Shown here: positions 1-64,000 of the stretch, one piece after another
How the letters are laid out: every line of letters starts with the position of its first letter
Numbering within the stretch: the stretch's first letter is position 1
Made by a program: the position numbers and the translations under genes
Assembly (NCBI GenBank): GCA_050486185.1
Contig: JBJHCT010000001.1
Coordinates: 178,866 to 242,865, forward strand
Length of the DNA stretch: 64,000 bases
Direction of reading: 5' to 3'
DNA from: Candidatus Saccharimonadota bacterium
GTDB taxonomy: Bacteria; Patescibacteriota; Saccharimonadia; QS-5-54-17
Notes under the pieces: model-generated
Database searches by the model: none
Told to the model about the DNA's origin: nothing
What the model saw: the letters and a program-made list of their open reading frames with translations, nothing else

Positions 1-119
1 CCATTAGCGTAAGGCCAGGCTACGAAAACTGCAATTTTTCCCATTTCGTGAATAATTTTATCACGTTCTGGCTGTTCTTCAGAGGATTTCTCTGTAATTA
101 ACTCATGATTCATGTACAT
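1..119 (-). CDS. Class I aminoacyl-tRNA synthetase, N-terminal fragment (MetRS-like); gene continues beyond window start
   Basis: Reverse-strand translation from 119 gives MYMNHELITEKSSEEQPERDKIIHEMGKIAVFVAWPYANG. This carries the P-Y-A-N-G element that precedes HIGH in class I aaRS. Partial, so it is absent from the ORF track. Confidence 0.4.
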   Translation of the reverse strand, partial: MYMNHELITEKSSEEQPERDKIIHEMGKIAVFVAWPYAN

Positions 120-153
120 ATTATAAACTAAACTTTATAAATAAGCAAATGTA

Positions 154-1134
154 TTAAGATATAATTTCAAATATTTTTTTATCAAATTGCTCAGGCCAAA
201 GCCTAAGTCTTATATAGTTTGCATCTTCTTGTCCAAACTCATCTCCTGAGCGAACAATTATACCTTGTCTTTTTAGTTCGTTTGCAATATTTATTTTATG
301 AGTTTGAATAAATATAAAATTAGCCTCTGTTTTAAAAAACTTTATGTTATTAGATCTTAAAAGCTTATATATCCTCTTCTTGTTCTGCTCATTTTTATTA
401 ATAGTATCTTGTATATACGTGTCTGTTTTTTTAAGAAGATACTCAAAACTATTATATTGTAAATCGCTAATGGAATAAGGGGTTAGTAGTTTTGCTAATA
501 CATTTATATTTTTTGAATTTGAAATGATATAGCCTAACCTTAAGCCAGGAAGCGCATATATTTTTGATAAGGAGCTTACCACATGTACATTTTCATATGT
601 TTCTATACTTTTTATCAATGAATTAATAGCGTAATTAGCAGAGAATCTTAGGTAGGTTTCATCTATTATAAAGTCGTGAATCCTAAAATGTTTTGCTAAA
701 CTAAGTATGTCTTCAGCGCTTATCAGTTTACCCGTGGGATTGTTGGGGTTGCATAATATTACAACAGCTGGCTTATCAATACTTTTACACCTCTTTTTTA
801 ATTTACTTACTACATTTTCTTGAATAGCGTTAACTCTAAATATTTTTGAGTCGTTTTTATTGTAAAATTCATATTCCCAGAATGTTGGGCTTAAAACTAC
901 TCTTGGACGATTTGAGAAATGATCAAGCAATATTCTAATAGCTTCAGTACTACCATTGGTTACCGATATCTGACCTTTTCCTAATGACATTATTTTTTCG
1001 ATAACTGAGTAGTCGTATTTACTATATTGATCACCCGCGTATTTGCCTAGAAAGCTCTCAAGATTTTTTTGTACAAAGTTTAAGTAGTTGATTGGAGGAC
1101 CTAAAGAGTTAAAGTTTTGAGATAAGTCTATCAT
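154..1134 (-). CDS. PLP-dependent aminotransferase, class I/II (HisC/CobD-like)
   Basis: The ILCNPNNPTG motif and the SLSKIYALPGLRLGY motif (PLP-binding Lys in the S-x-S-K context) are typical of histidinol-phosphate aminotransferase / threonine-phosphate decarboxylase family. Confidence 0.7.
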   Translation of the reverse strand: MIDLSQNFNSLGPPINYLNFVQKNLESFLGKYAGDQYSKYDYSVIEKIMSLGKGQISVTNGSTEAIRILLDHFSNRPRVVLSPTFWEYEFYNKNDSKIFRVNAIQENVVSKLKKRCKSIDKPAVVILCNPNNPTGKLISAEDILSLAKHFRIHDFIIDETYLRFSANYAINSLIKSIETYENVHVVSSLSKIYALPGLRLGYIISNSKNINVLAKLLTPYSISDLQYNSFEYLLKKTDTYIQDTINKNEQNKKRIYKLLRSNNIKFFKTEANFIFIQTHKINIANELKRQGIIVRSGDEFGQEDANYIRLRLWPEQFDKKIFEIIS

Positions 1135-1683
1135 TTAGATGTCTGAATAAATGTTACGTATATATTCAAGAAGCTGGACTAGGTTTTTTTCATTCGTATT
1201 AGGATTGCCTGGCATAAATCGTAAAGGGTAGATTAATGCACCCTCTTCAAATACTCCTTTGTCAGGAATGCTGAATTGGTGTACATGGTATTTACCTTCA
1301 TCAATTATTCTTTTGTGTATAGCCTGATTTATTTGATTAATTTCATTGATTGAAATTCCTTTTATTTCTGGTTTATACATAAACGCTACAGCGTTTATGT
1401 CTACATCGTTTACAGAAACAAAGTCAGTAGACTTATCAACCATATTTTTAAGTTTTAATGCCAGATTATGTCTATCCTCGATAATTAGACCATAACCTTC
1501 TCTTCCAATATTCTTTATCGCAAACCATAGTTTAAGGGACAGCCAAGACTTACTGCCTATGTTTGGTGTAATTTGACCGAAGGCGTACTGTTCTTTCATT
1601 ATTAGGTCAGAAATACTGGAAATACTTTTCATTTTACCTGGATCTTTAACAAGTAGTGCGCTGAGAGTGTAGGGTATATTCAT
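1135..1683 (-). pseudogene. C-terminal fragment of a group II PLP-dependent decarboxylase (MfnA/GadB-like); N-terminal half missing
   Basis: It starts about 10 aa before a DPGKMK (DPHK-like PLP-Lys) motif. It then matches the decarboxylase C-terminal pattern ...SKSWLSLKLWFAIKNIGREGYGLI...DINAVAFMY. It is only 182 aa, and the upstream space is occupied by an unrelated gene in another frame. Confidence 0.5.
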
Positions 1684-1730
1684 AACTTTATGTGGGTCAG
1701 TTGTAACACTGTCAAAAAGCTCAATTCCTT

Positions 1731-2783
1731 TTATTTTATGTTTGAGTTCTCTTTGTGTAGATACTCAGCGTGACGAAGATCTGCATCAGGACTGTCCAGT
1801 ATGTGTAGTGAGTACTGAAATGGAAGATTTTGGTACGGGCTTAATCCATCAAAATATGGTACTAAAGAAGAAAGCGTTTCATAATCAAAAAAATACAGTG
1901 GATATTCAAACCCTGAGAGAAACTCCGAAATACTATCCCGCTTTATAATCGGTCTGCCCGACCGGCTCGTTTCAAGATATAGGGCCTGTTTGGTCTTTAG
2001 TTTAAAGTCATCGGGTATATCGGAGATTAGATTAATACCAGCATCCTCAAGGTCGGCTAATTGTTTGGAGGTGAGTTGGTATAGGTTATAGATACTATCT
2101 GGCTCAACCTTCATGAGGTGTTTGTAAATATCTAGCCATTCCCGAAAAGCGTCCTTACTAGCTAGCGTAGGTGAAAGATCAGGCTTAACACCAGAGTTAA
2201 GCATATCTATCGCAGCTTGAGACTGCTCGGCAACAAGCTCCCTATTATCCTTAACTTTTTCGGTGATATCGGTTATCTCTGTTAAACCTTTTGCATCTAT
2301 GTCGCCATGGCGTACATACTGGCTGTTTACATGTACGACTGCAATATTTCGCACTTCAAATCCACACCCCTCTAAAACTATTGTTTGAAATGCTAAATCA
2401 ATCTCATGGTCAGGCTTGGCGCTACTACTAGACTTGATCTCATATAGGTCAACAGTTTTGTCATCTACAAGCTCGATAATGTCACAGATGAAGGTGCGGT
2501 CCTCATACTCAAAGCGTCCCTGGAATATAGTGGTTGCACCATCCTCTAAAGCTTTTAGCGTACGTTCAGGTAGCGTTTTATACTCTTCATAATTATCAAA
2601 TCCTAATCTTACTCCACCTGGGAATAGTGATTCTGCATAGGGTTCAAAAGCATTGCCTGTGTCGAATATAGCCTGTAGCTTGTCGCTGACTGGCGGTAGC
2701 TTAGAAGGGTCATGTTTTTTTAACCACAGCCAAGCTGGGTGTTTTAAGTACGTCATGTAGTCTGATTTAGAGAGTTGCATCAT
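1731..2783 (-). CDS. Cas4/RecB-like PD-(D/E)xK nuclease with a DUF2779-like C-terminal segment
   Basis: N-terminus MMQLSKSDYMTYLKHPAWLWL. D..E.K motif in CDIIELVDD...DLYEIKS. C-terminal FFDYETLSSLVPYFDGLSPYQNLPFQYSLHIL resembles the DUF2779 signature. Confidence 0.5.
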   Translation of the reverse strand: MMQLSKSDYMTYLKHPAWLWLKKHDPSKLPPVSDKLQAIFDTGNAFEPYAESLFPGGVRLGFDNYEEYKTLPERTLKALEDGATTIFQGRFEYEDRTFICDIIELVDDKTVDLYEIKSSSSAKPDHEIDLAFQTIVLEGCGFEVRNIAVVHVNSQYVRHGDIDAKGLTEITDITEKVKDNRELVAEQSQAAIDMLNSGVKPDLSPTLASKDAFREWLDIYKHLMKVEPDSIYNLYQLTSKQLADLEDAGINLISDIPDDFKLKTKQALYLETSRSGRPIIKRDSISEFLSGFEYPLYFFDYETLSSLVPYFDGLSPYQNLPFQYSLHILDSPDADLRHAEYLHKENSNIK

Positions 2784-3888
2784 TCAATTCATCGAGTAAA
2801 CTTCTGTAAATTGCAATAAACTCGTCAATTTCGGAAGATTTTGACATTTGATTTGGTGATATGTACAGCCTGCTGGATTTTATATTTTGATCACTTTTAC
2901 CAAACAATCCCTTTGAAATAACCTGACTGTATAAGTCGCGCAAGACATTAACCATCGGCGATTTTTTTTCATAGAAAAAGTACGAGAGCATTCCGTTTGA
3001 TTCAAACTCGTAGTTATATTTTTCATCAAGAAAGAATGATTTAGCAAAATCTTCATCGCCCCGCTTTGATTTATAGTACTCAATGCGTCCACCGGTTTTT
3101 GTAGAGAGTATCTTATTCAATTCGTGAATTTGTACTGCTTGTTTGACAGTTAGGGCACTCTTATCATACTGGCCAAGCTTCAATATGTTTAGAAATGTTT
3201 CTTCATCACATGGTTCAGAGTCAACATTAGTCCCGGTCTTTTTAGAAGTTGATACTTCCTTCTTAACTTCAGCACCATAGATTTTAGGAATAATTATTTC
3301 AAATGATTTATGCTTATAGTACTCAAGCTCCACAGCATACAAATCAAATCTGCTGTTTTGGTTTACAAAAATCACTAGATCCTTAAGTGCATCATGTAAT
3401 TTGTCCATAAGTACAACGAACTTAATGCTTCCGTCATGAAGGTTAGATCTAATTGTTGCAATGTTATCTGTTGCATCGTCTAGTTCAAAGAAATCGGCAT
3501 AGGCCTGACGAAAAGAGTTGGTAAACTCCTTTTGACAGTGCTCGTCGATTCTTGACTCAAAATCTTCAAAGTTAACAGCATGACGCCATAGAGATGCTCC
3601 ATAGTCTAGAGCCTGTGCTACGACCGTTCGTTTGTCTGGATTTTTATAAAGCTTGGTCTCAACAACATAGATATTGCCGTTTGCGTCAAATCCCAAAGCG
3701 TCTATAGGGCCACTCTTAGTGTTAAACTCTCGTGCCGCAATGAATAAGCGTGTATCTTCGTCTATATCGTAGAGTGGTATTGCATCAGGGTTATCATAAA
3801 TATATTGTTGCAGCTTGTCTTCAAGCCCAAACTGAGACTCATCAATACGTTTTGCGTCTTTCCCGTTTTCAGAAATAATTATTGCCAT
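2767..3888 (-). CDS. PD-(D/E)xK nuclease-fold protein (NucS/DUF91-like N-terminal domain), function unknown
   Basis: GPIDALGFDANGNIYVVETKL fits the restriction-endonuclease-like D-x(n)-E-x-K core. A long C-terminal region has no recognisable motif. It overlaps the downstream nuclease gene by 17 nt, which is operon-like. Confidence 0.45.
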   Translation of the reverse strand: MAIIISENGKDAKRIDESQFGLEDKLQQYIYDNPDAIPLYDIDEDTRLFIAAREFNTKSGPIDALGFDANGNIYVVETKLYKNPDKRTVVAQALDYGASLWRHAVNFEDFESRIDEHCQKEFTNSFRQAYADFFELDDATDNIATIRSNLHDGSIKFVVLMDKLHDALKDLVIFVNQNSRFDLYAVELEYYKHKSFEIIIPKIYGAEVKKEVSTSKKTGTNVDSEPCDEETFLNILKLGQYDKSALTVKQAVQIHELNKILSTKTGGRIEYYKSKRGDEDFAKSFFLDEKYNYEFESNGMLSYFFYEKKSPMVNVLRDLYSQVISKGLFGKSDQNIKSSRLYISPNQMSKSSEIDEFIAIYRSLLDELNDATL

Positions 3889-3998
3889 GTTTTGAGTTTA
3901 ACACTTTTTACATACTAAAGTTACTTTCACAAGCCCTATTATTAAGACCCGTACATCATAGGGTGAGTAATTCATGGACTTGCCCTTGGTGTCTGTAT

Positions 3999-4072
3999 TG
4001 GCTGGGGTGCTAGGATTCGAACCTAGGATCACGGTACCAAAAACCGTTGCCTTACCACTTGGCTACACCCCA
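3999..4072 (-). tRNA. tRNA-Gln (anticodon UUG)
   Basis: Reverse complement folds as a cloverleaf: UGGGGUG acceptor with U1-A72 and G73, anticodon loop UUUUGGU, T-arm GGUUCGAAUCC, 3' CCA. Confidence 0.75.
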
Positions 4073-4188
4073 TCAGTGTAGTTTAGATTATCCTTGATTA
4101 AACACAGCTATTGTAGCAAATCATAGGTATTAGCGCTACGAAAAGGGGTATTGCTTCTAACTCCTATCTATTAGATACTATATCTAAT

Positions 4189-5256
4189 ATGAAAAAGTTA
4201 GGTGATCTAATGCAGCTTAAAGTAGATGTAAGTAATAAAACTATTTTCAGAGTCTTTGCTGTAGCACTAGTATTTTTACTAGCCATACAATTTGTGATGG
4301 TAGCTCGCACTGCTCTAGTACTGATTTTCGTCTCTTTCTTCTTAGCCATAGCATTTAACCCGGTAGTTAGCTATCTGTCACAGTGGATGCCAAGAAAAAG
4401 TCGAGGGCTAGCAACTGCCTCTACCTATGTAGTGGTTATAGTAGTTTTTGGTGTATTGATCTCCTCCCTGCTACCTCCTATCGCTAGACAGACCGGTCAG
4501 TTAATTGATAGCTTGCCAGGATACATACAGCAGCTTCAGGAATCTGATGGAGTTCTGAGCTCTATAGTAGGATATTATGATACCGAGGATGCTGGTACTA
4601 ACTTGCAAGAAGAGCTAACGCAGAGGTTCTCTGGTGCTAGTGAGCCGGTATTAGCTTTCATGGGCCGCATATTTTCAAATGTAGTCTCTACTCTAACTGT
4701 ACTTGTTGTAACCTTCTTCATGTTGGTAGAAGGGCCGCGTTGGGTTAATAAGTTCTGGGATCTACATCCCAAACATCACCGCAAGCACCGTCAGAGTTTG
4801 GCCGATAAGATGTATAGGATTATTACAGCCTACGTCAACGGCCAGCTACTAATAGCCGCTATCAACGGTCTAGTTACTTTCATAGTCTTAAGTATTGTCG
4901 GCATCCCATACGCCCTATCACTAGCCGCTATATCGGCTCTACTTGGTCTAATTCCGGTCATAGGTACTACTTTAGGTGCAGTTATCATCATAACTGTCGG
5001 ACTATTCGAGTCAACAACTGCAGCTATCATCCTAACTATCTACTTCATAGTCTATCAACAGATTGAAAACAACGTTATTCAACCAGCTATACAGTCTAGA
5101 TCACTAGGCATGTCTCCACTTCTAATTTTGATCTCAGTGATTATCGGTTTCTCGCTAGCCGGTATCTTGGGCGGTCTATTAGCTATACCGATTATGGGTT
5201 GCTTGCGAGTTTTGGTACTTGACTACATTAAGCAACATCACCTTGCTAATGCCTAA
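4189..5256 (+). CDS. AI-2E family transporter (PerM/YhhT-like)
   Basis: Multi-TM protein with the family signature IVYQQIENNVIQPAIQSR. Confidence 0.8.
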   Translation: MKKLGDLMQLKVDVSNKTIFRVFAVALVFLLAIQFVMVARTALVLIFVSFFLAIAFNPVVSYLSQWMPRKSRGLATASTYVVVIVVFGVLISSLLPPIARQTGQLIDSLPGYIQQLQESDGVLSSIVGYYDTEDAGTNLQEELTQRFSGASEPVLAFMGRIFSNVVSTLTVLVVTFFMLVEGPRWVNKFWDLHPKHHRKHRQSLADKMYRIITAYVNGQLLIAAINGLVTFIVLSIVGIPYALSLAAISALLGLIPVIGTTLGAVIIITVGLFESTTAAIILTIYFIVYQQIENNVIQPAIQSRSLGMSPLLILISVIIGFSLAGILGGLLAIPIMGCLRVLVLDYIKQHHLANA

Positions 5257-5287
5257 AAAGAACTCTAAAAAGGAGTTTTAAAGTAAC

Positions 5288-6343
5288 ATGCAGGCAACTA
5301 TCGACATTTCTACCAAGGCAATCGTTAGAAGACTACTATTTGTAGTAGCTTTATTGGCTATAGCTACACTAGCTTACAACCTCCAGGGCGTTATTAGGAT
5401 GTTTATCATCGCCTTTTTCATAGCTTTAGTGATGCATGGACCAACCACTAAGCTGCAACAGTACGTTATAGCTCAAAACCGTAAACTAGCTGCCATAGTG
5501 GCCTTTATGTCGATTGGCTTTGTAGTCTCTGTCGTTATAGCCCTAGTAATACCAGTGATATCAAATCAAGCTAGAGAACTAGCCTTGCAAGCTCCGGGAT
5601 ATTTCCATGATCTGTCTAGTGGGGATGGATTTATATCTACTTGGATGCAGAATCTAGATATAGTTGGTAGTTTCCAGGACTTTCTAGCGAGTATTGCTAG
5701 TGGTTTAACTCTATCAGTTGATTTAATTATCGACGTTGCAGCTAGGGTTTTAGATAACATCATAACCTTCCTATTTACTATAGTTTTAGCCTTTCTGATG
5801 GTAGTTGAAGGGCCAAATTGGGCTAAACAGTCGAAGAAGTTCATACCAAAGTCCGCATCCCCTGCTTTAACTGAGTTGATGCCAAAGATGTACAAGGCAG
5901 TTACTGGTTTTGTGGCAGGACAGATTATTGTCACCTCTATAGCGGCTACAGCTACATTGATACTGTTATTTATATTCGGTGTTCCCGCTCCATTGTCTCT
6001 AGCGGCTGTCATATGGGTGACGGGCCTAATCCCACTCATCGGTAATACTCTAGGCGCAGTTATAGTTGTCGCAGTAGCGCTATCACAATCAGTCTTTGTA
6101 GCTATCTTCCTAGGAGTCTACTACATCATCTATCAGCAAATTGAAAACAATGTTTTTGAGCCGATTGTGCAGTCTAGAACAGTCAGTCTAACTCCACTAT
6201 ATGTCATTATCTCAGCCGTTATAGGTGTTTTTGCCGCCGGCTTTATAGGAGCGTTGATCGCTATACCGGTTGGAGCTTGTGTGAAGATTGTAGCTGAACA
6301 CTTCCTAAATGAGAGTTTAGACCCGGATAAATCTAGTACTTAA
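5288..6343 (+). CDS. AI-2E family transporter (paralog)
   Basis: Same architecture as the adjacent transporter, and the same YQQIENNVFEPIVQSR signature. Confidence 0.8.
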   Translation: MQATIDISTKAIVRRLLFVVALLAIATLAYNLQGVIRMFIIAFFIALVMHGPTTKLQQYVIAQNRKLAAIVAFMSIGFVVSVVIALVIPVISNQARELALQAPGYFHDLSSGDGFISTWMQNLDIVGSFQDFLASIASGLTLSVDLIIDVAARVLDNIITFLFTIVLAFLMVVEGPNWAKQSKKFIPKSASPALTELMPKMYKAVTGFVAGQIIVTSIAATATLILLFIFGVPAPLSLAAVIWVTGLIPLIGNTLGAVIVVAVALSQSVFVAIFLGVYYIIYQQIENNVFEPIVQSRTVSLTPLYVIISAVIGVFAAGFIGALIAIPVGACVKIVAEHFLNESLDPDKSST

Positions 6344-7148
6344 TACAGTAAAGTAAAGCGATGTTACGAGGGCGAGCTTCTGTCCCACCGCTATCTGCAG
6401 TATTGCCGGATATGCTATGAGTATGAGACCCATTACTGGTTGTAGACATAGTGCCATTACGGAAATACATTGTTGCATCATCATGTATCCCACCCTGACT
6501 AAAGCGAGGATTACTGCCGTCTTTTACTCTAAGTCCAGCCGTTTCACCAACAGTAGGTACAGTTATAGTTGGGCTAGATCCATTGTTTGCAATCATACGG
6601 ACTTGATTTAGGTAGTTCTGGGTATGTGTATGTGCTCCATCTGAGGCTGCTGTCAGTGATCCTGAATCATGTTGATGCTCTTTATTTTGATCTGCCTGAG
6701 CTGAACCTAAGTCTCTTCCGGTATCTACCCCTCTACCATCATCCCAAGCCCTAAGAAATTCACCCCTTAAGTCAGGTAGGTTAAAAGTAGTCGACCCATC
6801 ACCTACGCCATATTCAGTACCTATAATTGCAAATAAGTCTGCATACTGAGTGCGAGATACTGCCTGACCGTTACATTTCAGCCAGCCGTCAGGTTCTGCG
6901 TTCATAATAAAGCTCATAATAGCTCCTGGAGGAACCGAGGGTGCGCTGCTGCCAGTCACCCAAGTTGAGGTAGCCTCCTCATAGACCAACGTATCTCCAT
7001 CACTAGGACTATTAGCTGCAAGATTACTAATTTGCTCTAAGTTAATATTTCTCAAGCTACCATCTTGATTGTGGGCCACTTCAAGGAACTCATTTAGTAT
7101 GTCTCCCCAGGTACCAATATCTTCGCCTGGTATAGGCAGACGCGCCAT
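6333..7148 (-). CDS. Phage tail-collar domain (tail fibre-like) protein
   Basis: The MARLPIPGEDIGTWGDILNEFL N-terminus and GWLKCNGQAVSRTQYADLFAIIGTEYGVGDGSTTFNLPDLRGEF match the phage tail collar / T4 gp12-like motif (Y.ALF..IG..YG.GDG.TTFnLPDLRG). Confidence 0.8.
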   Translation of the reverse strand: MARLPIPGEDIGTWGDILNEFLEVAHNQDGSLRNINLEQISNLAANSPSDGDTLVYEEATSTWVTGSSAPSVPPGAIMSFIMNAEPDGWLKCNGQAVSRTQYADLFAIIGTEYGVGDGSTTFNLPDLRGEFLRAWDDGRGVDTGRDLGSAQADQNKEHQHDSGSLTAASDGAHTHTQNYLNQVRMIANNGSSPTITVPTVGETAGLRVKDGSNPRFSQGGIHDDATMYFRNGTMSTTSNGSHTHSISGNTADSGGTEARPRNIALLYCIKY

Positions 7149-7220
7149 AAACTATCTCCTTAATTAAAAACTATTTTTATATATATATTTTAGCATGAGC
7201 TTAAATATATGAGTAATAAG

Positions 7221-8591
7221 CTACACCCTACTCCATATCTGTCCAGCCGGCGTATCACGCACCTCCAAGCCTTTATCTAGTAGCCTGTCTCTGAGTTCAT
7301 CTGCTAGCTTCCAGTCACTAGCCTCTCTAGCCTGAGAGCGCTTCTCAAGCAGCTCCTTATCACTCTTCTTGATATCGGTAGTTTTAAGCAGGTCTAGTCC
7401 TAACACCTGATCTACTAGTCCTAAATACTCTTCAAACTCCTCTCTTTGGTTCTCACCTACCAAGTAATCAGAGATCATACGAAAACTATCACCTAGCGCG
7501 CTCAAGGCTTTAGGTGTGTTGATATCCTCAGCCATAGCTTTTAGGAAATTATCAGTATGCTTAGTGAAATCTATATTCGAATTATCACTTATGGGCTGCC
7601 AGCGTAAATCTGCTACTGCATGTAAGCTCTTTAGTCTAGTAGCGGCAGTATCTAGTAAATCCCAAGAAAAATCTATACTAGATCGATAGTGGGACTGCAA
7701 TATCAGTAGCCTTAGAGCCATAGGATCATATCCTTTATCTACAACCTCTTTGATAGTATAAAAGTTGCCTTTTGATTTAGCCATTTTAGAGCCTTTAATG
7801 TTTAGGAATCCGCTATGTAGCCAGTACTTAACGAAAGGAGTTTTTCCTGATATGGACTCCATCTGAGTGATCTCTGCTTCGTGGTGTGGGAAGATTAGAT
7901 CTACTGCTCCACCATGGATATCGTACTGGTCGCCAAAGATTTCTTGGGTGATGGCGGTATCTTCTATATGCCAACCCGGCCTACCACTACCAAAAGGAGC
8001 ATGCCACTCCGGTTCATTTGGTTTAGAAAACTTCCATAAACAAAAGTCATTCCAACCCCTCTTTTTATCACTCTCATCTATGCGGCTTTGAGCGTCATCC
8101 TCAGCTATCTCTGCTCGTCCAGATAACTTGCCATAATCAGGAAACTTAGCAATCTCAAAATAGATACCGTCGCCTTTGATGGTGTAGGCAAAACCTTTAT
8201 CTAGTAATACCTCTACTTGTTTGATGATGTTGTCGATATGATCAGTTGCTCTAGCATATTTATCTACAGAAACGTTGTTGAGTAACTTCATATCTTCTAT
8301 GTATAGCTTTTCGTACTTTTTGGCTAGTTCTTGTGGGTCTTTACCCTCAACTTCTGCTCTATCGATAATCTTGTCATCAATATCAGTGATGTTTTGTAAA
8401 TAAAACACCTTATACCCTAAAGCCTTTAGAGTTCTAGCTACTACATCCATAGCTACGTAAGTCTTGGCGTGTCCTATATGGGTATGATCATAAACGGTTG
8501 GACCACAGACAAAGAAGTTGACCCTTGTCTCATCCAGGGGCTTAAAATCTTCTAATTTACCACCTAAAGTATTATGCAGTTTTAGCTGCAT
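7221..8591 (-). CDS. cysS: Cysteine--tRNA ligase
   Basis: CGPTVYDHTHIGHA (HIGH) and KMAKSKGN (KMSKS) motifs; 456 aa. Confidence 0.9.
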   Translation of the reverse strand: MQLKLHNTLGGKLEDFKPLDETRVNFFVCGPTVYDHTHIGHAKTYVAMDVVARTLKALGYKVFYLQNITDIDDKIIDRAEVEGKDPQELAKKYEKLYIEDMKLLNNVSVDKYARATDHIDNIIKQVEVLLDKGFAYTIKGDGIYFEIAKFPDYGKLSGRAEIAEDDAQSRIDESDKKRGWNDFCLWKFSKPNEPEWHAPFGSGRPGWHIEDTAITQEIFGDQYDIHGGAVDLIFPHHEAEITQMESISGKTPFVKYWLHSGFLNIKGSKMAKSKGNFYTIKEVVDKGYDPMALRLLILQSHYRSSIDFSWDLLDTAATRLKSLHAVADLRWQPISDNSNIDFTKHTDNFLKAMAEDINTPKALSALGDSFRMISDYLVGENQREEFEEYLGLVDQVLGLDLLKTTDIKKSDKELLEKRSQAREASDWKLADELRDRLLDKGLEVRDTPAGQIWSRV

Positions 8592-9607
8592 TATTTATTC
8601 TCCTCATTACTGTAATACTCATCCATATACTTATCGGCCATTTTAACTAGCTTATTTCTGGCTTGCTTGAGAGATCTAGCCTCTATCCTACAACCAGCGG
8701 CTAGGTCATGTCCACCACCACCGAATTCCTCAGCGATTTTGCGCGCTACGGGTATATGAGCCCTCATAGTTATGGTAAAGAGATTGTGACCCACGTCAGT
8801 GACACCGATACTTAATTTAACGTCCTTAACGGTCAATAGCTCATATTTAATATATTCAGATATTGAGCCTCTAGTTTTCAGCCATTTGCGCAAACGCTTG
8901 CTAGTGCTAAAGATAGCGACTCTACCATCTAAATAGTATTTGGTTTTAGCAGCTAGTTTGCTTTTAGCTCGGTAGGTATCCTTGTCGATAGCAAAAGCCT
9001 GGTCATACTCGTAGTTAATATCGGCTATGTTGATACCATAATCAAGCAGCTCGCCAACTGTCCTGAGATGTTCTGAGCTGATCTTATCGATCATTAATTT
9101 ACGGGTATCATACATATATGCTAGTAATATGAGACGAGCAAACTCTTTATCTATGGGCCAATTTAGCTCTTTAGCGATTCTATAAACTATCTCAGCTGCA
9201 GCCGGAGCATTGCTATCTACAATTTTCAGATCGGCAAAATCAAAAGAGCCGGGTATTTCTGGATGGTGATCAATGATTATGAAGTTCTTTTTCTTAAGCC
9301 CTGGGCCTTGGTCTTTGAGAGCTTGAGAGATTAATTTCTCCTCATTAGTATCAGTTACTATTACAGTGTCGTATTCTTCGGGGAATTCATCGACAAAATA
9401 CTCACCAAATAGCTCCTCGTTAGCTCCTCTGAGCTGTTTGAGGCAGACCAAGGTATTAGCTACGTTGATAGAGTCAAGCCCCAACTTTATAGCTACTGAT
9501 GAGGCTAGACTATCAAGATCGGGATTATCTGGCTGAAGTAATACTACGTGATGAGAATCTAGTAACATATTATCTAGCTGTTTGATGAGCTGTTTGTTGA
9601 TACTCAT
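8591..9607 (-). CDS. nrnA: DHH/DHHA1 phosphoesterase (NrnA-like nanoRNase / pAp phosphatase)
   Basis: IIIDHHPE (DHH) and FGGGGHDLAAG (DHHA1 GGGH) motifs. Confidence 0.75.
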   Translation of the reverse strand: MSINKQLIKQLDNMLLDSHHVVLLQPDNPDLDSLASSVAIKLGLDSINVANTLVCLKQLRGANEELFGEYFVDEFPEEYDTVIVTDTNEEKLISQALKDQGPGLKKKNFIIIDHHPEIPGSFDFADLKIVDSNAPAAAEIVYRIAKELNWPIDKEFARLILLAYMYDTRKLMIDKISSEHLRTVGELLDYGINIADINYEYDQAFAIDKDTYRAKSKLAAKTKYYLDGRVAIFSTSKRLRKWLKTRGSISEYIKYELLTVKDVKLSIGVTDVGHNLFTITMRAHIPVARKIAEEFGGGGHDLAAGCRIEARSLKQARNKLVKMADKYMDEYYSNEENK

Positions 9608-10191
9608 ACTGCTTGCCTACCTTCTAGCGCTCTACTGAGGGTGATTTGATCGGCATATTCAAGGTCACTGCCCATCGGTAGACCCCTAGCCAGTCTAGTA
9701 ATCTTAACTTCTGGCAACATCTGGCGGATATAGTGGGCGGTTGCTTCTCCTTCTACACTAGGATTGGTAGCTAGAATCAACTCCTCTATATCACCTTCCT
9801 CTACTCTACTCTTCAAACTCTCTAAATTTAGATGTTCTGGACCGATGCCATCTACCGGTGAAATAATGCCGCCTATGACGTGGTAAACCCCCTCAAAGCT
9901 ACCGGCTCGCTCTATGGCTATGACGTCTAGGGCGTCTTCTACGATAGCGATGATGCCTTGATCTCTTTTGGGGTTCTCACAGATATTACAGGTATCCTCA
10001 CTAGTTAGGTTGTAGCAACTCTGACACTCTTGAATGTTGATGTGAAGATCACTTAGAACTTCTGATAGTCTCTTAGCTTCGCCTGCACCTTTTTTGAGTA
10101 TCGACATAGCTAACCTCTCGGCCGTCCTAGGGCCTACACCTGGTAGTTTATTTAACTCTACAACTAGATCTTCAAGGGCTTTAGGTAGCAT
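9604..10191 (-). CDS. recR: Recombination protein RecR
   Basis: HhH LPGVGPRTAERLA, C4 zinc finger CQSCYNLTSEDTCNIC, Toprim region. Lies in the dnaX-ybaB-recR context. Confidence 0.9.
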   Translation of the reverse strand: MLPKALEDLVVELNKLPGVGPRTAERLAMSILKKGAGEAKRLSEVLSDLHINIQECQSCYNLTSEDTCNICENPKRDQGIIAIVEDALDVIAIERAGSFEGVYHVIGGIISPVDGIGPEHLNLESLKSRVEEGDIEELILATNPSVEGEATAHYIRQMLPEVKITRLARGLPMGSDLEYADQITLSRALEGRQAV

Positions 10192-10202
10192 TAGCTATTT
10201 CT

Positions 10203-10478
10203 TTAAAATCCCAAGTTGCCTAAATCTGCACTAGCAGACTTCATCTTATCAGCAGCTACTTGTTGTGACTTATTGATCGCTTGAGTGATGGCTGATTCTA
10301 GCCATTTCTCTAGTTTAGCTATATCATCGGTTGCTTCAGGGTCAATAGTTACTTTTTTGACTTTTTGTTCACCGGTAATCTGTACTGTTACAGCGCCATC
10401 TCCAGCGCTAACTTCGACGACCTCTTTACTCAGTTCTTTTTGTAGTTTGCGTAACTGCATAAGTTGTTTGGGATTCAT
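10203..10478 (-). CDS. ybaB: Nucleoid-associated protein YbaB/EbfC
   Basis: 91 aa; the MNPKQLMQLRKLQKEL start is typical of YbaB. Positioned between dnaX and recR. Confidence 0.8.
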   Translation of the reverse strand: MNPKQLMQLRKLQKELSKEVVEVSAGDGAVTVQITGEQKVKKVTIDPEATDDIAKLEKWLESAITQAINKSQQVAADKMKSASADLGNLGF

Positions 10479-10547
10479 ATATTTACCTCTTAATTTAATC
10501 TTTCACTACATTATATCAAGCCTGGAGCTTCTAGGCTAAGTACGCTT

Positions 10548-12119
10548 CTATTCAGTTATGACGTAAAACAGTACTTTGCTTACTATGAGCTCCGAGAATC
10601 GCTTCTCTGCCTGGGCGGTATCTATCTCTAGCTTATCAGCTAAAACTAAAGACTCCTCATTCGCAGCTAATAGGATAGTTGCTTGATCTGATATATCTAT
10701 ACCATCTTCATAGTAGCTAACGTCAATATCACTGCGTTCAAACAGTAGATATTGAATCGGCAGCAGGCTTTGTTCATCAGCTATTACTAAATATTGCTGA
10801 CCTGCTTCTTCCTCTGGCTTTTCCTCTAATATATACTGAGCCATTTCATAGCTATGTTCATAACTAGCTTCGATTGCCTCTTTAGAGTTAGCCCAAGCTA
10901 CGAAGTAGAGGTTGTAGTTGTAAAAGGCGCTGAAACCTACCGATAGTACGATGATAGTAGCACCGATATGCCAAGCTACTACGTTGAATGGGAATACGCC
11001 GCGCCAACGCATTAGTAGTTCACTTAAACCAACTGCTGCTAATAGGTAGATAATCGGCATGGCTGGAGCTAACATTGTAGCGCTAGGAGCTAGCCCTGGC
11101 TCTAAAGTGACCGCTACTATTACAGTGATAGTTAGCAGGATGATTAAACTAGCGTAACGTAAGTTGCGCCATTTCGTAAAAGCTAGAATCAATCCCAGTA
11201 TGAAGAGAATACCGGTAAATGCATTTAAGTGAGCTGTTGTGGGTAGGTTAAACATATATGATGGATCGCCATTAATATGTAACATCATTAGCGTGCTCAA
11301 AAGAGCAGAGAACATATCAGTAAATCCAGTTAAACTAGCGTTAATGCCGCTACTAACTAGTGAGTAGATTGCCAGCGGTAGAGCCATAGCCATAGCTCCT
11401 AACAAAATGATAGCTAGCGGTTTATATACTCGTTTCAATCTATCTTTATGTACAAACCAGCTATAGGTTAATATAGCTAGAACAGATAACGGAATTATCC
11501 ATGTTAATGGATAGATATATAGACCTAGACCCGCTACTAGGCCGGTAGCTGTGTAATGTCTTGCCTTGTTGGTCTTAACCGCTATAGCTAGTAGCCACAT
11601 AGCTGTTGGTAGTATCAACATAGCTAGTGAAAAATCCATTCCCAGTCTGCTGATTTGAGCGGCCCAAGCCGAAGCTGCCATAAAGAATATAGCGATTAAG
11701 CCGGCTCTTTTGGAAAACCAGCTTTTAGCAGCTAGGTAGGTCATCACTACTACTACTATCGATAGTAGGGCCGGTATGATTCTCAGCATTAAGGCACTGG
11801 TGTTAGAAAATAGAGCCAACAGACTCTGTAGATAGATGAAGACTACTGAAGAACCCAATGCTCCTACCTCAGGAGCCATGAGGTTGCCAGACGCTATCTC
11901 TTTAGCTAGTAGCCCTATCTGGGCCTCTGCAGGGTAGATACCGACCGGCAATTGAGCTGATGGTGGCAATATTCCCCAGAGCCTAAATAGAGCAGCTACC
12001 ATCAAAGAGATAATTAGAATCGTCCACTCTCTATGATCTATCGCCCAATCCATGCCGGTTTCAACTAACCCTTGGGCTTTTTTAGCCAGGGTGGATAGTT
12101 GGTCAAACAATGTATTCAT
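10548..12119 (-). CDS. Polytopic membrane protein, GT-C-fold (ArnT/PMT-like) glycosyltransferase candidate
   Basis: About 12 predicted TM segments. The first-loop region resembles the ArnT/PMT motif area, but DE is replaced by AE (YPAEAQIGLLAKEIASGNLMAP). Confidence 0.35.
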   Translation of the reverse strand: MNTLFDQLSTLAKKAQGLVETGMDWAIDHREWTILIISLMVAALFRLWGILPPSAQLPVGIYPAEAQIGLLAKEIASGNLMAPEVGALGSSVVFIYLQSLLALFSNTSALMLRIIPALLSIVVVVMTYLAAKSWFSKRAGLIAIFFMAASAWAAQISRLGMDFSLAMLILPTAMWLLAIAVKTNKARHYTATGLVAGLGLYIYPLTWIIPLSVLAILTYSWFVHKDRLKRVYKPLAIILLGAMAMALPLAIYSLVSSGINASLTGFTDMFSALLSTLMMLHINGDPSYMFNLPTTAHLNAFTGILFILGLILAFTKWRNLRYASLIILLTITVIVAVTLEPGLAPSATMLAPAMPIIYLLAAVGLSELLMRWRGVFPFNVVAWHIGATIIVLSVGFSAFYNYNLYFVAWANSKEAIEASYEHSYEMAQYILEEKPEEEAGQQYLVIADEQSLLPIQYLLFERSDIDVSYYEDGIDISDQATILLAANEESLVLADKLEIDTAQAEKRFSELIVSKVLFYVITE

Positions 12120-12143
12120 TGGTATCTAGACTCTCCTTTTGAC

Positions 12144-13475
12144 CTATTGTCTTTGTTTTTCTAAATCTCTAAATTGGGTCTTCTCGGCATGGAAGTATAG
12201 TTCAGCCTGCCCAATAGGTCCATTACGGTGCTTTTTGATAAATAGATCGGTAATGCCCTGTCTATCGGTATCGGGATTGTAGTAATCTTCACGGTAAAGG
12301 AACATCACTACATCGGCATCTTGCTCAATACTTCCAGATTCACGCAAATCTGCTAGTTGTGGTATCTGTGGACTTCTAGACTCTACACTTCTAGATAGCT
12401 GTGACAAAGCTAGTACCGGTACATTTAGCTCTCTAGCTAGACCTTTAAGGCCTCTAGATATCTCAGAGACTTCCTGGACACGGTTTTCACCGTAATTACC
12501 TCTACCGCTCATGAGCTGCAAGTAGTCAACGATAATGAGGCCTAGGCCGTGCTGGCTCTGTATGCGTCTAGCTTTAGTGCGCATATCCATAACATTAGCC
12601 ATAGGGGTGTCATCTATAAATATAGGGGCTTCAGATAATACACCCATAGCATCACCGATCTTGGCAAAGTCTTTATCATCTAAGTTACCGGTTCTAAGTT
12701 TCCATGAATCTACACTAGCCTCGGCGCTAAGCAGCCTATCGACTAACTGTTCCTGACTCATCTCTAGAGAGAATAGACCGACCGGTATACCCTCCTCTAT
12801 AGCTACGTGGTGAGCAATATTAAGCGCAAATGATGATTTACCCATAGCCGGCCTAGCAGCTAGGATTAAAAGATCGGAGTTTTGTAAACCTGCTAGAACT
12901 TTGTCGATACTACGAAAGCCGGTAGGTACACCCCGCAATTTGCCTTTATCTTTACTTAGCTCCTCTATTCTATCGAAGCTTTCATTTAAAACATCCCCTA
13001 TTGAACGAAAGGCCTGACGGTTCTTATTCTCTGAAACACCATATAGTAGCTGTTCAGCCTGATCGATCAGCTCGGCCGTATCTTGGCTGTCGCTATATCC
13101 TAGAGTAGTAATTTCTTGAGCTGCACCTATTAGTCTGCGCAGGGTAGCTTTTTTAGCTACTATCTCAGCATATTCTTGTACGTGAGCAGCGCTAGGTACG
13201 GAGTTAGCGAGATCAGTTACGTAACTAGCTCCACCGACTTTTTCGATCAATCCACTGCTCTCTAGTTTTTCGGTAACTGTTAATATATCGATCGGTCTGC
13301 GCTGTTCATACAGCTGCAAAATACTAGAGAATATCTGGCTATGCCGATTTTCATAGAAGTCATTAGTACTAACCATATCGGCTATCTTAATCATAGCTTC
13401 TTGGTCGATTAGAACACTGCCTATTAGGCTAGCCTCGGCTTCAATATTTTGTGGAGGAATCTTATCGGCCACCAT
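12144..13475 (-). CDS. dnaB: Replicative DNA helicase DnaB
   Basis: N-terminal DnaB domain PPQNIEAEASLIGSVL, Walker A ARPAMGKSSFALN, and GLIIVDYLQLM. Confidence 0.9.
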   Translation of the reverse strand: MVADKIPPQNIEAEASLIGSVLIDQEAMIKIADMVSTNDFYENRHSQIFSSILQLYEQRRPIDILTVTEKLESSGLIEKVGGASYVTDLANSVPSAAHVQEYAEIVAKKATLRRLIGAAQEITTLGYSDSQDTAELIDQAEQLLYGVSENKNRQAFRSIGDVLNESFDRIEELSKDKGKLRGVPTGFRSIDKVLAGLQNSDLLILAARPAMGKSSFALNIAHHVAIEEGIPVGLFSLEMSQEQLVDRLLSAEASVDSWKLRTGNLDDKDFAKIGDAMGVLSEAPIFIDDTPMANVMDMRTKARRIQSQHGLGLIIVDYLQLMSGRGNYGENRVQEVSEISRGLKGLARELNVPVLALSQLSRSVESRSPQIPQLADLRESGSIEQDADVVMFLYREDYYNPDTDRQGITDLFIKKHRNGPIGQAELYFHAEKTQFRDLEKQRQ

Positions 13476-13518
13476 GCACCTCTTTAATAGTTATTGCCCT
13501 TTAGGGTCGTATTTAACA

Positions 13519-15042
13519 TCATACCGCCTCACCCCCCAATATACTAGTGACTTGAGATATGGCATCTAAATCCTCATCATTACTACCTTCTTGGCTAGTT
13601 TCTGGTTCTACATTGGCTTTACGACTAGCAGATCGTTTGCTCATAACTATATTGAGCTTGATATCGCTACCGGTCGCTTGGTTAAGGGCATCACTGATTA
13701 ATCCATAGTTTTTGGGTTCATTGAGTCTACGGTAGTGAAACTGAAAACCGACTTTGATATTGCAATCTTTATCACCTAAATCAACATCAGTATTAGCTAG
13801 TAGAGAATACAGGGACTGTTGTTTGACTTTAATAATACTTAAAGCTTTGATCCAGGCTTGATTATCAAGCGATTTATTCTCTCGCACCTCTTTAGCAGAT
13901 ACTGGACTTATATCGGTATCTACTGCCTGCTTTTTGGTTTCGGTGTTTTTAACAGTATTTTGGGTTTTAGGACTTGGGTCAGGCTTCTTATCCTTCTTTA
14001 CATCTTCTTTTGAGGCTAAATCTGGCTTTGCATCACTTCTTTCGCTTGAGTTTGAGGTATTAGTAGGGTTACTACTAGTTTCAGTAGCTGCTTTGAGTAA
14101 TAACACTTCTAGGGCAAATTCAGCATGTACTAGATTACTGGGCAGTCTTGAGAGGCTATCTAATAGATTAGAAACTATATCTATCGGTTGGTTATTCTCT
14201 AACCTATTTCTAATTTGTGATCTTAAACTAATTAGTAGTTGTTTGACCAAGACTTGTGGTGATATACCACCACTAATTATCTGATCATATATCTTAATAA
14301 CTTCTTGCCTATCACTAGACTCAACAGCTTCAATCAGTTTGTTGATGTCTTGGCTTTTAGCCAGCCCAACTACAGACTCTACTTCTTTGATTCCTATCTT
14401 TTTAGCTGGTGAAGAGCCGATCTGATCTAGCAAGCTGATACTATCTCTCATGCTACCCTCACCTAGTTCGGTGATGAGCTCAATAGCTGTATCATCTATC
14501 TTGATCTTTTCTAAATCGGCGATTTTGCGTAAGTGAGCTGCTACATCCTGTTTTGAGATAGGTTGGAATGGGAAGTGTTGAGTTCTAGAGATAATGGTGG
14601 CTGGTAACTTATGTGGTTCAGTAGTAGCTAATACGAAGATTACGTGAGATGGTGGCTCTTCTAGGGTTTTAAGTAGAGCATTAAAGGCTGCTGTTGATAG
14701 CATATGGACTTCGTCTATGATGTAGACTTTGTATTTAGTGTAGTTCGGAGCTATATGGACTTTTTCTCTTAACTCACGTATCTCTTCTACTCCATTGTTG
14801 CTAGCTGCATCGATCTCGATTATATCCGGATGATCGATTGCCTCCTCTAGCTCATTGACTCTTCTTGCTAAGATTCTAGCTGCGCTGGTCTTACCCACAC
14901 CTCTAGGGCCGGTGAAAAGGTAAGCATGAGAGATTATCTGATTCTTAACAGCATTCTCTAAAGCTTTTGATACGTAGTCCTGGCCGACTAACTCGGAAAA
15001 ATCCTGACTACGATAGTGACGATATAGAGCTAGTTTGCCCAA
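13519..15042 (-). CDS. dnaX: DNA polymerase III subunit gamma/tau
   Basis: AAA+ GPRGVGKTS and IIDEVHMLS motifs, with a tau-like C-terminal extension. Confidence 0.9.
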   Translation of the reverse strand: MGKLALYRHYRSQDFSELVGQDYVSKALENAVKNQIISHAYLFTGPRGVGKTSAARILARRVNELEEAIDHPDIIEIDAASNNGVEEIRELREKVHIAPNYTKYKVYIIDEVHMLSTAAFNALLKTLEEPPSHVIFVLATTEPHKLPATIISRTQHFPFQPISKQDVAAHLRKIADLEKIKIDDTAIELITELGEGSMRDSISLLDQIGSSPAKKIGIKEVESVVGLAKSQDINKLIEAVESSDRQEVIKIYDQIISGGISPQVLVKQLLISLRSQIRNRLENNQPIDIVSNLLDSLSRLPSNLVHAEFALEVLLLKAATETSSNPTNTSNSSERSDAKPDLASKEDVKKDKKPDPSPKTQNTVKNTETKKQAVDTDISPVSAKEVRENKSLDNQAWIKALSIIKVKQQSLYSLLANTDVDLGDKDCNIKVGFQFHYRRLNEPKNYGLISDALNQATGSDIKLNIVMSKRSASRKANVEPETSQEGSNDEDLDAISQVTSILGGEAV

Positions 15043-15136
15043 AGTAATTCATCTCCTCTAACAACTTTTATAACTTTAAGTATGACGCAAACAGCCAATA
15101 AATTCCAGGTAAGCCTGGGGCTGAAATTGTATTGGT

Positions 15137-15727
15137 CTAGCTAGTGATAGCTGCTTCTATAGCTGCCCACTCGGCCGTTTCATCCTCTGGGACTACTGCA
15201 GTAACCTGATCGCCAACTTGAGCTTTGAAATACGTTACGCTAGCTAGCAATACTCTATATTCGATATCATCAACTTTGACGTAGTATTGACCATTACGCT
15301 GCTCAACAGTACCGATGACTTTCTTGCGTGGCACAGGGCCGATCTGTTTGTAGATGAAAGTGCCATCATCAGCGATAGTTAGTTTCAAAATATCACCTTG
15401 AACTAGCTTGGATTTAGAGGCATAGTTGGCCGGCACTGGGTAGGTTTTACCATCTGGGCCAATCATGTTTTGACCATCGAATACACCTTCGATGACTTTA
15501 CCGATATCTTCACTAGAAACATGACGTGAGCTACTCTCTTCATCACCCACTAAACTAATGAGCAACTCTTTAGCTGCGGCTACACTTGTCTCTGCTTCGT
15601 CAAGTAGCGCTCGTAAGCGTTTTATTTGTTTGTCTGCTATGTCTGCCATTTTTGTGTCCTTTAAAAACGTAGAATAAAGCTCCCTAGCTTCATCTCTATC
15701 AACAACTATACTAGTAATAGTATACAA
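15137..15727 (-). CDS. Hypothetical protein
   Basis: 196-aa ORF with no recognisable motif. It may start at the internal MADIADKQIKRL. Confidence 0.35.
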   Translation of the reverse strand: MYTITSIVVDRDEARELYSTFLKDTKMADIADKQIKRLRALLDEAETSVAAAKELLISLVGDEESSSRHVSSEDIGKVIEGVFDGQNMIGPDGKTYPVPANYASKSKLVQGDILKLTIADDGTFIYKQIGPVPRKKVIGTVEQRNGQYYVKVDDIEYRVLLASVTYFKAQVGDQVTAVVPEDETAEWAAIEAAITS

Positions 15728-15827
15728 AAGTCAAAAAATTTATTCAATATGTTGACTCTGGTTAGTTTTGTTGTACTTATATTTTTTTATACCAAGCTTA
15801 ATTAGTTTCTTTGATAAACTCCATAAC

Positions 15828-16424
15828 TCATCGTGTCACCACTCTCCATCCAAAAACTCGCGTATTACCAGATGGATTATACAGTTCCAGTTTCATGCTC
15901 GATGCAGCCTTAGCTGCAAACAAAGCACTTAGGCCAAATGAGTCACCATTGGCGGCTGTACCATCAGACACTCGACCCAGCGATGAAGTAGTTCGATTTA
16001 TTGCCACTGTGTCATCAATCGTTAGGCGTACGCCTACACCAAAGCCCTGGATCGATCCACCAATCAGCTCAACTGGCACGGCAATATCAAAGATTGTGTG
16101 ATATGAGCTTGCTGATACTGACTGAGAAGTACCTTCGTGAAAGGTTAGCTCTCCTGCGTCTGCGGCTGTGATTGGTAGTACTACAGACTCCCCAATCTGC
16201 CCCTCAACCCATTGCTTATTAGCAACATCAGTGTCATTGACTGGATCTGCTACTTGCAATCTACCCCATTCATCATAGGCTGCTAGCCTACTACCTCCTG
16301 CTGTTGTTCCATCATGTACTCTAAGAGTTTTATTAGTAGTATCTACTGTAACTTCTCTAGCTGCTCCAGTGAAGCTATCGTTATCTGTATTACTACCACC
16401 TCTTAGTTGTACTTGGTCGGGCAT
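15828..16424 (-). CDS. Tail-fibre-repeat (HylP-type) paralog #1: conserved N-module plus unique C-terminal domain
   Basis: N-terminus MPDQVQLRGGSNTDNDSFTGAAREVTVDTTNKTLRVHDGTTAGGSRL matches the phage tail fibre repeat pattern QLR.GT...E...DT..L..GDG.T. The 5' ~230 nt are near-identical to four other loci. Confidence 0.7.
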   Translation of the reverse strand: MPDQVQLRGGSNTDNDSFTGAAREVTVDTTNKTLRVHDGTTAGGSRLAAYDEWGRLQVADPVNDTDVANKQWVEGQIGESVVLPITAADAGELTFHEGTSQSVSASSYHTIFDIAVPVELIGGSIQGFGVGVRLTIDDTVAINRTTSSLGRVSDGTAANGDSFGLSALFAAKAASSMKLELYNPSGNTRVFGWRVVTR

Positions 16425-16450
16425 AATCTACCTTTTTATATATAACCCTT

Positions 16451-16480
16451 ATACTAAACCAAATACTCTGGAGTAGTCAA
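16451..16480 (-). promoter_or_regulatory. Sigma70-like promoter of fibre paralog #1 (TTGACT-N18-TAGTAT)
   Basis: On the reverse strand: TTGACTactccagagtatttggttTAGTAT, then about 30 nt and an AAAAGGTAGA Shine-Dalgarno sequence before the ATG. Confidence 0.4.
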
Positions 16481-16487
16481 TTTTAAG

Positions 16488-16525
16488 ATCAAATAAAAAA
16501 ACCACTACCCTTTTAAAAGTAGTGG
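16488..16525 (-). terminator. Rho-independent terminator downstream of rplL
   Basis: Reverse-strand hairpin CCACUAC-loop-GUAGUGG followed by UUUUUUUAUUU, about 37 nt after the rplL stop. Confidence 0.6.
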
Positions 16526-16561
16526 TTAATTACCCCCTAACCCTAAAGAAGTTTTTTAGCC

Positions 16562-17020
16562 CTAGGCTAGCTCTACGCTAGCACCAGCTTCTTCTAGCTT
16601 AGCTTTGGCTTCTTCAGCTTCTTCCTTAGGCGCGTTTTCTTTAACTGCCTTTGGAGCGCCATCAACTATAGCTTTACTTTCAGCTAGGCCTAGTCCGGTA
16701 ATTTCACGAACTGCCTTGATGACGTTGATCTTGCTAGCACCAGCGTCAGTTAGAGTGATAGTAAACTCACTCTTTTCTTCTGCTGCGCCACCTTCAGCGT
16801 CTCCACCAGCTGCTGGAGCAGCGGCAACTGCCATAGGAGCAGCTGCTGATACACCGAAGTGCTCTTCTAGAATCTTAACTAGTTCGCTTAGATCTAGAGC
16901 GCTCAAGCTTTCTATATCTTTAACTATACTAGCAAACTTTTTAGGTATCTCTACCTTAGTTTCTTCTTTAGTCTCTTTAACTTCCTTAGTATCTTTAGTT
17001 TCTTTCTTATCTTCTGCCAT
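16562..17020 (-). CDS. rplL: 50S ribosomal protein L7/L12 with Lys/Glu-rich N-terminal extension
   Basis: ...[22 protein letters not shown]...[22 protein letters not shown]... is a conserved L12 core. It follows rplJ. Confidence 0.9.
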
Positions 17021-17048
17021 TTTAATCTCCTTATTTCTTAGTATTAAA

Positions 17049-17573
17049 TTAACTTTTAGCTTGGGCCGCTTTATCTAGTACTGTAACTAGACCTCGCAAG
17101 TTGCCCGATAGTACACCAACAAAGCCAGATAGTGGCGCGGCGATAGTGCCAACAAGCTGAGCTTGCAACACTTCTTTGGCCGGTAGATCAGCTAGTCGCT
17201 TGATCTCCTCAGCCGATAGTACTGTTCCTTGATCATCTATAGCCATGATCGGCTTTAGACTCTCATGTTTCTTGGCGTGTTCTGAGATAGTTTTAGCTAC
17301 TGCAACTGGATCGTTGTAGCCAAAAGCCATAACTACTGGGCCCTCTAGCTCGGATAGGTCCACATCTTTATGGGTTTCAGATACGGCAATCTTCAACATA
17401 GCGTTTTTAACTACTCTGAAGTTACCGCCTTGTTCCTTGATGGCCTTTCGAAGATTCTGAGAATCTTCTACAGATAGGCCGGTGTAGCTAGATAGAACAC
17501 TTAGACTGCTTTTGCTAAGCTCATCTTTGATATCGGCTACTTGAGCCTCTTTTGCTTGTCTGGATATAGCCAT
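17049..17573 (-). CDS. rplJ: 50S ribosomal protein L10
   Basis: L10-like sequence, immediately upstream of rplL. Confidence 0.85.
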
Positions 17574-17617
17574 AAACTATATTCTCCCTATATATTTAGT
17601 TGATTTTTTAAGTGAGC

Positions 17618-17658
17618 ATAAAAAAAGTCTTTGGATTATCGACCAAAAACCAAAGACC
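17618..17658 (-). terminator. Hairpin plus U-tract in the rplJ leader (attenuator/terminator candidate)
   Basis: Reverse strand: GUCUUUGG-15 nt-CCAAAGAC followed by UUUUUUUAUGC, about 45 nt upstream of the rplJ start. Confidence 0.4.
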
Positions 17659-17868
17659 TATCTTTTATCCTTTTTTAGATAGTTACAAAAATATCTATTA
17701 CTAGACCTTTTTTGGTAACTTTCACCTAGGTAGTCTGATTTATTAAGTTCTTTGTTACAAGAACGGCTACGGTCTTTGGCTCACTAGGGATTAATATACA
17801 CTTTAAATAGGCTATTTGTCAAAAAATCCTTCCTAAAAGTTGGCAACAATTGTATACTTCTTCGAGTT

Positions 17869-18513
17869 ATGAGTATAGATGACCAACAATCAGACAACAC
17901 CTTAAGTAGCGATATCGACGCTAAAATTGCCAAGGATATGACTAAGGTAGACTATGAGCAGAAGATCGCTGAGCTAGAGGCGAAAATAGAAGAGCTAGAG
18001 GGTCGAGTAGTGACCGACTTTCTAACCGGTATCTATAATCGGCGCGGCTTAGAGGCATTGATGAACCGTGAATGGAACAGAATTAAAAGACTAGATAGCC
18101 CTAAAAGCCAAATCTTTTCTATAATCTGTATCGATAAGGACAATTTTAAAAGTATTAACGACAAATACGGCCACCTAAGTGGTGATATAGCCCTAAAGTC
18201 CATCGCCGAGCTATTAGAATCGTCCGTGCGAGAAAGTGATATCGTGGCTAGGTTTGGTGGCGATGAGTTTGTAGTAGTGCTACTTTCAACCGATACTGAA
18301 GAAGCTAAGCGGATAGCCGATGAGCTTGTTGATGTAGTAGCTAAGAACAAGATCACTAGTATTGATGGTAGGGACTTCTACTGCAAGATGTCTGCTGGTG
18401 TAAGCACCTATAAAGACCATCAAGATTGGCGCGAAGTCCTACATGAAGCCGACCAGGCGCTACTACAAGTCAAGGCTAAAGATAAAGGCAGAGCCCTTGC
18501 TTACGAGGTTTAA
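17869..18513 (+). CDS. GGDEF-domain diguanylate cyclase with N-terminal coiled coil
   Basis: Contains GIYNRRGL and the RFGGDEF active-site motif. Confidence 0.85.
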   Translation: MSIDDQQSDNTLSSDIDAKIAKDMTKVDYEQKIAELEAKIEELEGRVVTDFLTGIYNRRGLEALMNREWNRIKRLDSPKSQIFSIICIDKDNFKSINDKYGHLSGDIALKSIAELLESSVRESDIVARFGGDEFVVVLLSTDTEEAKRIADELVDVVAKNKITSIDGRDFYCKMSAGVSTYKDHQDWREVLHEADQALLQVKAKDKGRALAYEV

Positions 18514-18707
18514 ATATCCTCTTGTATTAACTGCTTCCAGGTTTTGTAGTTGACAAGAGCCACTTATATCGAGTAATTTAGTTGGTATGTCAGTGCAACC
18601 AATCAATAGAATCATGTTTAGCAGTTCTCCGCTTAGCGGTCTGGTGCTAATTGTGGGTGATATTAGATAGGTTGAAGCCTCTGGCATAAAAAAGTTAAAG
18701 AAATAAC

Positions 18708-18746
18708 AATCCCGGGACTTCAACCAAGAAGCCTCGGGATTTTTAA
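18708..18746 (+). terminator. Terminator-like hairpin after the GGDEF gene
   Basis: AATCCCGGGACTTC-6 nt-GAAGCCTCGGGATT with 3 internal mismatches, followed by TTTTAATTT. Confidence 0.4.
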
Positions 18747-18882
18747 TTTAAAGTGTTTTGATGAAAGCTTTTATCGATAACGATAATAAAAGTTTTCATG
18801 GAATCGCTTCAAAGATTCCAATATTCTTGAGGGGCAACCTTCAGGATGTACATCAACAAAGCGGGAGAAAGGCAGATGAGGG

Positions 18883-19293
18883 ATGGATGCTATCGCGCAA
18901 CAAGAAGTGACTACTGACCCTTGGAGGTATCCGATGTTCGATCCCAAGTACGACAACAGCAACACTCAGCGTCGCCATATGTTGGCGGTCGGCCGAATTC
19001 CTAGACTGATTGGCGATCTAAAGAAAGGCAAAAGAACTCTCGACGAGAAGTTCGTGCGCCTTCTCTACTCGGAGTATCGGGCCTACTGGCGAAGTCGCCA
19101 TCCTTTCCACATGCGGCTGCAGCACTGTCAGATGAAGGAGACCGGTGCCTTCTATGGCTGGTCTCTTGGCAAAATTTTGGAGTACCTCAGCACTCCAGAT
19201 GACACCACCAAGGAGGGTGCTTGCGAGGCTGTATGCATCCTCAGAAATTCCGTCAAGGCTAATGTGGTTGATGACTTACTGGCTCTTAGCTAG
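18883..19293 (+). CDS. Hypothetical basic (Arg/Trp/His-rich) 136-aa protein in a GC-shifted islet
   Basis: ORF is visibly GC-richer than its flanks. Has the SD-like GGGAGAAAGG upstream. No recognisable family. Confidence 0.3.
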   Translation: MDAIAQQEVTTDPWRYPMFDPKYDNSNTQRRHMLAVGRIPRLIGDLKKGKRTLDEKFVRLLYSEYRAYWRSRHPFHMRLQHCQMKETGAFYGWSLGKILEYLSTPDDTTKEGACEAVCILRNSVKANVVDDLLALS

Positions 19294-19394
19294 AGCCTCA
19301 GACACCACTACTCCCCGGGATTGAGGCTGCAAAGGATGTACTTATCTAGTGAGTAACCCTTACTAGCTTTGGACATCGTGCCTCTTTCCCGACT

Positions 19395-19453
19395 GGGGCG
19401 GCGAGTCATAGTCATGTGGATGATAGATCCATCCTAGGCTGACTCGCCGCCCC
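19395..19453. repeat. Perfect 14-bp GC-rich inverted repeat (GGGGCGGCGAGTCA ... TGACTCGCCGCCCC) with 31-nt loop
   Basis: Read directly from the sequence. No U-tract on either side, so it is not a canonical intrinsic terminator. Confidence 0.6.
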
Positions 19454-19474
19454 TAACCAAACACTTCTCCCGCT

Positions 19475-21172
19475 TTAACTTCTATCTAGTAATTCACTAG
19501 TATTATCATAATTTGGCTTTACTGCTAATCCCTTTTTTCTTTGTGTGTAAGTAGAGTCAGCTAAAGTTTCTGCCATATCGAAAGTGGCATCTCTATAGCC
19601 ATAATCTCCACCTGGACGTATTCGTAAATGAGTTAGGTAGTCCCACTGCATAAGAGGGCCACTCATTAGTAATCTAGACTGATGTCCTAGTGGTAGTACG
19701 TGTTGCATAAAACCATAGTCTTGATCTGGGCCTAAGACAGTTTTTATATCTTCATAAAATCTATAGATATTATCATAAAGATCTACCATGTCTTGATTCC
19801 ACTCATCTTCCACAGACCTAAGGCTACTGGTTCTAGAGATGACATGGCTACGATTGAACCCAGTTCTAATTACGGCATCGTGGTTATCGGTCTCTAGCAT
19901 AGTTGCTAACCTGCCCATGGCTCGGTGCCTATTGAAGTCTCTTTGATAGGCTAGCGCAGTATCTATATCCATAACATGACCGCGTATATCAGCAGCGTTG
20001 CGTAAGATATTATGATGCGTGTGATCATTAAAGATAGTTCTTAGTAGATCGGCCTGCTCAACTTCTGGTAGTTGGTTGACAAATCCTAGCGCTTCATCGA
20101 ACCCTATATTAGGCAAGATAGTCATGATATAGCCAGCAACTACTTCATTTCCTGGACGAATTGCAGCATTAGCTTCAATAAGTTCTACGGATGTTTCTTG
20201 AGGACTTGGAGTAGTTTGCAGTCTAGATAGAGATAACTCTTTAAGACGACTAAACTCCGGTGTTTGATCCAGTGACTCTTTGAGTCTTTCGGTATTTTTA
20301 CTAATAGTATCAGAGCCTTTAGCGTACTTAAGTAGTCCTGCTAAATCGGCCTGTATATCCTCGCTGCCTTCGTAGCGTTTTAGGCTGAGCAGTGTAGTTA
20401 GTTGGTCTGCTAATCTTTGGCCATAGAAATCTTGACGTTGATCAAGCTGAGTAATTAAGCTGATAGCTTCTCTGACATCAAACTGCAAGGACATACTAGT
20501 TCTACCGCCAAACGGTATCCAAGCTCTAGCAGCATCCAAAGCTCTTTTGTCCATAGCCCCCTCTTTAGCATCTGGATGCTCTTTTCTAACAAAGTCCATC
20601 AATCCATCTTTTATAATAGGGAACCATTTAGCGAAACCATCGTGAGCTTGACGTTGCAAAACCTCCCAATCCGTCACTAACTGCTGCCTGCGAGCATCTT
20701 CTAAGCCGCTAATATCTACTAGGCTTTCTAGGGCGGTAACTGTTGGGTTCTTCAGCTCGACATATCTAGTAGAGGTTTCTTGACCTCCTACCAAAACCAA
20801 GTGGTTGAATATCCAATATGCCTCGCTCATAGGCAGGTTATTTAGATGCACCATAAGTGGGCTCATGTTGGCTATCGATTGGTGTCCATATCCAAAAAAC
20901 ATATCGATCTTTTCTGAATGGGTTACGTCTCTTATCTCTGCGTAAATACCTTCATGAGGGTCATCACTGCGAGAAGTTCTAGCGCCAGCCCACGGTATGG
21001 CTGCATGAACATCATATCCATCATTAAACTCTACGAACACAGCTGTAATGTCGGTCTCTGAGCTTTTTACATTAAATAGCCTTACACCGGTTTCTTTCGG
21101 GTCAGATACCGATAGCTCGTATTCTGGCGGTAGTTGTTGTGATTCTGGCTTGGTGGTTGTTTGTTCTGACAT
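19475..21172 (-). CDS. ThyX-like (FAD-dependent thymidylate synthase family) protein, expanded/tandem architecture
   Basis: N-half GHQSIANMSPLMVHLNNLPMSEAYWIFNH...GQETSTRYV aligns with the ThyX GHE..FEH...RHR...S.RY region, but has FNH in place of RHR. C-half has NRHRAMGRL and a VLPLGHQSR...YLTHLR tail like ThyX. Confidence 0.5.
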   Translation of the reverse strand: MSEQTTTKPESQQLPPEYELSVSDPKETGVRLFNVKSSETDITAVFVEFNDGYDVHAAIPWAGARTSRSDDPHEGIYAEIRDVTHSEKIDMFFGYGHQSIANMSPLMVHLNNLPMSEAYWIFNHLVLVGGQETSTRYVELKNPTVTALESLVDISGLEDARRQQLVTDWEVLQRQAHDGFAKWFPIIKDGLMDFVRKEHPDAKEGAMDKRALDAARAWIPFGGRTSMSLQFDVREAISLITQLDQRQDFYGQRLADQLTTLLSLKRYEGSEDIQADLAGLLKYAKGSDTISKNTERLKESLDQTPEFSRLKELSLSRLQTTPSPQETSVELIEANAAIRPGNEVVAGYIMTILPNIGFDEALGFVNQLPEVEQADLLRTIFNDHTHHNILRNAADIRGHVMDIDTALAYQRDFNRHRAMGRLATMLETDNHDAVIRTGFNRSHVISRTSSLRSVEDEWNQDMVDLYDNIYRFYEDIKTVLGPDQDYGFMQHVLPLGHQSRLLMSGPLMQWDYLTHLRIRPGGDYGYRDATFDMAETLADSTYTQRKKGLAVKPNYDNTSELLDRS

Positions 21173-21194
21173 CTCGATACCTCCTTAAAGGGTT

Positions 21195-21851
21195 TTACAT
21201 CATCTTCTCTACTTCACTAACTATCCTTTGATGAACTTCATCAGGACTACCGCCACCATCAATCAGTGGGATATTTAAATCCTCTGCTTCCTGCAAATAA
21301 CCGTTCATAATCCTAACCAGAACTCCTTCATCCATGTTTTCGAAGTAGTCCTTACTTCTGGTAGTATCACTTGATATCCTGCGCCTTCTTTCGCCTTCCT
21401 CTAGGTGGATTATCAACTCTAAGTCTGGAGTGGCGTGTGTAGTAGCTCGTCGGCACTCGTCTCTAACGTATTGTAGGTCTAAACCTTCACCATGACCCTG
21501 ATAGACATGTGATGAGAGTCTATTGCGGTCACAAATTACCCACTTGCCAGCATCAAGCTCTGGAGCTATCACCTGCTTCTGAAGCTCGATTCTAGCAGCA
21601 TTAAATAGATACAAATTAGTCTCTGGTTCTCGCTCTAGTTCGGGGTCTTTGAGTGTGGTTCTAATAGCCTCTCCAATTGGAGTGCCACCGGGCTCCCTAA
21701 TATCAGTTCGAGACTCTATACCTTGAACCGCTAGCCATCCAGCCAGCATCTTGACTTGAGTGGTTTTCCCTACTCCGTCTCGGCCCTCTATGACTAGATA
21801 TTTACCTCGTTCTGGCGGTTTTGCTTGCTGGCTTTCAATAGTTCGATTCAC
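21195..21851 (-). CDS. tmk: Thymidylate kinase
   Basis: P-loop LVIEGRDGVGKTTQ, DR.R.SSHVYQG and a lid region, in the typical Tmk arrangement. Confidence 0.8.
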   Translation of the reverse strand: MNRTIESQQAKPPERGKYLVIEGRDGVGKTTQVKMLAGWLAVQGIESRTDIREPGGTPIGEAIRTTLKDPELEREPETNLYLFNAARIELQKQVIAPELDAGKWVICDRNRLSSHVYQGHGEGLDLQYVRDECRRATTHATPDLELIIHLEEGERRRRISSDTTRSKDYFENMDEGVLVRIMNGYLQEAEDLNIPLIDGGGSPDEVHQRIVSEVEKMM

Positions 21852-22726
21852 TTGGACCTCCTGCGCTTGTTCTGTAAATCTTTAAGTTGGTGAATCTGAT
21901 CTGGTCTAGCTTTAGGTAGCATCATTTCTGGCTTCCAGTCCTTGATTAGATCTAGTAAGCTGGCACTGCGTTGGTAACTACCGGTATCTTCATAGGAGCC
22001 GGCAACTCTACCAGTACCTTCAAAAACGAACTGGCCAACCTCATAGCCAACCGGTATAGCTGTAGTTTGATTACGGCCATTTTCGGTCTCTACCGTCCAG
22101 CGGTTGATATATCCTGGATCACCTAGTCCTGCATCTCGACATACCTGGATAGCGTTTCTACCAGTAGTACTTCTAGCATACATTCTAGTAGTTCCAGGTC
22201 CCTTAATGCCGATAAATTCATGGCTGTGGTTTAAGTTTTGTTGATGGGGGCCAAATACAAACATAGGGGTATCTTCTGGGATATTTTCCCATTTAGTCCC
22301 GTGATTCTGAGCCGACCATTGTTTATGTGATATAGCTTGGTCTTTTCGGTAGTGTTTCTCTATATCCTGAGAGTCAAACATGTTGTGGAAAGTACCTAAT
22401 TGAGTATCGATTACATAAGTATGCTCACCAAGCACGAAATTGTAACTAGCTGGGTTTAGTTGTGATTCACTGTATGGATATATAACTATATGCCCATCAA
22501 GCAGGGCTTCTTTAATATCGAGGTTGCTATAGACACCGCGGTTTAAGTATTTATTGGGATCGTACTCGATTTCAGCTAATTCAACTCTGAGAGATATATC
22601 TTCTGGTAATTCCACATCACCCCACCCTGATTTCAGAGAACTCTTATATTCTTGAACTTCATTTCTAATAGCTAATCTATCTTTTTTCGATAGTTTACGT
22701 CGGTTGATTAAATTAATCTTTGCCAA
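21848..22726 (-). CDS. dCTP deaminase/dUTPase-family protein with N-terminal extension
   Basis: LNPASYNFVLGEHTYVI and ...GLGDPGYINRWTVETEN...GQFVFE align with the Dcd motifs (V.DVRLGN.F ; IDPGW.G...LE..N). Confidence 0.65.
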   Translation of the reverse strand: MAKINLINRRKLSKKDRLAIRNEVQEYKSSLKSGWGDVELPEDISLRVELAEIEYDPNKYLNRGVYSNLDIKEALLDGHIVIYPYSESQLNPASYNFVLGEHTYVIDTQLGTFHNMFDSQDIEKHYRKDQAISHKQWSAQNHGTKWENIPEDTPMFVFGPHQQNLNHSHEFIGIKGPGTTRMYARSTTGRNAIQVCRDAGLGDPGYINRWTVETENGRNQTTAIPVGYEVGQFVFEGTGRVAGSYEDTGSYQRSASLLDLIKDWKPEMMLPKARPDQIHQLKDLQNKRRRSK

Positions 22727-22810
22727 TTCATCTGCCCTCGTTTTGGTTGAAGTTAATTATGGCATGGCCAATCTCAACCACCAAGCACAGGCGTTTTAGA
22801 ATATGAGGTT

Positions 22811-23770
22811 TTAGATACTACTAATATCCAGCCTTATACTAGGCCCCATACTGGTAGTTAATACAGCTTTTTGCATGTAAACACCCTTTGATGAACCGGG
22901 CTTAGCTGCCTTAATAGCTTGCAGAAGGGTGTCAAGATTGTCTTTAAGTTGTTCTGGTTTATAACTAACTTTACCGACTGCTTGGTGGATTATGCCGTAT
23001 TGATCAACTCGGTACTCTACTCTTCCAGCTTTTAGTTCTTTGACTACTTTAGCTACATCGGTAGTGACTGTACCGGCTTTAGGGCTAGGCATAAGTCCTT
23101 GTGGCCCTAAGACTTTAGCTTGCTTACTTAAGTCTTTCATGACATCAGGATGAGCTACTAGTATATCGAAATCTACCTTACCTTTACTTATCTTAGCTAA
23201 GAGGTCTTCATAGCCTGCTAAATCAGCACCGGCTTTTTTGACCTTATCAACTTCAGAATCCGGTACTATAGCGGCGACTTTCTGAGTTTTGCCGCTACCG
23301 TGAGGTAGTATCACCTGACCCCTAACTAGTTCATCTGATTGCTTAGGATCTACTCCTAGGTTGATGTGGAGTTCAACAGTAGCATCAAACTTCACAGTTG
23401 AGCTGTCTTGAGCTAGCTTGATAGCTTCCTCTATAGGGTATTGCTTGCCCTGCTCAACTTTATCGCGGGCTGCTTGGTAACGTTTACTACTACGCAAATA
23501 TCTTGGTTTCGGTGGGTTAGCTTTAACTTTTGGCTTCTTGTCTTTCCCTTTAGCTGACTCTTCATCTTGCTTTGCAGCTTTAGCCTTGGACTTTGGTTTA
23601 TCATCTTCGTCCTCACTAGTTTTATTCGACTCAGCATCAGCTACAGCCTTGAATATGGCGCTTTTTAGATCATCAGCTCGCTTATATTCATCTGGGTTAA
23701 TACCTAAAGTGGCGGCGTACTCATTGAGCTCGCCACGTTTCATTTGCTTGATTTCGCTTTCAGTTGCCAT
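22811..23770 (-). CDS. rplA: 50S ribosomal protein L1 with ~90-aa Lys/Glu-rich N-terminal extension
   Basis: L1 core (KFDATVELHINLGVDPKQSDELVRGQVILPHGSGK...). The N-terminal ELNEYAATLGINPDEYKRADDLKSAIFKA looks like a SAP/Rho_N-like helix-loop-helix. Confidence 0.9.
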   Translation of the reverse strand: MATESEIKQMKRGELNEYAATLGINPDEYKRADDLKSAIFKAVADAESNKTSEDEDDKPKSKAKAAKQDEESAKGKDKKPKVKANPPKPRYLRSSKRYQAARDKVEQGKQYPIEEAIKLAQDSSTVKFDATVELHINLGVDPKQSDELVRGQVILPHGSGKTQKVAAIVPDSEVDKVKKAGADLAGYEDLLAKISKGKVDFDILVAHPDVMKDLSKQAKVLGPQGLMPSPKAGTVTTDVAKVVKELKAGRVEYRVDQYGIIHQAVGKVSYKPEQLKDNLDTLLQAIKAAKPGSSKGVYMQKAVLTTSMGPSIRLDISSI

Positions 23771-23781
23771 AGTCTAACTCC

Positions 23782-24111
23782 TTAATTTTCTTCCACTGCT
23801 TTTATAATATAAGTATCAGCTCCGTTTTCTGGAACATGCATAACTCTAGAACCTCTACTCTGCTCTGAGTGAACTATCACTACAGGCCTACTGCCGTTAC
23901 TGCCATAGATATCAGCATCGTATATATCCGGACTAGGTTTTTGATCAACGAGACCTAAGCTCATTCGAGTTATACCTATAAATCCAGATGACAAAAAATT
24001 TGCCGCCCGGTCTCTAGCTTGACGACGAAGTGAGTCGCCTTTGAATTGTCTAACTTCTTTCATGTAATCTCCTTCGTGGTTCAAACGCCAACTATGTATT
24101 GGCTCCCACAA
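23782..24111 (-). CDS. Hypothetical protein inserted between rplK and rplA
   Basis: 109-aa ORF with no motif. A probable real start is the internal MKEVRQFKG. Confidence 0.3.
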   Translation of the reverse strand: MWEPIHSWRLNHEGDYMKEVRQFKGDSLRRQARDRAANFLSSGFIGITRMSLGLVDQKPSPDIYDADIYGSNGSRPVVIVHSEQSRGSRVMHVPENGADTYIIKAVEEN

Positions 24112-24124
24112 ACTTTAGTTTATA

Positions 24125-24547
24125 CTAACTCTCTACCTCAACTCCCATGCTACGGGCTGAGCCGGCTACAACCTTCTTGGCAGCCTCTAAATCATCCGTA
24201 TTCATGTCTTGGAGCTTCTCTTCCGCTATCTCAGTAAGTTGGGCTTGGGTAAGTTTGCCTACCTTCTCCTTGTTGGGCTCACCTGAAGCCTTATCTATAC
24301 CGAGCTTTTCTCTGATAATCTCATCGGTAGCTCTACCTTTAACTTTAAAGTCAAAACTACGATCGTCGTAGATAGTGACGTATACTGGCAAGTCTCCTCG
24401 CATCTCTTTGGTCTGTTCGTTGAATGGGTTTATAAAGTCCATCATATTTACACCATACTGACCCAATATAGAGCCTACTGGTGGTGCCGGAGTAGCTTTG
24501 CCGGCCGGAATCTTCATCTTGATATTTGCTATTACTTCTTTAGCCAT
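24125..24547 (-). CDS. rplK: 50S ribosomal protein L11
   Basis: The KMKIPAGKATPAPPVGSILGQYGVNMMDF region is typical of L11. Confidence 0.9.
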   Translation of the reverse strand: MAKEVIANIKMKIPAGKATPAPPVGSILGQYGVNMMDFINPFNEQTKEMRGDLPVYVTIYDDRSFDFKVKGRATDEIIREKLGIDKASGEPNKEKVGKLTQAQLTEIAEEKLQDMNTDDLEAAKKVVAGSARSMGVEVES

Positions 24548-24559
24548 GGTTTTCTCCTA

Positions 24560-25108
24560 TTAAACTTTATCTACCTGCAGGGAATCTAGCTCTACAGGAG
24601 TTTCCCTACCGAATATATTAACTAGTACTTTAATCTTGCCTTTTTGTTCATCGATCTCAGCAACATTACCATCAAAGCCTTTAAACGGCCCATCAGTAAT
24701 ATTGACAGCTTCACCTTCGGTAAAGTTCATCTTGTATTTAGGCTCTTCTACACCCATACGCTTCTTGATAGAGCGGATTTCATCATCATCAACTGCTGTA
24801 GGAGTATCACCACTACCGACAAAGCCGGTAACGTTTTGAGTATTGCGGATAGCGTACCAGCTCTCATCACTCATAATCATCTCAACTAATACGTAGCCTT
24901 GGAAGATTTTGTTCTCTACCACTTTACGCTTACCGTTTTTAATCTCGATCTGTTTTTCTTTAGGTACGATCACGTCAAAAACTTTATCGCCCAAATCTAG
25001 TGATTCTACGCGCTGCTTGATACTTTCTGCTACTTTGTCTTCATAGCCAGAATAGGTGTGCAAAGCATACCATTTACGTTGATTGTTCTCTATCTTCTCG
25101 TCATTCAT
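24560..25108 (-). CDS. nusG: Transcription termination/antitermination factor NusG
   Basis: KWYALHTYSGYEDKV NGN domain plus a C-terminal KOW domain. Sits between secE and rplK. Confidence 0.9.
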   Translation of the reverse strand: MNDEKIENNQRKWYALHTYSGYEDKVAESIKQRVESLDLGDKVFDVIVPKEKQIEIKNGKRKVVENKIFQGYVLVEMIMSDESWYAIRNTQNVTGFVGSGDTPTAVDDDEIRSIKKRMGVEEPKYKMNFTEGEAVNITDGPFKGFDGNVAEIDEQKGKIKVLVNIFGRETPVELDSLQVDKV

Positions 25109-25121
25109 TTATATTGCTTCC

Positions 25122-25310
25122 TTATAGTCCTAAGATTAGGTTTTGTAATACTTCTATTAATCCAAAGTCGACAGTTGCGATAAAGGCGGCTACTAGTCCC
25201 GACATTACAATCACCGCAATAGTTAGCTTGATTGATGTTTGTCGATTAGGCCAAGTAACTTTTTCTAGTTCCTGCCATGACTCCTTAAAATAGGTTAGCA
25301 AAGCTCGCAA
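25122..25310 (-). CDS. secE: Preprotein translocase subunit SecE
   Basis: 62 aa, single TM segment, immediately upstream of nusG. Confidence 0.8.
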   Translation of the reverse strand: MRALLTYFKESWQELEKVTWPNRQTSIKLTIAVIVMSGLVAAFIATVDFGLIEVLQNLILGL

Positions 25311-25360
25311 GACTTCTAATCTCCTTTGGTTATTAGATAGACCAAGACATAGGTTCTTTC

Positions 25361-25390
25361 AAAAGAAAAAACCTATAAATGTATAGGCCT
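25361..25390 (-). terminator. Rho-independent terminator between the GC-rich island and secE
   Basis: Reverse strand: CCUAUA-CAUU-UAUAGG followed by UUUUUUCUUUU. Confidence 0.5.
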
Positions 25391-25519
25391 TTTGTCAATA
25401 ATACTACTATTTTTAGTAGTGGTCAACGTTTTATTGTGGTTTATAACATGAGCAACACTTCTTCTTTGTTTTCTAGTTTGGTCTTGTATCTATTGGGTGT
25501 CAAATATCCCAGTGACTGT

Positions 25520-26885
25520 CGAATGGTTCCGGGTTGCCTTGCATCTCGAAAGTTCCCGCGTCGAGGTCACAGACGATAAGCACGGTCATGGTGTCCTCCT
25601 ACGGCTCGATTGGATAGCGGATGTAGGCGACCCCGCGTCCACCGCGACCCGAAAAGGGACCTGTGTTACCAGCCGCACCGCCGCCACCTGCGCCTGTACC
25701 ATGCGTTCCGGCACCGCCTGTGGGAGACGCATCGCTACCTCCTGCGCCGCCGCCGCCAGCACCACCGGCACCGCCAGCATCACGACCGCCCCCGCCGCCG
25801 CCACCGCCGCGAATGACGCTCGACCCGGTGAAGTCGGATGACTCCCCGGCCCCACCGGCACCACCTGTCGTCCACGTCGGGCCGTTCGCCCCCGCCGCCG
25901 AGGTTCCACCGCCACCGCCGCCCGAGTCGTCAGCCGAGCCGTCGCCACCGTCGTTCCCTTGACCTGATGATCCACTGCCCCCGGTTGAACGAGATGCTCC
26001 ACCGCCTCCTGAACCTCCTGAGCCACCAACCTGCTGCCCCGAACCAAAAGTACCCCCACCACCGCCGCCACCAGTTGCAGTCACACCCGCAAACGTCGTG
26101 TTCGAGCCTGCATTACCTCGCCCACCGCCGGTTACACCGGCACCTTCTGCACCGACCACCACGGGGTAGACGGAAGCCGCGACCGGGACACTGCCCGTGC
26201 GCCGACCACCGGCACCGCCACCGCCACCGCCACGGATACCCGAAGATCCGCCACCAGCGCCGCCTCCAGCGACCAGGTAATACTCGACTTCTTCGTCCGT
26301 ACCCGGATCTAGAACCGTAAAGTTGGCTGACCCCGCCGCCGCGAACGTATGAAGCCTATACTGCCGACCGTCGATGGTGATGGTCGACTCGGTGCCGCCA
26401 GTTGCCGAGACAGAAACCCACACATCAGACGCAATGATCCCGCGACGAAGCAGCCGCATCAGGTGACCGCCTGTGCGCCGGTCATAACCCACTCGTTCGT
26501 AGCGTGCTTCGTGAGCACCGCCGTGCCGTACCGGTCGAGCGTCCCCGCTAGACGAACCGTAACCCCAGAGCCACCCACGACGGTCACGCCACCTGCACCG
26601 GCCGCATAGACCTCGATCACACTGCCCACCACAAACGCGACCGACGAGTTAGGCGGGACAGTGACAGTCACCGCGGCGGTATTGGTGAACCGCTTGACCG
26701 TCCCCGCGTCGGCCAGGGCGAGTGTGTAGGTCGTGCCCGATTCGTCAGAGAGCGCGACAGACGCGACAGAGTCGCCAATCTGTCCATCTACGTAGCCCTT
26801 GTTGGCGATATCAGCATCATCGACAGGATCGGCTACTTGGGCGCGACCCCACTCGTCATAGACTAGGAGCTTATGCCCACCAGCT
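25520..26885. other. About 1.36 kb strongly GC-rich island of foreign composition (by eye roughly 65-70% GC vs ~40% flanks; not computed)
   Basis: An abrupt shift to GCC/GGC/CCG-dominated sequence. The low-GC sequence resumes at ~26885 inside fibre paralog #2, and at ~25520 inside a 30-codon ORF. Confidence 0.8.
25599..26459 (-). CDS. Glycine-rich protein resembling minor tail proteins of actinobacteriophages
   Basis: Has ...TITIDGRQYRLHTFAAAGSANFTVLDPG...YYLVAGGGAGGGSSG, then long poly-Gly tracts, ending VAYIRYPIEP. A start at 26459 gives a TGATG stop/start overlap with fibre #2. The ORF track shows an alternative start at 26492. Other ORFs in this region are GC-mirror artefacts. Confidence 0.5.
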   Translation of the reverse strand: MRLLRRGIIASDVWVSVSATGGTESTITIDGRQYRLHTFAAAGSANFTVLDPGTDEEVEYYLVAGGGAGGGSSGIRGGGGGGAGGRRTGSVPVAASVYPVVVGAEGAGVTGGGRGNAGSNTTFAGVTATGGGGGGGTFGSGQQVGGSGGSGGGGASRSTGGSGSSGQGNDGGDGSADDSGGGGGGTSAAGANGPTWTTGGAGGAGESSDFTGSSVIRGGGGGGGGRDAGGAGGAGGGGAGGSDASPTGGAGTHGTGAGGGGAAGNTGPFSGRGGRGVAYIRYPIEP

Positions 26886-27007
26886 GTTGTTCCATCATGT
26901 ACTCTAAGAGTCTTATTAGTAGTATCTACTGTAACTTCTCTATTAACGCCAGTAAAAGCATCGTTCTCTGCTTCGGTTCCACCTCTTAGTTGTACTTGGT
27001 CTGGCAT
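26459..27007 (-). CDS. Tail-fibre-repeat paralog #2: chimeric, with low-GC conserved N-module fused in frame to a high-GC C-terminal domain
   Basis: First ~40 codons are nearly identical in nucleotides to the other paralogs. From ...HDGTTAGG|HKLLVYDEWGRAQ the protein stays homologous (DEWGRAQVADPVDDADIANKGYVDGQIGDSV), but the DNA becomes GC-rich. Confidence 0.7.
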   Translation of the reverse strand: MPDQVQLRGGTEAENDAFTGVNREVTVDTTNKTLRVHDGTTAGGHKLLVYDEWGRAQVADPVDDADIANKGYVDGQIGDSVASVALSDESGTTYTLALADAGTVKRFTNTAAVTVTVPPNSSVAFVVGSVIEVYAAGAGGVTVVGGSGVTVRLAGTLDRYGTAVLTKHATNEWVMTGAQAVT

Positions 27008-27053
27008 AGCGTTAGTTACTCTTCCTAAATCCTTATGGATTATTGTTGTCTCT

Positions 27054-27083
27054 ATACTAAGTTAGTGGGGTGAGTTTAGTCAA
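27054..27083 (-). promoter_or_regulatory. Promoter of paralog #2 (TTGACT-N18-TAGTAT); 5'UTR shared with paralog #5
   Basis: Reverse strand: TTGACTaaactcaccccactaactTAGTAT. The downstream UTR ...caacaataatccataaggatttaggaagagtaactaac matches the paralog #5 UTR. Confidence 0.4.
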
Positions 27084-27258
27084 ATCAGTGTGTGGGGCTA
27101 TACTCCAACAATGCTGAATTCAATCTTGCTTGAGAAGATGAGAATATTGCAAGATGAATAGTAGAAGTTTATAGAGTGAATCTCTCCAATATAAACAGCC
27201 ACTTCCTAAGCAGATATATGGTATATTTTGCTATAATTCTTAAATATTATGGAGAGAT

Positions 27259-27600
27259 ATGAGTAACGATAATACTTTTAAGAATTTTAAGAACTACTAT
27301 CATTCAATCTCAAAACAGAGCTTGGATGAGGAGAGCTTTTTGAGACTAGCTAGTAGAGCTATCTCTGCATACAAAGAAGATCCTAGTATGAGGGAAGATA
27401 TAGCTAGAATAATGACTGGGATTTGGATTAGCAATCTGGACGTAGAAGAAGGTTCAGAGATAGATTTAATAGGCGGTGAATTTGCTGATTTAGAATTACC
27501 AGATGCCCATATTGATATATCTGACTTTAGTAGTGTGGAAGAAAAATGGGGTGCTTTAGAGAAGAAAATTGACCAAGCAATAAGCTCGAGAAAGCAATAA
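27259..27600 (+). CDS. Hypothetical protein
   Basis: 113-aa acidic ORF with no motif. Confidence 0.35.
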   Translation: MSNDNTFKNFKNYYHSISKQSLDEESFLRLASRAISAYKEDPSMREDIARIMTGIWISNLDVEEGSEIDLIGGEFADLELPDAHIDISDFSSVEEKWGALEKKIDQAISSRKQ

Positions 27601-27641
27601 TAAATTAAATTTTATTCTAAGTCTTCTTGGTCGCCCTCTTC

Positions 27642-27851
27642 TTATTCTTCCTCCTGAGTTTGATCCTCTTCCTCAGGCTGATCTTCTTCAGGGGCTATAA
27701 ACTCACCATCTCTATAAGTCCAGCCTGGGCCGGCTGCACCGGTTACTTCTATTAGTTCTGTGCCTTCTGGTGGTGTGTATTGCGCTTCACCATCCCAAAC
27801 TATAACGTTAGTGACATTGCCGCTTTTGTCTACTACTGCATATCTTCCCAT
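27642..27851 (-). CDS. Small hypothetical protein with acidic C-terminal tail
   Basis: 69 aa: MGRYAVVDKSGNVTNVIVWDGEAQYTPPEG...EEEDQTQEEE. Confidence 0.3.
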   Translation of the reverse strand: MGRYAVVDKSGNVTNVIVWDGEAQYTPPEGTELIEVTGAAGPGWTYRDGEFIAPEEDQPEEEDQTQEEE

Positions 27852-27930
27852 ATTTAACCTCCATTAAAGATTTAAAATATTGATTTTGATAACTAAATTA
27901 TAGCAAATCTTTTATGCTAGGATAGTATAT

Positions 27931-29001
27931 ATGTCAGATTTAATCATACTGCTAGCCTGCTTATACGTCATAGGTCAACTAACTTATGGCTTTAAGGTCA
28001 AATATGCCTTTAGCGATGAATTAGACTCTAATAACGACTCAGATGATAACCTACCGACAGTATCACTACTGATACCGGCCCGAAATGAGACTCATGCTAT
28101 TACTAATGCCTTACATAACGCACTATCTCTAGAGTATCCCAAACTAGAAATTGTAGTGCTTGATGATCAATCGGGTGATAATACGTCAGAGAAGATTCGC
28201 TCCTTTGCTCATGATGGCATTAGATTTATAGAAGGAGAGCCCCTGCCTGAAGGGTGGGTGGGTAAAAACTGGGCCAACCACCAATTAGCTGAAGCTGCTA
28301 GTGGTGAGGTGTTAATTTTTTGTGATGTCGATGTTTGGCTCAACACTCAAGGTTTGCATCTATTGGTAGATCGGGTAGTGCATACTAGATTTAAGGCCGT
28401 CTCAGTAGTACCTAAACTACTACCTAAGAGTGGGCTTGAATTACTACTCTTTCCCGTGCTGCACTGGTTGCTAGTCAGCAGCTCTTATTTAAAGAGTAGC
28501 AATCTCCTAGCCTACAGTGGATTGTTAGCTTTTGATAGGTCGGCCTACCTCAAACACGGCGGGTATGCTAAATATGCCGATAAAGTATTACCAGAGTTTT
28601 GGATGGGAAAAGACTTTAGTAGAACAAGCAGCCTTGGTTTTAAAAGCTACCGCAATAACGGCTTTAATTTTACTTTCAAGAAAAAGCCTTCTAGTCTACT
28701 CGAGTCTCGTCTGCGCTACTTAAGGCCGATGTATAGAGGATTTCCCTTTATAGCGGCTAAACATATCATCTACCTAGCAGCTCCCCTAGCGGCCCTAATA
28801 ACTAGTTTGTGGGTCTATTTAGGAGTCAGCCTTGTATATAGTTTATCTATGCACCAACACATTAAACACTGGTGGTTAATACCCTTAACCTTGCCGGTAA
28901 TCTGTCTAGTAGAGCTAATCCTACTAGCTCTATCAATGTACCAACACCTAAGACAAGAGGTGTCCTGGAAGGATAGAGCATTACAGCCTAGTGCTCACTA
29001 A
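27931..29001 (+). CDS. Family 2 glycosyltransferase with C-terminal transmembrane segments
   Basis: VSLLIPARNE, VVLDDQSGDNT and FCDVDVW (DxD) motifs, with hydrophobic helices at both ends. Confidence 0.8.
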   Translation: MSDLIILLACLYVIGQLTYGFKVKYAFSDELDSNNDSDDNLPTVSLLIPARNETHAITNALHNALSLEYPKLEIVVLDDQSGDNTSEKIRSFAHDGIRFIEGEPLPEGWVGKNWANHQLAEAASGEVLIFCDVDVWLNTQGLHLLVDRVVHTRFKAVSVVPKLLPKSGLELLLFPVLHWLLVSSSYLKSSNLLAYSGLLAFDRSAYLKHGGYAKYADKVLPEFWMGKDFSRTSSLGFKSYRNNGFNFTFKKKPSSLLESRLRYLRPMYRGFPFIAAKHIIYLAAPLAALITSLWVYLGVSLVYSLSMHQHIKHWWLIPLTLPVICLVELILLALSMYQHLRQEVSWKDRALQPSAH

Positions 29002-29024
29002 TTCATAAATAGTTTAGATTTTTA

Positions 29025-30656
29025 CTACTTTTTATCAACTTTGGTTTTAGGATGTTTCGGTATGGCGCAATAAAAGGTAGAGCCTTTATTAAGTTTGCTC
29101 TCAAACCAAACTCTACCACCCATAGACTCAATTAAGCGCTTGGTGATATACAGTCCTAGGCCCGTACCGCCGCTTTGTCTGGTGCGGTAGTCCTCGCTAC
29201 GGTAGAACTTCTCAAAGACATGCTTTTGATCGGAAGAGGATATACCGATACCGCTATCTTCTACAGCTATAACTACCCCATCATCCTCGCTATCGGGTTG
29301 AGCCGATATGACAATCTCCCCTTTTTCGGTGTACTTAATAGCGTTGGTTATAAAGTTCTGCATGATTTCTTTAACAGCATCGACACTAGCCCAAACGCTG
29401 CCAACATCTTTATCGATATCAACTTTAAGTTTTAGATTCTTGTCGCCAGCTTGCTGCTTGTAGTCCTCTGCTATTTTTTCTAGCAATTCCTTAACATCAA
29501 CTTCCCCAACTTTAAGCTGCAATCTACCTCTTTCAGCCTGAGCTAATACATACAAATCATCTACTAGATTACTTAAGAATATTACGTTTTCGTGCGCTTG
29601 TTCTAGGAGTTTGCGCCCATCTTCATTTAGTTGGTCGGCAAACTTAGGTAACATAGCTGTTGATATGTTGGCTTCAGCTATAGCTATGGGGGTACGTAAT
29701 TCGTGTGAGGCTACCGATATGAACTCATCTCTTTGCTCATCCAGTGACTTTTTCTTGGTGATATCGCGCAGTAAGAATATGAAGCCTTCTTGCTGTCTAT
29801 CAGCTCCTGGAGTCGATACAGCCGAGGCATTAATACTCAAGCTGACCTCTGAGCCATCACCAGGATCAAATCCAATATCATCTCTCATCATAGATCCACC
29901 GGCCTTAGCTATATCGGTAACTAGATTAACCGACTGATCTTTGCCATCGTAAAATTTAGCTAGATCGTTGATATTGAGATCTTGCAGTGTTTTGTTGGTA
30001 TCAAATAACTCCAAAGTTGCGCCGTTATATAGCAGGATATTGCCCTTACTATCAGTAGCAATTACGGCATCACGCATACTGTTAATTAGCCTAAGCAACC
30101 TAGCACGCTCGAAATAGAGATTCTGATTGTCTTGTTTGTGAGTATCGGTATCGGCCTGTTGGTAGCTAACTACTCTCTCAAATAGTACTGCCAGAAAAGT
30201 AAGACCTGCCATATATAGACCTATTTGATAGATTAACTCCCCTGATATCGATCCGAACTGTACGGTTACAGCTGCGATGATAGTGCCGAAACTAGCTATT
30301 AAGCTACCTATAGCTCCGAAACGGCCATACCAAATAACGGAAGTAAATAGCAGTAGAGTTAGTATCTGAAAGTACGGACCGAAAATATCGGTAAAGAATA
30401 TCAACAGCACTGCAGCAATACTGTGGTGCAAGATCATCAGCAGACTTTTAACCCTAGGTGCAGTGAAATCTCCTACCGGAAAGAACAGTGCTGGGATAAT
30501 ACCCAGAGCTGGCAAAAGGTAGAAGAGGTTACCTAAAGAGGTAGTAATAGTATCGGTGATGGAGTAATCGATAATGACGGCTGTAGCGATAATAATCTGA
30601 ACTACGTAAACAGACCTATCCTGCCGCATTGACGATAGTGCTTCTTTAAGATTCAT
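29025..30656 (-). CDS. Membrane sensor histidine kinase (orphan)
   Basis: About 6 N-terminal TM helices, a PAS-like region, the HisKA H-box ASHELRTPI, and N/G-box ATPase motifs (NAIKYT, DSGIGI, GGTGLGL). Confidence 0.85.
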   Translation of the reverse strand: MNLKEALSSMRQDRSVYVVQIIIATAVIIDYSITDTITTSLGNLFYLLPALGIIPALFFPVGDFTAPRVKSLLMILHHSIAAVLLIFFTDIFGPYFQILTLLLFTSVIWYGRFGAIGSLIASFGTIIAAVTVQFGSISGELIYQIGLYMAGLTFLAVLFERVVSYQQADTDTHKQDNQNLYFERARLLRLINSMRDAVIATDSKGNILLYNGATLELFDTNKTLQDLNINDLAKFYDGKDQSVNLVTDIAKAGGSMMRDDIGFDPGDGSEVSLSINASAVSTPGADRQQEGFIFLLRDITKKKSLDEQRDEFISVASHELRTPIAIAEANISTAMLPKFADQLNEDGRKLLEQAHENVIFLSNLVDDLYVLAQAERGRLQLKVGEVDVKELLEKIAEDYKQQAGDKNLKLKVDIDKDVGSVWASVDAVKEIMQNFITNAIKYTEKGEIVISAQPDSEDDGVVIAVEDSGIGISSSDQKHVFEKFYRSEDYRTRQSGGTGLGLYITKRLIESMGGRVWFESKLNKGSTFYCAIPKHPKTKVDKK

Positions 30657-30696
30657 TTCCTTATGTAGTATATCAGGTTATGCTTATGCTTCTAAT

Positions 30697-31683
30697 CTAG
30701 CTAGTCATACGTAAAATACTTTCTGCAACTACAAAGTAGATGATGATACTGCCAACATCTAAAATTATAGTGCCCAAAGGCCCACTAGCTACAGCTGGGT
30801 CTCGCCCTAATTTAATAAATATTCTAGGCAAGATTACAGCTACTACACCAGCCGTTACTACACTAATTAATACCGCTATAGCTACTATGATAGCTAGGGT
30901 TAAACCACCCAACCACAAGGTAATCGCAGCTGCTAAAAGAGCGCTTAATACTAATCCCATACTCACAGCTACCAAAAATTCACGGGCTAAAATAGAGGTC
31001 AGTTTGCTGGATAGACCAAAAGCGTAAGCTCTGATATAGATAGTCTGTACTTGAGTACCGACAGCATCAGCTAGATAGACTACTAGTGGTATAAAGGCAG
31101 CTAGTAGTATCTGTTCATTTAATGAGGCCTCAAACCAATTAACCACTAAAGCTGCAAGTAAGCCTCCGATTGCACCGTAAACTAACCAAGGTAGTCTAAG
31201 TTTGATTTGTTTAAACACGCCCAATTTACTGCTTAGATCTCTAGCGATCACACCAGACTCTTTGAGCATATCTTCAACATGTTCACTATGTAGGATTTTC
31301 AGTAGTTTATGTGGAGATACTACACCTATGAAGTTATCACCATCCATAACTGGGATTGATTTTAGGCTTTTTTGTAGAGCTAGTTTGACTATGTGTTCCT
31401 GATCAGTTTCTGCTGGAACCGAAGTTATATCACTAGTCATAAAGTTATCTACTCTAGCGCTGTCTGGTTGCATGAATAGCTGCCGGAGCGGCAATATGCC
31501 GGTTAGTTGGTTAGAGTTATCAACTACGTAAACATAATCTAGAGTGTCATACTTATCGGCATTAGCACGCAACAGCTGCATGACTTGAGATACGCTACTA
31601 CCCAATGAAACTGTAGCGATATTGCGATCACAGATAGCGCCGGCAGATTCAGCAGGGTAAGTTTTATTTGAATCAATCATCAA
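30697..31683 (-). CDS. mgtE: Magnesium transporter MgtE family (tandem CBS domains plus MgtE membrane domain)
   Basis: N-terminal CBS pairs and a C-terminal 5-TM MgtE-like region. Confidence 0.75.
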   Translation of the reverse strand: MMIDSNKTYPAESAGAICDRNIATVSLGSSVSQVMQLLRANADKYDTLDYVYVVDNSNQLTGILPLRQLFMQPDSARVDNFMTSDITSVPAETDQEHIVKLALQKSLKSIPVMDGDNFIGVVSPHKLLKILHSEHVEDMLKESGVIARDLSSKLGVFKQIKLRLPWLVYGAIGGLLAALVVNWFEASLNEQILLAAFIPLVVYLADAVGTQVQTIYIRAYAFGLSSKLTSILAREFLVAVSMGLVLSALLAAAITLWLGGLTLAIIVAIAVLISVVTAGVVAVILPRIFIKLGRDPAVASGPLGTIILDVGSIIIYFVVAESILRMTS

Positions 31684-31760
31684 CTAGTATTATACCTTGC
31701 TTTGGCAAATGTAGTTTATATATGGTTATTCAGATTAGTTAGCTAATGGAGTGATTTAAG

Positions 31761-32075
31761 TTATTTTTTAGGGAACAGACGTCTTTGAGAACCTATGCAG
31801 ATAGAAGAGCCCATCATTCTTGAAATCTCTAGGGTGGCGTCACCTGTGTTAAAGACTACTTCACCACCTTCTTCATAACCTCGACGAGCAACGCTATCTG
31901 CTAACTCTTCTAAATCTATACCGCTAAAGGCAGCTCTACTCAATTCACCGCGAATAATATCTCTCATCTGTAGCCTAACATCATCTGATGGGTATAGAAC
32001 TTCTGCATCGCCTTCCCACGGTTCTCTTAATTCATCTGGATCCGTCAGTACGTTAGGTAGTTCAGGACTATTCAT
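31761..32075 (-). CDS. Hypothetical protein
   Basis: 104-aa acidic ORF with no motif. Confidence 0.3.
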   Translation of the reverse strand: MNSPELPNVLTDPDELREPWEGDAEVLYPSDDVRLQMRDIIRGELSRAAFSGIDLEELADSVARRGYEEGGEVVFNTGDATLEISRMMGSSICIGSQRRLFPKK

Positions 32076-32121
32076 ACTTATATATTACACCACATTTAGA
32101 TATTGCTTCAATCTTTATTTG

Positions 32122-32197
32122 TGGCAGGGGTACCAGGATTCGAACCCGGACTACGACTTTTGGAGAGTCGTGTGCTAGCCGTTGACACTATACCCCT
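32122..32197 (-). tRNA. tRNA-Trp (anticodon CCA)
   Basis: Reverse complement: AGGGGUA acceptor, anticodon stem CGACU/AGUCG with loop CUCCAAA, T-arm GGUUCGAAUCC, G73 and CCA. Confidence 0.75.
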
Positions 32198-32903
32198 TCA
32201 ACTCACTAAATTCAGTATAAATCATTTCTAGTAACTTTCCGAGTCTCCTATCTAGGTATCTTATACTAATGCACCCTGGATAGTTGATACGCTTCGTTTT
32301 ACCGGCATGCTTCTTTAAGTAAGGTTTATGGAACTGATTTATTGGTATTTTTGTTACTTGTGACCAATATTCTGTCTGTGTAAGCGCATCATGATAGCTA
32401 TGTAAATGTATTAATGCTCTAAACTTAGATTCATCTAAATCGAAACACTCCCTTAAATAGCCCATGAATATTCTTACCATATTTGGATCAGAGTTAGCGA
32501 ACTGTATTCCTGCCGATATATCCTTACCCCCTTCACACCAAAATAGCATTGAGCATACTAGTTTTTTGTGAGATATATCTAGATTTATGTTTTTAGCAAT
32601 ATTTCTGGCAGATAAAGTAATTTCTTGATCTCTAGCAAGCTTTCTTTCCTTATTTATAGTTGCTAATTTATTGATATTATCTCTTTGTGTATTCCGGATT
32701 TTATGATTAGAAAAGTCTATACCATTTGAACTAAGCTTTATATCTTTAGTCCATGCATAGGCTGTAGACTTGGCAATATCAAGTTCCTGTGCGATTTCTG
32801 AATAGAAAAAACCTTGTTTTCTTAGCGTTACTGCTTCTTTTTTTATTTTCGAACTATAGCTCACTAATAACATAACCTCTTTATATAAGAAATTATACAG
32901 CAC
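32175..32903 (-). CDS. HTH-containing protein, possible degenerate LAGLIDADG-type homing endonuclease; its 3' end overlaps tRNA-Trp by 23 nt
   Basis: N-terminal HTH (YSEIAQELDIAKSTAYAW). Central LFWCEGGKDISAGIQFANSDPNMVRIFMGYLRECF vaguely resembles a LAGLIDADG block. Inserted between rpmG and tRNA-Trp. Confidence 0.35.
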   Translation of the reverse strand: MLYNFLYKEVMLLVSYSSKIKKEAVTLRKQGFFYSEIAQELDIAKSTAYAWTKDIKLSSNGIDFSNHKIRNTQRDNINKLATINKERKLARDQEITLSARNIAKNINLDISHKKLVCSMLFWCEGGKDISAGIQFANSDPNMVRIFMGYLRECFDLDESKFRALIHLHSYHDALTQTEYWSQVTKIPINQFHKPYLKKHAGKTKRINYPGCISIRYLDRRLGKLLEMIYTEFSELKGYSVNG

Positions 32904-32931
32904 TTAAATCTAATTGAAAAACAAACTCAGA

Positions 32932-33111
32932 TTAGTGTAGCTTCTTCTTTGATTCTCGATATATACTGCGTCTCTTAAGTAGTGGGTTGAACTTCTTAAG
33001 CTCTAATCGCTCTTCAGTGTTTCGAACGTTTTTAGTAGTGGTGTAGGTGCGGTGTCCTGTCTCTGTACACTCCATAGCGACAATACGTCTAGCACCTTGT
33101 TTCTTAGCCAT
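32932..33111 (-). CDS. rpmG: 50S ribosomal protein L33
   Basis: Translating the reverse strand by hand gives MAKKQGARRIVAMECTETGHRTYTTTKNVRNTEERLELKKFNPLLKRRSIYRESKKKLH (59 aa; below the ORF-track size cutoff). This matches L33. Confidence 0.8.
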   Translation of the reverse strand: MAKKQGARRIVAMECTETGHRTYTTTKNVRNTEERLELKKFNPLLKRRSIYRESKKKLH

Positions 33112-33269
33112 TTGATACCTCTTAAGTTATATATTTAGTTAAACAAGTAAGGATATTTACAGTGATATATTAATAATATAGCCGTTATTATCCGAGAGTT
33201 TTTATCAAACGTGTATTTTACGCTACATATTAACTACATGCAACACCTGCATGTGTAACTACGGCATTG

Positions 33270-33932
33270 TTAGGTCGTGATTCCTAAATCAACTACCATC
33301 TGCCAGACTGGGCGTACAGGATCCCCTACAGTGAAGGTTCCAACAGCAGGATTCCCGCGTGTCTTGAGCGTCATAGGTGAACCTGTCCCTACAAAAAGAT
33401 GTTCACAATAGGCAGAAACATTGCCCGATGCATTTGCGGCGTTATAGATTGCGACTTGCTGTTGGCCGTTCGATCCGTTAGTGATAGTCATATTGCCGCG
33501 ACCAGCAGTTGATCCGGTTAGGACTACCGCGAAAGCCCGATAGGCATATAGGCGGCCAGTCTCGGTATTAAACGTGAACTCAGAGCCAACTAAATCGACA
33601 GAGGCTCCTTCTGAAACAATCTGTTGTGTAGTACGAATATTAAACGCAAATCCTCCTGTACCCCCAGATGTTGCAGATACTACACCGTCGGGCTTGGGAG
33701 TAATAACCCCATCCACATAGCTCTTGTTAGCTACATCAGTGTCATTAACTGGATCTGCTGTTTGCAGCCTACCCCATTGATCATAAGCTGCTAGTTTACT
33801 TCCACCTGCTGTTACTCCATCATGTACTCTAAGAGTCTTATTAGTAGTATCTACTGTAACTTCACGTTGTGCTCCTGTGAAGTTATCATTATCTGTGCTG
33901 CTTCCACCTCTTAGTTGTACTTGGTCGGGCAT
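33270..33932 (-). CDS. Tail-fibre-repeat paralog #3 (real start at the MPDQVQLRGG Met, not the longer track ORF)
   Basis: Conserved N-module; unique C-terminal ~140 aa (jelly-roll-like, GC-richer). An upstream TTGTCT-N17-TATTAT promoter-like element is present. Confidence 0.7.
   Translation of the reverse strand: MPDQVQLRGGSSTDNDNFTGAQREVTVDTTNKTLRVHDGVTAGGSKLAAYDQWGRLQTADPVNDTDVANKSYVDGVITPKPDGVVSATSGGTGGFAFNIRTTQQIVSEGASVDLVGSEFTFNTETGRLYAYRAFAVVLTGSTAGRGNMTITNGSNGQQQVAIYNAANASGNVSAYCEHLFVGTGSPMTLKTRGNPAVGTFTVGDPVRPVWQMVVDLGITT
33727..33863. repeat. Arm 1 of a ~137-nt near-identical inverted repeat (5' coding module of paralog #3)
   Basis: About 3 mismatches to the reverse complement of 34976..35112. 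Confidence 0.7.
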
Positions 33933-34068
33933 AGTGTGTTTACTACCTTTTATAGAATTATATATCATAAGCATAATACTAAATTTATTACTGTTAGACA
34001 ATCTAAAATAAAATCTATCAAACTACTTCTATGGAGTTTGATAGTAAGTTGGTTATAATATTGTCTGT

Positions 34069-34143
34069 GCCCTGATAGCTCAGTGGTAGAGCGCTTCCAT
34101 GGTAAGGAAGAGGTCGCGAGTTCAATCCTCGCTCAGGGCTCCA
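34069..34143 (+). tRNA. tRNA-Thr (anticodon GGU)
   Basis: GCCCUGA acceptor, D-arm AGCUCAGUGGUAGAGC, anticodon loop AUGGUAA, T-arm GAGUUCAAUCCUC, CCA. Confidence 0.8.
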
Positions 34144-34217
34144 TATTAAAATAAATAGTTTTTGCTATAATCAGAAGCTGTTAGTATTCGTTTCTTTCCT
34201 GATGATACAATTATTAC

Positions 34218-34628
34218 ATGTCCCTATGTAAGAATTGCAGTACAGGATTAAACAGATTATCTAGTGTTTATTGTTCTAATAAATGCCAGAAAAATTACGA
34301 ATATGCTACGTACATTAAAAAGTGGAAACAAGGTAAAGTTACTGGTAGCAGAGGGGTTGATGCTAAGAATATTTCTAGGCATATTGTTAGATACCTAATC
34401 AGCAAGTATGAAGGTAGATGTGTAGAATGCGGCTGGAACAAGCTTCATCCAGTTACAGGTAACGTTTTACTAGAAGTAGATCATATAGATGGTGACTCGG
34501 ACAATAATCAGGAAGAGAATTTGCAGTTATTGTGTCCAAATTGCCATTCACTTACTAGTACATACAAAAATCTTAATAATGGTATGGGCAGAGAATGGAG
34601 AAGGTCTAAGTATATAAAATCTTCTTAG
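34218..34628 (+). CDS. HNH endonuclease with N-terminal zinc ribbon
   Basis: CKNCSTG...CSNKC ribbon, and the HNH core CVECGWNKLHPVTGNVLLEVDHIDGDSDNNQEENLQLLCPNCHS. Confidence 0.85.
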   Translation: MSLCKNCSTGLNRLSSVYCSNKCQKNYEYATYIKKWKQGKVTGSRGVDAKNISRHIVRYLISKYEGRCVECGWNKLHPVTGNVLLEVDHIDGDSDNNQEENLQLLCPNCHSLTSTYKNLNNGMGREWRRSKYIKSS

Positions 34629-34636
34629 TGTTTTTT

Positions 34637-34712
34637 GCCACCTTAGCTCAGTTGGTAGAGCAACGCTCTTGTAAAGCGTAGGTCGTCGGTTCGAGCCCGA
34701 CAGGTGGCTCCA
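34637..34712 (+). tRNA. tRNA-Thr (anticodon UGU)
   Basis: GCCACCU acceptor, anticodon stem ACGCU/AGCGU with loop CUUGUAA, T-arm GGUUCGAGCCC, CCA. Confidence 0.8.
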
Positions 34713-34728
34713 TAAATAACATACATAT

Positions 34729-34815
34729 GCCAGGGTAGCGAAGCGGCCAAACGCATCTGACTGTAAATCAGACGGCTTCATGCCTTCGGGGGTTCGAATC
34801 CCTCCCCTGGCACCA
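34729..34815 (+). tRNA. tRNA-Tyr (anticodon GUA), long variable arm
   Basis: GCCAGGG acceptor, anticodon loop CUGUAAA, extended variable arm, T-arm GGUUCGAAUCCC, CCA. Confidence 0.8.
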
Positions 34816-34821
34816 CATAAT

Positions 34822-34851
34822 TTGACTGTTGTGCCCTAACTACCCTATTAT
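34822..34851 (+). promoter_or_regulatory. Promoter of paralog #4 (TTGACT-N18-TATTAT)
   Basis: TTGACTgttgtgccctaactacccTATTAT. The AAAGGTAGA Shine-Dalgarno lies 8 nt before the ATG. Confidence 0.4.
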
Positions 34852-34906
34852 CTAAGAATAACCAGTATTTATACTTTTTTTATATAACCAAAGGTAGATA
34901 ATAATC

Positions 34907-35587
34907 ATGCCCGACCAAGTACAACTAAGAGGTGGTACAGAAGCAGAGAATAATAACTTCACAGGAGCAGCCAGAGAAGTTACAGTAGATACTACTAATA
35001 AGACTCTTAGAGTACATGATGGAGAAACAGCAGGAGGAAGTAAACTAGCAGCTTATGATCAATGGGGTAGGCTGCAAACAGCAGATCCAGTTAATGACAC
35101 TGATGTAGCTAATAAGCAGTGGGTTGAAGGGCATGTTAGTGGTGCTGCTACTCGTCGCGCACTTGTGATTCGCGATGATGTTCAAACAATCCCTAATGCC
35201 ACCACTACAGCAATGATATTCCAGACAGAGGTTTATGACGACGATGGCATGTTTGATATCGGATCACCAACCATGCTTGTTGTGCCATCCGGTGCGTCGA
35301 AAGTACGTGTGTCCGCTAGCGTGGTATGGGGAAGTAATGCAGACGGTCTGCGACAAGCGTTTATTGAACGCGACACTGGTGCAGGATTTACTGCGAGCTA
35401 TAACGGAGTAGCCCGGTTCGCAATGGACCCCGGGACTTCCAATCAGGCTTACTGGACAATGGCGACTGCCTGGATTGCATGTGATCCAGGTGATAAGTTT
35501 CAATTAGCTGTGCATCATACACGAGGAACCACTCTGCAAATGCAAGGCAGTGGTCTAACATGGATGATGATGGAGATATTAACATAA
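34907..35587 (+). CDS. Tail-fibre-repeat paralog #4
   Basis: Conserved N-module (MPDQVQLRGGTEAENNNFTGAAREVTVDTTNKTLRVHDGETAGG). Unique GC-richer C-terminal ~150 aa. Confidence 0.7.
   Translation: MPDQVQLRGGTEAENNNFTGAAREVTVDTTNKTLRVHDGETAGGSKLAAYDQWGRLQTADPVNDTDVANKQWVEGHVSGAATRRALVIRDDVQTIPNATTTAMIFQTEVYDDDGMFDIGSPTMLVVPSGASKVRVSASVVWGSNADGLRQAFIERDTGAGFTASYNGVARFAMDPGTSNQAYWTMATAWIACDPGDKFQLAVHHTRGTTLQMQGSGLTWMMMEILT
34976..35112. repeat. Arm 2 of the ~137-nt inverted repeat (5' module of paralog #4)
   Basis: Near-identical to the reverse complement of 33727..33863. Confidence 0.7.
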
Positions 35588-35658
35588 GGATAATAGATAA
35601 TCCTCATCAATCCTAACTTAGCTTTAATACACGCCACACTAAACCCATCGCAAAAGTA

Positions 35659-36267
35659 TTATGCTGGCATATTCCTAATCTGTTCTCTGACTTCCTCAGC
35701 CTTTTTGTACTGTTTAGCATTTTCATAAGCTTCTAGTAAGTATTCTAGATTTCTAGGGCTAGGGTCTTCTTCTACTACGTCTTCTAATATATCTACTACT
35801 CGTTTATGGTTCTCCATTTTCTGCAATACTTTAGCAAATACCAACATTCTTTTTACGGTCGGCTCTAAATCGATAACTTTTTCTAGTGCCGTAGCGGCCT
35901 CCTCTAGATTGCCGGTTCTAAACTGCAATACTCCTAGGTTGTACAAACTAGCTACTGAAGGAGCCAGTGATGAGGCGATGTCTAAACAGGCTATAGCATC
36001 ATCGGTTCTATTCATACGTGAATACAGTAAACCTAAGCGGTTATATGCTGCTGTGTTTTTTGGATCGTACTTTAATATCTTTAGCAACGCTCTTTCGGCG
36101 CTTTGGTACCTGCCTTTTTCTATAGCAGTCTCTGTATAGCTCCAAAAGCGCTTTATAGCTTGAGTCATTTTGGGAGTTTTAATATCTTGCATGTAGTATT
36201 TTTGGTATCTTTTGACACCTATAACTACCAAGACCATAGCTAATATAAGTAGGCTAATTTCCGCCAT
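35659..36267 (-). CDS. TPR-repeat protein with N-terminal membrane anchor
   Basis: N-terminal TM helix, followed by several 34-aa TPR-like repeats (AYNRLGLLYS..., LYNLGVLQFRTGN...). Confidence 0.65.
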   Translation of the reverse strand: MAEISLLILAMVLVVIGVKRYQKYYMQDIKTPKMTQAIKRFWSYTETAIEKGRYQSAERALLKILKYDPKNTAAYNRLGLLYSRMNRTDDAIACLDIASSLAPSVASLYNLGVLQFRTGNLEEAATALEKVIDLEPTVKRMLVFAKVLQKMENHKRVVDILEDVVEEDPSPRNLEYLLEAYENAKQYKKAEEVREQIRNMPA

Positions 36268-37084
36268 CTACAACCCCTGCGTGATTATTTGCTAATGCGA
36301 CTGTATCTAGTATATAGCGCTTATTAACATTCGTCACCATCAATTCACTTGATTTAATAGTTGCAATCGATTTTTCTAACCAATCTTGATTACCTGCGTC
36401 ATTCTCTAGCATATATCTAGCGTATAGGACGATTTCATCTAATACTTCCGGTAGGTATTCTTGCAAGTCTTTAGCTGCTTTAAGCCTAGAGCTAGGCTGG
36501 CCACTTAGTAGCTGCTCAATTAATTGGTATCTTTCTAGAACCGCTTCTTTAACCTCTTCATCAGCAAGTATGCTGACTAAACGACCTGGCAAGTATCCAC
36601 TCATAACTAGAGCAGCTTCTAGCATGCCTTGATCAACGTCTTTAAACTCTTCACTAGCCCAATCAATCATTTCAGATTTACTTGGTGGTGGGAAATATAG
36701 GGCTTGGCTGCGTGATCTAATGGTCGGCAGTAACGCATAGAGGTCACTGGTGACCATAATGACAGCTACACTCTCTGGCAGCTCCTCAAGTGTCTTTAAA
36801 AAAGCGTTCTGAGCCGCTGCTGTCATCTTTTCAGCTGATTTAATTAATATATAGACAGTCTCTTTATGCCACTGCTTTAGTTTTAGCTGCTTGGTAAGGT
36901 ATTTAATCCCCTCTACTCCGATAGAGCCTTCCTCACCAAATATCTGCACGTTATTTACTCCTAAAGTCTCAACTATAGAGGAGCTCTTACCTATGCCTCC
37001 TGGCCCATAGACTATATAGACTCCAGGGGTCTTGATAGTATCGAGTACCGCATCGCTCTTAGAATTTAACAACATCATCGGCAC
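36254..37084 (-). CDS. holB: DNA polymerase III delta'-like AAA+ protein
   Basis: P-loop YGPGGIGKSS; size and position are typical of delta'. Confidence 0.6.
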   Translation of the reverse strand: MPMMLLNSKSDAVLDTIKTPGVYIVYGPGGIGKSSSIVETLGVNNVQIFGEEGSIGVEGIKYLTKQLKLKQWHKETVYILIKSAEKMTAAAQNAFLKTLEELPESVAVIMVTSDLYALLPTIRSRSQALYFPPPSKSEMIDWASEEFKDVDQGMLEAALVMSGYLPGRLVSILADEEVKEAVLERYQLIEQLLSGQPSSRLKAAKDLQEYLPEVLDEIVLYARYMLENDAGNQDWLEKSIATIKSSELMVTNVNKRYILDTVALANNHAGVVDGGN

Positions 37085-37138
37085 CTATTATATAGCTAAA
37101 AGAGGTAGCAGCCAAAACGGGCTACATTTCTTAGATAC

Positions 37139-37822
37139 TTACAAAGACTGCCAGTAGTTGGCCAGTTCATCTGGTAACTCGCTAGTGTAGCTAACCGACT
37201 CACCGCTCATATCGACAAAAGCGATACTTTTAGCATGCAGAAACTGTCTACTCAAACCCTTGGTCGATACTCCATATATGCGGTCCCCTAGTACCGGGTG
37301 GCCTAAGTGAGCTAGATGCACTCTAATTTGATGAGTTCTGCCCGTTAAAATCCTAACTCCCAGTAAACTTTTACCGTCTTTTTCTTCCAAGACTTCGTAC
37401 TCAGTGATAGCCATCTTACCACCAGATCTGACCTGTCTCTTGGCAGGATCCTTTGGCGATCTAGCTATGGGCCACTCGAGTCTTGCTTGTGGCAGTTTTA
37501 ATTTACCGCTAACAGCTGCTAGGTAGTATTTCTCTACCTGCCGGCTTTTAAATAGGCTTTGTAGGTATTCTCTACTTTTAGTATTTTTAGCAACCAATAA
37601 CACTCCAGAAGTATCTCTATCTAGTCGATGAACTATGCCTGGTCGATCAGAACCTGGATCATCTATTTGATCTGCTAGTATCTCTGCGACCGATAAGCCT
37701 ACTGTATCAGATGAGGCTGCATCAGCTTCCCTGCCAGGATGCACCAACATACCGGCCGGTTTATTTACTACCAGGTAATCTGGAGTTTGAAAGATAATTT
37801 CTAGATTATGAGCCATATACAT
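37139..37822 (-). CDS. RluA-family pseudouridine synthase
   Basis: Catalytic-Asp motif HRLDRDTSGVLLVAK. Confidence 0.85.
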   Translation of the reverse strand: MYMAHNLEIIFQTPDYLVVNKPAGMLVHPGREADAASSDTVGLSVAEILADQIDDPGSDRPGIVHRLDRDTSGVLLVAKNTKSREYLQSLFKSRQVEKYYLAAVSGKLKLPQARLEWPIARSPKDPAKRQVRSGGKMAITEYEVLEEKDGKSLLGVRILTGRTHQIRVHLAHLGHPVLGDRIYGVSTKGLSRQFLHAKSIAFVDMSGESVSYTSELPDELANYWQSL

Positions 37823-37864
37823 CAGCTAGTATAGCAGTTGAAACCTAAGGGCTTTAAGTAGGTT

Positions 37865-38281
37865 CTAACGCTTAGTGAACTGTGGAGCCTTACGAGCTCG
37901 CTTGAGGCCGTATTTCTTTCGTTCTTTGACTCTAGAGTCACGTTTGATGTATCCAGCTCGTTTCAGAGTCGATCTAAGCTGATCGTCCATAGCTACTAGG
38001 GCGTTAGCTATAGCTAGTCTGGCTGCATCGGCCTGGCCACTAATTCCGCCACCTTTAATTACCAAAGTTATGCGGTATTTATCTTCTTTATCAAGTAGTT
38101 TTAATGGCTGAGCGATTCTTTGTGATAGTTCTTCGTGGCCGAAATATTCTTCAGCCTTTTTATCACCTACCCAAATACCTTTATCTCCAGAGCTATATAG
38201 CCTAGCAGTCACTACTGCTTCTTTGCGTCTACCGATTCCGTAATAGTATTTCATATGCTTATGACCTTTCTTTCTTACCAT
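37865..38281 (-). CDS. rpsI: 30S ribosomal protein S9
   Basis: C-terminal ...GLKRARKAPQFTKR is typical of S9. Follows rplM. Confidence 0.9.
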   Translation of the reverse strand: MVRKKGHKHMKYYYGIGRRKEAVVTARLYSSGDKGIWVGDKKAEEYFGHEELSQRIAQPLKLLDKEDKYRITLVIKGGGISGQADAARLAIANALVAMDDQLRSTLKRAGYIKRDSRVKERKKYGLKRARKAPQFTKR

Positions 38282-38708
38282 CGAGCTTTAGCTCCTCTGG
38301 TTGCTGAGCTTCGTGAGTATGCTCTGCCCCTGGGAACACTTTTAGTCTCAACATTCTACCGTCCCGTAGTTTATTGCTGGGCAGCATTCCTCTAACTGAG
38401 CTGATTATAACTTGGGTGGAGTCTTTATCTAGCTGCTCACTCAAAGTACGTGACTTGATGCCTCCTGGGTAGCCACTGTGTCTGTAGTAGGTTTTAGCAG
38501 CTAACTTATTACCGGTAGTTTTAACCTTATCAGCGTTAATAACGATAATGTGATCACCACCATCAATATGCGGTGTGTAGCTAGCTTTATGTTTACCCAT
38601 CAAGTATTTAGCAACTACAGTTGATAGTCTACCTAACACTACGTCTTTAGCATCAACAACATACCATTTTCTAGCAACTTCAACCGGTCTTTGTGAGTAA
38701 GTTTTCAT
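38259..38708 (-). CDS. rplM: 50S ribosomal protein L13
   Basis: L13-like sequence, paired with rpsI. Confidence 0.9.
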   Translation of the reverse strand: MKTYSQRPVEVARKWYVVDAKDVVLGRLSTVVAKYLMGKHKASYTPHIDGGDHIIVINADKVKTTGNKLAAKTYYRHSGYPGGIKSRTLSEQLDKDSTQVIISSVRGMLPSNKLRDGRMLRLKVFPGAEHTHEAQQPEELKLDGKKERS

Positions 38709-39238
38709 TATTTATCCTCTTTCTTTTTGGCAGCAGAAGCCTTCTTAGCAGCAGGTTTCTTGGTTGTCGTTTTAGTTGCCGTCTTAGCGGTTGATTTAGC
38801 AGCGGTAGTCTTTTTAGTAGTGTCGGCTGTCTTTGTTGTAGATTTAGCAGTAGTAGCAGGCTTAGTAGCTGGTTTCTTGCTGTCTTCTTTAACAAAGCTA
38901 ATTGTAGCCATCTCGGTATTATCACCTCTGCGCCAACCGGCCGACTCAATCCTTAGATATCCGCCAGGTCTAGTCTTAAACCTAGGTCCTAAATCAGAAA
39001 ACAACTTATCTAGTGACTCTTTGGTGCTGATTTTACTCAAAACCAATCTGCGGTTGTGTTGGTTATCAACCTTAGCTTTAGTTATCAGCTTCTCAACGTA
39101 AGGTCTTAGAGCCTTAGCTTTAGGCTTAGTGGTCTTAATACTCTCATGAGTTATTAGAGACTCAGTTAAAGTCTTTAATAGGGCTCGGCGCTGATCGCGC
39201 TTTCTGGATAGTTTATGTCTTTGCGCTGGCAGTGACAT
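38708..39238 (-). CDS. rplQ: 50S ribosomal protein L17 with Lys/Ala/Thr-rich C-terminal extension
   Basis: L17 core ...RPGGYLRI..., then a low-complexity tail. Follows rpoA. Confidence 0.9.
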   Translation of the reverse strand: MSLPAQRHKLSRKRDQRRALLKTLTESLITHESIKTTKPKAKALRPYVEKLITKAKVDNQHNRRLVLSKISTKESLDKLFSDLGPRFKTRPGGYLRIESAGWRRGDNTEMATISFVKEDSKKPATKPATTAKSTTKTADTTKKTTAAKSTAKTATKTTTKKPAAKKASAAKKKEDK

Positions 39239-40146
39239 TATTTTAGCTCCAGTTCCTTTAGCTTACTTATAACTTCATCTAGGGCCTTAGCGCCGAAGCC
39301 CTTTAGGCCTTTAAGGTCAGAATCATTCATGGCAGCTAGTTGCTTCAGTGTGACTACACCGTTTTTCTCTAATGCATTGAAAGTGCGTTGTGAAAAGTCT
39401 AGATCAGCTACGCTGATGTTTAGATCTTCTGGCTCTTCTTCTGGCTCTTCTACTTCGGCTACAGCATTGCCACCGGCTATGACGTTGAATTGGTTAACTA
39501 GGATAGTAGAGGCTTGTTCTAAGGTGTCTCTAGGATCGATAGTACCATCAGTTTCTATACTGATAATTAGCTTGTCTAGGTCGGTAACTTGTCCGACACG
39601 AGTGTTCTCTACCTTGTATCTAACCTTTTTGATAGGTGAGAATAGGGCATCAAGTCCGATCATGCCTACACCAAAGTTTCCAGCCTGCTCATCAACTGTC
39701 TGATAACCGCGGCCTTTCTCTACCTGTAAGCTCATCTCTAGTTTAGATTTGTCGTTATCTAAAGTAGCAATGATTTGATCAGGGTTGACTACTTCAACCT
39801 CAGAACTACCTTCTAAATCAGCAGCCGTTACAGGGCCTTTGCCCTTTTTGCTGATTTTAAGAGTTTGTGGTTCATCGCTGTAGACTTTGAATCTAATCTT
39901 CTTTAGGTTCAAGCTGATGATCACTACATCTTCTTTAACACCATTTAGAGTGGTGAACTCATGGGTTGCTCCATCAACACTAAAGGCAGTAGCTGCTGCA
40001 CCGCTTAGTGAGGAAAGTAGCACTCGACGCAGTGAGTTGCCGATAGTAACACCGAAACCCCTGTGTAAAGGCTCGATAGTGTACTCACCGACAAAATCGC
40101 TTTCGTCTATAATCTTAACTTCTGGCAAATGAATATTGTATTGCAT
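39238..40146 (-). CDS. rpoA: DNA-directed RNA polymerase subunit alpha
   Basis: N-terminal domain ...GFGVTIGNSLRRVLLSS..., and a C-terminal domain with the HhH-like ...NGVVTLKQL.... Confidence 0.9.
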   Translation of the reverse strand: MQYNIHLPEVKIIDESDFVGEYTIEPLHRGFGVTIGNSLRRVLLSSLSGAAATAFSVDGATHEFTTLNGVKEDVVIISLNLKKIRFKVYSDEPQTLKISKKGKGPVTAADLEGSSEVEVVNPDQIIATLDNDKSKLEMSLQVEKGRGYQTVDEQAGNFGVGMIGLDALFSPIKKVRYKVENTRVGQVTDLDKLIISIETDGTIDPRDTLEQASTILVNQFNVIAGGNAVAEVEEPEEEPEDLNISVADLDFSQRTFNALEKNGVVTLKQLAAMNDSDLKGLKGFGAKALDEVISKLKELELK

Positions 40147-40168
40147 ATATTTCTCCTTCTTTTCTTGC

Positions 40169-40774
40169 TTATCTTGAGTAAAACTCTACTATTAATTGTT
40201 CATTGATCTCAGGCTCTGCCTCATCACGATTAGGTAGACCTGTTACTTTAGCGCTCATCTTACTTTTATTAAAAGAAAGCCAACTTAATTCTGGAGATCC
40301 TTCAATAGTAAGTGACTGGAAGTAAGTGTTTTTCGCACTTTTCGGTCTAATCGTAATCTCATCACCTGGCCTGACTCTAATAGAAGGTATATCTACGCGG
40401 CGTCCATTAAGCATAATGTGGCCATGAGTAACTAGCTGACGAGCTGATTGACGAGAAGTAGCTAGTTGCAGCCTATAAACTACATTATCTAGACGTCTTT
40501 CTAGGTATTGCAATATCAATTCACCGGTTACGCCTTCGCCTTTTTCGGCCTCTTTAACTAATTTACGGAACTGCTTTTCAAGTAGTCCATAGATTCTTTT
40601 GACCTTCTGCTTTTCACGTAACTGCGTAGCATACTGGGTAGGCTTTGATCTTCTAGCACCGGCATTTTCTCCCGGTAGGGACTTTCGCTTGGCCATAATC
40701 TTGTGAGCTTTAGGATGCAAAGCTACACCTTCTCTACGACTTCTTTTAGCAATCGGCATTAAATCTCTAGCCAT
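40169..40774 (-). CDS. rpsD: 30S ribosomal protein S4
   Basis: S4 N-terminus plus an S4 RNA-binding domain, in alpha-operon order. Confidence 0.9.
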   Translation of the reverse strand: MARDLMPIAKRSRREGVALHPKAHKIMAKRKSLPGENAGARRSKPTQYATQLREKQKVKRIYGLLEKQFRKLVKEAEKGEGVTGELILQYLERRLDNVVYRLQLATSRQSARQLVTHGHIMLNGRRVDIPSIRVRPGDEITIRPKSAKNTYFQSLTIEGSPELSWLSFNKSKMSAKVTGLPNRDEAEPEINEQLIVEFYSR

Positions 40775-40777
40775 ATC

Positions 40778-41173
40778 TTAAACCCTTCTAGCCTTTCTAG
40801 GCCTACAGCCGTTGTGTGGCACACCTGTAACGTCTTTGATACTAGTTACATTGATATCAGTATTCATCAGCGCTCTAATGGCTGCTTCTCGGCCCTGGCC
40901 AATACCTTTAACAAACACCTGAACCTGCTTCATACCGAAAGGCTTAACTTTCTCAGCAGCATTCTCACTAGCTAGCTGGGCGGCATAGGCAGTGCCCTTA
41001 CGAGATCCTTTAAAACCACTAGCACCAGCTGAGGAAGAAGCTAGTGTATTACCCTTGTTATCGGTAAAAGTAACTATGGTGTTATTAAAACTAGCGAAAA
41101 CATGCACCTGGCCGGTTGGGACAGATTTCTTCTGCTTTGCTTTAGTAGTAGTCTTTTTTGTAGCTTGAGCCAT
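40778..41173 (-). CDS. rpsK: 30S ribosomal protein S11
   Basis: Conserved S11 sequence and position. Confidence 0.9.
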
Positions 41174-41205
41174 TAAATATTACCTCTTTTATACCTTTCT
41201 TGATC

Positions 41206-41592
41206 TTAAGTTGGCGTTGGAGCCTTATTTTTCGCACCACCAACTGTCATTCTCTTGCCTCGTTTAGTTCTAGCGTTGGTCTTGGTTCTTTGTCCTCGTA
41301 CCGGTAGTCCTGCTTTGTGTCTCATACCTCTGTATGAGTTGATTTCTCGAAGACGAGAAATACTAACTCTAATACGTTGAGCAAGATCTCCCTCAACTTC
41401 GTAATCTTTATCGATAATTTCACGGATCTTACTTAGCTCTGTTTCTGATAAATCTTTGATTCTGACATTCTCATCTACTTTAGCTTTAGCTAGTATCTTT
41501 TGAGAGTTTGCTCTACCAATGCCGTAAACGTATGTCAGCGCAATAACTGCTCTTTTATCATCTGGAATGTTAACTCCTGCTATTCTAGCCAT
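41206..41592 (-). CDS. rpsM: 30S ribosomal protein S13
   Basis: [14 protein letters not shown] start is typical of S13. Confidence 0.9.
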
Positions 41593-41595
41593 TTT

Positions 41596-41709
41596 TTATC
41601 CTTGCCTCTGCTTATGTTTAGGGTTTACGCATATAACACGCACCACGCCCTCACGGCGAATAACTTTGCATCTGGCGCAAATCTTCTTGACGCTAGCTTG
41701 AACTTTCAT
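41596..41709 (-). CDS. rpmJ: 50S ribosomal protein L36
   Basis: Translating the reverse strand by hand gives [37 protein letters not shown] (37 aa). Missed by the ORF track. Confidence 0.85.
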
Positions 41710-41727
41710 ATTAAGCGTTTAAACCCC

Positions 41728-41949
41728 TTATTTATGTCTATAGGTGATTCTGCCCTTCTCTAGATCGTAAGGTGTCATTTCAACTGTCACCTTGTCCCCG
41801 GGCACAATCTTGATGTAGTGCATTCTCATTTTTCCAGCAATAATGCCTGTTATCTCGTGTCCGTTTTCTAAACGCACACGAAACATTGCGTTTGGCAACG
41901 TTTCTAGAATTGTTCCTTCAAATTCTACAACCTGCTTTTTGCTGGCCAT
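41728..41949 (-). CDS. infA: Translation initiation factor IF-1
   Basis: 73-aa S1-like OB protein; [15 protein letters not shown] is typical of IF-1. Confidence 0.9.
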
Positions 41950-41980
41950 AAGCTACAAGACTCCATTATAAGTAGTGGAC

Positions 41981-41998
41981 AGGGGTTTGTAAACCCCT
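41981..41998. repeat. Copy 1 of an 18-nt GC hairpin AGGGGTTTGTAAACCCCT
   Basis: Identical 18-mer recurs at 59277..59294. It folds as AGGGG-loop-CCCCU. Confidence 0.6.
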
Positions 41999-42206
41999 AT
42001 TTCACAACTTTTTTTATTTGTATTAATTAGCACTATATCACTAGTGGTAGGGATTTGCAAGGATATTAGTTTTGGATAAGCAAAGAATATGTGCTTAATT
42101 AATATCTGGAAATCTTGGATTTGAATAGTGATTACTCTAACGCAACACTCCTGGATCTCTCGCTAGAAGGAGGGTAATACCGTTATTGTTGGCATTTAAA
42201 CCACCA

Positions 42207-42866
42207 CTACATCTTCTCTGCAACAACAGTAATTACCCGATTCCTAAAAGTACTAGTGGCCGAAGATGTCGCATACTTTGCGGTAAACGTAGTAGTACCG
42301 GGGTTCAGCCCGCTAAGCAAAAACGTTCTGGAAGCCGTACCATGTCCTGACCCGGCCCAGGAATTCCCTATAGCACTACGGCTTTGCGCTGTCAGCCCTC
42401 CCCAAGTATCCCCAGCGGCGTATGTATTTGTTCCAGTCGCTGCAAGGTTCATTGACGTCACAACACCAGCACCCGAACCCCACATAAAGGCACTCAGCGA
42501 TACCAGGACTTTACCAGATGCTGGTACGTCGATTTCAATAGAAGGACCAACAGTGGCTAAATCAGTAAAAGATGTGCTAGTGGTTGACTCTTGTGCTGCT
42601 GTTTCTGAACCCTCGAAGCTTATTCCAGACTCTTCAACCACCCCATCTACATAACTCTTGTTAGCTACATCAGTATTATTGACTGGATCTTCTACTTGCA
42701 GCCTACCCCATTCATCATAAGCTGCTAGTCTACTTCCTCCTGCTGTTTCTCCATCATGTACTCTAAGAGTCTTATTAGTAGTATCTACTGTAACTTCACG
42801 GCTTACTCCAGTGAAGCTATCGTTATCGTTTGCTGTACCACCTCTTAGTTGGACTTGGTCGGGCAT
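42207..42866 (-). CDS. Tail-fibre-repeat paralog #5, inserted between secY and infA
   Basis: Conserved N-module. Unique Ser/Thr/Gly-rich, GC-richer C-terminal ~140 aa. Confidence 0.7.
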   Translation of the reverse strand: MPDQVQLRGGTANDNDSFTGVSREVTVDTTNKTLRVHDGETAGGSRLAAYDEWGRLQVEDPVNNTDVANKSYVDGVVEESGISFEGSETAAQESTTSTSFTDLATVGPSIEIDVPASGKVLVSLSAFMWGSGAGVVTSMNLAATGTNTYAAGDTWGGLTAQSRSAIGNSWAGSGHGTASRTFLLSGLNPGTTTFTAKYATSSATSTFRNRVITVVAEKM

Positions 42867-42912
42867 GGTGTTAGTTACTCTTTCTAAATCCTTATGGATT
42901 ACTGTTGTCTTT

Positions 42913-42942
42913 ATATTAGGTTAGTAGAGTAGGTTTAGTCAA
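42913..42942 (-). promoter_or_regulatory. Promoter of paralog #5 (TTGACT-N18-TAATAT)
   Basis: Reverse strand: TTGACTaaacctactctactaaccTAATAT, then a UTR shared with paralog #2. Confidence 0.4.
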
Positions 42943-42948
42943 CGCTAT

Positions 42949-44256
42949 CTACTTATAACTAGCGTTAATAATCTGTGAGTCGATTTGGCGCAAGCTTTCG
43001 ATACTAACACTGACTACAATCAATAGCCCTGTACCACCAAAGGTTAGAGCTTGTGATCCGGTGATGTATTCACCTATAAAGGGCAGTACAGCTATAAAGC
43101 CTAGGGAGATAGCTCCAAAGAGAGTAATCCTATTAACGATCTTCCTTAGATACTCCTCTGTTTGTTTACCGGGCCTAATACCGGGTATAAAGCCGCCTTG
43201 TTTTTGCAAGTTCTCAGCAATGTCGACTGGATTGAAGACTATACCGGTATAGAAGTAAGTAAAAGCTACTACTAAGCCAAAGTAGGTGAAAGCATAGATC
43301 ATATTGGATGGATCAAACCATACAGTTAAGTTAGTAGCTAGTGTTGCTAGCCAAGCTGCATCGGCATTAGCTAGAATCTGACCGATAAAGGCCGGTAAGG
43401 ACAGGAAGGCTACTGCAAATATGATTGGGATTACACCGGCCGTTAGAATACGGATAGGAAGCTCTGATTCCACCCCGCCATAGCCGCTGTTTTGCATCCG
43501 CTTAGCATAGGAGACTTTAACGATTCTCCTAGCCTCATTGAGCTTAACGATATAGTAAGTGATGATGAGCGAGGCGATTACAAAGAAGCCGACCTGCAGA
43601 ATTTCAGTAGTTGAGGCTTGAACTATCGAAACAGCCTGACCGAAGACACCTGGCAATTGAGCGATGATAGAGGCGGCAATCAATATAGATATACCATTAC
43701 CTACACCCTTCTCACTAATTAACTCACCCATCCACATCAGTAGCATCGAACCGGCCACCATAACTGTAATCATCAACACCCACTCATAGGCACTAGGATT
43801 ACCAATAATATCGGTCTGGCCCACCTGGATAGCTAATTGTCTAATAAAGAAGACGGTACCGATAGATTGGCCGATAGCTAATGGCAAGGTTAGATACCGA
43901 GTATATTGATTGATCTTGCGTCTACCCTCTTCACCCTCTTTTTTCAACTCCGAGAACTTTGGCACCACCTGGGTAAGTATCTGCATGATAATTGAGGCAT
44001 TAATATATGGGCCTAGACCCATTAGAGCAATCGAGAAGTTCGCTACCGCACCACCGGAAAATAGATCAACTAAGCCAAATAGACGATTGCTAGATAGTAG
44101 ATCAGTTAAAAAGTTACTTAAAGTCGCACTATCGGCAAAAGGAATAGGTACATGGGCCATAATCCTGTAGATTAATACCATAAAAAAGACCGCTAGGATT
44201 TTGTTACGTAAATCCTTATTGGTTAAAACGGATTTGAGTATCCTGTTGCCCTCCAT
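42949..44256 (-). CDS. secY: Preprotein translocase subunit SecY
   Basis: 10-TM protein with conserved SecY blocks. Follows rplO. Confidence 0.9.
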   Translation of the reverse strand: MEGNRILKSVLTNKDLRNKILAVFFMVLIYRIMAHVPIPFADSATLSNFLTDLLSSNRLFGLVDLFSGGAVANFSIALMGLGPYINASIIMQILTQVVPKFSELKKEGEEGRRKINQYTRYLTLPLAIGQSIGTVFFIRQLAIQVGQTDIIGNPSAYEWVLMITVMVAGSMLLMWMGELISEKGVGNGISILIAASIIAQLPGVFGQAVSIVQASTTEILQVGFFVIASLIITYYIVKLNEARRIVKVSYAKRMQNSGYGGVESELPIRILTAGVIPIIFAVAFLSLPAFIGQILANADAAWLATLATNLTVWFDPSNMIYAFTYFGLVVAFTYFYTGIVFNPVDIAENLQKQGGFIPGIRPGKQTEEYLRKIVNRITLFGAISLGFIAVLPFIGEYITGSQALTFGGTGLLIVVSVSIESLRQIDSQIINASYK

Positions 44257-44281
44257 GAATATGGACTCCTACCTTTAAGCT

Positions 44282-44761
44282 TTAAGTTACTTTGCTTTCT
44301 TCTGTCTTCTTGGGTTTCTCTGCTGTTTTAACTTTCTCTATGCTACCACCGGCCGACTCTATAGCTTCTTTGGCGGTCTTAGACATTTTAGCCAAGCTAA
44401 CTTTTAGTGATTTTTCTAATTTACCCCTATTGAGTAGCTTAACATCTATCGCCTTATCACTCACTAGTCCTGCACTAATTAGAGCCTGCTTATCAACCAC
44501 GCTTCCAGCTTTAAACTGGTTCAACTGATCGGTGTGGACTACCGCCGGCTTAGCTCTGTTAGATTTAAATCCCCGGCTCTTAGGTATTCTCTTTAGTAGT
44601 GGGTTCTGACCACCCTCAAAGCCTGGACGAGTACCGCCACCGGTTCGAGCGTTTTGACCCTTAGTACCACGTCCGGCCGTTTTGCCACGACCACTACCTG
44701 TGCCGCGTCCGACTCGTCTGGCTTTTTTGCTGCTTTTAGCTTTTAGTTCGTGGTACTTCAT
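44282..44761 (-). CDS. rplO: 50S ribosomal protein L15
   Basis: Gly/Arg-rich L15 N-terminus, in spc-operon order. Confidence 0.9.
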   Translation of the reverse strand: MKYHELKAKSSKKARRVGRGTGSGRGKTAGRGTKGQNARTGGGTRPGFEGGQNPLLKRIPKSRGFKSNRAKPAVVHTDQLNQFKAGSVVDKQALISAGLVSDKAIDVKLLNRGKLEKSLKVSLAKMSKTAKEAIESAGGSIEKVKTAEKPKKTEESKVT

Positions 44762-45255
44762 TATTTAACCTCTCCTGATACATCAACATCATCGATTATC
44801 TTATCCAAAGCCTTCATAGTGGCATAGCTGCAGTTAATCTTATTAGATGATCCTAAAGACTTAGATAGAATATCGGATACTCCAGCTGCTAGTAGCACTT
44901 CTCTAACTGCACCGCCAGCAATTACACCAGTACCAGGTCCGGCCGGTTTTAGTAATACCTTAGCTCCTGAGTGTTTAGCCTGAACTTCATGGGGAATAGT
45001 ACCATCATTGAGTGCGATTTTTCTCATATCTTTCTGAGCTCTATCGGTAGCTTTAGAGACAGCGGTACTAACATCAGCACCCTTAGATATTCCAACACCT
45101 ACGCTACCCTCTCCATCACCCACTACTACTAGGGCACGAAAACGGAAACGGCGGCCACCCTTAACTACTCGAGTTACTCTATCTATGCTGATAACTCGCT
45201 CGTCAAGACCTGAGCTTTGTTCTTCTAGTCTGTTATTTCTTTCTCGATTATCCAT
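44761..45255 (-). CDS. rpsE: 30S ribosomal protein S5 (directly followed by rplO; no L30 gene)
   Basis: S5 dsRBD and C-terminal domains. Confidence 0.9.
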   Translation of the reverse strand: MDNRERNNRLEEQSSGLDERVISIDRVTRVVKGGRRFRFRALVVVGDGEGSVGVGISKGADVSTAVSKATDRAQKDMRKIALNDGTIPHEVQAKHSGAKVLLKPAGPGTGVIAGGAVREVLLAAGVSDILSKSLGSSNKINCSYATMKALDKIIDDVDVSGEVK

Positions 45256-45569
45256 TAAAACTCCAATCCTCCCTCTCTAGCGGCTGTTGCTAGAGCTTTG
45301 ACTCTACCGTGATATAGCTTACTGCCTCTATCAAAAACTACTTGTTTGATTTTAGCTTTTTGAGCCTTTTTGGCAATATCATCGCCAACATAGGTTGCCT
45401 TATCGGTCAAGCTGCCCTTAACCTTACCAGCCATTGAGCTGCTGTGAGCTAGGGTAATGCTCTTTTCATCATCGATAATTTGAGCGGTAACATTACGGTT
45501 ACTAACACTAACGCTTAAGCGTGGTTTTTGAGAAGTGCCATATACTGCTCTTTGTCTTAATCTGCTCAT
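45255..45569 (-). CDS. rplR: 50S ribosomal protein L18
   Basis: Conserved sequence and order. Confidence 0.9.
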   Translation of the reverse strand: MSRLRQRAVYGTSQKPRLSVSVSNRNVTAQIIDDEKSITLAHSSSMAGKVKGSLTDKATYVGDDIAKKAQKAKIKQVVFDRGSKLYHGRVKALATAAREGGLEF

Positions 45570-46108
45570 TTTGCTACTCCTGCTGCTTTACCGGCTTTGC
45601 GGATTATATACTCGCCTTGGTAGTGAATACCTTTGCCTTTATATGGCTCAGGTGGTCTTAAGGCTCTAATATCGGCCGCAATCTGGCCAATTAACTGTTT
45701 ATTATATCCCGATATAGTAATTACGTTACCTTCCACTTGAGCTTCTACACCATCAGGCAAGATAACTTCATGTGGGTGTGAGTACCCTAAATTCAGTACC
45801 AACTTATTGCCGCTCAAAGATACCTTGAAACCAACTCCTTCAACTTCTAGGACTTTTGAAAAACCTTCACTAACACCAACTACAGCATTGCTAATTAGAG
45901 TGCGAATTAGTCCGTGTTGGGCTCTAGCTTCTGGTTCGTCGTTAGTGCGAGTAATTACTACACTTTCACCGTCTTTGGCTACCTTAACTTGATCTAGAAT
46001 ATCAACATGTAGTTCACCTTTAGGGCCCTTAACGTTAACTTTATCCTTATCGATATCAACGCTAACTCCGCTAGGTATTGTAATTGGCATGATTCCGACT
46101 CTACTCAT
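45566..46108 (-). CDS. rplF: 50S ribosomal protein L6
   Basis: Conserved sequence and order. Confidence 0.9.
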   Translation of the reverse strand: MSRVGIMPITIPSGVSVDIDKDKVNVKGPKGELHVDILDQVKVAKDGESVVITRTNDEPEARAQHGLIRTLISNAVVGVSEGFSKVLEVEGVGFKVSLSGNKLVLNLGYSHPHEVILPDGVEAQVEGNVITISGYNKQLIGQIAADIRALRPPEPYKGKGIHYQGEYIIRKAGKAAGVAK

Positions 46109-46130
46109 AAGATTATCCTTTAGCCTTTCC

Positions 46131-46520
46131 TTAAAATACCTTACATATCAGCTCACCGCCGATACTTTGTTTTTTAGCTTCTCGGCCGTCCATAATGCCT
46201 TTGGAGGTAGATAGGATGACCACACCCCTACCGCCTAACACCTTAGGTATCTCATCTTTAGATGCATAAACTCGACGGCCTGGCTTAGAGATACGGTGCA
46301 ATTCATTGATCGATTTAGTAGCTGAAGATAGATCTATCTCGATAATCTTGGTAGCTGGAGAGTCTCCAGAAACACTGACATTACCTAAGAATCCCTGCTT
46401 TTTAAGTACTTCTGCTATAGCGTGCTTCATTTTGGAATACGGCACCTCTACTCGGTCTTTGTTGACCGCTAAAGCGTTTCTAATTCTGGTTAACATATCT
46501 GCTATTGTATCCAACGTCAT
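46131..46520 (-). CDS. rpsH: 30S ribosomal protein S8
   Basis: Conserved sequence and order. Confidence 0.9.
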   Translation of the reverse strand: MTLDTIADMLTRIRNALAVNKDRVEVPYSKMKHAIAEVLKKQGFLGNVSVSGDSPATKIIEIDLSSATKSINELHRISKPGRRVYASKDEIPKVLGGRGVVILSTSKGIMDGREAKKQSIGGELICKVF

Positions 46521-46535
46521 AATCTCCTTTTAATA

Positions 46536-46721
46536 CTACCAACTGGCCTTAGTTATGCCTGGTATTTTACCTTCACTAGCTAATTCCCTAAAACATATAC
46601 GACAAAGCCCAAACTGTCTCATGTAAGCTCTAGGTCGACCACACCTATTACAGCGATTGATTTTCCTAGAACTAAACTTAGGCTTTCTAGCTGCTTTTTC
46701 TACTAATGCTTTTCTAGCCAT
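46536..46721 (-). CDS. rpsZ: 30S ribosomal protein S14 type Z (zinc-binding)
   Basis: 61 aa with [23 protein letters not shown]. Confidence 0.9.
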
Positions 46722-47265
46722 TGTCGCTCCTCTCGAATGGAAAACCCAAAGCTTCTAACAGAGCTTTTGAATGCTCCGAGCTCTTAGAGTCCATAATTAC
46801 GTTAATCTGCAAACCATGAGTAATGTTTAAATCCTCATAGCTTAGCTCTGGAAATATATTCTGATCCTTAATACCTAGTGAGTAGTTGCCACTACCATCA
46901 AAAGCTGTTGGTGATATACCTCTAAAGTCACGCATACGTGGTAATACAACACTAATTAGTCTATCTAGGAACTCATACATTCTCTTGCCCCTTAGAGTTA
47001 CCTTGACACCTATATCGGCACCTTCGCGCAACTTAAAGCCGGCAATGCTCTTCCTAGCTTTGGTAGTTACCGGTTTTTGTCCGGTAATTTTAGTCAAGGT
47101 AGTCTTAGCGGTCTCAAGCGCTCTTGAATCGTTAAGACTGCGTCCAGCACCTACATTAATGACCACTTTTTCTATGCGTGGTACTTCATGTAGGTTGTTA
47201 AGTCCCAATTTACTCTTGAGATCCTTAGCTACTTTCTGCTGGTATTGATCTTGTAATCTGCTCAT
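46714..47265 (-). CDS. rplE: 50S ribosomal protein L5
   Basis: Conserved sequence and order. Confidence 0.9.
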
Positions 47266-47576
47266 TTGACCTCTTTATTATTTGCCTGTCTATAAACGCG
47301 CTTCTTAGTCTCACCCTTGACTTCATAGCCGACTCGGCTAGCTCTTTTATCTTCATCAGGATGAACCAGACCGACATTGCTCACATCTATTGGAGCTGAC
47401 ATCTCAAATATCCCCCCTTTAGGGTTTTTCTGAGTAGGCCTAGCGGCACGTTTAACTATATTTATACCATCTACGACCACCTTATTCAAGGATGGAATCA
47501 CTTTAGACACGGTACCGACTTTACCCTTGTCCTTACCGGCTCTAACAATTACGTTATCTCCCATGCGGATTTTCAT
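47262..47576 (-). CDS. rplX: 50S ribosomal protein L24
   Basis: KOW-domain protein; correct order. Confidence 0.9.
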   Translation of the reverse strand: MKIRMGDNVIVRAGKDKGKVGTVSKVIPSLNKVVVDGINIVKRAARPTQKNPKGGIFEMSAPIDVSNVGLVHPDEDKRASRVGYEVKGETKKRVYRQANNKEVK

Positions 47577-47578
47577 AA

Positions 47579-47947
47579 CTACAGTACCTCCGGTGCTAGT
47601 GAGATAATTTTGGTAAACTTCTTATCCCTTAATTCTCTAGCTACTGGTCCAAAGACACGTGTGCCTCTTGGGTTGTCATTAGCATCGACTATCACAGCTG
47701 CATTTTCATCGAAACGAATAGTAGAGCCATCTTTACGGTTTTTGATGTGATTAGATCTAACTAGAACAGCTCTAACTATCTCTTTCTTCTTAACTCCTGC
47801 GCCTGGTGTAGCTGATTTAACACTGGCTACAAAGATATCACCAATCTTAGCGTAGCGTTTACCACTACCGCCTAAAACGCGAATACACTGTATCTCTTTA
47901 GCACCGCTGTTATCGGCCACTTTTAGTCGGGATTCCTGCTGTATCAT
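47579..47947 (-). CDS. rplN: 50S ribosomal protein L14
   Basis: [17 protein letters not shown] start is typical of L14. Confidence 0.9.
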
Positions 47948-48217
47948 CTACTTAGATCCTTTCTCGATGACTTTGATGACTTCCCAGCGCTTACGCTTAC
48001 TGGTCGGTCTAGTCTCGGCAATCTCTACTCTATCGCCAACCTGGTATTGGTTGTCTTCATCGTGAGCTAGAAACTTCTTGGTAATCTTGTATCTTTTGCG
48101 GTACAACGGGTGAGTCTTGAGCCTAGCTACAGCTACAGCTACAGTCTTGTCCATCTTATTAGACACTACATCACCCACTAAAGTTCTGGTTGGTTTTACA
48201 TTTTCAGCTTTACTCAT
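47948..48217 (-). CDS. rpsQ: 30S ribosomal protein S17
   Basis: Conserved sequence and order. Confidence 0.9.
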
Positions 48218-48407
48218 CTGTAAGCTCCTTTTCTCTAATCAAAGTCTTAATACGGGCAATATCTTTCCTAAGCTTCCTGCCTTGAGAGTTATCGCTAACT
48301 TTCTGGCTACTAATATCAGTTTGAAACTCTAGCCACTCACTAGTAGTTTTATCTAGCAGTTTCTGTAGCTCTTTGGCTGATTGTTTACGCAATTCTGTAA
48401 TCTTCAT
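48210..48407 (-). CDS. rpmC: 50S ribosomal protein L29
   Basis: 65 aa; correct order. Confidence 0.85.
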
Positions 48408-48832
48408 TATTCCGTCTCTCCTGCTGTGTGCCTGATGATGAACTTAGTTTTAACCGGTAGTTTATGGGCAGCTAGCCTCATAGCTTCTCTAGCTATTTCC
48501 TCACTTACACCAGACATTTCAAAAAGCATAGCACCGGGTCTAACTTTAGCCACGAAAAACTCTGGGGCACCTTTACCACTACCCATAGGGGTTTCATTAG
48601 GTTTCCTAGTTACCGGTGTATCTGGGAAGATGCGAATCCAGATTTTACCACCTCTTTTAACGTATCTAGTCATAGCTCGACGTGATGCCTCTATCTGTCT
48701 AGAGGTGATTCTAGCTGTTCCGTGTGACTGTAGCCCATAGCTACCAAAAGATACTTCATTAGCACGGTGAGCTAGGCCTTTAACACGGCCCTTCATCACT
48801 TTGCGGTATTTAGTTTTATTCGGTAGTAACAT
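48407..48832 (-). CDS. rplP: 50S ribosomal protein L16
   Basis: Conserved sequence and order. Confidence 0.9.
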
Positions 48833-48834
48833 AA

Positions 48835-49461
48835 CTACTCCTCCCCCTTGTATATCCAGACCTTAACACCTATAACGCCGTATGTGGTGGTAGCCTTAAC
48901 GCTAGCGTAGTCGATATCAGCTCTGAGTGTGTGTAGCGGTATAGAACCAACCGCTTCTTTTTCAACTCTAGCCATCTCAGCGCCATTTAACCGGCCTGAA
49001 ACCATAATCTTAATACCTTTAGCACCAGATCTCATGGTAGCATCTGCACTAGATTTGATAGCTCGCCTGAAAGATATTCTGCGTTCTAACTGAGAAGCGA
49101 TATTATCGGCTACTAACTTAGCGTATAGCTCAGGCTTTTTGATCTCTTCGATATTGAGCGTAATAGGTCCTTCAACTAGTTGTGATAGTTTATTCTTCAA
49201 CATCTCTACGCTCTCACCACCACGGCCGATAACTACTCCAGGTCTAGCTGTATAGATGTTAACTATTAGTGAATTAACCGATCTTTCGATCTCTATTTTG
49301 TTGATAGCGGCTCTACGGTCAAGCTGCTTTTCGATTAGTTCACGAATCTTGATGTCTTGATTTAAGGTTTTAGCATAGTCACGCTTAGGAGCAAACCACT
49401 TGGACTGCCAATTCTTATTGACCTGCAACCTCATGCTAGTTGGGTTAACTTTGTGACTCAT
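48835..49461 (-). CDS. rpsC: 30S ribosomal protein S3
   Basis: KH domain; correct order. Confidence 0.9.
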
Positions 49462-49796
49462 TATTTAGCCTCTTTCTTTTCTAATTGCACGACTACATTA
49501 CTTAGTCTGTGCCTCTGTGGTTTAACGGTACTCTTACCACCTATTTTGAATCTTTTAATCATACCGGCAGTATTAACATTGATATCGGCAATCTTGAGCT
49601 CATTAATATCGAGCTTGTCGTTATGTTCAGCATTAGCAGCGGCACTTTTGATGATCTCAGATAGATGTTTAGCAGCGCTTCTGGGGGTATTCTCTAAGAT
49701 TACTAGAGCATCAGCTACATCACGCTTTCTAACTAAAGCGGCTACTACACCTAATTTACGTTGGGAAGTCTTCACTCCCTTAGCTATAGCCTTCAT
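49461..49796 (-). CDS. rplV: 50S ribosomal protein L22
   Basis: Conserved sequence and order. Confidence 0.9.
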
Positions 49797-50071
49797 TCTG
49801 AATCTCCTTTAGCTAGTTTTCCACCGTGTCTAATAAATTTCCTAGTGGGAGCAAACTCGCCTAGCTTATGGCCAACCATATTTTCACTAACAAAGACAGG
49901 CACATGAACTCTGCCGTTATGTACAGCAATCGTCTTACCTACCATCTCAGGAGTGATAGTTGAGCCTCTAGCCCAAGTTTTGATAATGGTCCTATCATTG
50001 GTACCTAAAGACTCCACCTTCTTTTGAAGGCGTTCATCAATGTATGGTCCTTTTTTAAGTGATCTTCCCAC
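49793..50071 (-). CDS. rpsS: 30S ribosomal protein S19
   Basis: Conserved sequence and order. Confidence 0.9.
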
Positions 50072-50072
50072 T

Positions 50073-50903
50073 TTATCTCCTACTCTTATTTCTTGATCTA
50101 ACTATTAGCTCTTGGCCGCGCTTACGTCTACGGGTCTTCTTACCTATAGCAATCTTACCTGTAGGTGTACGTGGCAAGCGTCCAGGTCCAGATAGACCCT
50201 CTCCACCACCCATAGGGTGATCGACTGGGTTCATAGCCTTACCGCGAACACTTGGTCTCTTACCTTTACGACGATTGCGACCAGCACTGCCAATAGTGAT
50301 ATTTTGGTGCTGTTCGTTACCAACGCTGCCTAGTGTAGCGTAACAGTTCTGATGTATCAAGCGAACCTCACCACTAGGTAGTCTGACGAAAGCGTATTCG
50401 CCCTCTTTAGAGGTTAGCTGGGCTCTAGCACCAGCACTACGGACTAGCTGTCCACCTTTGCCGATATGCATCTCGATATTGTAGATACTACTACCTAGAG
50501 GAATACTAGCTAGAGGTAACCTATTACCAGGCTTAATAGCTGCTTCACTGCCTGCCTCAATCTTGTCTCCGACACTCATCTTGGCACCGGCTAGAATGTA
50601 GGCATACTGTTCATCTTCAGTTTTAATCAAAGCGATTCTAGCAGTTCTGTTAGGGTCATACTCGATAGATTCAACTACTCCTTTGATGCCATCTTGGAGC
50701 CTAAAGTCTACTTGGCGATATTTACGCTTAGAGCCGCCACCACGATGTCGGGTAGTAATCTTGCCGTCGTTACCGCGACCAGATATCCTTTGCTTAGGTG
50801 CAGTTAAGGATTTCTTGGGTTTCTTAGCCGTGATTGAGGAGGTGTCTTGAGATGTCATATCCCTTCTACCTGGTGTAGTTGGTTTGTATTTTTCAACTGC
50901 CAT
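50073..50903 (-). CDS. rplB: 50S ribosomal protein L2
   Basis: Conserved sequence and order. Confidence 0.9.
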
Positions 50904-51196
50904 TACTCACTCCCCTCAAATAGCTTAATACTGTCGCCATCTTTAACTCGCACGTAGGCTTGTTTTAGATCGCTTCTTTCACCGGTAATAAATCTGCGAC
51001 CTCTACGAACGTAGGTACGCTTGGTTTTGCCTTTATTAATCTTGGTACGCACAGATTCAACCCCTACTTCGTATCTATCAGACACTGCCTTAGCGATCGA
51101 TATCTTATCGGCGCTTTTTGGTACATAGAAAACGTAAGTATTCTCTTCATCTGCGAGAACAATAGCTTTTTCAGAAATGGCAGGTTTTAATAACAT
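50903..51196 (-). CDS. rplW: 50S ribosomal protein L23
   Basis: Conserved sequence and order. Confidence 0.9.
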   Translation of the reverse strand: MLLKPAISEKAIVLADEENTYVFYVPKSADKISIAKAVSDRYEVGVESVRTKINKGKTKRTYVRRGRRFITGERSDLKQAYVRVKDGDSIKLFEGSE

Positions 51197-51197
51197 C

Positions 51198-51833
51198 TTA
51201 TTCTCCTAGCCTTTCGCTGATTAGCTTTAGGGCCGGCTTAGTAATAAGTAGATTATCACTGTCGATAACTTGCTTGGTATTTAGGCTACTAGCCAGTACT
51301 ACTTGAACTGATGATATATTGTTAGCCGCACGTTTTAGGTCTTCGCTGACTTCATCAACCACTAATAGAACGTTTCTGTTGAGTTTTAGCTTATCTAGTA
51401 TAATCTTTAAACTTTTAGTCTTGCCGTCTTTGGCTTCAAGAGCCTCGATGATAGCTATATTGCCGCTACTAGCCTTGAGACTTAAAGCTTGTCTTATAGC
51501 TAATCTACCAGCTGTCTTATTCAGCTTTTTACTGTAGTTGCGCTCTTTGAGTGGGCCGAAAGTAATTCCACCACCGCGCCAGATAGGGCTACGGATCGAT
51601 CCAGCTCTAGCTCGACCGGTACCCTTTTGTCTCCATGGCTTTTTACCACCACCGCGGACATTGCTTCTAGTTTTAGTGTGGGCACTAGATTTGCGTCCGT
51701 TGCTCATATGAGTCTCATATGCTTGTTTGAGTAAGTGATGGTTTGCAACGTCTTCGCCAAACACTACCTTTGATAGGGTAGTAGCTTTGGTGGCCTTAGC
51801 CCCAGTCTTGGTGTAAGTTGCTGCAGTCGCCAT
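51198..51833 (-). CDS. rplD: 50S ribosomal protein L4
   Basis: Conserved sequence and order. Confidence 0.9.
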   Translation of the reverse strand: MATAATYTKTGAKATKATTLSKVVFGEDVANHHLLKQAYETHMSNGRKSSAHTKTRSNVRGGGKKPWRQKGTGRARAGSIRSPIWRGGGITFGPLKERNYSKKLNKTAGRLAIRQALSLKASSGNIAIIEALEAKDGKTKSLKIILDKLKLNRNVLLVVDEVSEDLKRAANNISSVQVVLASSLNTKQVIDSDNLLITKPALKLISERLGE

Positions 51834-52444
51834 TACTCTTTATCCCCTTTAGATTCAATTACCACAATGCCGCCTTTATTACCTGGAACTGCACCGCTAA
51901 TAGCTAGGATGTTATCAGTCGTATCAACAGCCTCGATTTTCAGTCCCTTAGTAGTAACTTTTTCATCACCCATACGACCAGGCATCTTCCTACCCTTATA
52001 GACCTTTTGTGGGTACATAGAACCAATACTTCCAAGTTTGCGTTTGCTTTGAGAACCATGGCTCATAGGGCCTCTACTGAAGTTATGTCGCTTGATAGTG
52101 CCGGCAAAACCTTTACCTTTACTAATACCACTAACTGTAACCTCGTCACCAACTTCAAAGTTAGAGACATCTACTTTGTCGCCAACTTTAGCATCAGAAC
52201 TTAACTTAAACTCACGCAAGTACCGATGGTTAGACTTGCTAGACTTTAAGTGTCCTGCCTGGGGCTTGCTTTGGTGCTTTGCCTCTCCATAACCTAGTTG
52301 CACAGCCTCATAACCATCTTTGTCTGAGTTTTTTAGGGCTGTAATAGTGCACGGGCCAGCCTCTACCAAAGTAACCGCCTTGGCGCTAGAGTCATCTGTA
52401 AAAATTTGTGTCATGCCGAGCTTACGCCCGATGATAGCTTTCAT
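51833..52444 (-). CDS. rplC: 50S ribosomal protein L3
   Basis: Conserved sequence. Separated from rpsJ by an inserted cassette. Confidence 0.9.
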   Translation of the reverse strand: MKAIIGRKLGMTQIFTDDSSAKAVTLVEAGPCTITALKNSDKDGYEAVQLGYGEAKHQSKPQAGHLKSSKSNHRYLREFKLSSDAKVGDKVDVSNFEVGDEVTVSGISKGKGFAGTIKRHNFSRGPMSHGSQSKRKLGSIGSMYPQKVYKGRKMPGRMGDEKVTTKGLKIEAVDTTDNILAISGAVPGNKGGIVVIESKGDKE

Positions 52445-52606
52445 CTTAGTTATTCCTTATCTAAACATAAAAATACTGCTACGAATTATACCTTTACTTT
52501 CAGGTATCTTCTAGCAGTCTCCGCCTAAAATATAGCGAATCTGTGTTTATATCCTAGGAATTGTAACAGTATATTTCCCCAGGTGTCAACTGTAGTAGCG
52601 AAAAAT

Positions 52607-53656
52607 CTATTTCCACTTACCTATAGCTGCATAACCTATTATAGTTTCTGTGCCAGAAGCCCTCTGATTGACATCTATACCCCTGATCGAAATGCTAGTG
52701 GTGGATATAGCGCTGACGGTGCCCCATGAAGCACTAGTACCCCACTTAAAGACAGTGGTTAGAGGTGTTGGGGTTTCAGAAAATTGCTGGGGGAAGGTGT
52801 ACGCCCTAACACCTTGGTAGAGACTACCGTAGGCGTTGTCAATGCTTTGATCGGTCACGGTTTCGACCTTGTGAATAATCATAGTTCCATCAGACCATTT
52901 CACCCAATTACCATTACTATCAGAACCGGACTCTACAACGGGAGCACCATTAGATACTAGGCCCCCTGCAACTACAGTACCGCTAAACTCTACTTCGCTA
53001 GTGCTGTGATCAACCGCTATAACATCTTCATCTTTTTGATAGTTCCATAACCTAATATCACTACTGGGCTGATCAAGATACCATAGCCATTTGCTCTCTG
53101 ATGAATCAGCTAGAGCAAAGCCGTGATAACTTGATGATCTGACCCGAATGTGCCCGCCCAAAACATCGAATATAGTGTTGGAGCTATTTGTACCTGGATT
53201 AACATTATTAACCCCTATCCTGCCCCCAGAATCTATATACAATCTGGCTTGAGAGTCTACGCCATCCCATATATATAAATCTCTAGTATTGTTACCGTTG
53301 TAGTCGGTGCCTATATTAAACCGGCCGGCACCTTGTTGTCTGAATTTAATTTCGCTATCCATACGAGTAGCAGAGTCTTTATCTATAGTGATGCCGCCCC
53401 AGTTATCGTTATGACGAACATGCAGCTTTGTTCCCGGAGTATCTGCGCCTATACCTACCCTACCATCTAATCTATAGATATCGTTCCCGCTAACTACCCA
53501 TGAAGACAGAGAAGAAGGCGTTATCCAGGCAGTATCATAATCATTAATAGAATCCTTGGCTAAAACATCACCACTAGCACCGCCAGCCGGAATGCCTTTC
53601 CCACCACCACCTCCTAGCGGCACCAACTCGCCATTTTGTTTTATCCAACGTGTCAT
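52607..53656 (-). CDS. Tail-fibre-like beta-rich protein (S10-operon cassette gene 5)
   Basis: GDVLAKDSINDYDTAW near the N-terminus, and the fibre-associated RVGIGADTPGTKLHV motif. No signal peptide. Confidence 0.55.
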   Translation of the reverse strand: MTRWIKQNGELVPLGGGGGKGIPAGGASGDVLAKDSINDYDTAWITPSSLSSWVVSGNDIYRLDGRVGIGADTPGTKLHVRHNDNWGGITIDKDSATRMDSEIKFRQQGAGRFNIGTDYNGNNTRDLYIWDGVDSQARLYIDSGGRIGVNNVNPGTNSSNTIFDVLGGHIRVRSSSYHGFALADSSESKWLWYLDQPSSDIRLWNYQKDEDVIAVDHSTSEVEFSGTVVAGGLVSNGAPVVESGSDSNGNWVKWSDGTMIIHKVETVTDQSIDNAYGSLYQGVRAYTFPQQFSETPTPLTTVFKWGTSASWGTVSAISTTSISIRGIDVNQRASGTETIIGYAAIGKWK

Positions 53657-53746
53657 TTTGTTGATTATTATACTCTCTTAGTAATACCTATAGATTAGCA
53701 CAAGCATATATCAGTCTCAAAAAAACACACAAACATTTAGCTAATG

Positions 53747-54526
53747 CTAAGTAGGCACTGCATCTACTCTATAATAGAGCCCCGTCTTCTCACTGTCACT
53801 ATCATTTAGGGTACCGGCCTGTCCTGTTAAGTTAAAATTAAAACTGTGAGTGCCGGAATTGAGAACTACCATGCCAATCCCAGCGGTTGTGCGCACGTGA
53901 CTATCACCTGTATTAACAGGCATAGCTACTCTTCTTATACTATTTCCATTAACTAGGGCATCGATATAAAACCAGCTAGTGGTTGTAGCACCACTGGGCC
54001 TTGCTGAAACGTTGAAATCCACGCTCAAAACCGCATTAAAGGGTAGCTCTATTTCTATATCTGTACTAAAAAAGTTAGTACCCCTATCCCAAGTACCTTT
54101 TGCAGCCTGGTCTTGAGCTAGAGTTAGAGCAACGTTATTGGCTCTAATCCATCCATCAACATCTAGCCTAACTTGCGGGTTTTCCACTCCTATACCTACT
54201 GAGCCGCCGCCGCTAGGCATAATCTTGATATCTTCACCCGCACCAGAAACAATGTTGTGACCGTTAACGTCTAAGTCACCTCCCAGTTGTGGCGAGTCAT
54301 CCTCCACTAATTTAGATATAGTACTCATACTATTAACTGTCCCTGCAACTTCATCTATTGCAGACTTAACATCTGTAGCGAGTAATCCTGATTCAGTATT
54401 GTCGTATGAAAGACTACTTATATCAATGCTAGCTTCAGATAAATCTATGGTGCCATCTGGATGCAAGACTATATTAGAATCCATAGCATCGGGATGCTGT
54501 ATTTTTGTAGTCTTAACGGTACTCAT
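53747..54526 (-). CDS. Tail-fibre-like protein (cassette gene 4)
   Basis: N-terminus ...KIQHPDAMDSNIVLHPDGTIDLSEASIDISSLSYDNTESGLLATDVKSAIDEV is paralogous to cassette gene 3. Has the SVGIGVENPQVRLDVDG motif. Confidence 0.55.
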   Translation of the reverse strand: MSTVKTTKIQHPDAMDSNIVLHPDGTIDLSEASIDISSLSYDNTESGLLATDVKSAIDEVAGTVNSMSTISKLVEDDSPQLGGDLDVNGHNIVSGAGEDIKIMPSGGGSVGIGVENPQVRLDVDGWIRANNVALTLAQDQAAKGTWDRGTNFFSTDIEIELPFNAVLSVDFNVSARPSGATTTSWFYIDALVNGNSIRRVAMPVNTGDSHVRTTAGIGMVVLNSGTHSFNFNLTGQAGTLNDSDSEKTGLYYRVDAVPT

Positions 54527-54532
54527 ACTTAA

Positions 54533-55408
54533 TTAACCTTCTAGCCAAAAGCCCCTAGTATAAATATTCTCCACCCAGGGTTGCCAACCACCCGAGTAAG
54601 CCCATATATAGAACCTACCCTCGGAATCCGTCTCTACATCATACTCTATACCCCATCTATCCACACCCACCCCCTGTATAGCAGGGGCATGGGAGGTCCA
54701 AGCATTCCCCGTAGTTGGATCGCCAAATGGTTTAGTCATCCAAAGCATTCCCGAAGCGCCAAGTCTTCTGGTAACTATATATAATTTTACCGCACCTATA
54801 CGACCAATTACTCCCTGTGGCAAGTGCTGACTCATATCTATTAGCTGTGGGCTGGTCGATAGTGGATTTTGTGTAAATATACTACTGGAAGCTAAAGGTG
54901 ATGATTTATCTAATCTATAGTATGCTCCTAGAGCTTTATAGTTAGAGAACTGTTCGTATCTAATGTTGTCGCCAACCCTCACCTCTCCATCAACATGCAG
55001 ACTGGCTTGTGGGTCATCTGTACCTACACCCACCCTGTTATCTGTAGTATTTACGCTAATAGTAGGGGTTTGGCCATCTGAAACCTTGAAAGCTTCAGTG
55101 TTGTTAGTGGCAACATCAACAGGGCCACTAAAGCTAGCCCCATCTAACGGGGCCTTTTTACTATCTAACTCATCGATTGCTTCCTTAACATTGTTTGCAC
55201 TAACAGTAGAGTTGGTATTGTCATAAGTGATACTGCTATTAGTGTCGATATTAACATCAGAGATATTGACCTTGCCGTCTTGATTGAAGGTAATATTGGC
55301 ATCTACAGCTTCAGGGTGTTTAATTGATGTAGTTTTAATTTCCCCAGTTTCTACAGTATTGGTATCCACTACATCACTAATTATTCTATTGGCCTTTATA
55401 TCAGACAA
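54533..55408 (-). CDS. Tail-fibre-like protein (cassette gene 3)
   Basis: ...SIKHPEAVDANITFNQDGKVNISDVNIDTNSSITYDNTNSTVSANNVKEAIDEL, with the RVGVGTDDPQASLHVDG motif. Confidence 0.55.
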   Translation of the reverse strand: MSDIKANRIISDVVDTNTVETGEIKTTSIKHPEAVDANITFNQDGKVNISDVNIDTNSSITYDNTNSTVSANNVKEAIDELDSKKAPLDGASFSGPVDVATNNTEAFKVSDGQTPTISVNTTDNRVGVGTDDPQASLHVDGEVRVGDNIRYEQFSNYKALGAYYRLDKSSPLASSSIFTQNPLSTSPQLIDMSQHLPQGVIGRIGAVKLYIVTRRLGASGMLWMTKPFGDPTTGNAWTSHAPAIQGVGVDRWGIEYDVETDSEGRFYIWAYSGGWQPWVENIYTRGFWLEG

Positions 55409-55511
55409 AATAACACCTCTTTATACTTAATTTTAATTAGGAGTTAAAACTACTAATACATATATACTACGCAAGCTACAAACAAGGTGTCAAATCAGTC
55501 ACGCTTAGGTA

Positions 55512-57281
55512 TTATCCCACTCTACCTAGTAATATGGCTACTTCGCTATCTACTGGCCACGGATTAAATTTACAACCCTGCAAGTCTATAGACTGTTGCA
55601 ACATCACTGGAGCCGGTGCTCCTGGAGTAGGGCAGTTTAGATGACCAAAGCCAAGTAGGTGACCGGCTTCATGATTGACCACCATATGACGGTAATCTCG
55701 CAAATTCCCACCGGCCTCATTCCAAGAAGGTGTAGCATTTCTCCACCTAACATCATTAATAATGACATCTCTACCGACTCGGCAACTATACTCTGCTGAG
55801 CAGAGAGTAGAGAAACTAGTCAGCTGATCAGCTGCTGCCAGCCAGATAGTGAAATCACTCACACCACTATCTACTCTGCGGAATCCTACGTCACTTCTAG
55901 ACCATCCTCGGCTATCACCTAGAGTTTGGGCAACCAATACTGCAAACTCATTAATATCAGCTACTGTATCCCCTCTAGTAGCGATATTGTAGGTCAATAC
56001 TAAGCTAGGACTTTTAATGCAATACTCTATAGAGCCCTCACCTAGTTCTACCTCGTCTGATTTAGCTGATATAGCTAATATGTAGCATTGATCTTCCAAA
56101 AAACTACCATCTACTACCCCTGATAGATTTACACTTAGTCTATCCTCGCTATTGAGGCTATCTAGTTGATTTGTATCTAAGGACATTCTTTCATCTATAC
56201 TTAGTGGCTGTTGATCACTATCGACAACAAGCTCTAAAGATTTAATAGTTGGCCCGCTTTTATGCAGCATAATATCAATACTTAACTCATCTCCAGATGA
56301 AACCTCTACAGAGCTGGTTGAGATCTCTAAATCTAGAGAAGACTCCTGGGGGTAGGCAAAAACTAACAAAGTTTCTGAGCCGACATATGGAGCATATACA
56401 GAAGCAGCCGAGAGACGTAAATCAAAACTATGACCTCTAATGACGTCTAAGATATTGGTGGTAGCAAAATCACTGTGCCACTCAGTAGAGCAATTTATGC
56501 TTCTTGGACAGTTATCACTAACAAATTGATACCCTGCACCCTTACTGGGTAGACCCTCATCAGTTTGAGTAGTAATATCACCACACTCTAGGTAGTTGAT
56601 ACACCACAGCTGATGAGACTCATCTTCATTGATAATATCTACACTACCTCCATCATCGACCCAAACAGCCGCCTTGTCGGCAAAATCACCATAAACCGGT
56701 GTCTCAAGATCTAAATTAGTATTCGCTATATCGATACTAAAGGGGTTTAATCTACTTAAGAGTGATGGCTTTTTAATAAACTTGGGAGACTTAGAGCTAG
56801 TAATGTCTTGGTTTAGATTTGGTACTCCTAATCTTACGTATTCTGCCCTAGCGCCGCTGTAGCGATATTGATCTGACAGTAAGTCTATAGTTTCATCAAT
56901 ATCACTACTACAAGCATGCTCACCACCGGTAGCTATATAAGTTGGCTCTTCTTCGATAGTCAGAGGCTTGTTAATATCATCTGCTTTGCCGTAAAGACTG
57001 AAGCTTCTAACTTGGTAATGCATTCCCTCTTGATTCCAGATCTCTGAGTCACTCTCATCATTACTACCATCGCTACTTTCTTCACCACCATCCCAGGAAG
57101 CGACTACATCACCATAGGAGACCTGGCACTGAGAATAATTAACATCAGCTATTACTGGATAACTAAACCACCAATAACCCCAAGAGGCTGTAGCTACTGC
57201 CAAGATACTCACAAGAGATATCAGTAGAGTCTTTGGTGAAGTTACTAGTTGCTTCATCCAAGCTCGGATTAATTTCATCAA
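55512..57281 (-). CDS. Membrane-anchored/secreted metzincin-type zinc metalloprotease
   Basis: N-terminal hydrophobic anchor. C-terminal HEAGHLLGFGH (HExxHxxGxxH) followed by a Met-turn-like APAPVM. Confidence 0.7.
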   Translation of the reverse strand: MMKLIRAWMKQLVTSPKTLLISLVSILAVATASWGYWWFSYPVIADVNYSQCQVSYGDVVASWDGGEESSDGSNDESDSEIWNQEGMHYQVRSFSLYGKADDINKPLTIEEEPTYIATGGEHACSSDIDETIDLLSDQYRYSGARAEYVRLGVPNLNQDITSSKSPKFIKKPSLLSRLNPFSIDIANTNLDLETPVYGDFADKAAVWVDDGGSVDIINEDESHQLWCINYLECGDITTQTDEGLPSKGAGYQFVSDNCPRSINCSTEWHSDFATTNILDVIRGHSFDLRLSAASVYAPYVGSETLLVFAYPQESSLDLEISTSSVEVSSGDELSIDIMLHKSGPTIKSLELVVDSDQQPLSIDERMSLDTNQLDSLNSEDRLSVNLSGVVDGSFLEDQCYILAISAKSDEVELGEGSIEYCIKSPSLVLTYNIATRGDTVADINEFAVLVAQTLGDSRGWSRSDVGFRRVDSGVSDFTIWLAAADQLTSFSTLCSAEYSCRVGRDVIINDVRWRNATPSWNEAGGNLRDYRHMVVNHEAGHLLGFGHLNCPTPGAPAPVMLQQSIDLQGCKFNPWPVDSEVAILLGRVG

Positions 57282-57288
57282 TTAACTC

Positions 57289-57555
57289 CTAAATATTGGT
57301 AGCGTCTAACACTATACCTATTGGTGCTACTAGACTCAAAATAGCAGCTATCAGTAAAATTGCGTACTCTATCTTGCGGTCTATCTGGAAATGATCGTGT
57401 GAGGCGAAAATAAGTCCTAGTATTAGACCTACGGGTACGGGTAGGTTTATAAACCCTACCTTTAGCCAGATAGCTCCCACCAAGAAATACATCAAGATTT
57501 TAAGAAAATACAGACTATCAGGCTCTTGTTTGTTTGTTTGTTTACTCTTAACCAT
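57289..57555 (-). CDS. Small membrane protein (2-3 TM)
   Basis: 88 aa with hydrophobic helices. First gene of the inserted cassette. Confidence 0.45.
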   Translation of the reverse strand: MVKSKQTNKQEPDSLYFLKILMYFLVGAIWLKVGFINLPVPVGLILGLIFASHDHFQIDRKIEYAILLIAAILSLVAPIGIVLDATNI

Positions 57556-57594
57556 TAGCTATATATTACTGTTAATCTCTGCTACGTGCAAATT

Positions 57595-57629
57595 AAAAAC
57601 CCTTGAGCGAATAACGTCCAAGGGTTTTT
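57595..57629. terminator. Bidirectional terminator-like hairpin between rpsJ and the inserted cassette
   Basis: AAAAACCCTTG-13 nt-CAAGGGTTTTT, an 11-bp stem with A/U-tracts on both sides. Confidence 0.55.
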
Positions 57630-57658
57630 ATAAGTAGTTAGGTTAGCTAAATCTACAT

Positions 57659-57985
57659 CTACATCTTGATTTCTGTATCTACACCGCTAGGTAGATTCAG
57701 ATTCATCAAAGAGTCAATCGTCTTATTAGTAGGCTCACTAATATCAATTAATCGCTTATGAACTCGCATCTCAAACTGTTCACGAGAAGATTTGTAGATA
57801 TGTGGACTCTTAACTACTGTGTAACTACTTCTATCGGTCGGTAGTGGAATGGGGCCAGCAACCTTCGCACCAGTTCTAAGAGCTGTTTCGATAATCTGTT
57901 TAGCTGATTGATCTATCAGCTTATGATCATAGGCCTTAAGTCTGATACGAATACGTTGCTTAGTGGGTGCTTCGGAAGTAGCCAT
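57659..57985 (-). CDS. rpsJ: 30S ribosomal protein S10
   Basis: ...[25 protein letters not shown]... is typical of S10. Immediately downstream of tuf. Confidence 0.9.
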
Positions 57986-59166
57986 TATTTATTGATTTTG
58001 GTTACTACACCAGCACCAACGGTCTTACCACCTTCACGAATAGCGAAGCGCAAGCCCTCTTCCATGGCGATTGGCTGAATTAGTTTAACTTTGAAAGTCA
58101 CATTATCACCTGGCATGACCATCTCGGCGCCTTCTGGTAGTTCTACCTCACCAGTTACGTCAGTGGTTCTGAAGTAAAACTGTGGCTTATATCCCTTAAA
58201 GAATGGGGTGTGTCGTCCACCTTCCTCTTTGTTTAGAATGTAAACTTCTGCATCAAATTCTGTGTGTGGAGTGATAGTTCCTGGCTTAGCTAGTACCTGT
58301 CCGCGCTCGATATCTTCACGCTCAATACCTCGAAGCAAGATACCAACGTTATCACCGGCCTGACCGCTATCTAGGTTCTTGTTGAACATCTCAACACCGG
58401 TAACGATCGATTTAGTAGTGTCTTTAAGTCCGACGATCTCTATCTCGTCGTTAACATTAACTACACCTTGTTCAATTCTACCGGTAGCTACAGTACCACG
58501 TCCTTTAATAGAGAAAACGTCCTCTACTGGCATCAAGAAGTCTTTGTCGATTTCACGCTTTGGCTCTTCGAAGTACTCATCCATAGCTTTAACTAGCTCC
58601 ATGATTGAGTCTTGGTGTTCAGCTTCACCCTCGATAGCCTTAAGAGCGGAACCCTTAATGATCGGAGCTTCTGCATCAAACTCGTACTTCTCTAGAAGTT
58701 CACGAACTTCCATCTCAACTAGTTCAATTAGATCTGGGTCGGCTAGATCGGTCTTGTTTAGATAAACAATAATACTTGGTACACCTACCTGACGAGCAAG
58801 CAAAACGTGCTCTCTAGTTTGTGGCATAGGGCCATCAGCAGCAGATACTACCAAAATAGCACCATCAACCTGAGCAGCACCGGTAATCATGTTTTTAACG
58901 TAGTCGGCGTGTCCTGGCATGTCGACGTGGGCGTAGTGTCTGTTCTCCGACTCGTACTCTAGGTGGGTTGTAGAGATGGTAATACCACGCTCTTTCTCCT
59001 CTGGTGCCTTGTCGATCGCTTCATAGGCAGTAGCTTTGTTAATTTCGCTAGGAACCTTTTCAGCTAGTACTGCAGTAATAGCAGCACTCAAAGTAGTTTT
59101 ACCGTGGTCCACGTGGCCCATAGTACCTACATTAATGTGTGTCTTGTCTCTTTTAAAATCAGCCAT
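57985..59166 (-). CDS. tuf: Elongation factor Tu
   Basis: [17 protein letters not shown] and NKTD GTPase motifs; 393 aa. Confidence 0.95.
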
Positions 59167-59276
59167 ATTTAATACTCCTTATTGGATTTTAATTGATATA
59201 GTAATATTTTTGCTAAATATTTGCATGCGAAATACGCACACGATTTATCATCAGTTTAGAATTATACTTTAGCCCC

Positions 59277-59294
59277 AGGGGTTTGTAAACCCCT
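59277..59294. repeat. Copy 2 of the 18-nt GC hairpin AGGGGTTTGTAAACCCCT (fusA-tuf spacer)
   Basis: Identical to 41981..41998. Confidence 0.6.
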
Positions 59295-59295
59295 G

Positions 59296-61377
59296 CTACT
59301 CCCCTGTTTGTACGCCAATGATTTCATCGGCAATATTCCTAGGTACTGGCTCGTAACGATCAAGCTCCATAGAGCTAGCAGCTCTTCCTTGGGTCATCGA
59401 TCGAAGATCTGTAGTGTAGCCAAACATCTCAGCTAGAGGTACGAAGGCATCGATGATTTTAGAGTTAGATCGATCTTCCATCTTCTCGACTCTACCTCTT
59501 CTAGAGTTAATGTCACCCATAACTTCACCCATGAAGTCTTCTGGAGTAATTACCTCTACTCGCATGACCGGCTCAAGCAGTACTGGTGCAGCTCTCTTAA
59601 CAGCGCTTTGAATAGCCATAGAACCGGCGATCTTGAAGGCTACTTCTGAGGAGTCGACGTCATGGTATGAACCATCGTGTAACTTCACAGCTACATCTAT
59701 AACTGGATATCCAGCGATAATACCGCTAGCTAGAGCCTCTTTAATGCCCTCTTCTACTGGCTTGATGTACTCTTTAGGAATAGATCCACCAACTATAGCG
59801 TTCTCAAACTCAAAACCTTCACCACGTTCTCTTGGCTCAACATCGATAATGACATGTCCATATTGACCGCGACCACCAGTTTGGCGGATAAACTTAGCCT
59901 CAACGTCTTTAACCGGTTTCGTGATAGCTTCACGATAAGCAACTTGCGGCTTACCAACGTCAGCTTCAACCTTGAACTCTCGCTTCATCCTATCGACGAT
60001 AATGTCTAGATGTAGCTCACCCATACCGGCTACGATAGTCTGACCTGTCTCATCATTTGTAGAGACTTGGAAAGTTGGGTCTTCTTCGGCTAGTTTCTGT
60101 AAAGCTATAGACATCTTCTCCTGATCGGCCTTAGTTTTAGGTTCAATCGCTACAGCTACAGGAGGTTCTGGGAAAACTATATTCTCTAACATAATTGGAT
60201 TCTTCTCATCACACAAAGTATCTCCAGTAGTAGTGTCTTTAAGACCTACAGCAGCAGCTATATCGCCGGTAAAGACCTTATCAACATCCTCTCTAGAGTT
60301 AGCGTGCAATCTAACGATTCTACCTAAACGCTCCTTAGTACCGGTATTGGAGTTAAGTGCATACGACCCAGCTTCAACTGTACCTGAATAGACTCTGAAG
60401 AAGGTCAGCTTACCGACATATGGATCAGTAGCGACTTTAAAGGCTAGGGCCGAAAATGGCTCCTCATCAGATACTTTTCTACTAGCAGGCTCACCGCTAC
60501 TAGGGTCTTCACCCTCTATGGCTGGAACGTCTAATGGTGAAGGTAGGAAATCAACAGCAGCATCTAATAATTTCTCAACAATAACACCGCGTCCATCACC
60601 ACCACTAACGACAAAAAACTTACCGGTTAAAACAGCGGCTCTAACGGCCCTTTTAATCTCATCAACACTTAACTCACCCGCCTCTAGATACTTCTCTAAT
60701 AATTCATCGTCATGCTCTAAAGCTGCTTCAATTAGCTGTTCGCGGTAGGTTTGGCATTTCTCCACCATATCTTCTGGTACATCACCGACCGTAAGCTCTT
60801 TGTCGGTAAAATCACTGTAACTGTAGGCTTTCATCTCTATTAGATCGACTATACCGTTGATAGCTTGCTCAAAACCTATAGGTAGATGGATCGGGTAGGC
60901 GTGTTTGCCTAGACGTTCATGGATAGTATCTAAACTAGAGTAGAAATCTCCACCGGTTTGGTTGATTTTGTTGATAAAGCAGATTCTAGGTACACGGTAT
61001 TTATCGGCCTGACGCCAAACAGTTTCAGACTGTGGCTCTACACCCATCTTGCCGTCAAATATAACTAATGCTCCGTCTAGCACTCTAAGGGATCTCTCTA
61101 CCTCAACTGTAAAGTCGATGTGACCTGGAGTATCGATAATGTTGATGCGGTGCTCGTTCCAAAAACAGGTAGTAGCAGCCGAAGTAATAGTAATGCCTCG
61201 CTCTCTTTCCTGCTCCATCCAATCCATAGTAGCTTCACCTTCATGAACTGCACCAATCTTGTGCGTTAAGCCAGTTCGATACAGTATACCTTCAGTAACG
61301 GTCGTTTTACCGGCATCGATGTGAGCGATGGTTCCTACGTTTCTAGTATTTTCCAGTGAGTATTCTCGATTAGACAT
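59296..61377 (-). CDS. fusA: Elongation factor G
   Basis: AHIDAGKTT and DTPGHIDF motifs; 693 aa. Confidence 0.95.
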
Positions 61378-61412
61378 TTTCTATTCCCTAACTTATTTAA
61401 GTTTTTAGTTAT

Positions 61413-61889
61413 TTAAAATCTAGCTAGATGCGCAAAGGCACGGTTAGCTTCAGCCATCTTGTGAGCATCTTCTTTTTTCTTAAAGGTTTCGCCGGCGTTA
61501 TTGTAAGCATCGATAATCTCATCAGCTAGAATCAGATACATCGGCTTACCGCTGCGCTTGCGAGTAGCTTGAACCATCCACATCATAGCTAGGTGAACCT
61601 GTCGGCTACCTTTAACTTCGAAAGGTATCTGGTAGTTAGCACCACCAATACGTCGACCCTTGACCTCTAGTTGTGGGTAGACATTACGCATAGCTGTTTC
61701 AAAAACATCCAAAGCTGGCTGTTTGGTGCGTTTTTCTACTTCTTCTAAAGCAGCATAAACTATACCTTCAGCTTTAAGTTTTTTACCGTCTTTCATCACC
61801 TTATTGATGAAGCGCTGGACTAATACGCTATTATACCTGCGATCTGGCTGAATTTTACGTTGTAGTGATTTAGTCTTTTTTCTTGGCAT
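61413..61889 (-). CDS. rpsG: 30S ribosomal protein S7
   Basis: Conserved S7 sequence; lies in str-operon order. Confidence 0.9.
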   Translation of the reverse strand: MPRKKTKSLQRKIQPDRRYNSVLVQRFINKVMKDGKKLKAEGIVYAALEEVEKRTKQPALDVFETAMRNVYPQLEVKGRRIGGANYQIPFEVKGSRQVHLAMMWMVQATRKRSGKPMYLILADEIIDAYNNAGETFKKKEDAHKMAEANRAFAHLARF

Positions 61890-61912
61890 CTTAGTTTATC
61901 TCCTGCTTGTTT

Positions 61913-62320
61913 CTAGCTCTTCTTAGTTCCGTATTTACTTCTACTAGTGGTACGCTCACTGACTCCACCGGTATCGAAGCTACCACGTACGATGTGATAT
62001 CTCACACCTGGTAAGTCTTTGACTCTTCCACCTCTAACTAAAACTACTGAGTGCTCTTGTAAGTTGTGGCCTTCACCAGGTATATAGGCGGTAATCTCTT
62101 TACCGTTAGTTAGTCTCACACGAGCGATTTTTCGCAAAGCTGAGTTAGGTTTCTTAGGAGTCTGAGTAGTGACACGTAAACATACACCTCTCTTGAATGG
62201 AGATGGCTTGGTGTAGTTTTTGTTAGCCAACTGGTTGTTGACATGGTGCAAGGCGGCCGACTTTGACTTCGACTTAGTGCTCTTGCGTGGTTTGGAAATT
62301 AATTGGTTAATCGTTGGCAC
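61913..62320 (-). CDS. rpsL: 30S ribosomal protein S12
   Basis: MPTINQLI start and [10 protein letters not shown] motif. Confidence 0.95.
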
Positions 62321-62371
62321 TTTATAGTGTCTCCTCTTTTAGAACCAGATTGTAGCTTAGCAGATGACGCA

Positions 62372-64000
62372 TTAGGCTTCAACCCCTTGAGTCTCTAAAT
62401 CAGCTACTGGGTCAGCCTCTTCAGCCTCTACTTCTGGAACATATCCAGTACCAACCGGTATCTTACGACCAATGATGACGTTTTCTTTTAGACCGTACAG
62501 TCTATCGGTGCTACCAGATGTAGCAGCGTTAATTAAGACTCTAGTAGTGTCCTGGAAGGAAGCCGCAGATAGCCATGAGTCGGTGCTCAATGAGGCTTTA
62601 GATATACCTAGTAATAGTTGTTTGTAGGTAATTGGCTGTTTGCCATCTTGACTGAGTTTTTGGTTCTCTTCAATCACAGTAGATCTAGCTACAACATCAC
62701 CGGATACAAATAGACTATCCCCTGAATCCTCTACTTGGACTCTTGATGTCATCTGTCTGATGATAGTCTCAAGGTGCTTATCTGAAATACCTGCACCCTG
62801 CAGAGTGAACACCTTTTGTACTTCGTTCATGACGTGACGCTGTACTTCAGAGGTACCGGTTAGCTTCAATAGATCTTGTAAGTTGACTGAGCCCACTATT
62901 AGTTGTTGACCGGCAGTAACTTTATCACCGTCTTTTACTAACAAGCTCTTGTATCTAGGGATGGTATATTCAGTGGCGCCAACTTTTTCGCCTTTAATCA
63001 CCACCTTGGTCTTAAGCACTTTAGCTATACCCTTGATAGTGGATGTAACGGTCTTCTTGTAGTCTGGGGAAGCTACTACTACATCACCGGCTTCAACTTC
63101 CTGGCCATCCTTGACCATAGCTATCATACCTTTAAGTGGATGTGAGCTAGTAGCATCACCTTCAGGAGAGATTCTCACTTTGTAGTGGTTTTCTTTCTCG
63201 CTTATATGTACAGTACCGCCGATATCAGCAATTTGCGCTAGACCTTTTGGATTTCTAGCTTCAAACAGCTCTTCAACTCTAGGTAGTCCCTGAGTAATGT
63301 CATCTCCGGCTGCACCACCACCGTGGAAAGTTCGAAGTGTTAGCTGTGTACCAGGCTCACCGATAGCTTGAGCTGCCATAACACCTACGGGTACACGTAA
63401 GCCCACCATCTGACCGGTAGATAGGTCTACACCGTAACAGTCACGGCAAACACCACGCACCGATTGACAGGTTAGTAAGCTGCGTATTTTAACTTGATCG
63501 ATATCGCTTGCAACTATTTCAGCAGCTGCTTCTTTACTAATTAGTTCACCGGCTTTAACGAACTTGCCGATATTCTCAGCAGCGATTCTGCCGGCTAACC
63601 TGTAAGCTAGGTCGCCACCAATCTCCTCAGTCTCATGACGATCAATGATGATACCATCTCTATCGCCACAATCATCTTCGATAGTAAAGGCGTCTTGCGC
63701 TACATCAACTAATCTCCTAGTCAAATACCCTGAGTCGGCAGTCTTTAGAGCGGTGTCGACTAGTCCTTTTCGTGAACCCCTAGCATCGATAAAGTACTCA
63801 ACGCTAGTTAGACCCTCTTTGTAGTTACTCTTGATTGGCAGCTCAATGATATTACCGTAAACATCCTGTCTTAGACCGATCATACCGATGATCTGTGACA
63901 CGGCACTAAGTTTAGCTCTAGCCTTAGAAACTACAGTAATAGTTGTAGAGTTGTTTTGCTCAGCAAAGCTGCTTTCTACGGCACCTTGAAGTTTTTCGTT
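62372..64000 (-). CDS. rpoC: DNA-directed RNA polymerase subunit beta', C-terminal part (gene continues beyond window end)
   Basis: C-terminus ...NAATSGSTDRLYGLKENVIIGRKIPVGTGY. The reading frame stays open upstream of the track's GTG 'start' through position 64000. Confidence 0.85.
   Translation of the reverse strand, partial: NEKLQGAVESSFAEQNNSTTITVVSKARAKLSAVSQIIGMIGLRQDVYGNIIELPIKSNYKEGLTSVEYFIDARGSRKGLVDTALKTADSGYLTRRLVDVAQDAFTIEDDCGDRDGIIIDRHETEEIGGDLAYRLAGRIAAENIGKFVKAGELISKEAAAEIVASDIDQVKIRSLLTCQSVRGVCRDCYGVDLSTGQMVGLRVPVGVMAAQAIGEPGTQLTLRTFHGGGAAGDDITQGLPRVEELFEARNPKGLAQIADIGGTVHISEKENHYKVRISPEGDATSSHPLKGMIAMVKDGQEVEAGDVVVASPDYKKTVTSTIKGIAKVLKTKVVIKGEKVGATEYTIPRYKSLLVKDGDKVTAGQQLIVGSVNLQDLLKLTGTSEVQRHVMNEVQKVFTLQGAGISDKHLETIIRQMTSRVQVEDSGDSLFVSGDVVARSTVIEENQKLSQDGKQPITYKQLLLGISKASLSTDSWLSAASFQDTTRVLINAATSGSTDRLYGLKENVIIGRKIPVGTGYVPEVEAEEADPVADLETQGVEA

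What the first reader, a model, noticed from the sequence alone, without database searches (positions are those of the whole stretch)
1135..3998. Two-gene PD-(D/E)xK nuclease islet next to tRNA-Gln that appears to have truncated a PLP-decarboxylase gene
Immediately downstream of the tRNA-Gln 3' end lie two overlapping minus-strand genes.

The first is 373 aa, with a NucS/DUF91-like GPIDALGFDANGNIYVVETKL nuclease core plus a long unknown C-terminal region.

The second is 350 aa. Its N-terminus is Cas4/RecB-like (LSKSDYMTYLKHPAWLWL, then D..E.K). Its C-terminal part resembles DUF2779 (FFDYETLSS...PYQNLPFQYSLH) but stops early.

The next ORF (1135-1683) is only the C-terminal ~45% of a group II PLP-decarboxylase. 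It begins about 10 residues before the DPGKMK PLP-Lys motif. The place where its N-terminal half should be is occupied by the nuclease gene in another frame.

The location at a tRNA 3' end fits integration of a small defence-type islet. A two-nuclease operon like this is a candidate uncharacterised defence system.
Basis: partly seen in the sequence, partly recalled or inferred. Interest (0 to 1): 0.6.

Follow-up and report, generated by a model that had tools for sequence, protein, structure and literature searches.

The report
Decayed tRNA-linked nuclease gene pair
Next to a tRNA-Gln gene in a Saccharibacteria genome sit one intact candidate anti-phage nuclease gene and a partner nuclease gene cut short by the same DNA break that beheaded a neighbouring decarboxylase gene, so this is a half-decayed copy of a recurrent but untested gene pair.

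Summary
The ORFs and domain calls are real. Two points in the reading are wrong.

1. The true PLP-lysine motif (SVTTDPHK, Lys codon 1687-1689) lies in the supposed spacer, upstream of the only start codon. DPGKMK is not that motif.
2. The DUF2779 gene is truncated too: 350 aa against about 491 in relatives. It ends at 1740. Decarboxylase homology begins at 1746-1755 in another frame.

So one illegitimate-recombination joint (about 1740-1755) cut both genes. An intact islet did not simply insert into a decarboxylase. The decarboxylase/aminotransferase side is the compositionally foreign one (GC 0.31 against 0.42).

The intact 373-aa gene belongs to a large family centred on Patescibacteria. Its NucS/RecB-type nuclease domain is strongly conserved (D63, E77xK79, Q92xxxY96). 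Its C-terminal domain is hypervariable and has no structural match. Every family member tested hits the untested PADLOC candidate PDC-S11, over the N-terminal half only.

All seven closest relatives examined sit next to a full-length DUF2779 gene, in two gene orders and several neighbourhoods, once directly after a type III R-M operon. Family members are about 6-fold enriched just downstream of tRNA genes, tRNA-Gln most often.

Verdict: a degenerate copy of a plausible, untested two-nuclease defence module. Interest is modest.

The parts
3999..4072 (-). tRNA-Gln (anticodon UUG). Its 3' end faces the nuclease genes.
   Evidence: ARAGORN. The same tRNA lies directly upstream of 373-like genes in several independent Saccharibacteria loci.
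3889..3998 (-). 110-nt spacer between the tRNA-Gln 3' end and the start of the 373-aa gene.
   Evidence: Sequence. No att-like repeat of the tRNA 3' end occurs anywhere in the window.
3253..3888 (-). 373-aa gene, residues 1-212: conserved NucS/RecB-type PD-(D/E)xK nuclease domain (D63, E77-x-K79, Q92-x3-Y96).
   Evidence: Invariant columns in the 66-sequence alignment A2. Motif residues checked. NucS_C is hit, below threshold, in 65 of 66 members. PDC-S11 is hit in 66 of 66. Foldseek matches NucS/EndoMS. Identity reaches 83% in relatives whose C-terminal halves are unalignable.
2767..3252 (-). 373-aa gene, residues 213-373 plus stop: linker and hypervariable C-terminal alpha/beta domain of unknown fold family.
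   Evidence: The AF2 model of residues 215-373 has pLDDT 92.5. It has no significant PDB or BFVD match. Only 3 of 1.84 billion representative proteins are detectably similar. Close relatives of the N-terminal domain carry unalignable C-terminal halves.
1731..2783 (-). 3'-truncated DUF2779 gene (350 aa against ~491). The solo-Cas4-like PD-(D/E)xK domain is intact (D101, E115-x-K117). Of the DEDD exonuclease domain only the first motif survives (FFDYET, residues 298-303, nt 1875-1892).
   Evidence: Pfam DUF2779 profile positions 1-49 of 126, and Cas_Cas4. Homologue lengths. C-terminal alignment. tblastn homology ends at 1740. Family architecture from PMC13621843 and PMC3985635.
1740..1755 (-). 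Recombination or deletion joint. DUF2779 homology ends here (...EYLHKENSN) and decarboxylase homology begins in a different frame (ELKHKIKGIE...). The two tracts abut or overlap by about 7-16 nt with no filler.
   Evidence: tblastn end points are 1740 against 1746 or 1755. Alignments. Codon coordinates. An independent Logan contig is identical across the joint.
1135..1755 (-). 5'-truncated group II PLP-decarboxylase remnant. The ORF is 1135-1683 (182 aa). An in-frame untranslatable remnant at 1684-~1749 holds the PLP-Lys codon at 1687-1689.
   Evidence: Pfam Pyridoxal_deC positions 271-375 of 375. Frame translation. Alignment to relatives. The N-terminal part is absent from the window.
154..1134 (-). 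Apparently intact HisC/CobD-like class I/II aminotransferase, abutting the decarboxylase stop codon. It belongs to the low-GC (0.31) segment.
   Evidence: Pfam Aminotran_1_2 E=1e-28 and NCBIfam hisC/CobD-like below cut-off. GC values.

Best explanation
This is a half-decayed accessory locus on the 3' side of tRNA-Gln in a Saccharibacteria (Patescibacteria) genome.

Shown:
- A single illegitimate-recombination joint at about 1740-1755 fuses a DUF2779 gene lacking its last ~145 codons to a group II PLP-decarboxylase gene lacking everything upstream of a point about 20 codons before its PLP lysine.
- The truncated DUF2779 protein keeps its Cas4-like nuclease domain. It has lost two of the four DEDD catalytic acids of its 3'-5' exonuclease domain, plus the conserved Tyr.
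- The decarboxylase remnant cannot include its PLP lysine.
- The 373-aa gene is intact. It encodes a NucS/RecB-type PD-(D/E)xK endonuclease domain with a complete catalytic motif set, fused to a fast-evolving C-terminal domain.
- Its closest relatives always sit beside a full-length DUF2779 gene.

Inferred:
- In intact form the pair works as an anti-phage module.
- The variable C-terminal domain of the 373-aa protein selects or senses foreign DNA and licenses cleavage by the conserved nuclease domain. This parallels Shedu and restriction enzymes, which couple a conserved nuclease to swappable sensor or recognition domains.
- The DUF2779 protein (5'-3' Cas4-like plus 3'-5' DEDD exonuclease) then degrades the ends.
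- In this genome only the first step can still be fully functional.
- The low-GC decarboxylase/aminotransferase segment is the more recently acquired DNA. The joint arose either when it arrived or by a later deletion.
For: Joint:
- DUF2779 homology ends at 1740 and decarboxylase homology starts at 1746-1755 in another frame, with no filler. The missing halves are not in the window.
- All 119 listed DUF2779 homologues other than the window's own are 418-522 aa.
- The joint is reproduced in a Logan assembly.

Composition:
- GC is 0.313 for 1-1740. The mean for 1.7-kb windows is 0.423 with sd 0.030. The islet is 0.391.

373-aa nuclease:
- Invariant residues D63, E77, K79, Q92 and Y96.
- NucS hits by sequence and by fold.
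- PDC-S11 is hit by 66 of 66 family members, best E=6e-21.
- The N-terminal domain is up to 83% identical where the C-terminal halves are unalignable.
- The C-terminal domain is nearly unique.

Pairing:
- Adjacent to full-length DUF2779 in L002, L005, L006, L093, L094 and L177, in two gene orders and with different flanks. The start/stop overlap seen in the window also occurs in L005.
- L177 places the pair directly after a type III R-M operon.
- DUF2779 elsewhere follows SIR2-HerA, or type III R-M plus an AAA_13 ATPase.

Neighbours and position:
- 150 non-redundant neighbours of 373-like genes include 7 large serine recombinases, about 10 R-M methylase or type IIG genes, 3 terminases and 4 DUF2779 genes.
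- tRNA enrichment: 9 of 84 clusters against 27 of 1398 other ORFs (odds ratio 6.1, p=1e-4).
Against: - No experiment supports defence for PDC-S11, for DUF2779 or for this family. PDC systems are explicitly untested candidates.
- In 80 GTDB representative loci only one has an adjacent DUF2779 gene, so the pairing is confined to a subclade.
- Several tRNA-Gln-linked copies are flanked by ordinary housekeeping genes, not defence genes.
- The N-terminal domain is unusually conserved for a defence gene.
- No homologue occurs in 50,697 phage records.
- DUF2779 is quasi-essential in JCVI-syn3.0, which hints at a housekeeping DNA-processing role.
- The microhomology at the joint is inferred from protein alignments only. 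The parental sequences are unknown.
- DNA to the left of window position 1 is not available, so a distant island boundary cannot be excluded.
Confidence: 0.7

Rival explanations
1. An intact, functional two-nuclease defence islet integrated at the tRNA-Gln 3' end and, by inserting, cut off the N-terminal half of a resident decarboxylase gene.
For: The locus lies at a tRNA 3' flank. The family is enriched at tRNA flanks. The decarboxylase is truly truncated. There is a defence-candidate HMM hit.
Against: DUF2779 is itself truncated at the same joint. There is no integrase and no att repeat. The decarboxylase side is the compositionally atypical DNA. tRNA-Gln followed by a 373-like gene is an arrangement shared with distant lineages, so the nuclease is more likely the older resident.
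Confidence: 0.07
2. The joint is an assembly chimera between two Saccharibacteria populations. It would join a ~0.41-GC contig end inside DUF2779 to a ~0.31-GC contig end inside a decarboxylase gene.
For: GC steps sharply at the joint. The source is a metagenome-assembled contig. The low-GC piece lies at the window edge.
Against: A second assembler (Logan contig L001, 3780 nt) gives a 100% identical sequence across the joint. The tracts share at most ~16 nt, far below assembler k-mer sizes, so a graph mis-join is unlikely. The stop and start codons are tightly packed and the frames are intact on both sides.
Confidence: 0.06
3. The nuclease genes are DNA-repair or recombination housekeeping genes of reduced-genome bacteria, not defence genes. 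On this view the 373-aa protein is a NucS-like structure- or mismatch-specific endonuclease, and DUF2779 is an end-processing exonuclease. The tRNA linkage would be passive synteny.
For: The N-terminal domain is 57-83% identical across Patescibacteria lineages. Flanks are housekeeping genes in L017, L096 and L044. DUF2779 is quasi-essential in JCVI-syn3.0. The only structural relatives are NucS/EndoMS repair nucleases. There are no phage-borne copies.
Against: The C-terminal domain is hypervariable and swapped. Neighbours are enriched in R-M genes, recombinases and prophage genes. The pair is appended to R-M operons. All members hit PDC-S11 models. There is no NucS N-terminal domain. This genome tolerates loss of the DUF2779 C-terminus. 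The distribution is patchy and pairing is variable.
Confidence: 0.17

Closest known systems
PADLOC phage defence candidate PDC-S11 (single-gene, untested; guilt-by-embedding set, bioRxiv 10.1101/2024.01.29.577857)
   Same: Similar total length (358-379-position profiles against 373 aa). The N-terminal ~200 residues are homologous (E=3e-16 for the window protein; 66 of 66 relatives hit, best 6e-21). Relatives occur beside R-M systems.
   Different: Only profile positions 11-203 of 358 are matched, and the C-terminal half is unrelated. The closest relatives are paired with DUF2779, whereas PDC-S11 is defined as a single gene. The host range is Patescibacteria.
NucS/EndoMS mismatch endonuclease (PDB 2vld, 5gke; Pfam PF01939)
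   Same: RecB-like PD-(D/E)xK core with D, ExK and QxxxY motifs. It is the only significant sequence and fold match.
   Different: Scores fall below Pfam's gathering threshold (16.2 against 24 bits). The nuclease domain is N-terminal here. There is no NucS N-terminal DNA-binding domain. The appended C-terminal domain is unrelated and hypervariable.
Shedu (SduA, Pfam PF14082; PDB 8ps5)
   Same: The logic of a conserved NucS-like PD-(D/E)xK nuclease domain fused to highly variable accessory or sensor domains. One relative hits SduA_C at E=2e-5. There is a weak Foldseek hit to 8ps5.
   Different: The window protein does not hit SduA_C. The domain order is reversed, with the variable domain C-terminal. 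The fold match is not significant (E=0.13).
DUF2779 / UU173 family (PF11074; e.g. MMSYN1_0389 of JCVI-syn3.0), a solo-Cas4-like nuclease plus DEDDy exonuclease
   Same: The Pfam hit is above threshold. The Cas4-like D-ExK motif and the first DEDD motif (FFDYET) are present. Identity to 491-aa Saccharibacteria members is 58-65%.
   Different: Truncated at residue ~348. It lacks the second and third exonuclease motifs (WNMSFE, Y-x3-D). It lacks the Cas4 four-cysteine cluster, as the family does in general.
Group II PLP-dependent decarboxylases (PF00282; JGI names relatives L-2,4-diaminobutyrate decarboxylase)
   Same: The C-terminal ~205 residues align without gaps at 55-65% identity to relatives. 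The S-x-x-x-D-P-H-K motif is recognisable.
   Different: The N-terminal part is missing (everything upstream of about residue 280 of relative P0263). The lysine lies upstream of the only start codon, so this is a pseudogene remnant.

Membership tests
PADLOC PDC-S11 | Match to the PDC-S11 profile HMMs over most of the profile | tested here: inconclusive
   E=3.2e-16, but only profile positions 11-203 of 358 are covered. All 66 relatives match in the same partial way.
PADLOC PDC-S11 | Single-gene cassette found embedded in or next to R-M, BREX or DISARM systems | tested here: inconclusive
   The window copy is not next to any R-M system. Relative L177 directly follows a type III R-M operon, and L002 lies near a type ISP enzyme. 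The closest relatives are two-gene, with DUF2779.
PADLOC PDC-S11 | Demonstrated anti-phage activity | not testable with these tools
   PDC systems are described as untested candidates.
NucS/EndoMS | Pfam NucS_C at or above the gathering score | tested here: not met
   16.2 bits against a cut-off of 24. 65 of 66 relatives hit only below threshold.
NucS/EndoMS | N-terminal NucS DNA-binding domain preceding a C-terminal nuclease domain | tested here: not met
   The nuclease core lies at residues ~50-100 of 373. No NucS N-domain hit was found. The C-terminal domain has no PDB match.
NucS/EndoMS | RecB-type catalytic motifs D, ExK and QxxxY | tested here: met
   D63, E77, K79, Q92 and Y96 are invariant in 66 sequences.
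Shedu (SduA) | Pfam SduA_C (PF14082) domain at the C-terminus | tested here: not met
   The window protein has no hit. One of 66 relatives hits at 2.3e-5. Foldseek to 8ps5 gives E=0.13. The nuclease domain is N-terminal.
DUF2779 (PF11074) | Pfam DUF2779 hit above the gathering score | tested here: met
   53.4 bits against a cut-off of 23.3.
DUF2779 (PF11074) | Complete DEDD(y) exonuclease domain with all four acidic residues | tested here: not met
   Only profile positions 1-49 of 126 are present. The alignment shows loss of everything after ...EYLHKENSN, including the WNMSFE and Y-x3-D motifs.
DUF2779 (PF11074) | N-terminal Cas4-like D...ExK nuclease motif | tested here: met
   D101, E115 and K117 are present. 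Cas_Cas4 covers residues 100-179. The family description is in PMC13621843.
CRISPR-associated Cas4 | Cas_Cas4 above the gathering score, and cas1/cas2 or a CRISPR array nearby | tested here: not met
   20.9 bits against 22.7. The neighbouring genes up to ~10 kb (154-10191) are an aminotransferase, AI-2E transporters, a Collar-domain protein, CysRS, a DHH protein and RecR.
Group II PLP decarboxylase | Full-length fold with the PLP lysine inside the ORF | tested here: not met
   Only profile positions 271-375 of 375 are present. The Lys codon 1687-1689 is upstream of the ATG at 1683, and no start codon exists between the upstream stop and that ATG.
tRNA-targeted integrative (genomic) island | Integrase gene and a direct repeat of the tRNA 3' end marking the far boundary | tested here: not met
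   No recombinase lies within 1-8600. The only other match to the tRNA 3' end is an unrelated tRNA-Trp. No repeat was found in 1-6000. DNA left of position 1 is not available.
tRNA-targeted integrative (genomic) island | Location immediately 3' of a tRNA gene, recurring across genomes | tested here: met
   The gap is 110 nt here. tRNA-Gln lies 79-534 nt upstream in several independent loci. 9 of 84 clusters against 1.9% of other ORFs have this arrangement.

The most novel reading that the evidence does not exclude
The 373-aa nuclease plus full-length DUF2779 form a genuine, previously undescribed two-gene anti-phage system of Patescibacteria. A strongly conserved NucS-type endonuclease would be steered by a hypervariable C-terminal sensor domain. 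A dual (Cas4-like plus DEDD) exonuclease would finish off the cleaved DNA. The tRNA-Gln 3' flank would serve as a recombination hot spot where C-terminal sensor modules are exchanged, using the tRNA and the conserved N-terminal domain as homology anchors.
Probability: 0.2. Interest if true: 0.55.

Novelty: new variant of a known kind. Interest (0 to 1): 0.33.

Why it matters
Patescibacteria (CPR) have tiny genomes and an episymbiotic lifestyle, and their immune repertoire is poorly charted.

Three leads come out of this work:
- A widespread nuclease family centred on CPR, with a near-invariant catalytic domain and an exchangeable C-terminal domain, sitting repeatedly at tRNA flanks.
- Its recurrent coupling to DUF2779.
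- DUF2779's attachment to SIR2-HerA and type III R-M operons.

Together these give a concrete, testable lead on the function of DUF2779. That family is large and uncharacterised, and it is quasi-essential in the minimal cell JCVI-syn3.0.

The copy in this window matters mainly as a caution. It is a decayed example and would be a poor choice for experiments. It also shows how one deletion joint can look like an 'insertion that truncated a gene'.

Tried and rejected
- **Exact-sequence contig look-ups.** The look-ups for the 350-aa ORF and the aminotransferase found nothing. I could not recover DNA left of window position 1, nor the 264-kb NCBI contig.
- **C-terminal domain.** It gave no significant PDB or BFVD match. 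A single-sequence search of 1.84 billion representatives found only 3 hits. Its function remains unassigned.
- **A conserved third gene beside the pair.** None was found.
- **att-like repeats, an integrase, or promoter/terminator signals above background.** None were found.
- **Phage-borne homologues.** None were found. Plasmid hits are only distant (31% identity) Rhodococcus hypothetical proteins next to IS630 and RES-Xre.
- **Pairing across the wider family.** I considered whether the 373/DUF2779 pairing is a general property of the whole family. It is not: 1 of 80 GTDB representative loci shows it.
- **Unreadable preprint.** A 2026 bioRxiv preprint mentioning PDC-S11 (H-NS silencing) could not be opened, so nothing is taken from it.
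Full report
**What is in the sequence**

All features lie on the minus strand:
- tRNA-Gln(UUG), 3999-4072
- a 110-nt spacer
- a 373-aa ORF, 2767-3888
- a 350-aa ORF, 1731-2783, whose ATG overlaps the previous gene by 17 nt
- a 182-aa ORF, 1135-1683
- a 326-aa aminotransferase gene, 154-1134, starting directly after the previous stop codon

Beyond the tRNA lie ordinary chromosomal genes: two AI-2E transporters, a Collar-domain protein, CysRS, a DHH phosphoesterase and RecR. Homologues and record titles place the organism in Saccharibacteria/Patescibacteria.

**Domain calls**

The 373-aa protein:
- It matches NucS only weakly by sequence: Pfam NucS_C E=0.01, below the cut-off, and NCBIfam NucS 3e-6.
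- Its AF2 model has pLDDT 83.7. Foldseek's best hits are NucS/EndoMS 2vld and 5gke at probability 1.0, with a non-significant hit to Shedu SduA 8ps5.
- In a 66-sequence alignment D63, E77, K79, Q92 and Y96 are invariant. That is a complete RecB/NucS-type motif set.
- It hits PADLOC's PDC-S11 models at E=3e-16, and all 66 relatives do too (best 6e-21). The match always covers only the N-terminal ~200 residues.
- PDC systems are 145 untested 'guilt-by-embedding' candidates.

The 350-aa protein:
- It is Cas4-like (D101, E115-x-K117).
- It carries only positions 1-49 of the 126-position DUF2779 profile.
- The literature describes DUF2779 as a solo-Cas4-like nuclease fused to a DEDD(y) RNase-H-fold 3'-5' exonuclease. 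The family is uncharacterised and quasi-essential in JCVI-syn3.0 (PMC13621843, PMC3985635).

**The joint**

- The 119 listed DUF2779 homologues other than the window's own are 418-522 aa, most of them about 491. The window ORF aligns to them up to ...EYLHKENSN (residue 348, nt 1740) and then stops.
- What is lost includes the WNMSFE and Y-x3-D exonuclease motifs. Only the first motif, FFDYET, remains.
- In another frame, the decarboxylase reading frame is open for 27 codons upstream of the ATG at 1683. It reads ELKHKIKGIELFDSVTTDPHKVM.
- That sequence aligns residue for residue with relatives, including the S-x-x-x-D-P-H-K pyridoxal-lysine motif (Lys codon 1687-1689).
- tblastn places the start of decarboxylase homology at 1746-1755.
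- The two homology tracts therefore abut or overlap by about 7-16 nt, with no filler DNA.
- No start codon exists between the upstream stop and the ATG, so the lysine cannot be part of any product.
- Neither missing half is found elsewhere in the 64-kb window.
- A Logan contig assembled independently is 100% identical over window 255-4034. That makes an assembly chimera unlikely.

**Which side is foreign**

- Segment 1-1740 has GC 0.313, the lowest 1.7-kb stretch in the window (mean 0.423, sd 0.030).
- The nuclease segment has GC 0.391.
- No integrase and no repeat of the tRNA 3' end is present.
- Decarboxylase relatives in other Saccharimonadales have no nuclease genes nearby.
- Nuclease-pair loci have no decarboxylase.
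- The adjacency seen here is therefore a secondary junction, unique to this genome among the loci examined.
- One illegitimate-recombination event cut both genes. It was either a deletion or the edge of an incoming low-GC segment.

**The 373-aa family**

- There are more than 1,800 hits in the metagenome protein collection and 195 in GTDB species representatives. Nearly all are Patescibacteria, with a few others.
- Residues 1-212 are up to 83% identical in proteins whose C-terminal ~160 residues cannot be aligned.
- The window's C-terminal domain folds confidently (pLDDT 92.5). It has no PDB or viral-structure match, and only 3 detectable relatives among 1.84 billion representative proteins.
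- A near-invariant nuclease domain with an exchangeable partner domain is the design of Shedu and of many restriction enzymes.

**Pairing with DUF2779**

- Every relative examined that has at least 52% full-length identity lies beside a full-length DUF2779 gene. These are L002, L005, L006, L093, L094 and L177.
- Both gene orders occur, and the flanks differ. In L005 the genes overlap as they do in the window.
- In L177 the pair directly follows a type III R-M operon.
- In L025 the order is tRNA-Gln, then DUF2779, then a convergent 373-like gene.
- Pairing is absent from the 45-47% clade and from 79 of 80 GTDB representative loci.
- Elsewhere DUF2779 is the last gene after SIR2-HerA (L173), or after type III R-M plus an AAA_13 ATPase (L174).
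- No conserved third gene exists.

**Position**

- 373-like genes lie 79-534 nt downstream of tRNA-Gln, on the same strand, in several independent lineages. The other flanks in those lineages differ: GlgB/TrxB, SecE-NusG, and TrmA/pilin.
- Other copies follow tRNA-Asn, tRNA-His, tRNA-Ser or tRNA-Trp.
- After clustering, 9 of 84 clusters have a same-strand tRNA within 600 nt upstream. The figure for other ORFs in the same loci is 27 of 1398 (odds ratio 6.1, p=1e-4).
- The immediate neighbours (150 non-redundant proteins) include 7 large serine recombinases, about 10 R-M methylase or type IIG genes, 3 terminases and 4 DUF2779 genes. Most have no annotation, and some are plainly housekeeping.

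**Interpretation**

- Shown: the ORFs, the domains, the double truncation at one joint, the family architecture, the subclade-specific pairing and the tRNA association.
- Inferred: that the intact pair is an anti-phage module. In that model a sensor-steered endonuclease cleaves DNA and a dual exonuclease processes the ends. This genome would retain only the first component in working order.
- The main functional rival is a housekeeping repair role. It is supported by the strong conservation, the housekeeping flanks and the quasi-essentiality of DUF2779 in a minimal cell. It is weakened by the hypervariable domain, the patchy distribution and the R-M or mobile-element neighbours.

**Verdict**

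The finding is real but degenerate. It is a new variant built from known, uncharacterised kinds (PDC-S11-like nuclease, DUF2779). Interest is modest. Intact copies in L005, L093 or L177 would be the ones to test.

Noticed in passing
L009:10001-10561; L011:9531-10960; L012:1285-2764; window 1135-1755: This rare decarboxylase family has only 24 hits in 5.8 billion clusters. It is broken in all four Saccharimonadales loci examined. Two are 5'-truncated at different points close to the PLP lysine (the window copy, and L009 after an ATP-sulfurylase gene). Two are frameshifted in the N-terminal half (L011, L012). All keep an open C-terminal ~185-codon frame that is tightly coupled to the downstream gene (LigT or aminotransferase).
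   Followed up: partly
L012:1682-5810: The fullest version of the cluster reads decarboxylase, methyltransferase, 2'-5' RNA ligase (LigT), aminotransferase, NUDIX. It lies next to a Replic_Relax gene, which suggests a mobile metabolic cassette of unknown product.
   Followed up: no
L173:2971-7488; L174:1-7476: Full-length DUF2779 genes sit as the last same-strand gene directly after a SIR2-HerA pair (L173), and after a type III R-M operon plus an AAA_13 ATPase (L174). This suggests DUF2779 is an add-on nuclease shared by several defence modules.
   Followed up: partly
window 6333-7148 (-): A 271-aa protein with a Phage Tail Collar domain (E=1e-26) lies among core genes. Its 3' end overlaps the end of the second AI-2E transporter gene by 11 nt on the opposite strand. 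No other phage genes are nearby.
   Followed up: no
window 4189-5256 and 5288-6343 (+): Two tandem, diverged AI-2E family transporter paralogues sit immediately upstream of tRNA-Gln. In L044 and L049 a permease-cysS block lies 5-9 kb on the other side of the tRNA-Gln/nuclease unit and in the opposite orientation, implying an inversion between lineages.
   Followed up: partly
L174:7516-7917; L105:587-973; L152:1203-1373: The small 133-aa gene that follows DUF2779 in L174 has 54-58% identical relatives right next to 373-like genes in L105 and L152. It could be a further loosely associated component.
   Followed up: no
L176 (NZ_CP040720.1 78276-79319): Distant relatives of the nuclease domain (31% identity, N-terminal domain only) occur as 347-aa hypothetical proteins on Rhodococcus megaplasmids, beside an IS630 transposase and a RES-Xre toxin-antitoxin pair.
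   Followed up: partly
window 2801-3400: The part of the 373-aa gene that encodes the variable C-terminal domain has lower GC (0.34-0.35) than the part encoding the conserved nuclease domain (~0.41). This fits the C-terminal module having been exchanged by recombination.
   Followed up: no

Follow-up and report, generated by a model that had tools for sequence, protein, structure and literature searches.

The 64-kb window analysed here (the whole stretch of DNA) contains a family of five intact genes, c1 to c5, that follow a three-part plan: an Mtd_N beta-prism, a helical neck and an unrelated C-terminal tip. Our best explanation, held with about even confidence, is that they encode a repertoire of trimeric receptor-binding proteins carrying tips captured from actinophages and recognising actinobacterial hosts; we infer both function and export. 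If this is true, this tiny, host-dependent CPR bacterium of the Saccharimonadales may use 'keys' borrowed from viruses to recognise the bacteria on which it lives.

The family is chromosomal, with at least one further copy on the same 264-kb contig, outside the window, and encodes proteins of 180-240 aa. An earlier sequence-only reading of this DNA had named the five loci, and intact ORFs were found at exactly those coordinates (Table 1), four on the minus strand and only c4 on the plus strand. All five begin, as that reading had said, with MPDQVQLRGG. Their placement near tRNA genes and in ribosomal operons was likewise borne out: c1 follows rplL, c2 precedes secE/nusG, c3 and c4 flank a tRNA-Thr/HNH/tRNA-Thr/tRNA-Tyr cluster in mutually divergent orientation, and c5 lies between secY and infA/rpsM. 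In the NCBI annotation c3 starts at an upstream ATG, giving 234 aa (P0012).

Table 1. Coordinates of the gene family, its upstream elements and other phage-like features in the window.
Feature	Position	Strand	Remarks
c1	15828-16424	-	198 aa; N-module 16197-16424; C-terminal domain 15831-16196; Mtd_N 5.7e-12
c2	26459-27007	-	182 aa; N-module 26780-27007
c3	33270-33932	-	220 aa; N-module 33705-33932
c4	34907-35587	+	226 aa; N-module 34907-35134
c5	42207-42866	-	219 aa; N-module 42639-42866
c1 promoter-like site, TTGACT-18-TAGTAT	16451-16480	-	consensus match only
Terminator-like hairpin after rplL, upstream of the c1 promoter-like site	16500-16527	-	consensus match only
c2 promoter-like site, TTGACT-18-TAGTAT	27054-27083	-	5'UTR common to c5
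c3 promoter-like site, TTGTCT-17-TATTAT	33973-34001		weaker
c4 promoter-like site	34822-34851
c5 promoter-like site	42913-42942
High-GC block	25500-26880	-	~1.4 kb, 57-71% GC (GC profile); c2 neck and tip plus two phage-derived ORFs
Gly-rich ORF	25599-26459	-	Gly_rich_2 PF21722 3.6e-17; phrog_2295 1.7e-39
Truncated 29-codon ORF	25500-25589	-	within high-GC block
Collar protein	6333-7148		clear tail-fibre gene
Small phage-family ORF	27642-27851
Fibre-like ORF	52607-53656		tail-fibre C-terminus
Fibre-like ORF	53747-54526		weakly supported
Fibre-like ORF	54533-55408		weakly supported

The common N-module spans 76 codons and ends ...ANK.[YW]V[DE]G in every copy. Beyond it, ungapped identity is 25-33%, the chance level, so the homology does end after the VANK motif, as had been proposed. 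A 48-nt core, the sole repeat family of at least 40 nt in the window, occurs exactly five times (four identical, one with a single mismatch), where shuffles expect none. All five N-termini score above threshold against Mtd_N (Pfam); the N-terminus aligns with residues 3-51 of Mtd from Bordetella phage BPP-1 (E = 4e-9), on which the predicted structures superpose at 2.1-2.4 Å rmsd with 60% identity, and both models (c2 and c5) place a helix at residues 64-78. The module is an Mtd_N beta-prism with a helical neck (...DP..D.D.ANK.YVDG...). In BPP-1, Mtd_N forms the base through which the receptor-binding protein Mtd trimerises. A HylP-type repeat, the identity given earlier, was rejected; its matches are marginal and confined to the neck (E = 0.3 and E >= 0.28).

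The N-modules are 75-89% identical over 228 nt, less than the 90-98% first reported. Copies c3 and c4 are 100% identical across nt 70-205, the identical tracts among paralogues form a mosaic, and identity at third positions stands at 77% within the genome versus 63% between genomes. The module thus appears to evolve in concert, and the gene conversion suggested in the sequence-only reading is supported by the mosaic tracts and by synonymous-site identity that is higher within than between genomes. For most pairs dN/dS is 0.17-0.38.

Four of the five C-terminal tips find their matches at the C-terminus of phage tail proteins, phage spikes or varied fibre-like proteins, and matches to PHROG tail families are confined to the C-terminal ends. 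The matched tips are homologues of domains found at the distal end of phage tail fibres and spikes, and at least two, c2 and c5, trace to actinobacterial phages (those of Gordonia and Mycobacterium, and Streptomyces-phage-like contigs). The c2 domain matches phrog_8780 minor tail protein (1.6e-16) and Gordonia phage minor tail proteins (39-47%); in Gordonia phage Bizzy the match is the last ~140 aa of gp40, which adjoins the endolysin gene. It shares 65% identity with P0003, a fibre protein encoded on a phage contig of 67% GC (pN 0.20, pS 0.64), and the top fold matches of its AF2 model (pLDDT 88) consist entirely of phage spikes and fibres. The c5 domain matches phrog_7565 minor tail protein (1.9e-25), and all 85 of its phage-database matches are to Mycobacterium phages; they include a stretch within the C-terminal ~110 aa of the cluster G mycobacteriophage tail spike gp22, substitutions in which alter adsorption and host range in the cluster G phage BPs (PMC10465359). 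Its identity to P0190 is 79% (pN 0.17, pS saturated at 0.80). P0190 adjoins the portal gene of a Stanwilliamsviridae-like phage contig, and that portal shares 47-48% identity, and synteny, with that of Streptomyces phage Faust. AF2 modelling and Foldseek give a TNF/C1q-like jelly-roll for the c5 tip, of the TNF-like lectin or tail-knob type; the jelly-roll or C1q-like fold expected earlier was recovered for this copy.

The c1 tip is probably a third to trace to phages of Actinobacteria. Its family, ending ...MKLE.YN....FGWRV.TR, has 70 representative homologues in which the domain is always C-terminal, in proteins of 120-2000 aa, several of them with fibre-like N-termini. The c4 domain matches phrog_13989 and phrog_11660; at ~30% it also matches tail proteins from phages of Staphylococcus, Caulobacter, cyanobacteria and Arcanobacterium, and it matches the central spike of staphylococcal phage phi812 (9eul/9euf, E = 4.5e-7). 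That its matches extend to Firmicutes, Caulobacter and cyanobacterial phages besides one actinophage speaks against the best reading. So does the c3 tip, an orphan with no homologue among 5.8 billion proteins, the phage database or the PDB. Conservation at the protein level with saturated synonymous sites suggests that the tips are under purifying selection.

The C-terminal parts had been described as GC-richer and foreign. Total GC is indeed raised in all copies (0.48-0.65 versus 0.42 +/- 0.03 in other genes), but third-position GC is foreign in c2 only (0.76 versus a background of 0.36 +/- 0.05, z = 8.8) and native-like in the others (0.35-0.40). The idea of a constant fibre module with exchangeable foreign tips is supported by the Mtd_N base and the four phage-like tips, in a chromosome where no virion genes lie close by; foreign composition is limited to c2. 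There, GC climbs from about nt 125-150 of the gene, making neck and tip compositionally foreign; the c2 stop overlaps the ATG of the Gly-rich ORF (TGATG), the z values for third-position GC in the block are 8.8 (c2) and 4.6, and native secE comes next. The best reading of this block is that it was captured from an actinophage-like donor.

The pattern of capture recurs in a related metagenome-assembled genome, LejiaB_40_21. There, L005 has three collinear ORFs whose matches are three consecutive genes on L014, a phage contig of 67% GC, with identities of 37%, 48% (E = 6e-122) and 58%, and on L001 and L002 GC rises from 0.44 to 0.6-0.7 just past the N-module. Among the fetched relatives, 17 proteins have this N-terminus and, by eye, about ten C-terminal tail types. 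The loci are non-syntenic between the two genomes, which counts against the best reading and leaves in-place cassette replacement a putative step.

Under the capture reading, new tips would arrive as contiguous phage tail-gene DNA. The incoming piece would replace everything downstream of the Mtd_N/neck boundary, bring along one or two downstream phage genes and end, at its 3' side, in an abrupt illegitimate junction. Homology-facilitated illegitimate recombination after natural transformation would yield such an anatomy, and Saccharibacteria are naturally competent (PMC10633639). Little nucleotide homology is expected between a 67%-GC donor and the 43%-GC N-module as recombination anchor, which counts against this reading; a whole gene could equally well have been inserted, its 5' end being converted afterwards. 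Gene conversion appears to keep N-modules and promoters alike within one genome. The proteins would assemble as homotrimers, docked by their constant base to a single common partner, while the tips would bind glycans or glycolipids of the actinobacterial hosts' cell envelope. Actinobacteria, including Gordonia, are known hosts of Saccharibacteria (PMC11880426), and the exchangeable recognition repertoire would be copied from the phages of those hosts. The MAT fibres of Bdellovibrio are the closest analogue.

As the sequence is a metagenome-assembled genome and short-read contigs are broken by the repeat core, the family could in principle be an artefact of assembly or binning, with a gene collapsed or duplicated, or the high-GC block joined chimerically to actinobacterial or phage reads. 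We regard this as extremely improbable. The N-modules differ pairwise at 11-25% of positions and have five different flanks; Logan contigs of SRR31311414, the product of a second assembler, although they break inside the core, are 100% identical to the window, one (L013) reproducing the secY-c5 junction and another (L076) containing the entire high-GC block with both junctions and native DNA on either side; and the pattern of native N-terminus and foreign C-terminus recurs at three or four loci of the other genome. Collapse of a single gene, which the sequence-only reading had named as fatal to its proposal, is therefore excluded. A very unlikely account, though a less remote one, makes the genes functionless phage debris or selfish 'morons', neutral tail-gene fragments left by repeated integration or transformation. 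The seemingly accidental passenger gene and truncated ORF at c2, the orphan c3 tip and the lack of synteny would fit; the intact state of all five ORFs, the low dN/dS of the N-module, the protein-level conservation of the tips, the promoter-like site kept by every copy, the hairpin insulating c1 and the persistence of this architecture across two or more diverged genomes and several further MAGs do not.

None of the five copies has a signal peptide (as noted earlier), N-terminal hydrophobic stretch, transmembrane segment or anchor motif, which leaves surface display unexplained and weighs against the best reading. The base therefore most likely docks onto a partner that is assembled in the cytoplasm or otherwise exported; none was found in the window or beside Mtd_N genes at 61 viral loci. 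Missing signal peptides are normal for phage, tailocin and CIS parts, and the genes might instead encode exchangeable fibres for a phage-tail-like machine whose own genes lie elsewhere in the genome, docked cytoplasmically onto its baseplate through Mtd_N: a tailocin, a GTA-like particle, some resident prophage or the envelope-spanning 'lance' or tube that cryo-ET revealed in Ca. Mycosynbacter amalyticus. They would again serve to recognise targets, now as components of a particle or an injection apparatus and not as free adhesins. We consider this unlikely, though the strongest of the rivals: in an actual virion Mtd_N serves as the base for docking and trimerisation, the homogenised module implies a single common partner, a tube 8.6 nm wide and 61 nm long joins M. 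amalyticus to Gordonia (PMC11880426), and CPR genomes have a conserved 'tail fibre-like protein' in the vicinity of pam pilus operons (bioRxiv 10.64898/2026.03.03.709456). Against it, the 64 kb hold no capsid, portal, terminase, tube, sheath, baseplate or tape-measure gene, the family genes are monocistronic and scattered, each with its own promoter-like site, and none of 2.9 million viral contigs contains the N-module's 26-nt core. That last result, the lack of any match to PADLOC defence models and the presence of at least five distinct intact tips kept by purifying selection, which a decoy has no need of, also make an anti-phage role improbable, slightly more so than debris. Cytoplasmic fibres with the 'wrong' tip would then be built into the progeny of an infecting phage, misdirecting virions from sister cells, or would mask the cell's own receptors, in keeping with a predicted cytoplasmic location, a constant, homogenised docking module behind promoter-like sites of the same form, and tips derived from phages of other bacteria.

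The sequence-only reading was right that capsid, portal, terminase and tube genes are missing, but it overlooked one clear tail-fibre gene and, beyond it, three or four weaker putative fibre- or phage-like ORFs, some of which could be shafts or further fibres of a tail-like machine.

A promoter had been claimed for each copy; promoter-like sites of the form TTGACT-18-TAnTAT lie 27-56 nt upstream of c1, c2, c4 and c5, and c3 has a weaker one; over the whole scan, promoter-like sites are no commoner than in shuffles. The Shine-Dalgarno AAAGGTAG attributed to all copies precedes c1, c3 and c4 only, c2 and c5 having a different UTR. These two do share the ~70 nt of 5'UTR described before, promoter included, at 77-97% identity.

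The five open reading frames proposed by the sequence-only reading lie exactly at the coordinates it gave, four of them on the minus strand and only the one at 34907-35587 on the plus strand. We call these copies c1 to c5 in their order along the window. Each encoded protein begins MPDQVQLRGG, and the alignable part, here termed the N-module, comprises 76 codons ending in ...ANK.[YW]V[DE]G. As had been claimed, homology stops there: ungapped identity beyond codon 76 is 25-33%, which is the chance level, so that each copy ends in a domain of its own (the tip). Identity of the N-modules had been put at 90-98%, a figure too high for the 75-89% measured over 228 nt. A 48-nt core nevertheless occurs five times in the window (four times exactly and once with a single mismatch) where shuffled sequences are expected to contain none, and the N-module is the sole direct-repeat family of at least 40 nt within the window. 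Its third-position GC content is 0.21-0.24 in all five copies (e.g., 34907-35134), against a gene background of 0.36.

Features of the window discussed in the text
Feature	Position	Strand	Remarks
c1	15828-16424	-	intact ORF
c2	26459-27007	-	intact ORF
c3	33270-33932	-	intact ORF
c4	34907-35587	+	intact ORF
c5	42207-42866	-	intact ORF
Gly_rich_2 passenger ORF	in 25500-26459	-	intact, 286 aa; ATG overlaps c2 stop (TGATG)
Truncated third ORF	in 25500-26459	-	29 codons; own AGGAGGA ribosome-binding site
Tail-collar protein	6333-7148	-	271 aa; PF07484, 1e-26; phrog_523, 1e-49
Small phage-family ORF	27642-27851	-	69 aa; phrog_14370, 3.4e-14, function unknown
HNH endonuclease gene	34218-34628	+	PF01844; between two tRNA-Thr genes, before tRNA-Tyr
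ORF with tail-fibre C-terminus	52607-53656	-	phrog_2712, 3.4e-20
Two fibre-like ORFs	53747-54526, 54533-55408	-	judged from sequence motifs; family searches weak or nil
Membrane ORF	in 52607-57555	-	88 aa
DUF3152 protein	in 52607-57555	-	589 aa; N-terminal TM segment

The genes adjoin rplL, secE/nusG, tRNA genes, secY and infA, with no phage or prophage setting. A promoter had been described before each copy; c1, c2, c4 and c5 do have a TTGACT-18-TAnTAT site, 27-56 nt ahead of the gene, but the c3 site is weaker, and promoter-like sites overall are in no excess over shuffled sequences. The Shine-Dalgarno sequence AAAGGTAG, ascribed to every copy, precedes c1, c3 and c4 but not c2 and c5. The latter two do share the reported 5'UTR of about 70 nt, which is unlike that of the other three. 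A 12-bp terminator-like hairpin separates rplL from the promoter-like site of c1. Rfam matched only tRNAs in the window, with none in the shared 5'UTR, and NCBIfam assigned no family to any of the five copies. The proteins also bear out the absence of signal peptides, as no N-terminal hydrophobic stretch or transmembrane segment was found in any of them.

The N-module is a bona fide member of the Mtd_N family. Residues 5-41 of all five proteins cover positions 1-37 of the 37-position Pfam profile PF18454 with scores of 40.4-50.4 bits (E = 2.7e-10 to 2.1e-13; gathering threshold 26.3 bits), and the N-terminus matches residues 3-51 of the major tropism determinant (Mtd) of Bordetella phage BPP-1 with E = 4e-9 and 55-60% identity over about 45 residues. 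An AlphaFold2 model of c2 (pLDDT 88) superimposes on the N-terminal beta-prism of the Mtd structures 1yu0-1yu4 over 43 columns with 60% identity and an rmsd of 2.0-2.4 Å; the remaining best fold matches of the model are all to phage spikes or fibres (the Pa223 capsid spike, the KP1 baseplate and the N-terminal domains of CBA120 TSP4). Both models obtained, c2 and c5, have a helix at residues 64-78, which is the conserved neck. PHROGs likewise assigned the N-terminus to a 'tail protein' family, and in viral contigs tail-protein genes often open with an Mtd_N module, at up to about 75% identity over about 45 residues; the exact N-module core is absent from IMG/VR viral contigs. A metagenome scan with the N-module gave 80 loci, all at 79% identity or less and mostly over the first 50 or so residues, which makes it unusable as a family census.

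These proteins are neither HylP-type fibres nor targets of a diversity-generating retroelement (DGR). The HylP assignment made from sequence fails, as only marginal matches to the neck were obtained (2wh7, E = 0.3; 2c3f, 2yvv and 6x3m, E ≥ 0.28), and neither sequence nor fold matches the triple-stranded beta-helix or the catalytic region significantly. A variable protein of the Mtd type would carry a C-type lectin domain; no copy has a CLec, FGE or mtd_2nd match in Pfam, and the modelled tips are a beta-sandwich (c2) and a TNF-like jelly-roll (c5). No reverse transcriptase YxDD motif was seen among the ORFs of the 64-kb window and no template repeat in its sequence, where the only direct repeats of sufficient length are the N-modules themselves. 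Switching by inversion or from silent cassettes, as in Mu Gin/P1 Cin or pilE/pilS, was also rejected: none of the five copies lacks a promoter-like site or a start codon, the window holds no extra copies that are 5'-truncated or lack the N-module, and no invertase or integrase was found among the scanned window ORFs.

The tips of c1, c2, c4 and c5 are homologous to distal domains of known phage tail proteins and are of phage origin; the c3 tip had no homologue in any database searched. The c2 tip belongs to a minor tail protein family (phrog_8780, 1.6e-16) and matches minor tail proteins of Gordonia phages over their last 140 or so residues; one example is Bizzy gp40, which directly precedes a second minor tail protein and an endolysin. 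Its closest relative, P0003, is 65% identical in a BLASTP alignment of 128 aa, or 74% when a core of 113 aligned codons is compared, and is a fibre encoded on a 67%-GC phage-like contig (L014), on which tail proteins, the fibre, a 410-aa gene, a 99-aa gene, an amidase, a holin-like gene and a repressor follow in that order. The c5 tip falls in another minor tail protein family (phrog_7565, 1.9e-25), and its matches in the phage collection, 85 records, all come from Mycobacterium phages; in those of cluster G, the match lies within the C-terminal 110 or so residues of gp22. The tail spike of BPs, a cluster G phage, is gp22, and substitutions in this protein alter adsorption, the host range and the extent to which the phage depends on trehalose polyphleates (PMC10465359).

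The protein closest to the c5 tip (P0190, 79% identity) is encoded between portal and protease genes on contigs L159-L162. The 48% GC of L159 raised the suspicion of a phage of Saccharimonadia, which we rejected. Its portal protein aligns over 99% of its length, at 47-48% identity, with the portals of Streptomyces phages of the Stanwilliamsviridae, gene order is the same, and the corresponding region of phage Faust has 46.7% GC; on this sequence evidence, L159 is most simply read as an actinophage. Also encoded on it are an Mtd_N, an mtd_2nd and a Gly_rich_2 protein, along with a collar protein. The jelly-roll or C1q-like tip anticipated by the sequence-only reading appears in the c5 model (tip pLDDT ~90), a TNF/C1q-like jelly-roll that matches TNF-like lectins, the short-fibre binding domain of cyanophage A-1(L) and the tail-needle knobs of Sf6 and HS1. 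The c4 tip is about 30% identical to tail proteins of Staphylococcus, Caulobacter, cyanobacterial and Arcanobacterium phages and matches the solved central spike of phi812 (E = 4.5e-7). For c1, 70 representative homologues were found, in which the domain is always the C-terminal 115 or so residues of proteins of 120-2000 aa, several of them with fibre-like N-termini. Neither the c1 and c3 tips nor the low-complexity Gly-rich ORF had a match in the phage database.

The tips had been described as foreign and GC-richer. By third-position GC (GC3), only c2 is foreign, with 0.76 against 0.36 ± 0.05 in 60 other genes (z = 8.8); c1, c3, c4 and c5 have GC3 values of 0.35-0.40, so that their higher total GC reflects a composition rich in Gly, Ala and Thr. 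The c2 cassette is part of a block of about 1.4 kb with 57-71% GC, which starts at approximately nt 125-150 of c2, directly after the Mtd_N domain, takes in the Gly_rich_2 ORF and the truncated third ORF, and ends abruptly before secE. The same pattern is seen independently in the nearest genome with the family, Candidatus Saccharimonadales MAG LejiaB_40_21, at loci L001 and L002, where GC rises from about 0.44 to 0.6-0.7 just past the N-module and drops to about 0.25 after the stop codon. At a third locus of this MAG, L005, a 409-aa ORF and then a truncated one come after a family member, and the family member and these two ORFs are 37%, 48% (E = 6e-122) and 58% identical, respectively, to three consecutive genes of L014; the phage-database searches gave no match for the L001 tip or the 409-aa gene. 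Multi-gene phage fragments have thus been captured at the boundary of N-module and neck, and phage tail-gene DNA has been joined to a native N-module repeatedly and as contiguous pieces. GC3 descends from 0.88 in the donor-type phage through c2 (0.76), L002 (0.60), L001 (0.49) and c5 (0.39) to the background of 0.36, a series that fits captures differing in age or donor.

The L002 member with its tip of 0.6-0.7 GC (3001-3969) lies in an apparent cell-division and cell-wall cluster, where its neighbours are putative genes for a penicillin-binding protein and mraY. It shares with the window copies a position within strongly conserved core genes, and flanks of this kind may help inserts to spread by transformation. 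A database protein, P0060, carries the family N-module fused directly to a Gly_rich_2 domain. The window contains a second, unrelated gene of foreign composition, a 136-aa ORF at 18883-19293 (plus strand; GC 0.52, GC3 0.61, z = 5.5) with no Pfam or PHROG match.

When near-identical 5' regions occur at five loci, there is the concern that a single gene was collapsed or that unrelated flanks were joined during assembly. Logan contigs from an independent assembler (run SRR31311414) are 100% identical to the window, which excludes both, and both assemblies were probably built from one read set. One of these contigs (L013) runs from the ribosomal operon through secY to nt 96 of c5, while another (L076) starts at nt 96 of c2 and continues through the entire high-GC block into secE, nusG, rplK and rplA; both break inside the exact-repeat core. 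The 264,553-nt contig at NCBI holds the exact c2 protein as well as a sixth paralogue (P0007) outside the window. LejiaB_40_21 has five family loci, with no synteny to the window except in the HNH/tRNA neighbourhood, and the further named relatives with the family are likewise Saccharimonadales MAGs. Among the relatives fetched, 17 proteins share the family N-terminus and end in many different C-terminal tails (about 10 types, judged by eye).

N-modules are more alike within genomes than between them (85% versus 77% identity overall, and 77% versus 63% at third positions), which at the sequence level supports gene conversion. The mosaic of similarities between copies is pronounced: c3 and c4 are 100% identical over nt 70-205 and only 70-83% identical before nt 70, c2 and c5 have a common 5'UTR and diverge past nt 115, and a QWVEG neck is common to c1 and c4. 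The homogenised N-modules are under purifying selection, with dN/dS of 0.17-0.38 for most pairs and 0.7-0.8 for the most recently converted ones (c3/c4 and c4/c5), and amino-acid differences between paralogues are concentrated at residues 11-22 and 40. The tips are conserved at the protein level while synonymous sites are saturated or nearly so (c5 versus P0190, pN 0.17 and pS 0.80; c2 versus P0003, pN 0.20 and pS 0.64).

The proteins thus consist of a constant Mtd_N base, a neck and an exchangeable tip, and we are highly confident of this anatomy and of the evolutionary process described for it. Mtd homology together with the TNF-like and coiled-coil folds suggests that they are homotrimers. 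The constant base would dock to one common partner; a tblastn search of all window proteins against 61 viral Mtd_N loci picked up nothing beyond the family and the collar protein. The tips would bind envelope components of Actinobacteria, since these are the hosts of the donor-type phages and the known hosts of cultivated Saccharibacteria (PMC10633639), Gordonia among them (PMC11880426). Whether host recognition in this form is the function we regard as an evenly balanced question. Its weakest point is export: lacking a signal peptide, the proteins must either dock onto a structure assembled in the cytoplasm or exit by another route. A candidate mount would be a tail-like apparatus such as the lance, an envelope-spanning structure of Ca. 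Mycosynbacter amalyticus (PMC11880426); nothing links the family to it.

Homology-facilitated illegitimate recombination is an established process. It could have followed the entry of phage DNA into the cell, and the one-sided anatomy of the blocks fits such an event. Entry itself would be by natural transformation, which has been demonstrated in Saccharibacteria (PMC10633639). The broader proposal, which we entertain only tentatively and with more doubt than confidence, is that CPR episymbionts set and change their host range with receptor-binding domains taken from their hosts' phages, the DNA of which would be taken up by transformation, spliced behind an Mtd_N docking module and kept as a paralogous, gene-converted repertoire on an attachment or injection structure.

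Other explanations need to be weighed against host recognition. The proteins could belong to a tail-like machine. Tailocins (R- and F-type pyocins) and gene transfer agents (GTAs) are similarly made of domesticated, chromosomally encoded phage-tail parts without signal peptides, and their fibres set target specificity; in contrast to these systems, no tube, sheath, baseplate or lysis genes occur within the 64 kb of the window, and the copies are unclustered. We consider this reading unlikely. That the genes are neutral debris of phage DNA is improbable in our estimate: a truncated ORF does lie at the end of the c2 block, but the N-modules and tips themselves bear the substitution patterns of conserved proteins. 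Anti-phage decoys, which phage-derived tips might bring to mind, strike us as the faintest prospect of the three; PADLOC returned zero families of known anti-phage defence systems for all five copies and the Gly-rich ORF.

The functionally closest known system, by analogy and with function here being inferred, is the mosaic adhesive trimer (MAT) repertoire of Bdellovibrio bacteriovorus. In this family of 21 paralogues, phage-fibre-like trimers combine an invariant N-domain with tips that can be swapped, and they have been shown to sit on the surface of the predator and to bind glycans of its prey; the proteins are beta-helical fibres of about 600-1100 aa with signal peptides and an N-domain of about 130 aa, many also with S74 chaperone-protease domains (PMC10769870). 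In both cases a bacterium living on bacteria encodes a paralogous repertoire of phage-fibre-like proteins with a constant N-domain and exchangeable tips. The present proteins are not MAT proteins, being set apart from that description by their length of 180-240 aa, lack of a signal peptide and phage Mtd_N base (about 45 aa plus neck). They also differ in occurring in a CPR episymbiont and in the source of the tips: for two or three of these at least, it can be followed directly to phages that infect the presumed host phylum, the capture events are still visible, and one tip keeps a foreign base composition.

BPP-1 Mtd (PDB 1yu0) likewise has Mtd_N at the extreme N-terminus of a small trimeric receptor-binding protein, the distal end of which sets tropism. 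However, the family lacks its C-type-lectin variable domain, template repeat and reverse transcriptase, diversifies by whole-domain replacement among paralogues rather than by mutagenic retrohoming, and is chromosomal, multicopy and outside any phage genome. Phage tail fibres and spikes (e.g., the minor tail proteins of actinophages and gp22 of mycobacteriophage BPs) also combine a conserved proximal part with exchangeable distal domains, and the same tip families are borne on many different shafts. Here, in contrast, the recipient is a cellular chromosome, which retains several alleles together as paralogues; each has a promoter-like site of its own, and they lie within clusters of ribosomal-protein and tRNA genes. 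Over its full length, the fold of c5 is matched best by Pgp3 of Chlamydia (PDB 4jdm), a small trimeric protein of a host-dependent bacterium in which a trimerising region at the N-terminus is followed by a helical coiled-coil neck and a TNF-like domain at the C-terminus; at 10-15% identity and a high full-length rmsd, there is no sign of common descent or shared function.

To our knowledge, pili alone have so far been implicated in host finding by CPR/Patescibacteria. We found no description of the family in the literature beyond a single trace: one paper (bioRxiv 10.64898/2026.03.03.709456) mentions in passing a 'tail fibre-like protein' close to the pam pilus operons of CPR genomes, and its supplement has no relevant entry. 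If the proteins are host-recognition devices, host range could be read from a genome by comparing tips with phage receptor-binding domains of known specificity, and the tip matches would point to mycolic-acid Actinobacteria and their relatives. Direct gene flow from host phages to an episymbiont would also be documented, with one event visible before its amelioration. The family would further offer small, soluble, modular binders open to binding assays and to genetic swaps in transformable Saccharibacteria, and it is of high interest because CPR host recognition thereby becomes directly testable. The finding also carries the notion of phage-fibre repertoires in bacteria living on bacteria beyond Bdellovibrio, into a very distant lineage in which the proteins are built differently.

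All ORFs of the window were read for phage genes and about 35 were scanned with Pfam and PHROG. The sequence-only reading was right that capsid, portal, terminase, tube, sheath and integrase genes are lacking, but further fibre-like genes are present. The tail-collar protein, 49% identical to the collar protein of L159, has an N-terminus of a second type, MARLPIPGEDIGTWGDILNEFL. The same type of N-terminus occurs on two database proteins (P0081 and P0067) that bear the c2-type tip, so tips seem, from these sequences, to have been shuffled among at least two kinds of base. An insertion of about 5 kb separates rpsJ from rplC (52607-57555, minus strand), in which the two fibre-like ORFs are 34%-identical paralogues with a common N-terminus and a V..AIDE motif. 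A 100-aa ORF of L159 is similar to the small phage-family ORF, which is situated about 630 nt upstream of c2.

Elsewhere, a DUF2779 or Cas4-like nuclease-fold protein (350 aa) overlaps a 373-aa unknown protein beside tRNA-Gln (1731-3888, minus strand), which may be a small defence or mobile island. The S5 and L15 genes are directly adjacent (44282-45255, minus strand) without a uL30 gene between them, the absence of which is a typical CPR trait, and adk and map are missing between secY and infA. The tRNA/HNH cluster of about 1 kb (34069-34815) is flanked by the divergent c3 and c4, the N-modules of which form an inverted repeat with a 135-nt identical tract. L005 of LejiaB_40_21 is also adjoined by a distantly related HNH gene and a tRNA-like sequence.

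Follow-up and report, generated by a model that had tools for sequence, protein, structure and literature searches.

The near-identical core that two tail-fibre-like genes, p3 and p4, share in inverted orientation is probably a recent gene-conversion tract, one within a mosaic paralog family on a Saccharimonadales chromosome. The inverted repeat per se is ordinary; it is formed by opposite-facing paralogs that carry a common, conversion-homogenised module. The p3/p4 pair is set apart solely by its core tract and its proximity.

The window (the whole analysed stretch of 64,000 nt) belongs to the chromosome of a Candidatus Saccharimonadales bacterium (CPR/Patescibacteria), and a phage was ruled out. 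Proteins encoded in it include EF-Tu, S7, SecY, RpoA, DnaB, CysS and L1, all above the NCBIfam cut-offs, as well as NusG, L11, L7/L12, L33 and RecR. Metagenome-assembled genomes (MAGs) of Saccharimonadales are collinear with the window, and the marker genes together with this collinearity identify it as a bacterial chromosome. A phage origin had been considered; a megablast search of positions 33200-35700 against 50,697 phage records returned only a 53-nt tRNA-like match, and the bacterial markers were then found. The phage framing of the locus in the original prediction was thus wrong. The nearest genomes are distant, with a holB identity of just 56-57%. No record was returned when the HNH protein, p4, P0001 and P0002 were looked up by exact protein sequence, and the cluster look-up gave singletons. 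Neither a holB scan nor an exact 41-mer from the repeat core found a match in the JGI metagenome contigs.

The paralog family and its inverted repeat

Five copies of the fibre-like family are located in the window, and the 264-kb source contig has at least nine listed members. The proteins are 182-226 aa long. On the minus strand, p1 (15828..16424) lies directly downstream of rplL; p2 (26459..27007), the most divergent paralog, has a GC-rich C-terminus and is followed by a Gly_rich_2 ORF; p3 (33270..33932) is located between tRNA-Thr(GGU) and rpmG; and p5 (42207..42866) lies between secY and infA. The sole plus-strand copy is p4 (34907..35587). The tail-fibre-like protein p3 (220 aa) consists of an Mtd_N module and a unique C-terminal domain. 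In the likewise tail-fibre-like p4 (226 aa), the C-terminal domain has matches to virion and tail protein families of phages, residues 67-214 matching PHROG 13989 (2e-12) and PHROG 11660 (1.6e-10). For p5, the C-terminal match is to a family of phage minor tail proteins (PHROG 7565, 1.9e-25). The neighbours of the paralogs are ribosomal, tRNA and replication genes, and there is no virion or tail cluster. Related N-terminal domains are also carried by 61 viral contigs.

Every copy in the window begins at a separate start codon behind a promoter-like upstream region, and the C-terminal domains are unrelated to each other. The common part is an N-terminal module of 77 codons, composed of the Mtd_N domain and a ‘GRLQxxDPV..D.ANK.YV’ neck. 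The domain (PF18454) was detected at the N-terminus of p2-p5, the four paralogs scanned, at 40-50 bits against a gathering cut-off of 26.3; the E-values are 1.4e-12 for p3 (residues 5-41) and 2.1e-13 for p4. The module of p1, outside this Pfam scan, has 84% protein identity. From a 17-sequence alignment, AF2 gave an all-beta model of p4 with low confidence (mean pLDDT 57, pTM 0.37). The consensus scan placed promoter-like sites upstream of p4 (34822..34851, plus strand; TTGACT-18-TATTAT, 10 of 12 matches) and of p3 (33973..34001, minus strand; TTGTCT-17-TATTAT, 9 of 12 matches), such sites being no more numerous than in shuffled sequence.

The presence of Mtd_N suggested a diversity-generating retroelement, an idea that was rejected: the window contains no TR/VR repeat, its only long repeats being the five N-terminal modules, and no reverse transcriptase was matched among the ORFs scanned. 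No description of a comparable gene family in Saccharibacteria came up in a literature search, which in one case was swamped by ‘mtDNA’ matches.

The original prediction of a near-perfect inverted repeat, formed by the 5' modules of two divergently oriented paralogs, was borne out. The left arm is the N-terminal module of p3 (codons 1-77; 33701..33932, minus strand), supported by repeat search, pairwise alignment and Pfam Mtd_N; the right arm is that of p4 (codons 1-77; 34907..35138, plus strand), supported by repeat search and Pfam Mtd_N. The arms are 232 nt long, 88% complementary and 974 nt apart in the repeat search, and both start codons lie inside these paralogous coding repeats. The near-identical core covers codons 24-69 (33727..33863 on the minus strand in p3; 34976..35112 on the plus strand in p4), where 135 of 138 bases are identical; two of the codon differences between p3 and p4 are synonymous and one is non-synonymous. 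The two genes share perfect runs of 49 nt (CDS nt 70-118) and 77 nt (CDS nt 130-206), the latter at 35036-35112 in the p4 arm. As also predicted, two tRNA-Thr genes, one tRNA-Tyr gene and an HNH ORF are present between the arms, according to ARAGORN, Rfam and Pfam.

An assembly artefact, which would have undone the repeat, was ruled out by a second, independent assembly (Logan, run SRR31311414), in which one contig is 100% identical to the window at 35083-41391. The contig ends at 35083, so that it takes in 30 nt of the 77-nt perfect run; a break at this place would fit branching of the k-mer graph at a genuine repeat, given the k that the assembler presumably used. The repeat is not peculiar to p3 and p4. 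Because p4 is the only plus-strand copy, it also forms comparable inverted repeats of 226-230 nt with all four other paralogs.

Gene conversion among the N-terminal modules

Permutation tests and pairwise comparisons of the five modules show a mosaic. The p3-p4 pair has 31 consecutive concordant polymorphic sites, a run reached by none of 10,000 permutations, in a test that treats polymorphic sites as exchangeable; if the core is under stronger purifying selection, identity would be inflated, and this in all pairs. The core divergence of p3 and p4 (3/138) is 3-5 times lower than that of the other pairs among p1, p3, p4 and p5 (9-16/138). The p2-p4 pair has a run of seven concordant sites (p = 0.0009). 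At CDS nt 30-45, p4 resembles p2 (p = 0.0009) and p3 resembles p1; at CDS nt 207-228, p4 resembles p1 and p3 resembles p5.

The modules are also clustered by genome. Identity among those of p1, p3, p4 and p5 is 83-88%, against 60-75% to the copies in LejiaB_40_21 (LejiaB), including 72-75% for Lj1a and Lj1b; these two LejiaB modules share 88% identity. The homogeneity reaches synonymous sites. Only one site varies across all five window copies at CDS nt 70-117; several third-codon positions vary in the same peptide block of the four LejiaB copies. The C-termini behave differently from the modules: no matches were found when those of the window were compared with each other, and the sole matches of the p5 and p2 C-termini are LejiaB Lj2 (38%, 2e-14) and Lj4 (40%, 5e-19), respectively. 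The mosaic tracts and the clustering by genome bear out the earlier suggestion that the 5' modules of the family are homogenised.

In the favoured gene-conversion scenario, non-reciprocal recombination between p3 and p4 would have produced the near-perfect 137-nt core, which may be one patch among the mosaic tracts that keep the modules alike within a genome. Their spacing of about 1 kb would favour such exchange. The mechanism might be homologous recombination of the RecA/RecFOR type; of the proteins involved, RecR alone is encoded in the window. The homogenised module may have a shared role in docking or trimerisation, and any crossovers between the arms would be rare and close to neutral, a side effect and not a programmed switch.

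A simpler history, in which the 5' end or the whole gene was recently duplicated in inverted orientation, exchanged its C-terminal domain and then diverged in the ordinary way with no ongoing conversion, is very unlikely. The adjacency of p3 and p4 and the 83-88% identity among the p1, p3, p4 and p5 modules would fit such a duplication, and LejiaB has full-length paralogs arranged as an inverted pair, 7 kb apart. However, the sequence outside the core is mosaic, with p4 nearer to p2 and p1 and p3 nearer to p1 and p5; the C-terminal domains of p3 and p4 have no mutual similarity; and the modules cluster by genome whereas the p5 and p2 C-termini have cross-genome partners. A partial duplication of the core, with later divergence of the flanks, is a less probable alternative to conversion.

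The tRNA locus, its orientation and the HNH gene

Rfam detected five tRNAs and nothing else in the window. Three of these genes lie between the arms on the plus strand, all found by both ARAGORN and Rfam: tRNA-Thr(GGU) (34069..34143; 69.1 bits in Rfam), tRNA-Thr(UGU) (34637..34712) and tRNA-Tyr(GUA) (34729..34815). A scan around the tRNA locus found no terminator-like sites. Its conserved anchors, assigned by Pfam and synteny, are both on the minus strand: rpmG for ribosomal protein L33 (32932..33111; Pfam Ribosomal_L33) on the left, and a TPR gene with holB for the DNA polymerase III delta' subunit (35659..37084) on the right. The order of the locus is rpmG, tRNA-Thr, the HNH gene where present, tRNA-Thr, tRNA-Tyr, TPR and holB.

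The order and orientation of Thr(UGU)-Tyr relative to rpmG, TPR and holB are the same in LejiaB, the BUCK21 lineage and the JGI genome L021, all without p3 and p4. The comparison with relatives thus gave no sign that the segment inverts. In LejiaB, the order and strand of Tyr, Thr(UGU) and Thr(GGU) relative to holB, rpmG and tRNA-Trp match the window; the locus contains no p3, p4 or HNH gene, just 50 nt separate the two tRNA-Thr genes, and a 136-nt spacer occupies the p3 site. The tRNA-Thr(GGU) gene has the window-like orientation in LejiaB and is flipped in BUCK21 and L021. In BUCK21, L020 and L021, the HNH, Thr(UGU) and Tyr genes have the position and strand that they have in the window. The paralogs p3 and p4 are missing from both flanks of the tRNA locus in every other lineage examined. 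Since the Thr(UGU)-Tyr arrangement is common to three distant lineages without flanking paralogs, the present arrangement of the locus is the ancestral one.

The HNH ORF (34218..34628, plus strand) is predicted to encode an endonuclease of 136 aa. It matches Pfam HNH (E 5.9e-7; 30 bits against a gathering cut-off of 21.4) and many PHROG HNH families, and the catalytic H-N-H residues and Cys pairs are intact (DH...NN...N...CPNCH, with CxxC pairs). The stop codon is 8 nt upstream of tRNA-Thr(UGU). An HNH gene adjoins tRNA-Thr(UGU) in five lineages, the window and four others (L016-19, L020, L021-23 and L024-25), in which the homologs are 54-60% identical. Not all relatives have the gene: it is absent from the locus in LejiaB and present in these four lineages. 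Its presence is sporadic, at a fixed site beside a conserved gene. A homing element and a domesticated gene are equally possible readings. A literature search found nothing on a linkage of HNH and tRNA-Thr genes.

Repeated inversion of the 1.1-kb tRNA/HNH segment by RecA-type crossovers in the 77- and 49-nt runs, which would give a mixed population, is rather unlikely. The repeat, with its 77-nt perfect run, is possibly long and identical enough as a substrate for homologous inversion. The 232-nt arms with their two perfect runs are just 974 nt apart, RecR is encoded in the window, and the anatomy indicates that all genes would be intact in both recombinant products. The flipped tRNA genes would be codirectional with all neighbouring genes, and the short-read assembly breaks within the repeat; however, any repeat gives such a break, which does not inform on the orientation. 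Against repeated inversion, the orientation seen is ancestral and common to three lineages without flanking repeats, and the exchange of almost identical sequence would have little selectable phenotype. No recombinase domain was found among about 45 window ORFs scanned, those outside the ribosomal-protein stretch at about 44-52 kb, nor any resolvase or integrase domain in the neighbouring or other unassigned window ORFs (Pfam, NCBIfam and PHROG); an adjacent 242-aa ORF has a weak HTH match only. The repeats are not short specific recombination sites but 232-nt coding modules, and each gene has its own promoter-like site. GC skew was considered as a sign of past inversion and set aside, as the local skew follows the coding strand for every plus-strand gene. 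An inversion would reverse the tRNA genes. The exchange of promoters and 5' ends between p3 and p4 that was predicted for it would be limited to the promoters and about 23-40 near-identical codons at the start of the genes; the variable C-terminal domains would not be shuffled. Occasional inversion of the RecA type is possible, and little effect would be expected from it.

The proposal that the HNH nuclease is the engine of the fibre family, in which repair of its double-strand breaks would lead to conversion and shuffling of the paralogs, is highly improbable. An intact HNH ORF does sit between the two most similar modules, and homing endonucleases are known stimulators of local gene conversion. 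However, the same HNH family is located beside tRNA-Thr(UGU) in four other lineages, and a tblastn search of p3 and p4 in these (L016-L025) found no fibre paralog and hence no p3- or p4-like gene nearby; this coupling to the tRNA gene leaves the engine idea unsupported. The LejiaB locus lacks the HNH gene, and its modules are equally homogenised (88% between Lj1a and Lj1b). Moreover, p1, p2 and p5 still join the mosaic at distances of 8-18 kb.

Known systems and the meaning of the family

Concerted evolution by gene conversion is known from the inverted tufA/tufB genes of Salmonella and E. coli, rRNA operons, and Neisseria opa and pilS/pilE. As in those paralogs, the copies here are more alike within a genome than orthologs are between genomes, the tracts are short and mosaic, and conversion would occur between inverted copies, where crossovers would invert the DNA between them. 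The present family differs in that the 77-codon module alone is homogenised, whereas the remainder of each gene is unrelated. It also differs in consisting of tail-fibre-like proteins in a CPR bacterium, and no layout of silent cassettes and an expression locus is evident.

Constant N-terminal and alternative C-terminal parts, with inverted repeats within the coding sequence, are also features of the Mu G segment with Gin, the P1 C segment with Cin and the R64 shufflon with Rci. Those systems have recombinase sites of 19-34 bp, a dedicated invertase, and one promoter and one constant region fused alternately; whereas the genes here are complete, each with a start codon and a promoter-like site, and the repeats are 232-nt homologous 5' modules. 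No invertase was found, and inversion would leave the C-terminal domains unexchanged.

The Mtd protein of Bordetella phage BPP-1 and other Mtd_N fibres similarly have Mtd_N at the extreme N-terminus, and variable C-termini resembling receptor-binding domains, as suggested here by the phage tail PHROG matches. The genes in the window, however, are chromosomal single genes scattered among ribosomal and tRNA operons; the window has no TR/VR pair, and the scanned ORFs no reverse transcriptase. The proteins are also much shorter (182-226 aa). The HNH gene resembles the free-standing HNH genes of T4-like and SPO1-like phages, being a small intact ORF in an intergenic spacer by a conserved target-like gene, present or absent among relatives and better conserved than its flanks. 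It differs from them in its location in bacterial chromosomes of one order, where it appears always to be tied to tRNA-Thr(UGU).

The fibre-like genes might constitute a surface-recognition repertoire of episymbiotic Saccharimonadales, with the N-terminal module as a part by which all of them dock to one cellular structure and as a portable recombination handle; we regard this as quite unlikely. If true, new receptor-binding C-termini could be acquired from phages or relatives and could pass from one expression site to another, and recombination between p3 and p4 would reassign a C-terminal domain behind the stronger promoter by the tRNA genes. At least nine phage-tail-fibre-like genes, scattered among the most conserved operons, are retained in the very small genome of this CPR bacterium, and their N-terminal modules evolve in concert; the family is a candidate for a part in host attachment or in interactions with phages in this uncultured lineage of episymbionts. 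The small HNH gene, which throughout the order is physically linked to tRNA-Thr(UGU), would be a case of homing at a tRNA locus or of domestication. The interest of the fibre family and of the HNH/tRNA-Thr(UGU) linkage is independent of the inversion idea.

Tail-fibre-like paralogs on a bacterial chromosome

A phage identity of the region was rejected, since housekeeping marker genes and collinearity with the MAG LejiaB_40_21 (LejiaB) from secY to rplK assign the window to a bacterial chromosome. Matches above the NCBIfam cut-offs include EF-Tu (57985-59166), S7, SecY (42949-44256), RpoA (39238-40146), DnaB, CysS and L1. A 693-aa ORF between S7 and EF-Tu matched a PHROG translation elongation factor family, and the window further encodes NusG, L11, L7/L12, L33, RecR and thymidylate kinase, among others. 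Homologues of the local genes carry the name Candidatus Saccharimonadales, and a megablast search against phage records gave no relevant match. A further phage-like gene between the AI-2E transporter gene and cysS encodes a 271-aa Phage Tail Collar protein (6333-7148, minus strand; Pfam E 1e-26; PHROG tail collar fibre E 1e-49).

Five copies of the N-terminal module (codons 1-77) of the tail-fibre-like family were found in the window by tblastn and blastn: p1 (15828-16424), p2 (26459-27007), p3 (33270-33932) and p5 (42207-42866) on the minus strand, and p4 (34907-35587) on the plus strand. These modules were the sole long repeats in a repeat search of the 64 kb; p4, as the only plus-strand copy, therefore pairs with each of the other four paralogs in an inverted repeat of 226-232 nt. 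Pfam Mtd_N (residues 5-41) exceeded the gathering score in all copies scanned (p2-p5, four of four). The following neck, 'GRLQxxDPV..D.ANK.YV', is conserved in all five, and the sequence thereafter is unrelated. The C-terminus of p4 matched phage virion/tail PHROGs (2e-12), and that of p5 a phage minor-tail PHROG (1.9e-25); the AF2 model of p4 (pLDDT 57) was of insufficient quality for use. Related N domains occur on 61 IMG/VR contigs, and the 264,553-bp source contig carries at least nine members among the matches listed.

The paralogs are single genes amid housekeeping operons: p1 directly after rplL, p2 upstream of secE and nusG, p5 between secY and infA, and p3 and p4 on either side of a tRNA cluster. 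Each has a promoter-like upstream region. That of p2 and p5 (~76 nt in common; 27008-27085 and 42867-42945) combines a TTGACT...TATA(G/A)A promoter-like pair with a small hairpin (AATCCATAAGGATT), and its start-codon-proximal part is also conserved upstream of one LejiaB copy; the upstream regions of p1, p3 and p4 are of another type. Relative to LejiaB, p2 and a 297-aa Gly_rich_2 (PF21722) ORF (25599-27007 in all, minus strand) lie in a 2.2-kb insertion, flanked by a conserved 69-aa gene on one side and secE on the other; GC content in the 1-kb stretch that holds the two genes reaches 61% (65% in the C-terminal part of p2) against ~42% for the genome. In LejiaB the Mtd_N and Gly_rich_2 parts are fused in single proteins of 322-346 aa, and the window pair may have arisen by the splitting of one gene or have been acquired from a foreign source.

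The LejiaB secY/infA site (L013, 3979-4656) holds a fibre-like gene of 225 aa that runs against the direction of p5, with a different N-terminus and the same neck ('GRLQVADPV...YVD'); genes of this kind appear to settle repeatedly at this site. At another LejiaB locus (L001, 9984-17387), two full-length genes of the fused Mtd_N + Gly_rich_2 type form an inverted, convergent pair, with main arms of 249 nt (87% identity) and further arm pairs enclosing ~5 kb with four genes; inverted paralog pairs are thus recurrent in the family. The LejiaB copy Lj2 starts 130 nt after tRNA-Leu(CAA) (L002, 2178-2397), and the copy Lj4 is surrounded by tRNA-Gly, Arg, His and Lys genes (L004, 8093-11981), adjoining a weak HNH-like match next to tRNA-His. 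These positions suggest a preference of the family for spacers that flank tRNA genes.

The p3/p4 inverted repeat and its near-identical core

The predicted inverted repeat was recovered by the repeat search, with arms at 33701-33932 and 34907-35138 (232 nt, 88% complementary, 974 nt apart). In the pairwise alignment, p3/p4 identity starts a few bases upstream of both ATG codons and stops abruptly at codon 77. The core (codons 24-69; 33727-33863 and 34976-35112) is identical at 135 of 138 bases, with two synonymous differences and one non-synonymous, and contains perfect runs of 49 nt (CDS nt 70-118) and 77 nt (CDS nt 130-206). A consensus or assembly artefact, raised as a possible objection, was ruled out by an independent Logan assembly contig of run SRR31311414, which is 100% identical to 35083-41391 and terminates 30 nt inside the 77-nt run. 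Such an end would be consistent with a k-mer graph that runs into a genuine repeat, at the k value assumed for the assembler.

The core identity is probably explained by gene conversion between oppositely oriented paralogs flanking an old tRNA locus. Three independent lines point to it: mosaicism, synonymous homogeneity, and incongruent histories of the N and C parts. In a mosaic test over the first 240 nt of the CDS, which hold 85 polymorphic sites, p3 and p4 shared 31 consecutive concordant sites (CDS nt 130-206), a run matched in none of 10,000 permutations. At CDS nt 30-45, p4 is like p2 (7 consecutive sites; p = 0.0009), and p3 is like p1; at CDS nt 207-228, p4 is like p1 and p3 is like p5. 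At CDS nt 70-117 the five window copies vary at only a single site, and this holds for p2 too, which is otherwise 75% identical; the four LejiaB copies have several third-position differences there while coding for nearly the same peptide. The N modules of p1, p3, p4 and p5 are 83-88% identical mutually and 60-75% to the LejiaB copies. The C-termini of the window paralogs showed no resemblance when compared mutually; the only detectable homologue of the p5 C-terminus is Lj2 (38%, 2e-14), and of the p2 C-terminus Lj4 (40%, 5e-19). Of all pairs, p3 and p4 lie nearest to each other (~1 kb), which may explain why theirs is the longest and most recent tract. Crossovers between the direct copies p1, p2, p3 and p5 would delete ribosomal operons, and non-crossover events alone would survive.

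The tRNA locus, its orientation and the HNH gene

Between the arms, all on the plus strand, tRNA prediction and Rfam confirmed the expected tRNA-Thr(GGU) (34069-34143), tRNA-Thr(UGU) (34637-34712) and tRNA-Tyr(GUA) (34729-34815), and a 136-aa HNH ORF (34218-34628) was supported by Pfam HNH (E 5.9e-7, above cut-off) and 16 PHROG HNH families.

Homologous inversion of this segment had been proposed, and the 77-nt perfect run makes such events physically plausible; however, the prior probability that the segment inverts is low, and nothing suggests frequent or selected inversion. In LejiaB (holB 56% identical), TPR is followed by four small ORFs, tRNA-Tyr, tRNA-Thr(UGU), tRNA-Thr(GGU), rpmG and tRNA-Trp; the Tyr and two Thr tRNA genes run against holB, rpmG and tRNA-Trp, just as they do in the window. 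This locus is without p3 (136-nt spacer), p4 and HNH (50-nt spacer). Distant lineages (holB 29-37% identical) have rpmG, yajQ, tRNA-Thr(GGU), HNH, tRNA-Thr(UGU), tRNA-Tyr, TPR and holB, with HNH, tRNA-Thr(UGU) and tRNA-Tyr again opposite to the flanks. In these distant lineages tRNA-Thr(GGU) is reversed relative to the window. The shared orientation indicates that the one seen in the window is ancestral, with p3 and p4 as later arrivals in the variable flanks on either side of an old tRNA locus. A scan of ~45 ORFs, which left aside the ribosomal-protein stretch at ~44-52 kb, gave no recombinase domain. A crossover in the core would, as anticipated, exchange promoters and 5' ends and turn the tRNA genes to run in the direction of their neighbours; but the exchanged codons (~23-40) are nearly identical and the variable C-termini would stay in place.

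The HNH gene had been suggested as the engine that homogenises and shuffles the fibre family. Its family comprises >1,140 proteins, mostly of ~136 aa, and it adjoins tRNA-Thr(UGU) in every context examined (34218-34712 and L016-L025, the loci of other Saccharimonadales; five lineages). In the window, L016-L019 and L021-L023, the HNH stop precedes this tRNA by 2-8 nt; in L020 the ORF abuts or overlaps it, and in L024 and L025 the tRNA comes first, 56 nt ahead of HNH. HNH identity across lineages is 54-60% (aa), against ~29-46% for the flanks (L33 45%, TPR 34%, holB 29-37%). The gene is not universal, being present in L016-L025 and absent at the locus of the closest relative, LejiaB. No fibre gene was detected by tblastn of p3 and p4 against the compared HNH-bearing loci, and LejiaB, which lacks this HNH at the locus, has homogenised N modules all the same. 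These results leave the engine proposal unsupported. The gene could be a homing element that targets the tRNA-Thr locus, or it could have been domesticated; under both readings, the partner of HNH is the tRNA and not the fibre family.

The nearby rpmG/tRNA-Trp spacer (90 nt in LejiaB) is filled by a 242-aa ORF (32175-32903, minus strand) with a weak N-terminal HTH match and a ~23-nt overlap of its 3' end with tRNA-Trp. Its 'LFWCEGGKD' is a possible LAGLIDADG-type motif, and the ORF may be another mobile-element gene.

Relation to known systems

The likeness of the p3/p4 arrangement to tail-fibre invertible segments is superficial; their defining features are missing here, with no invertase among the ORFs scanned, no short recombination sites and no constant/variable fusion. 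The closest known mechanism is the concerted evolution of dispersed or inverted paralogs via gene conversion, for which tufA/tufB is the textbook inverted pair. More interesting than inversion are two by-products of the analysis, the gene family itself and the coupling of HNH with tRNA-Thr(UGU).
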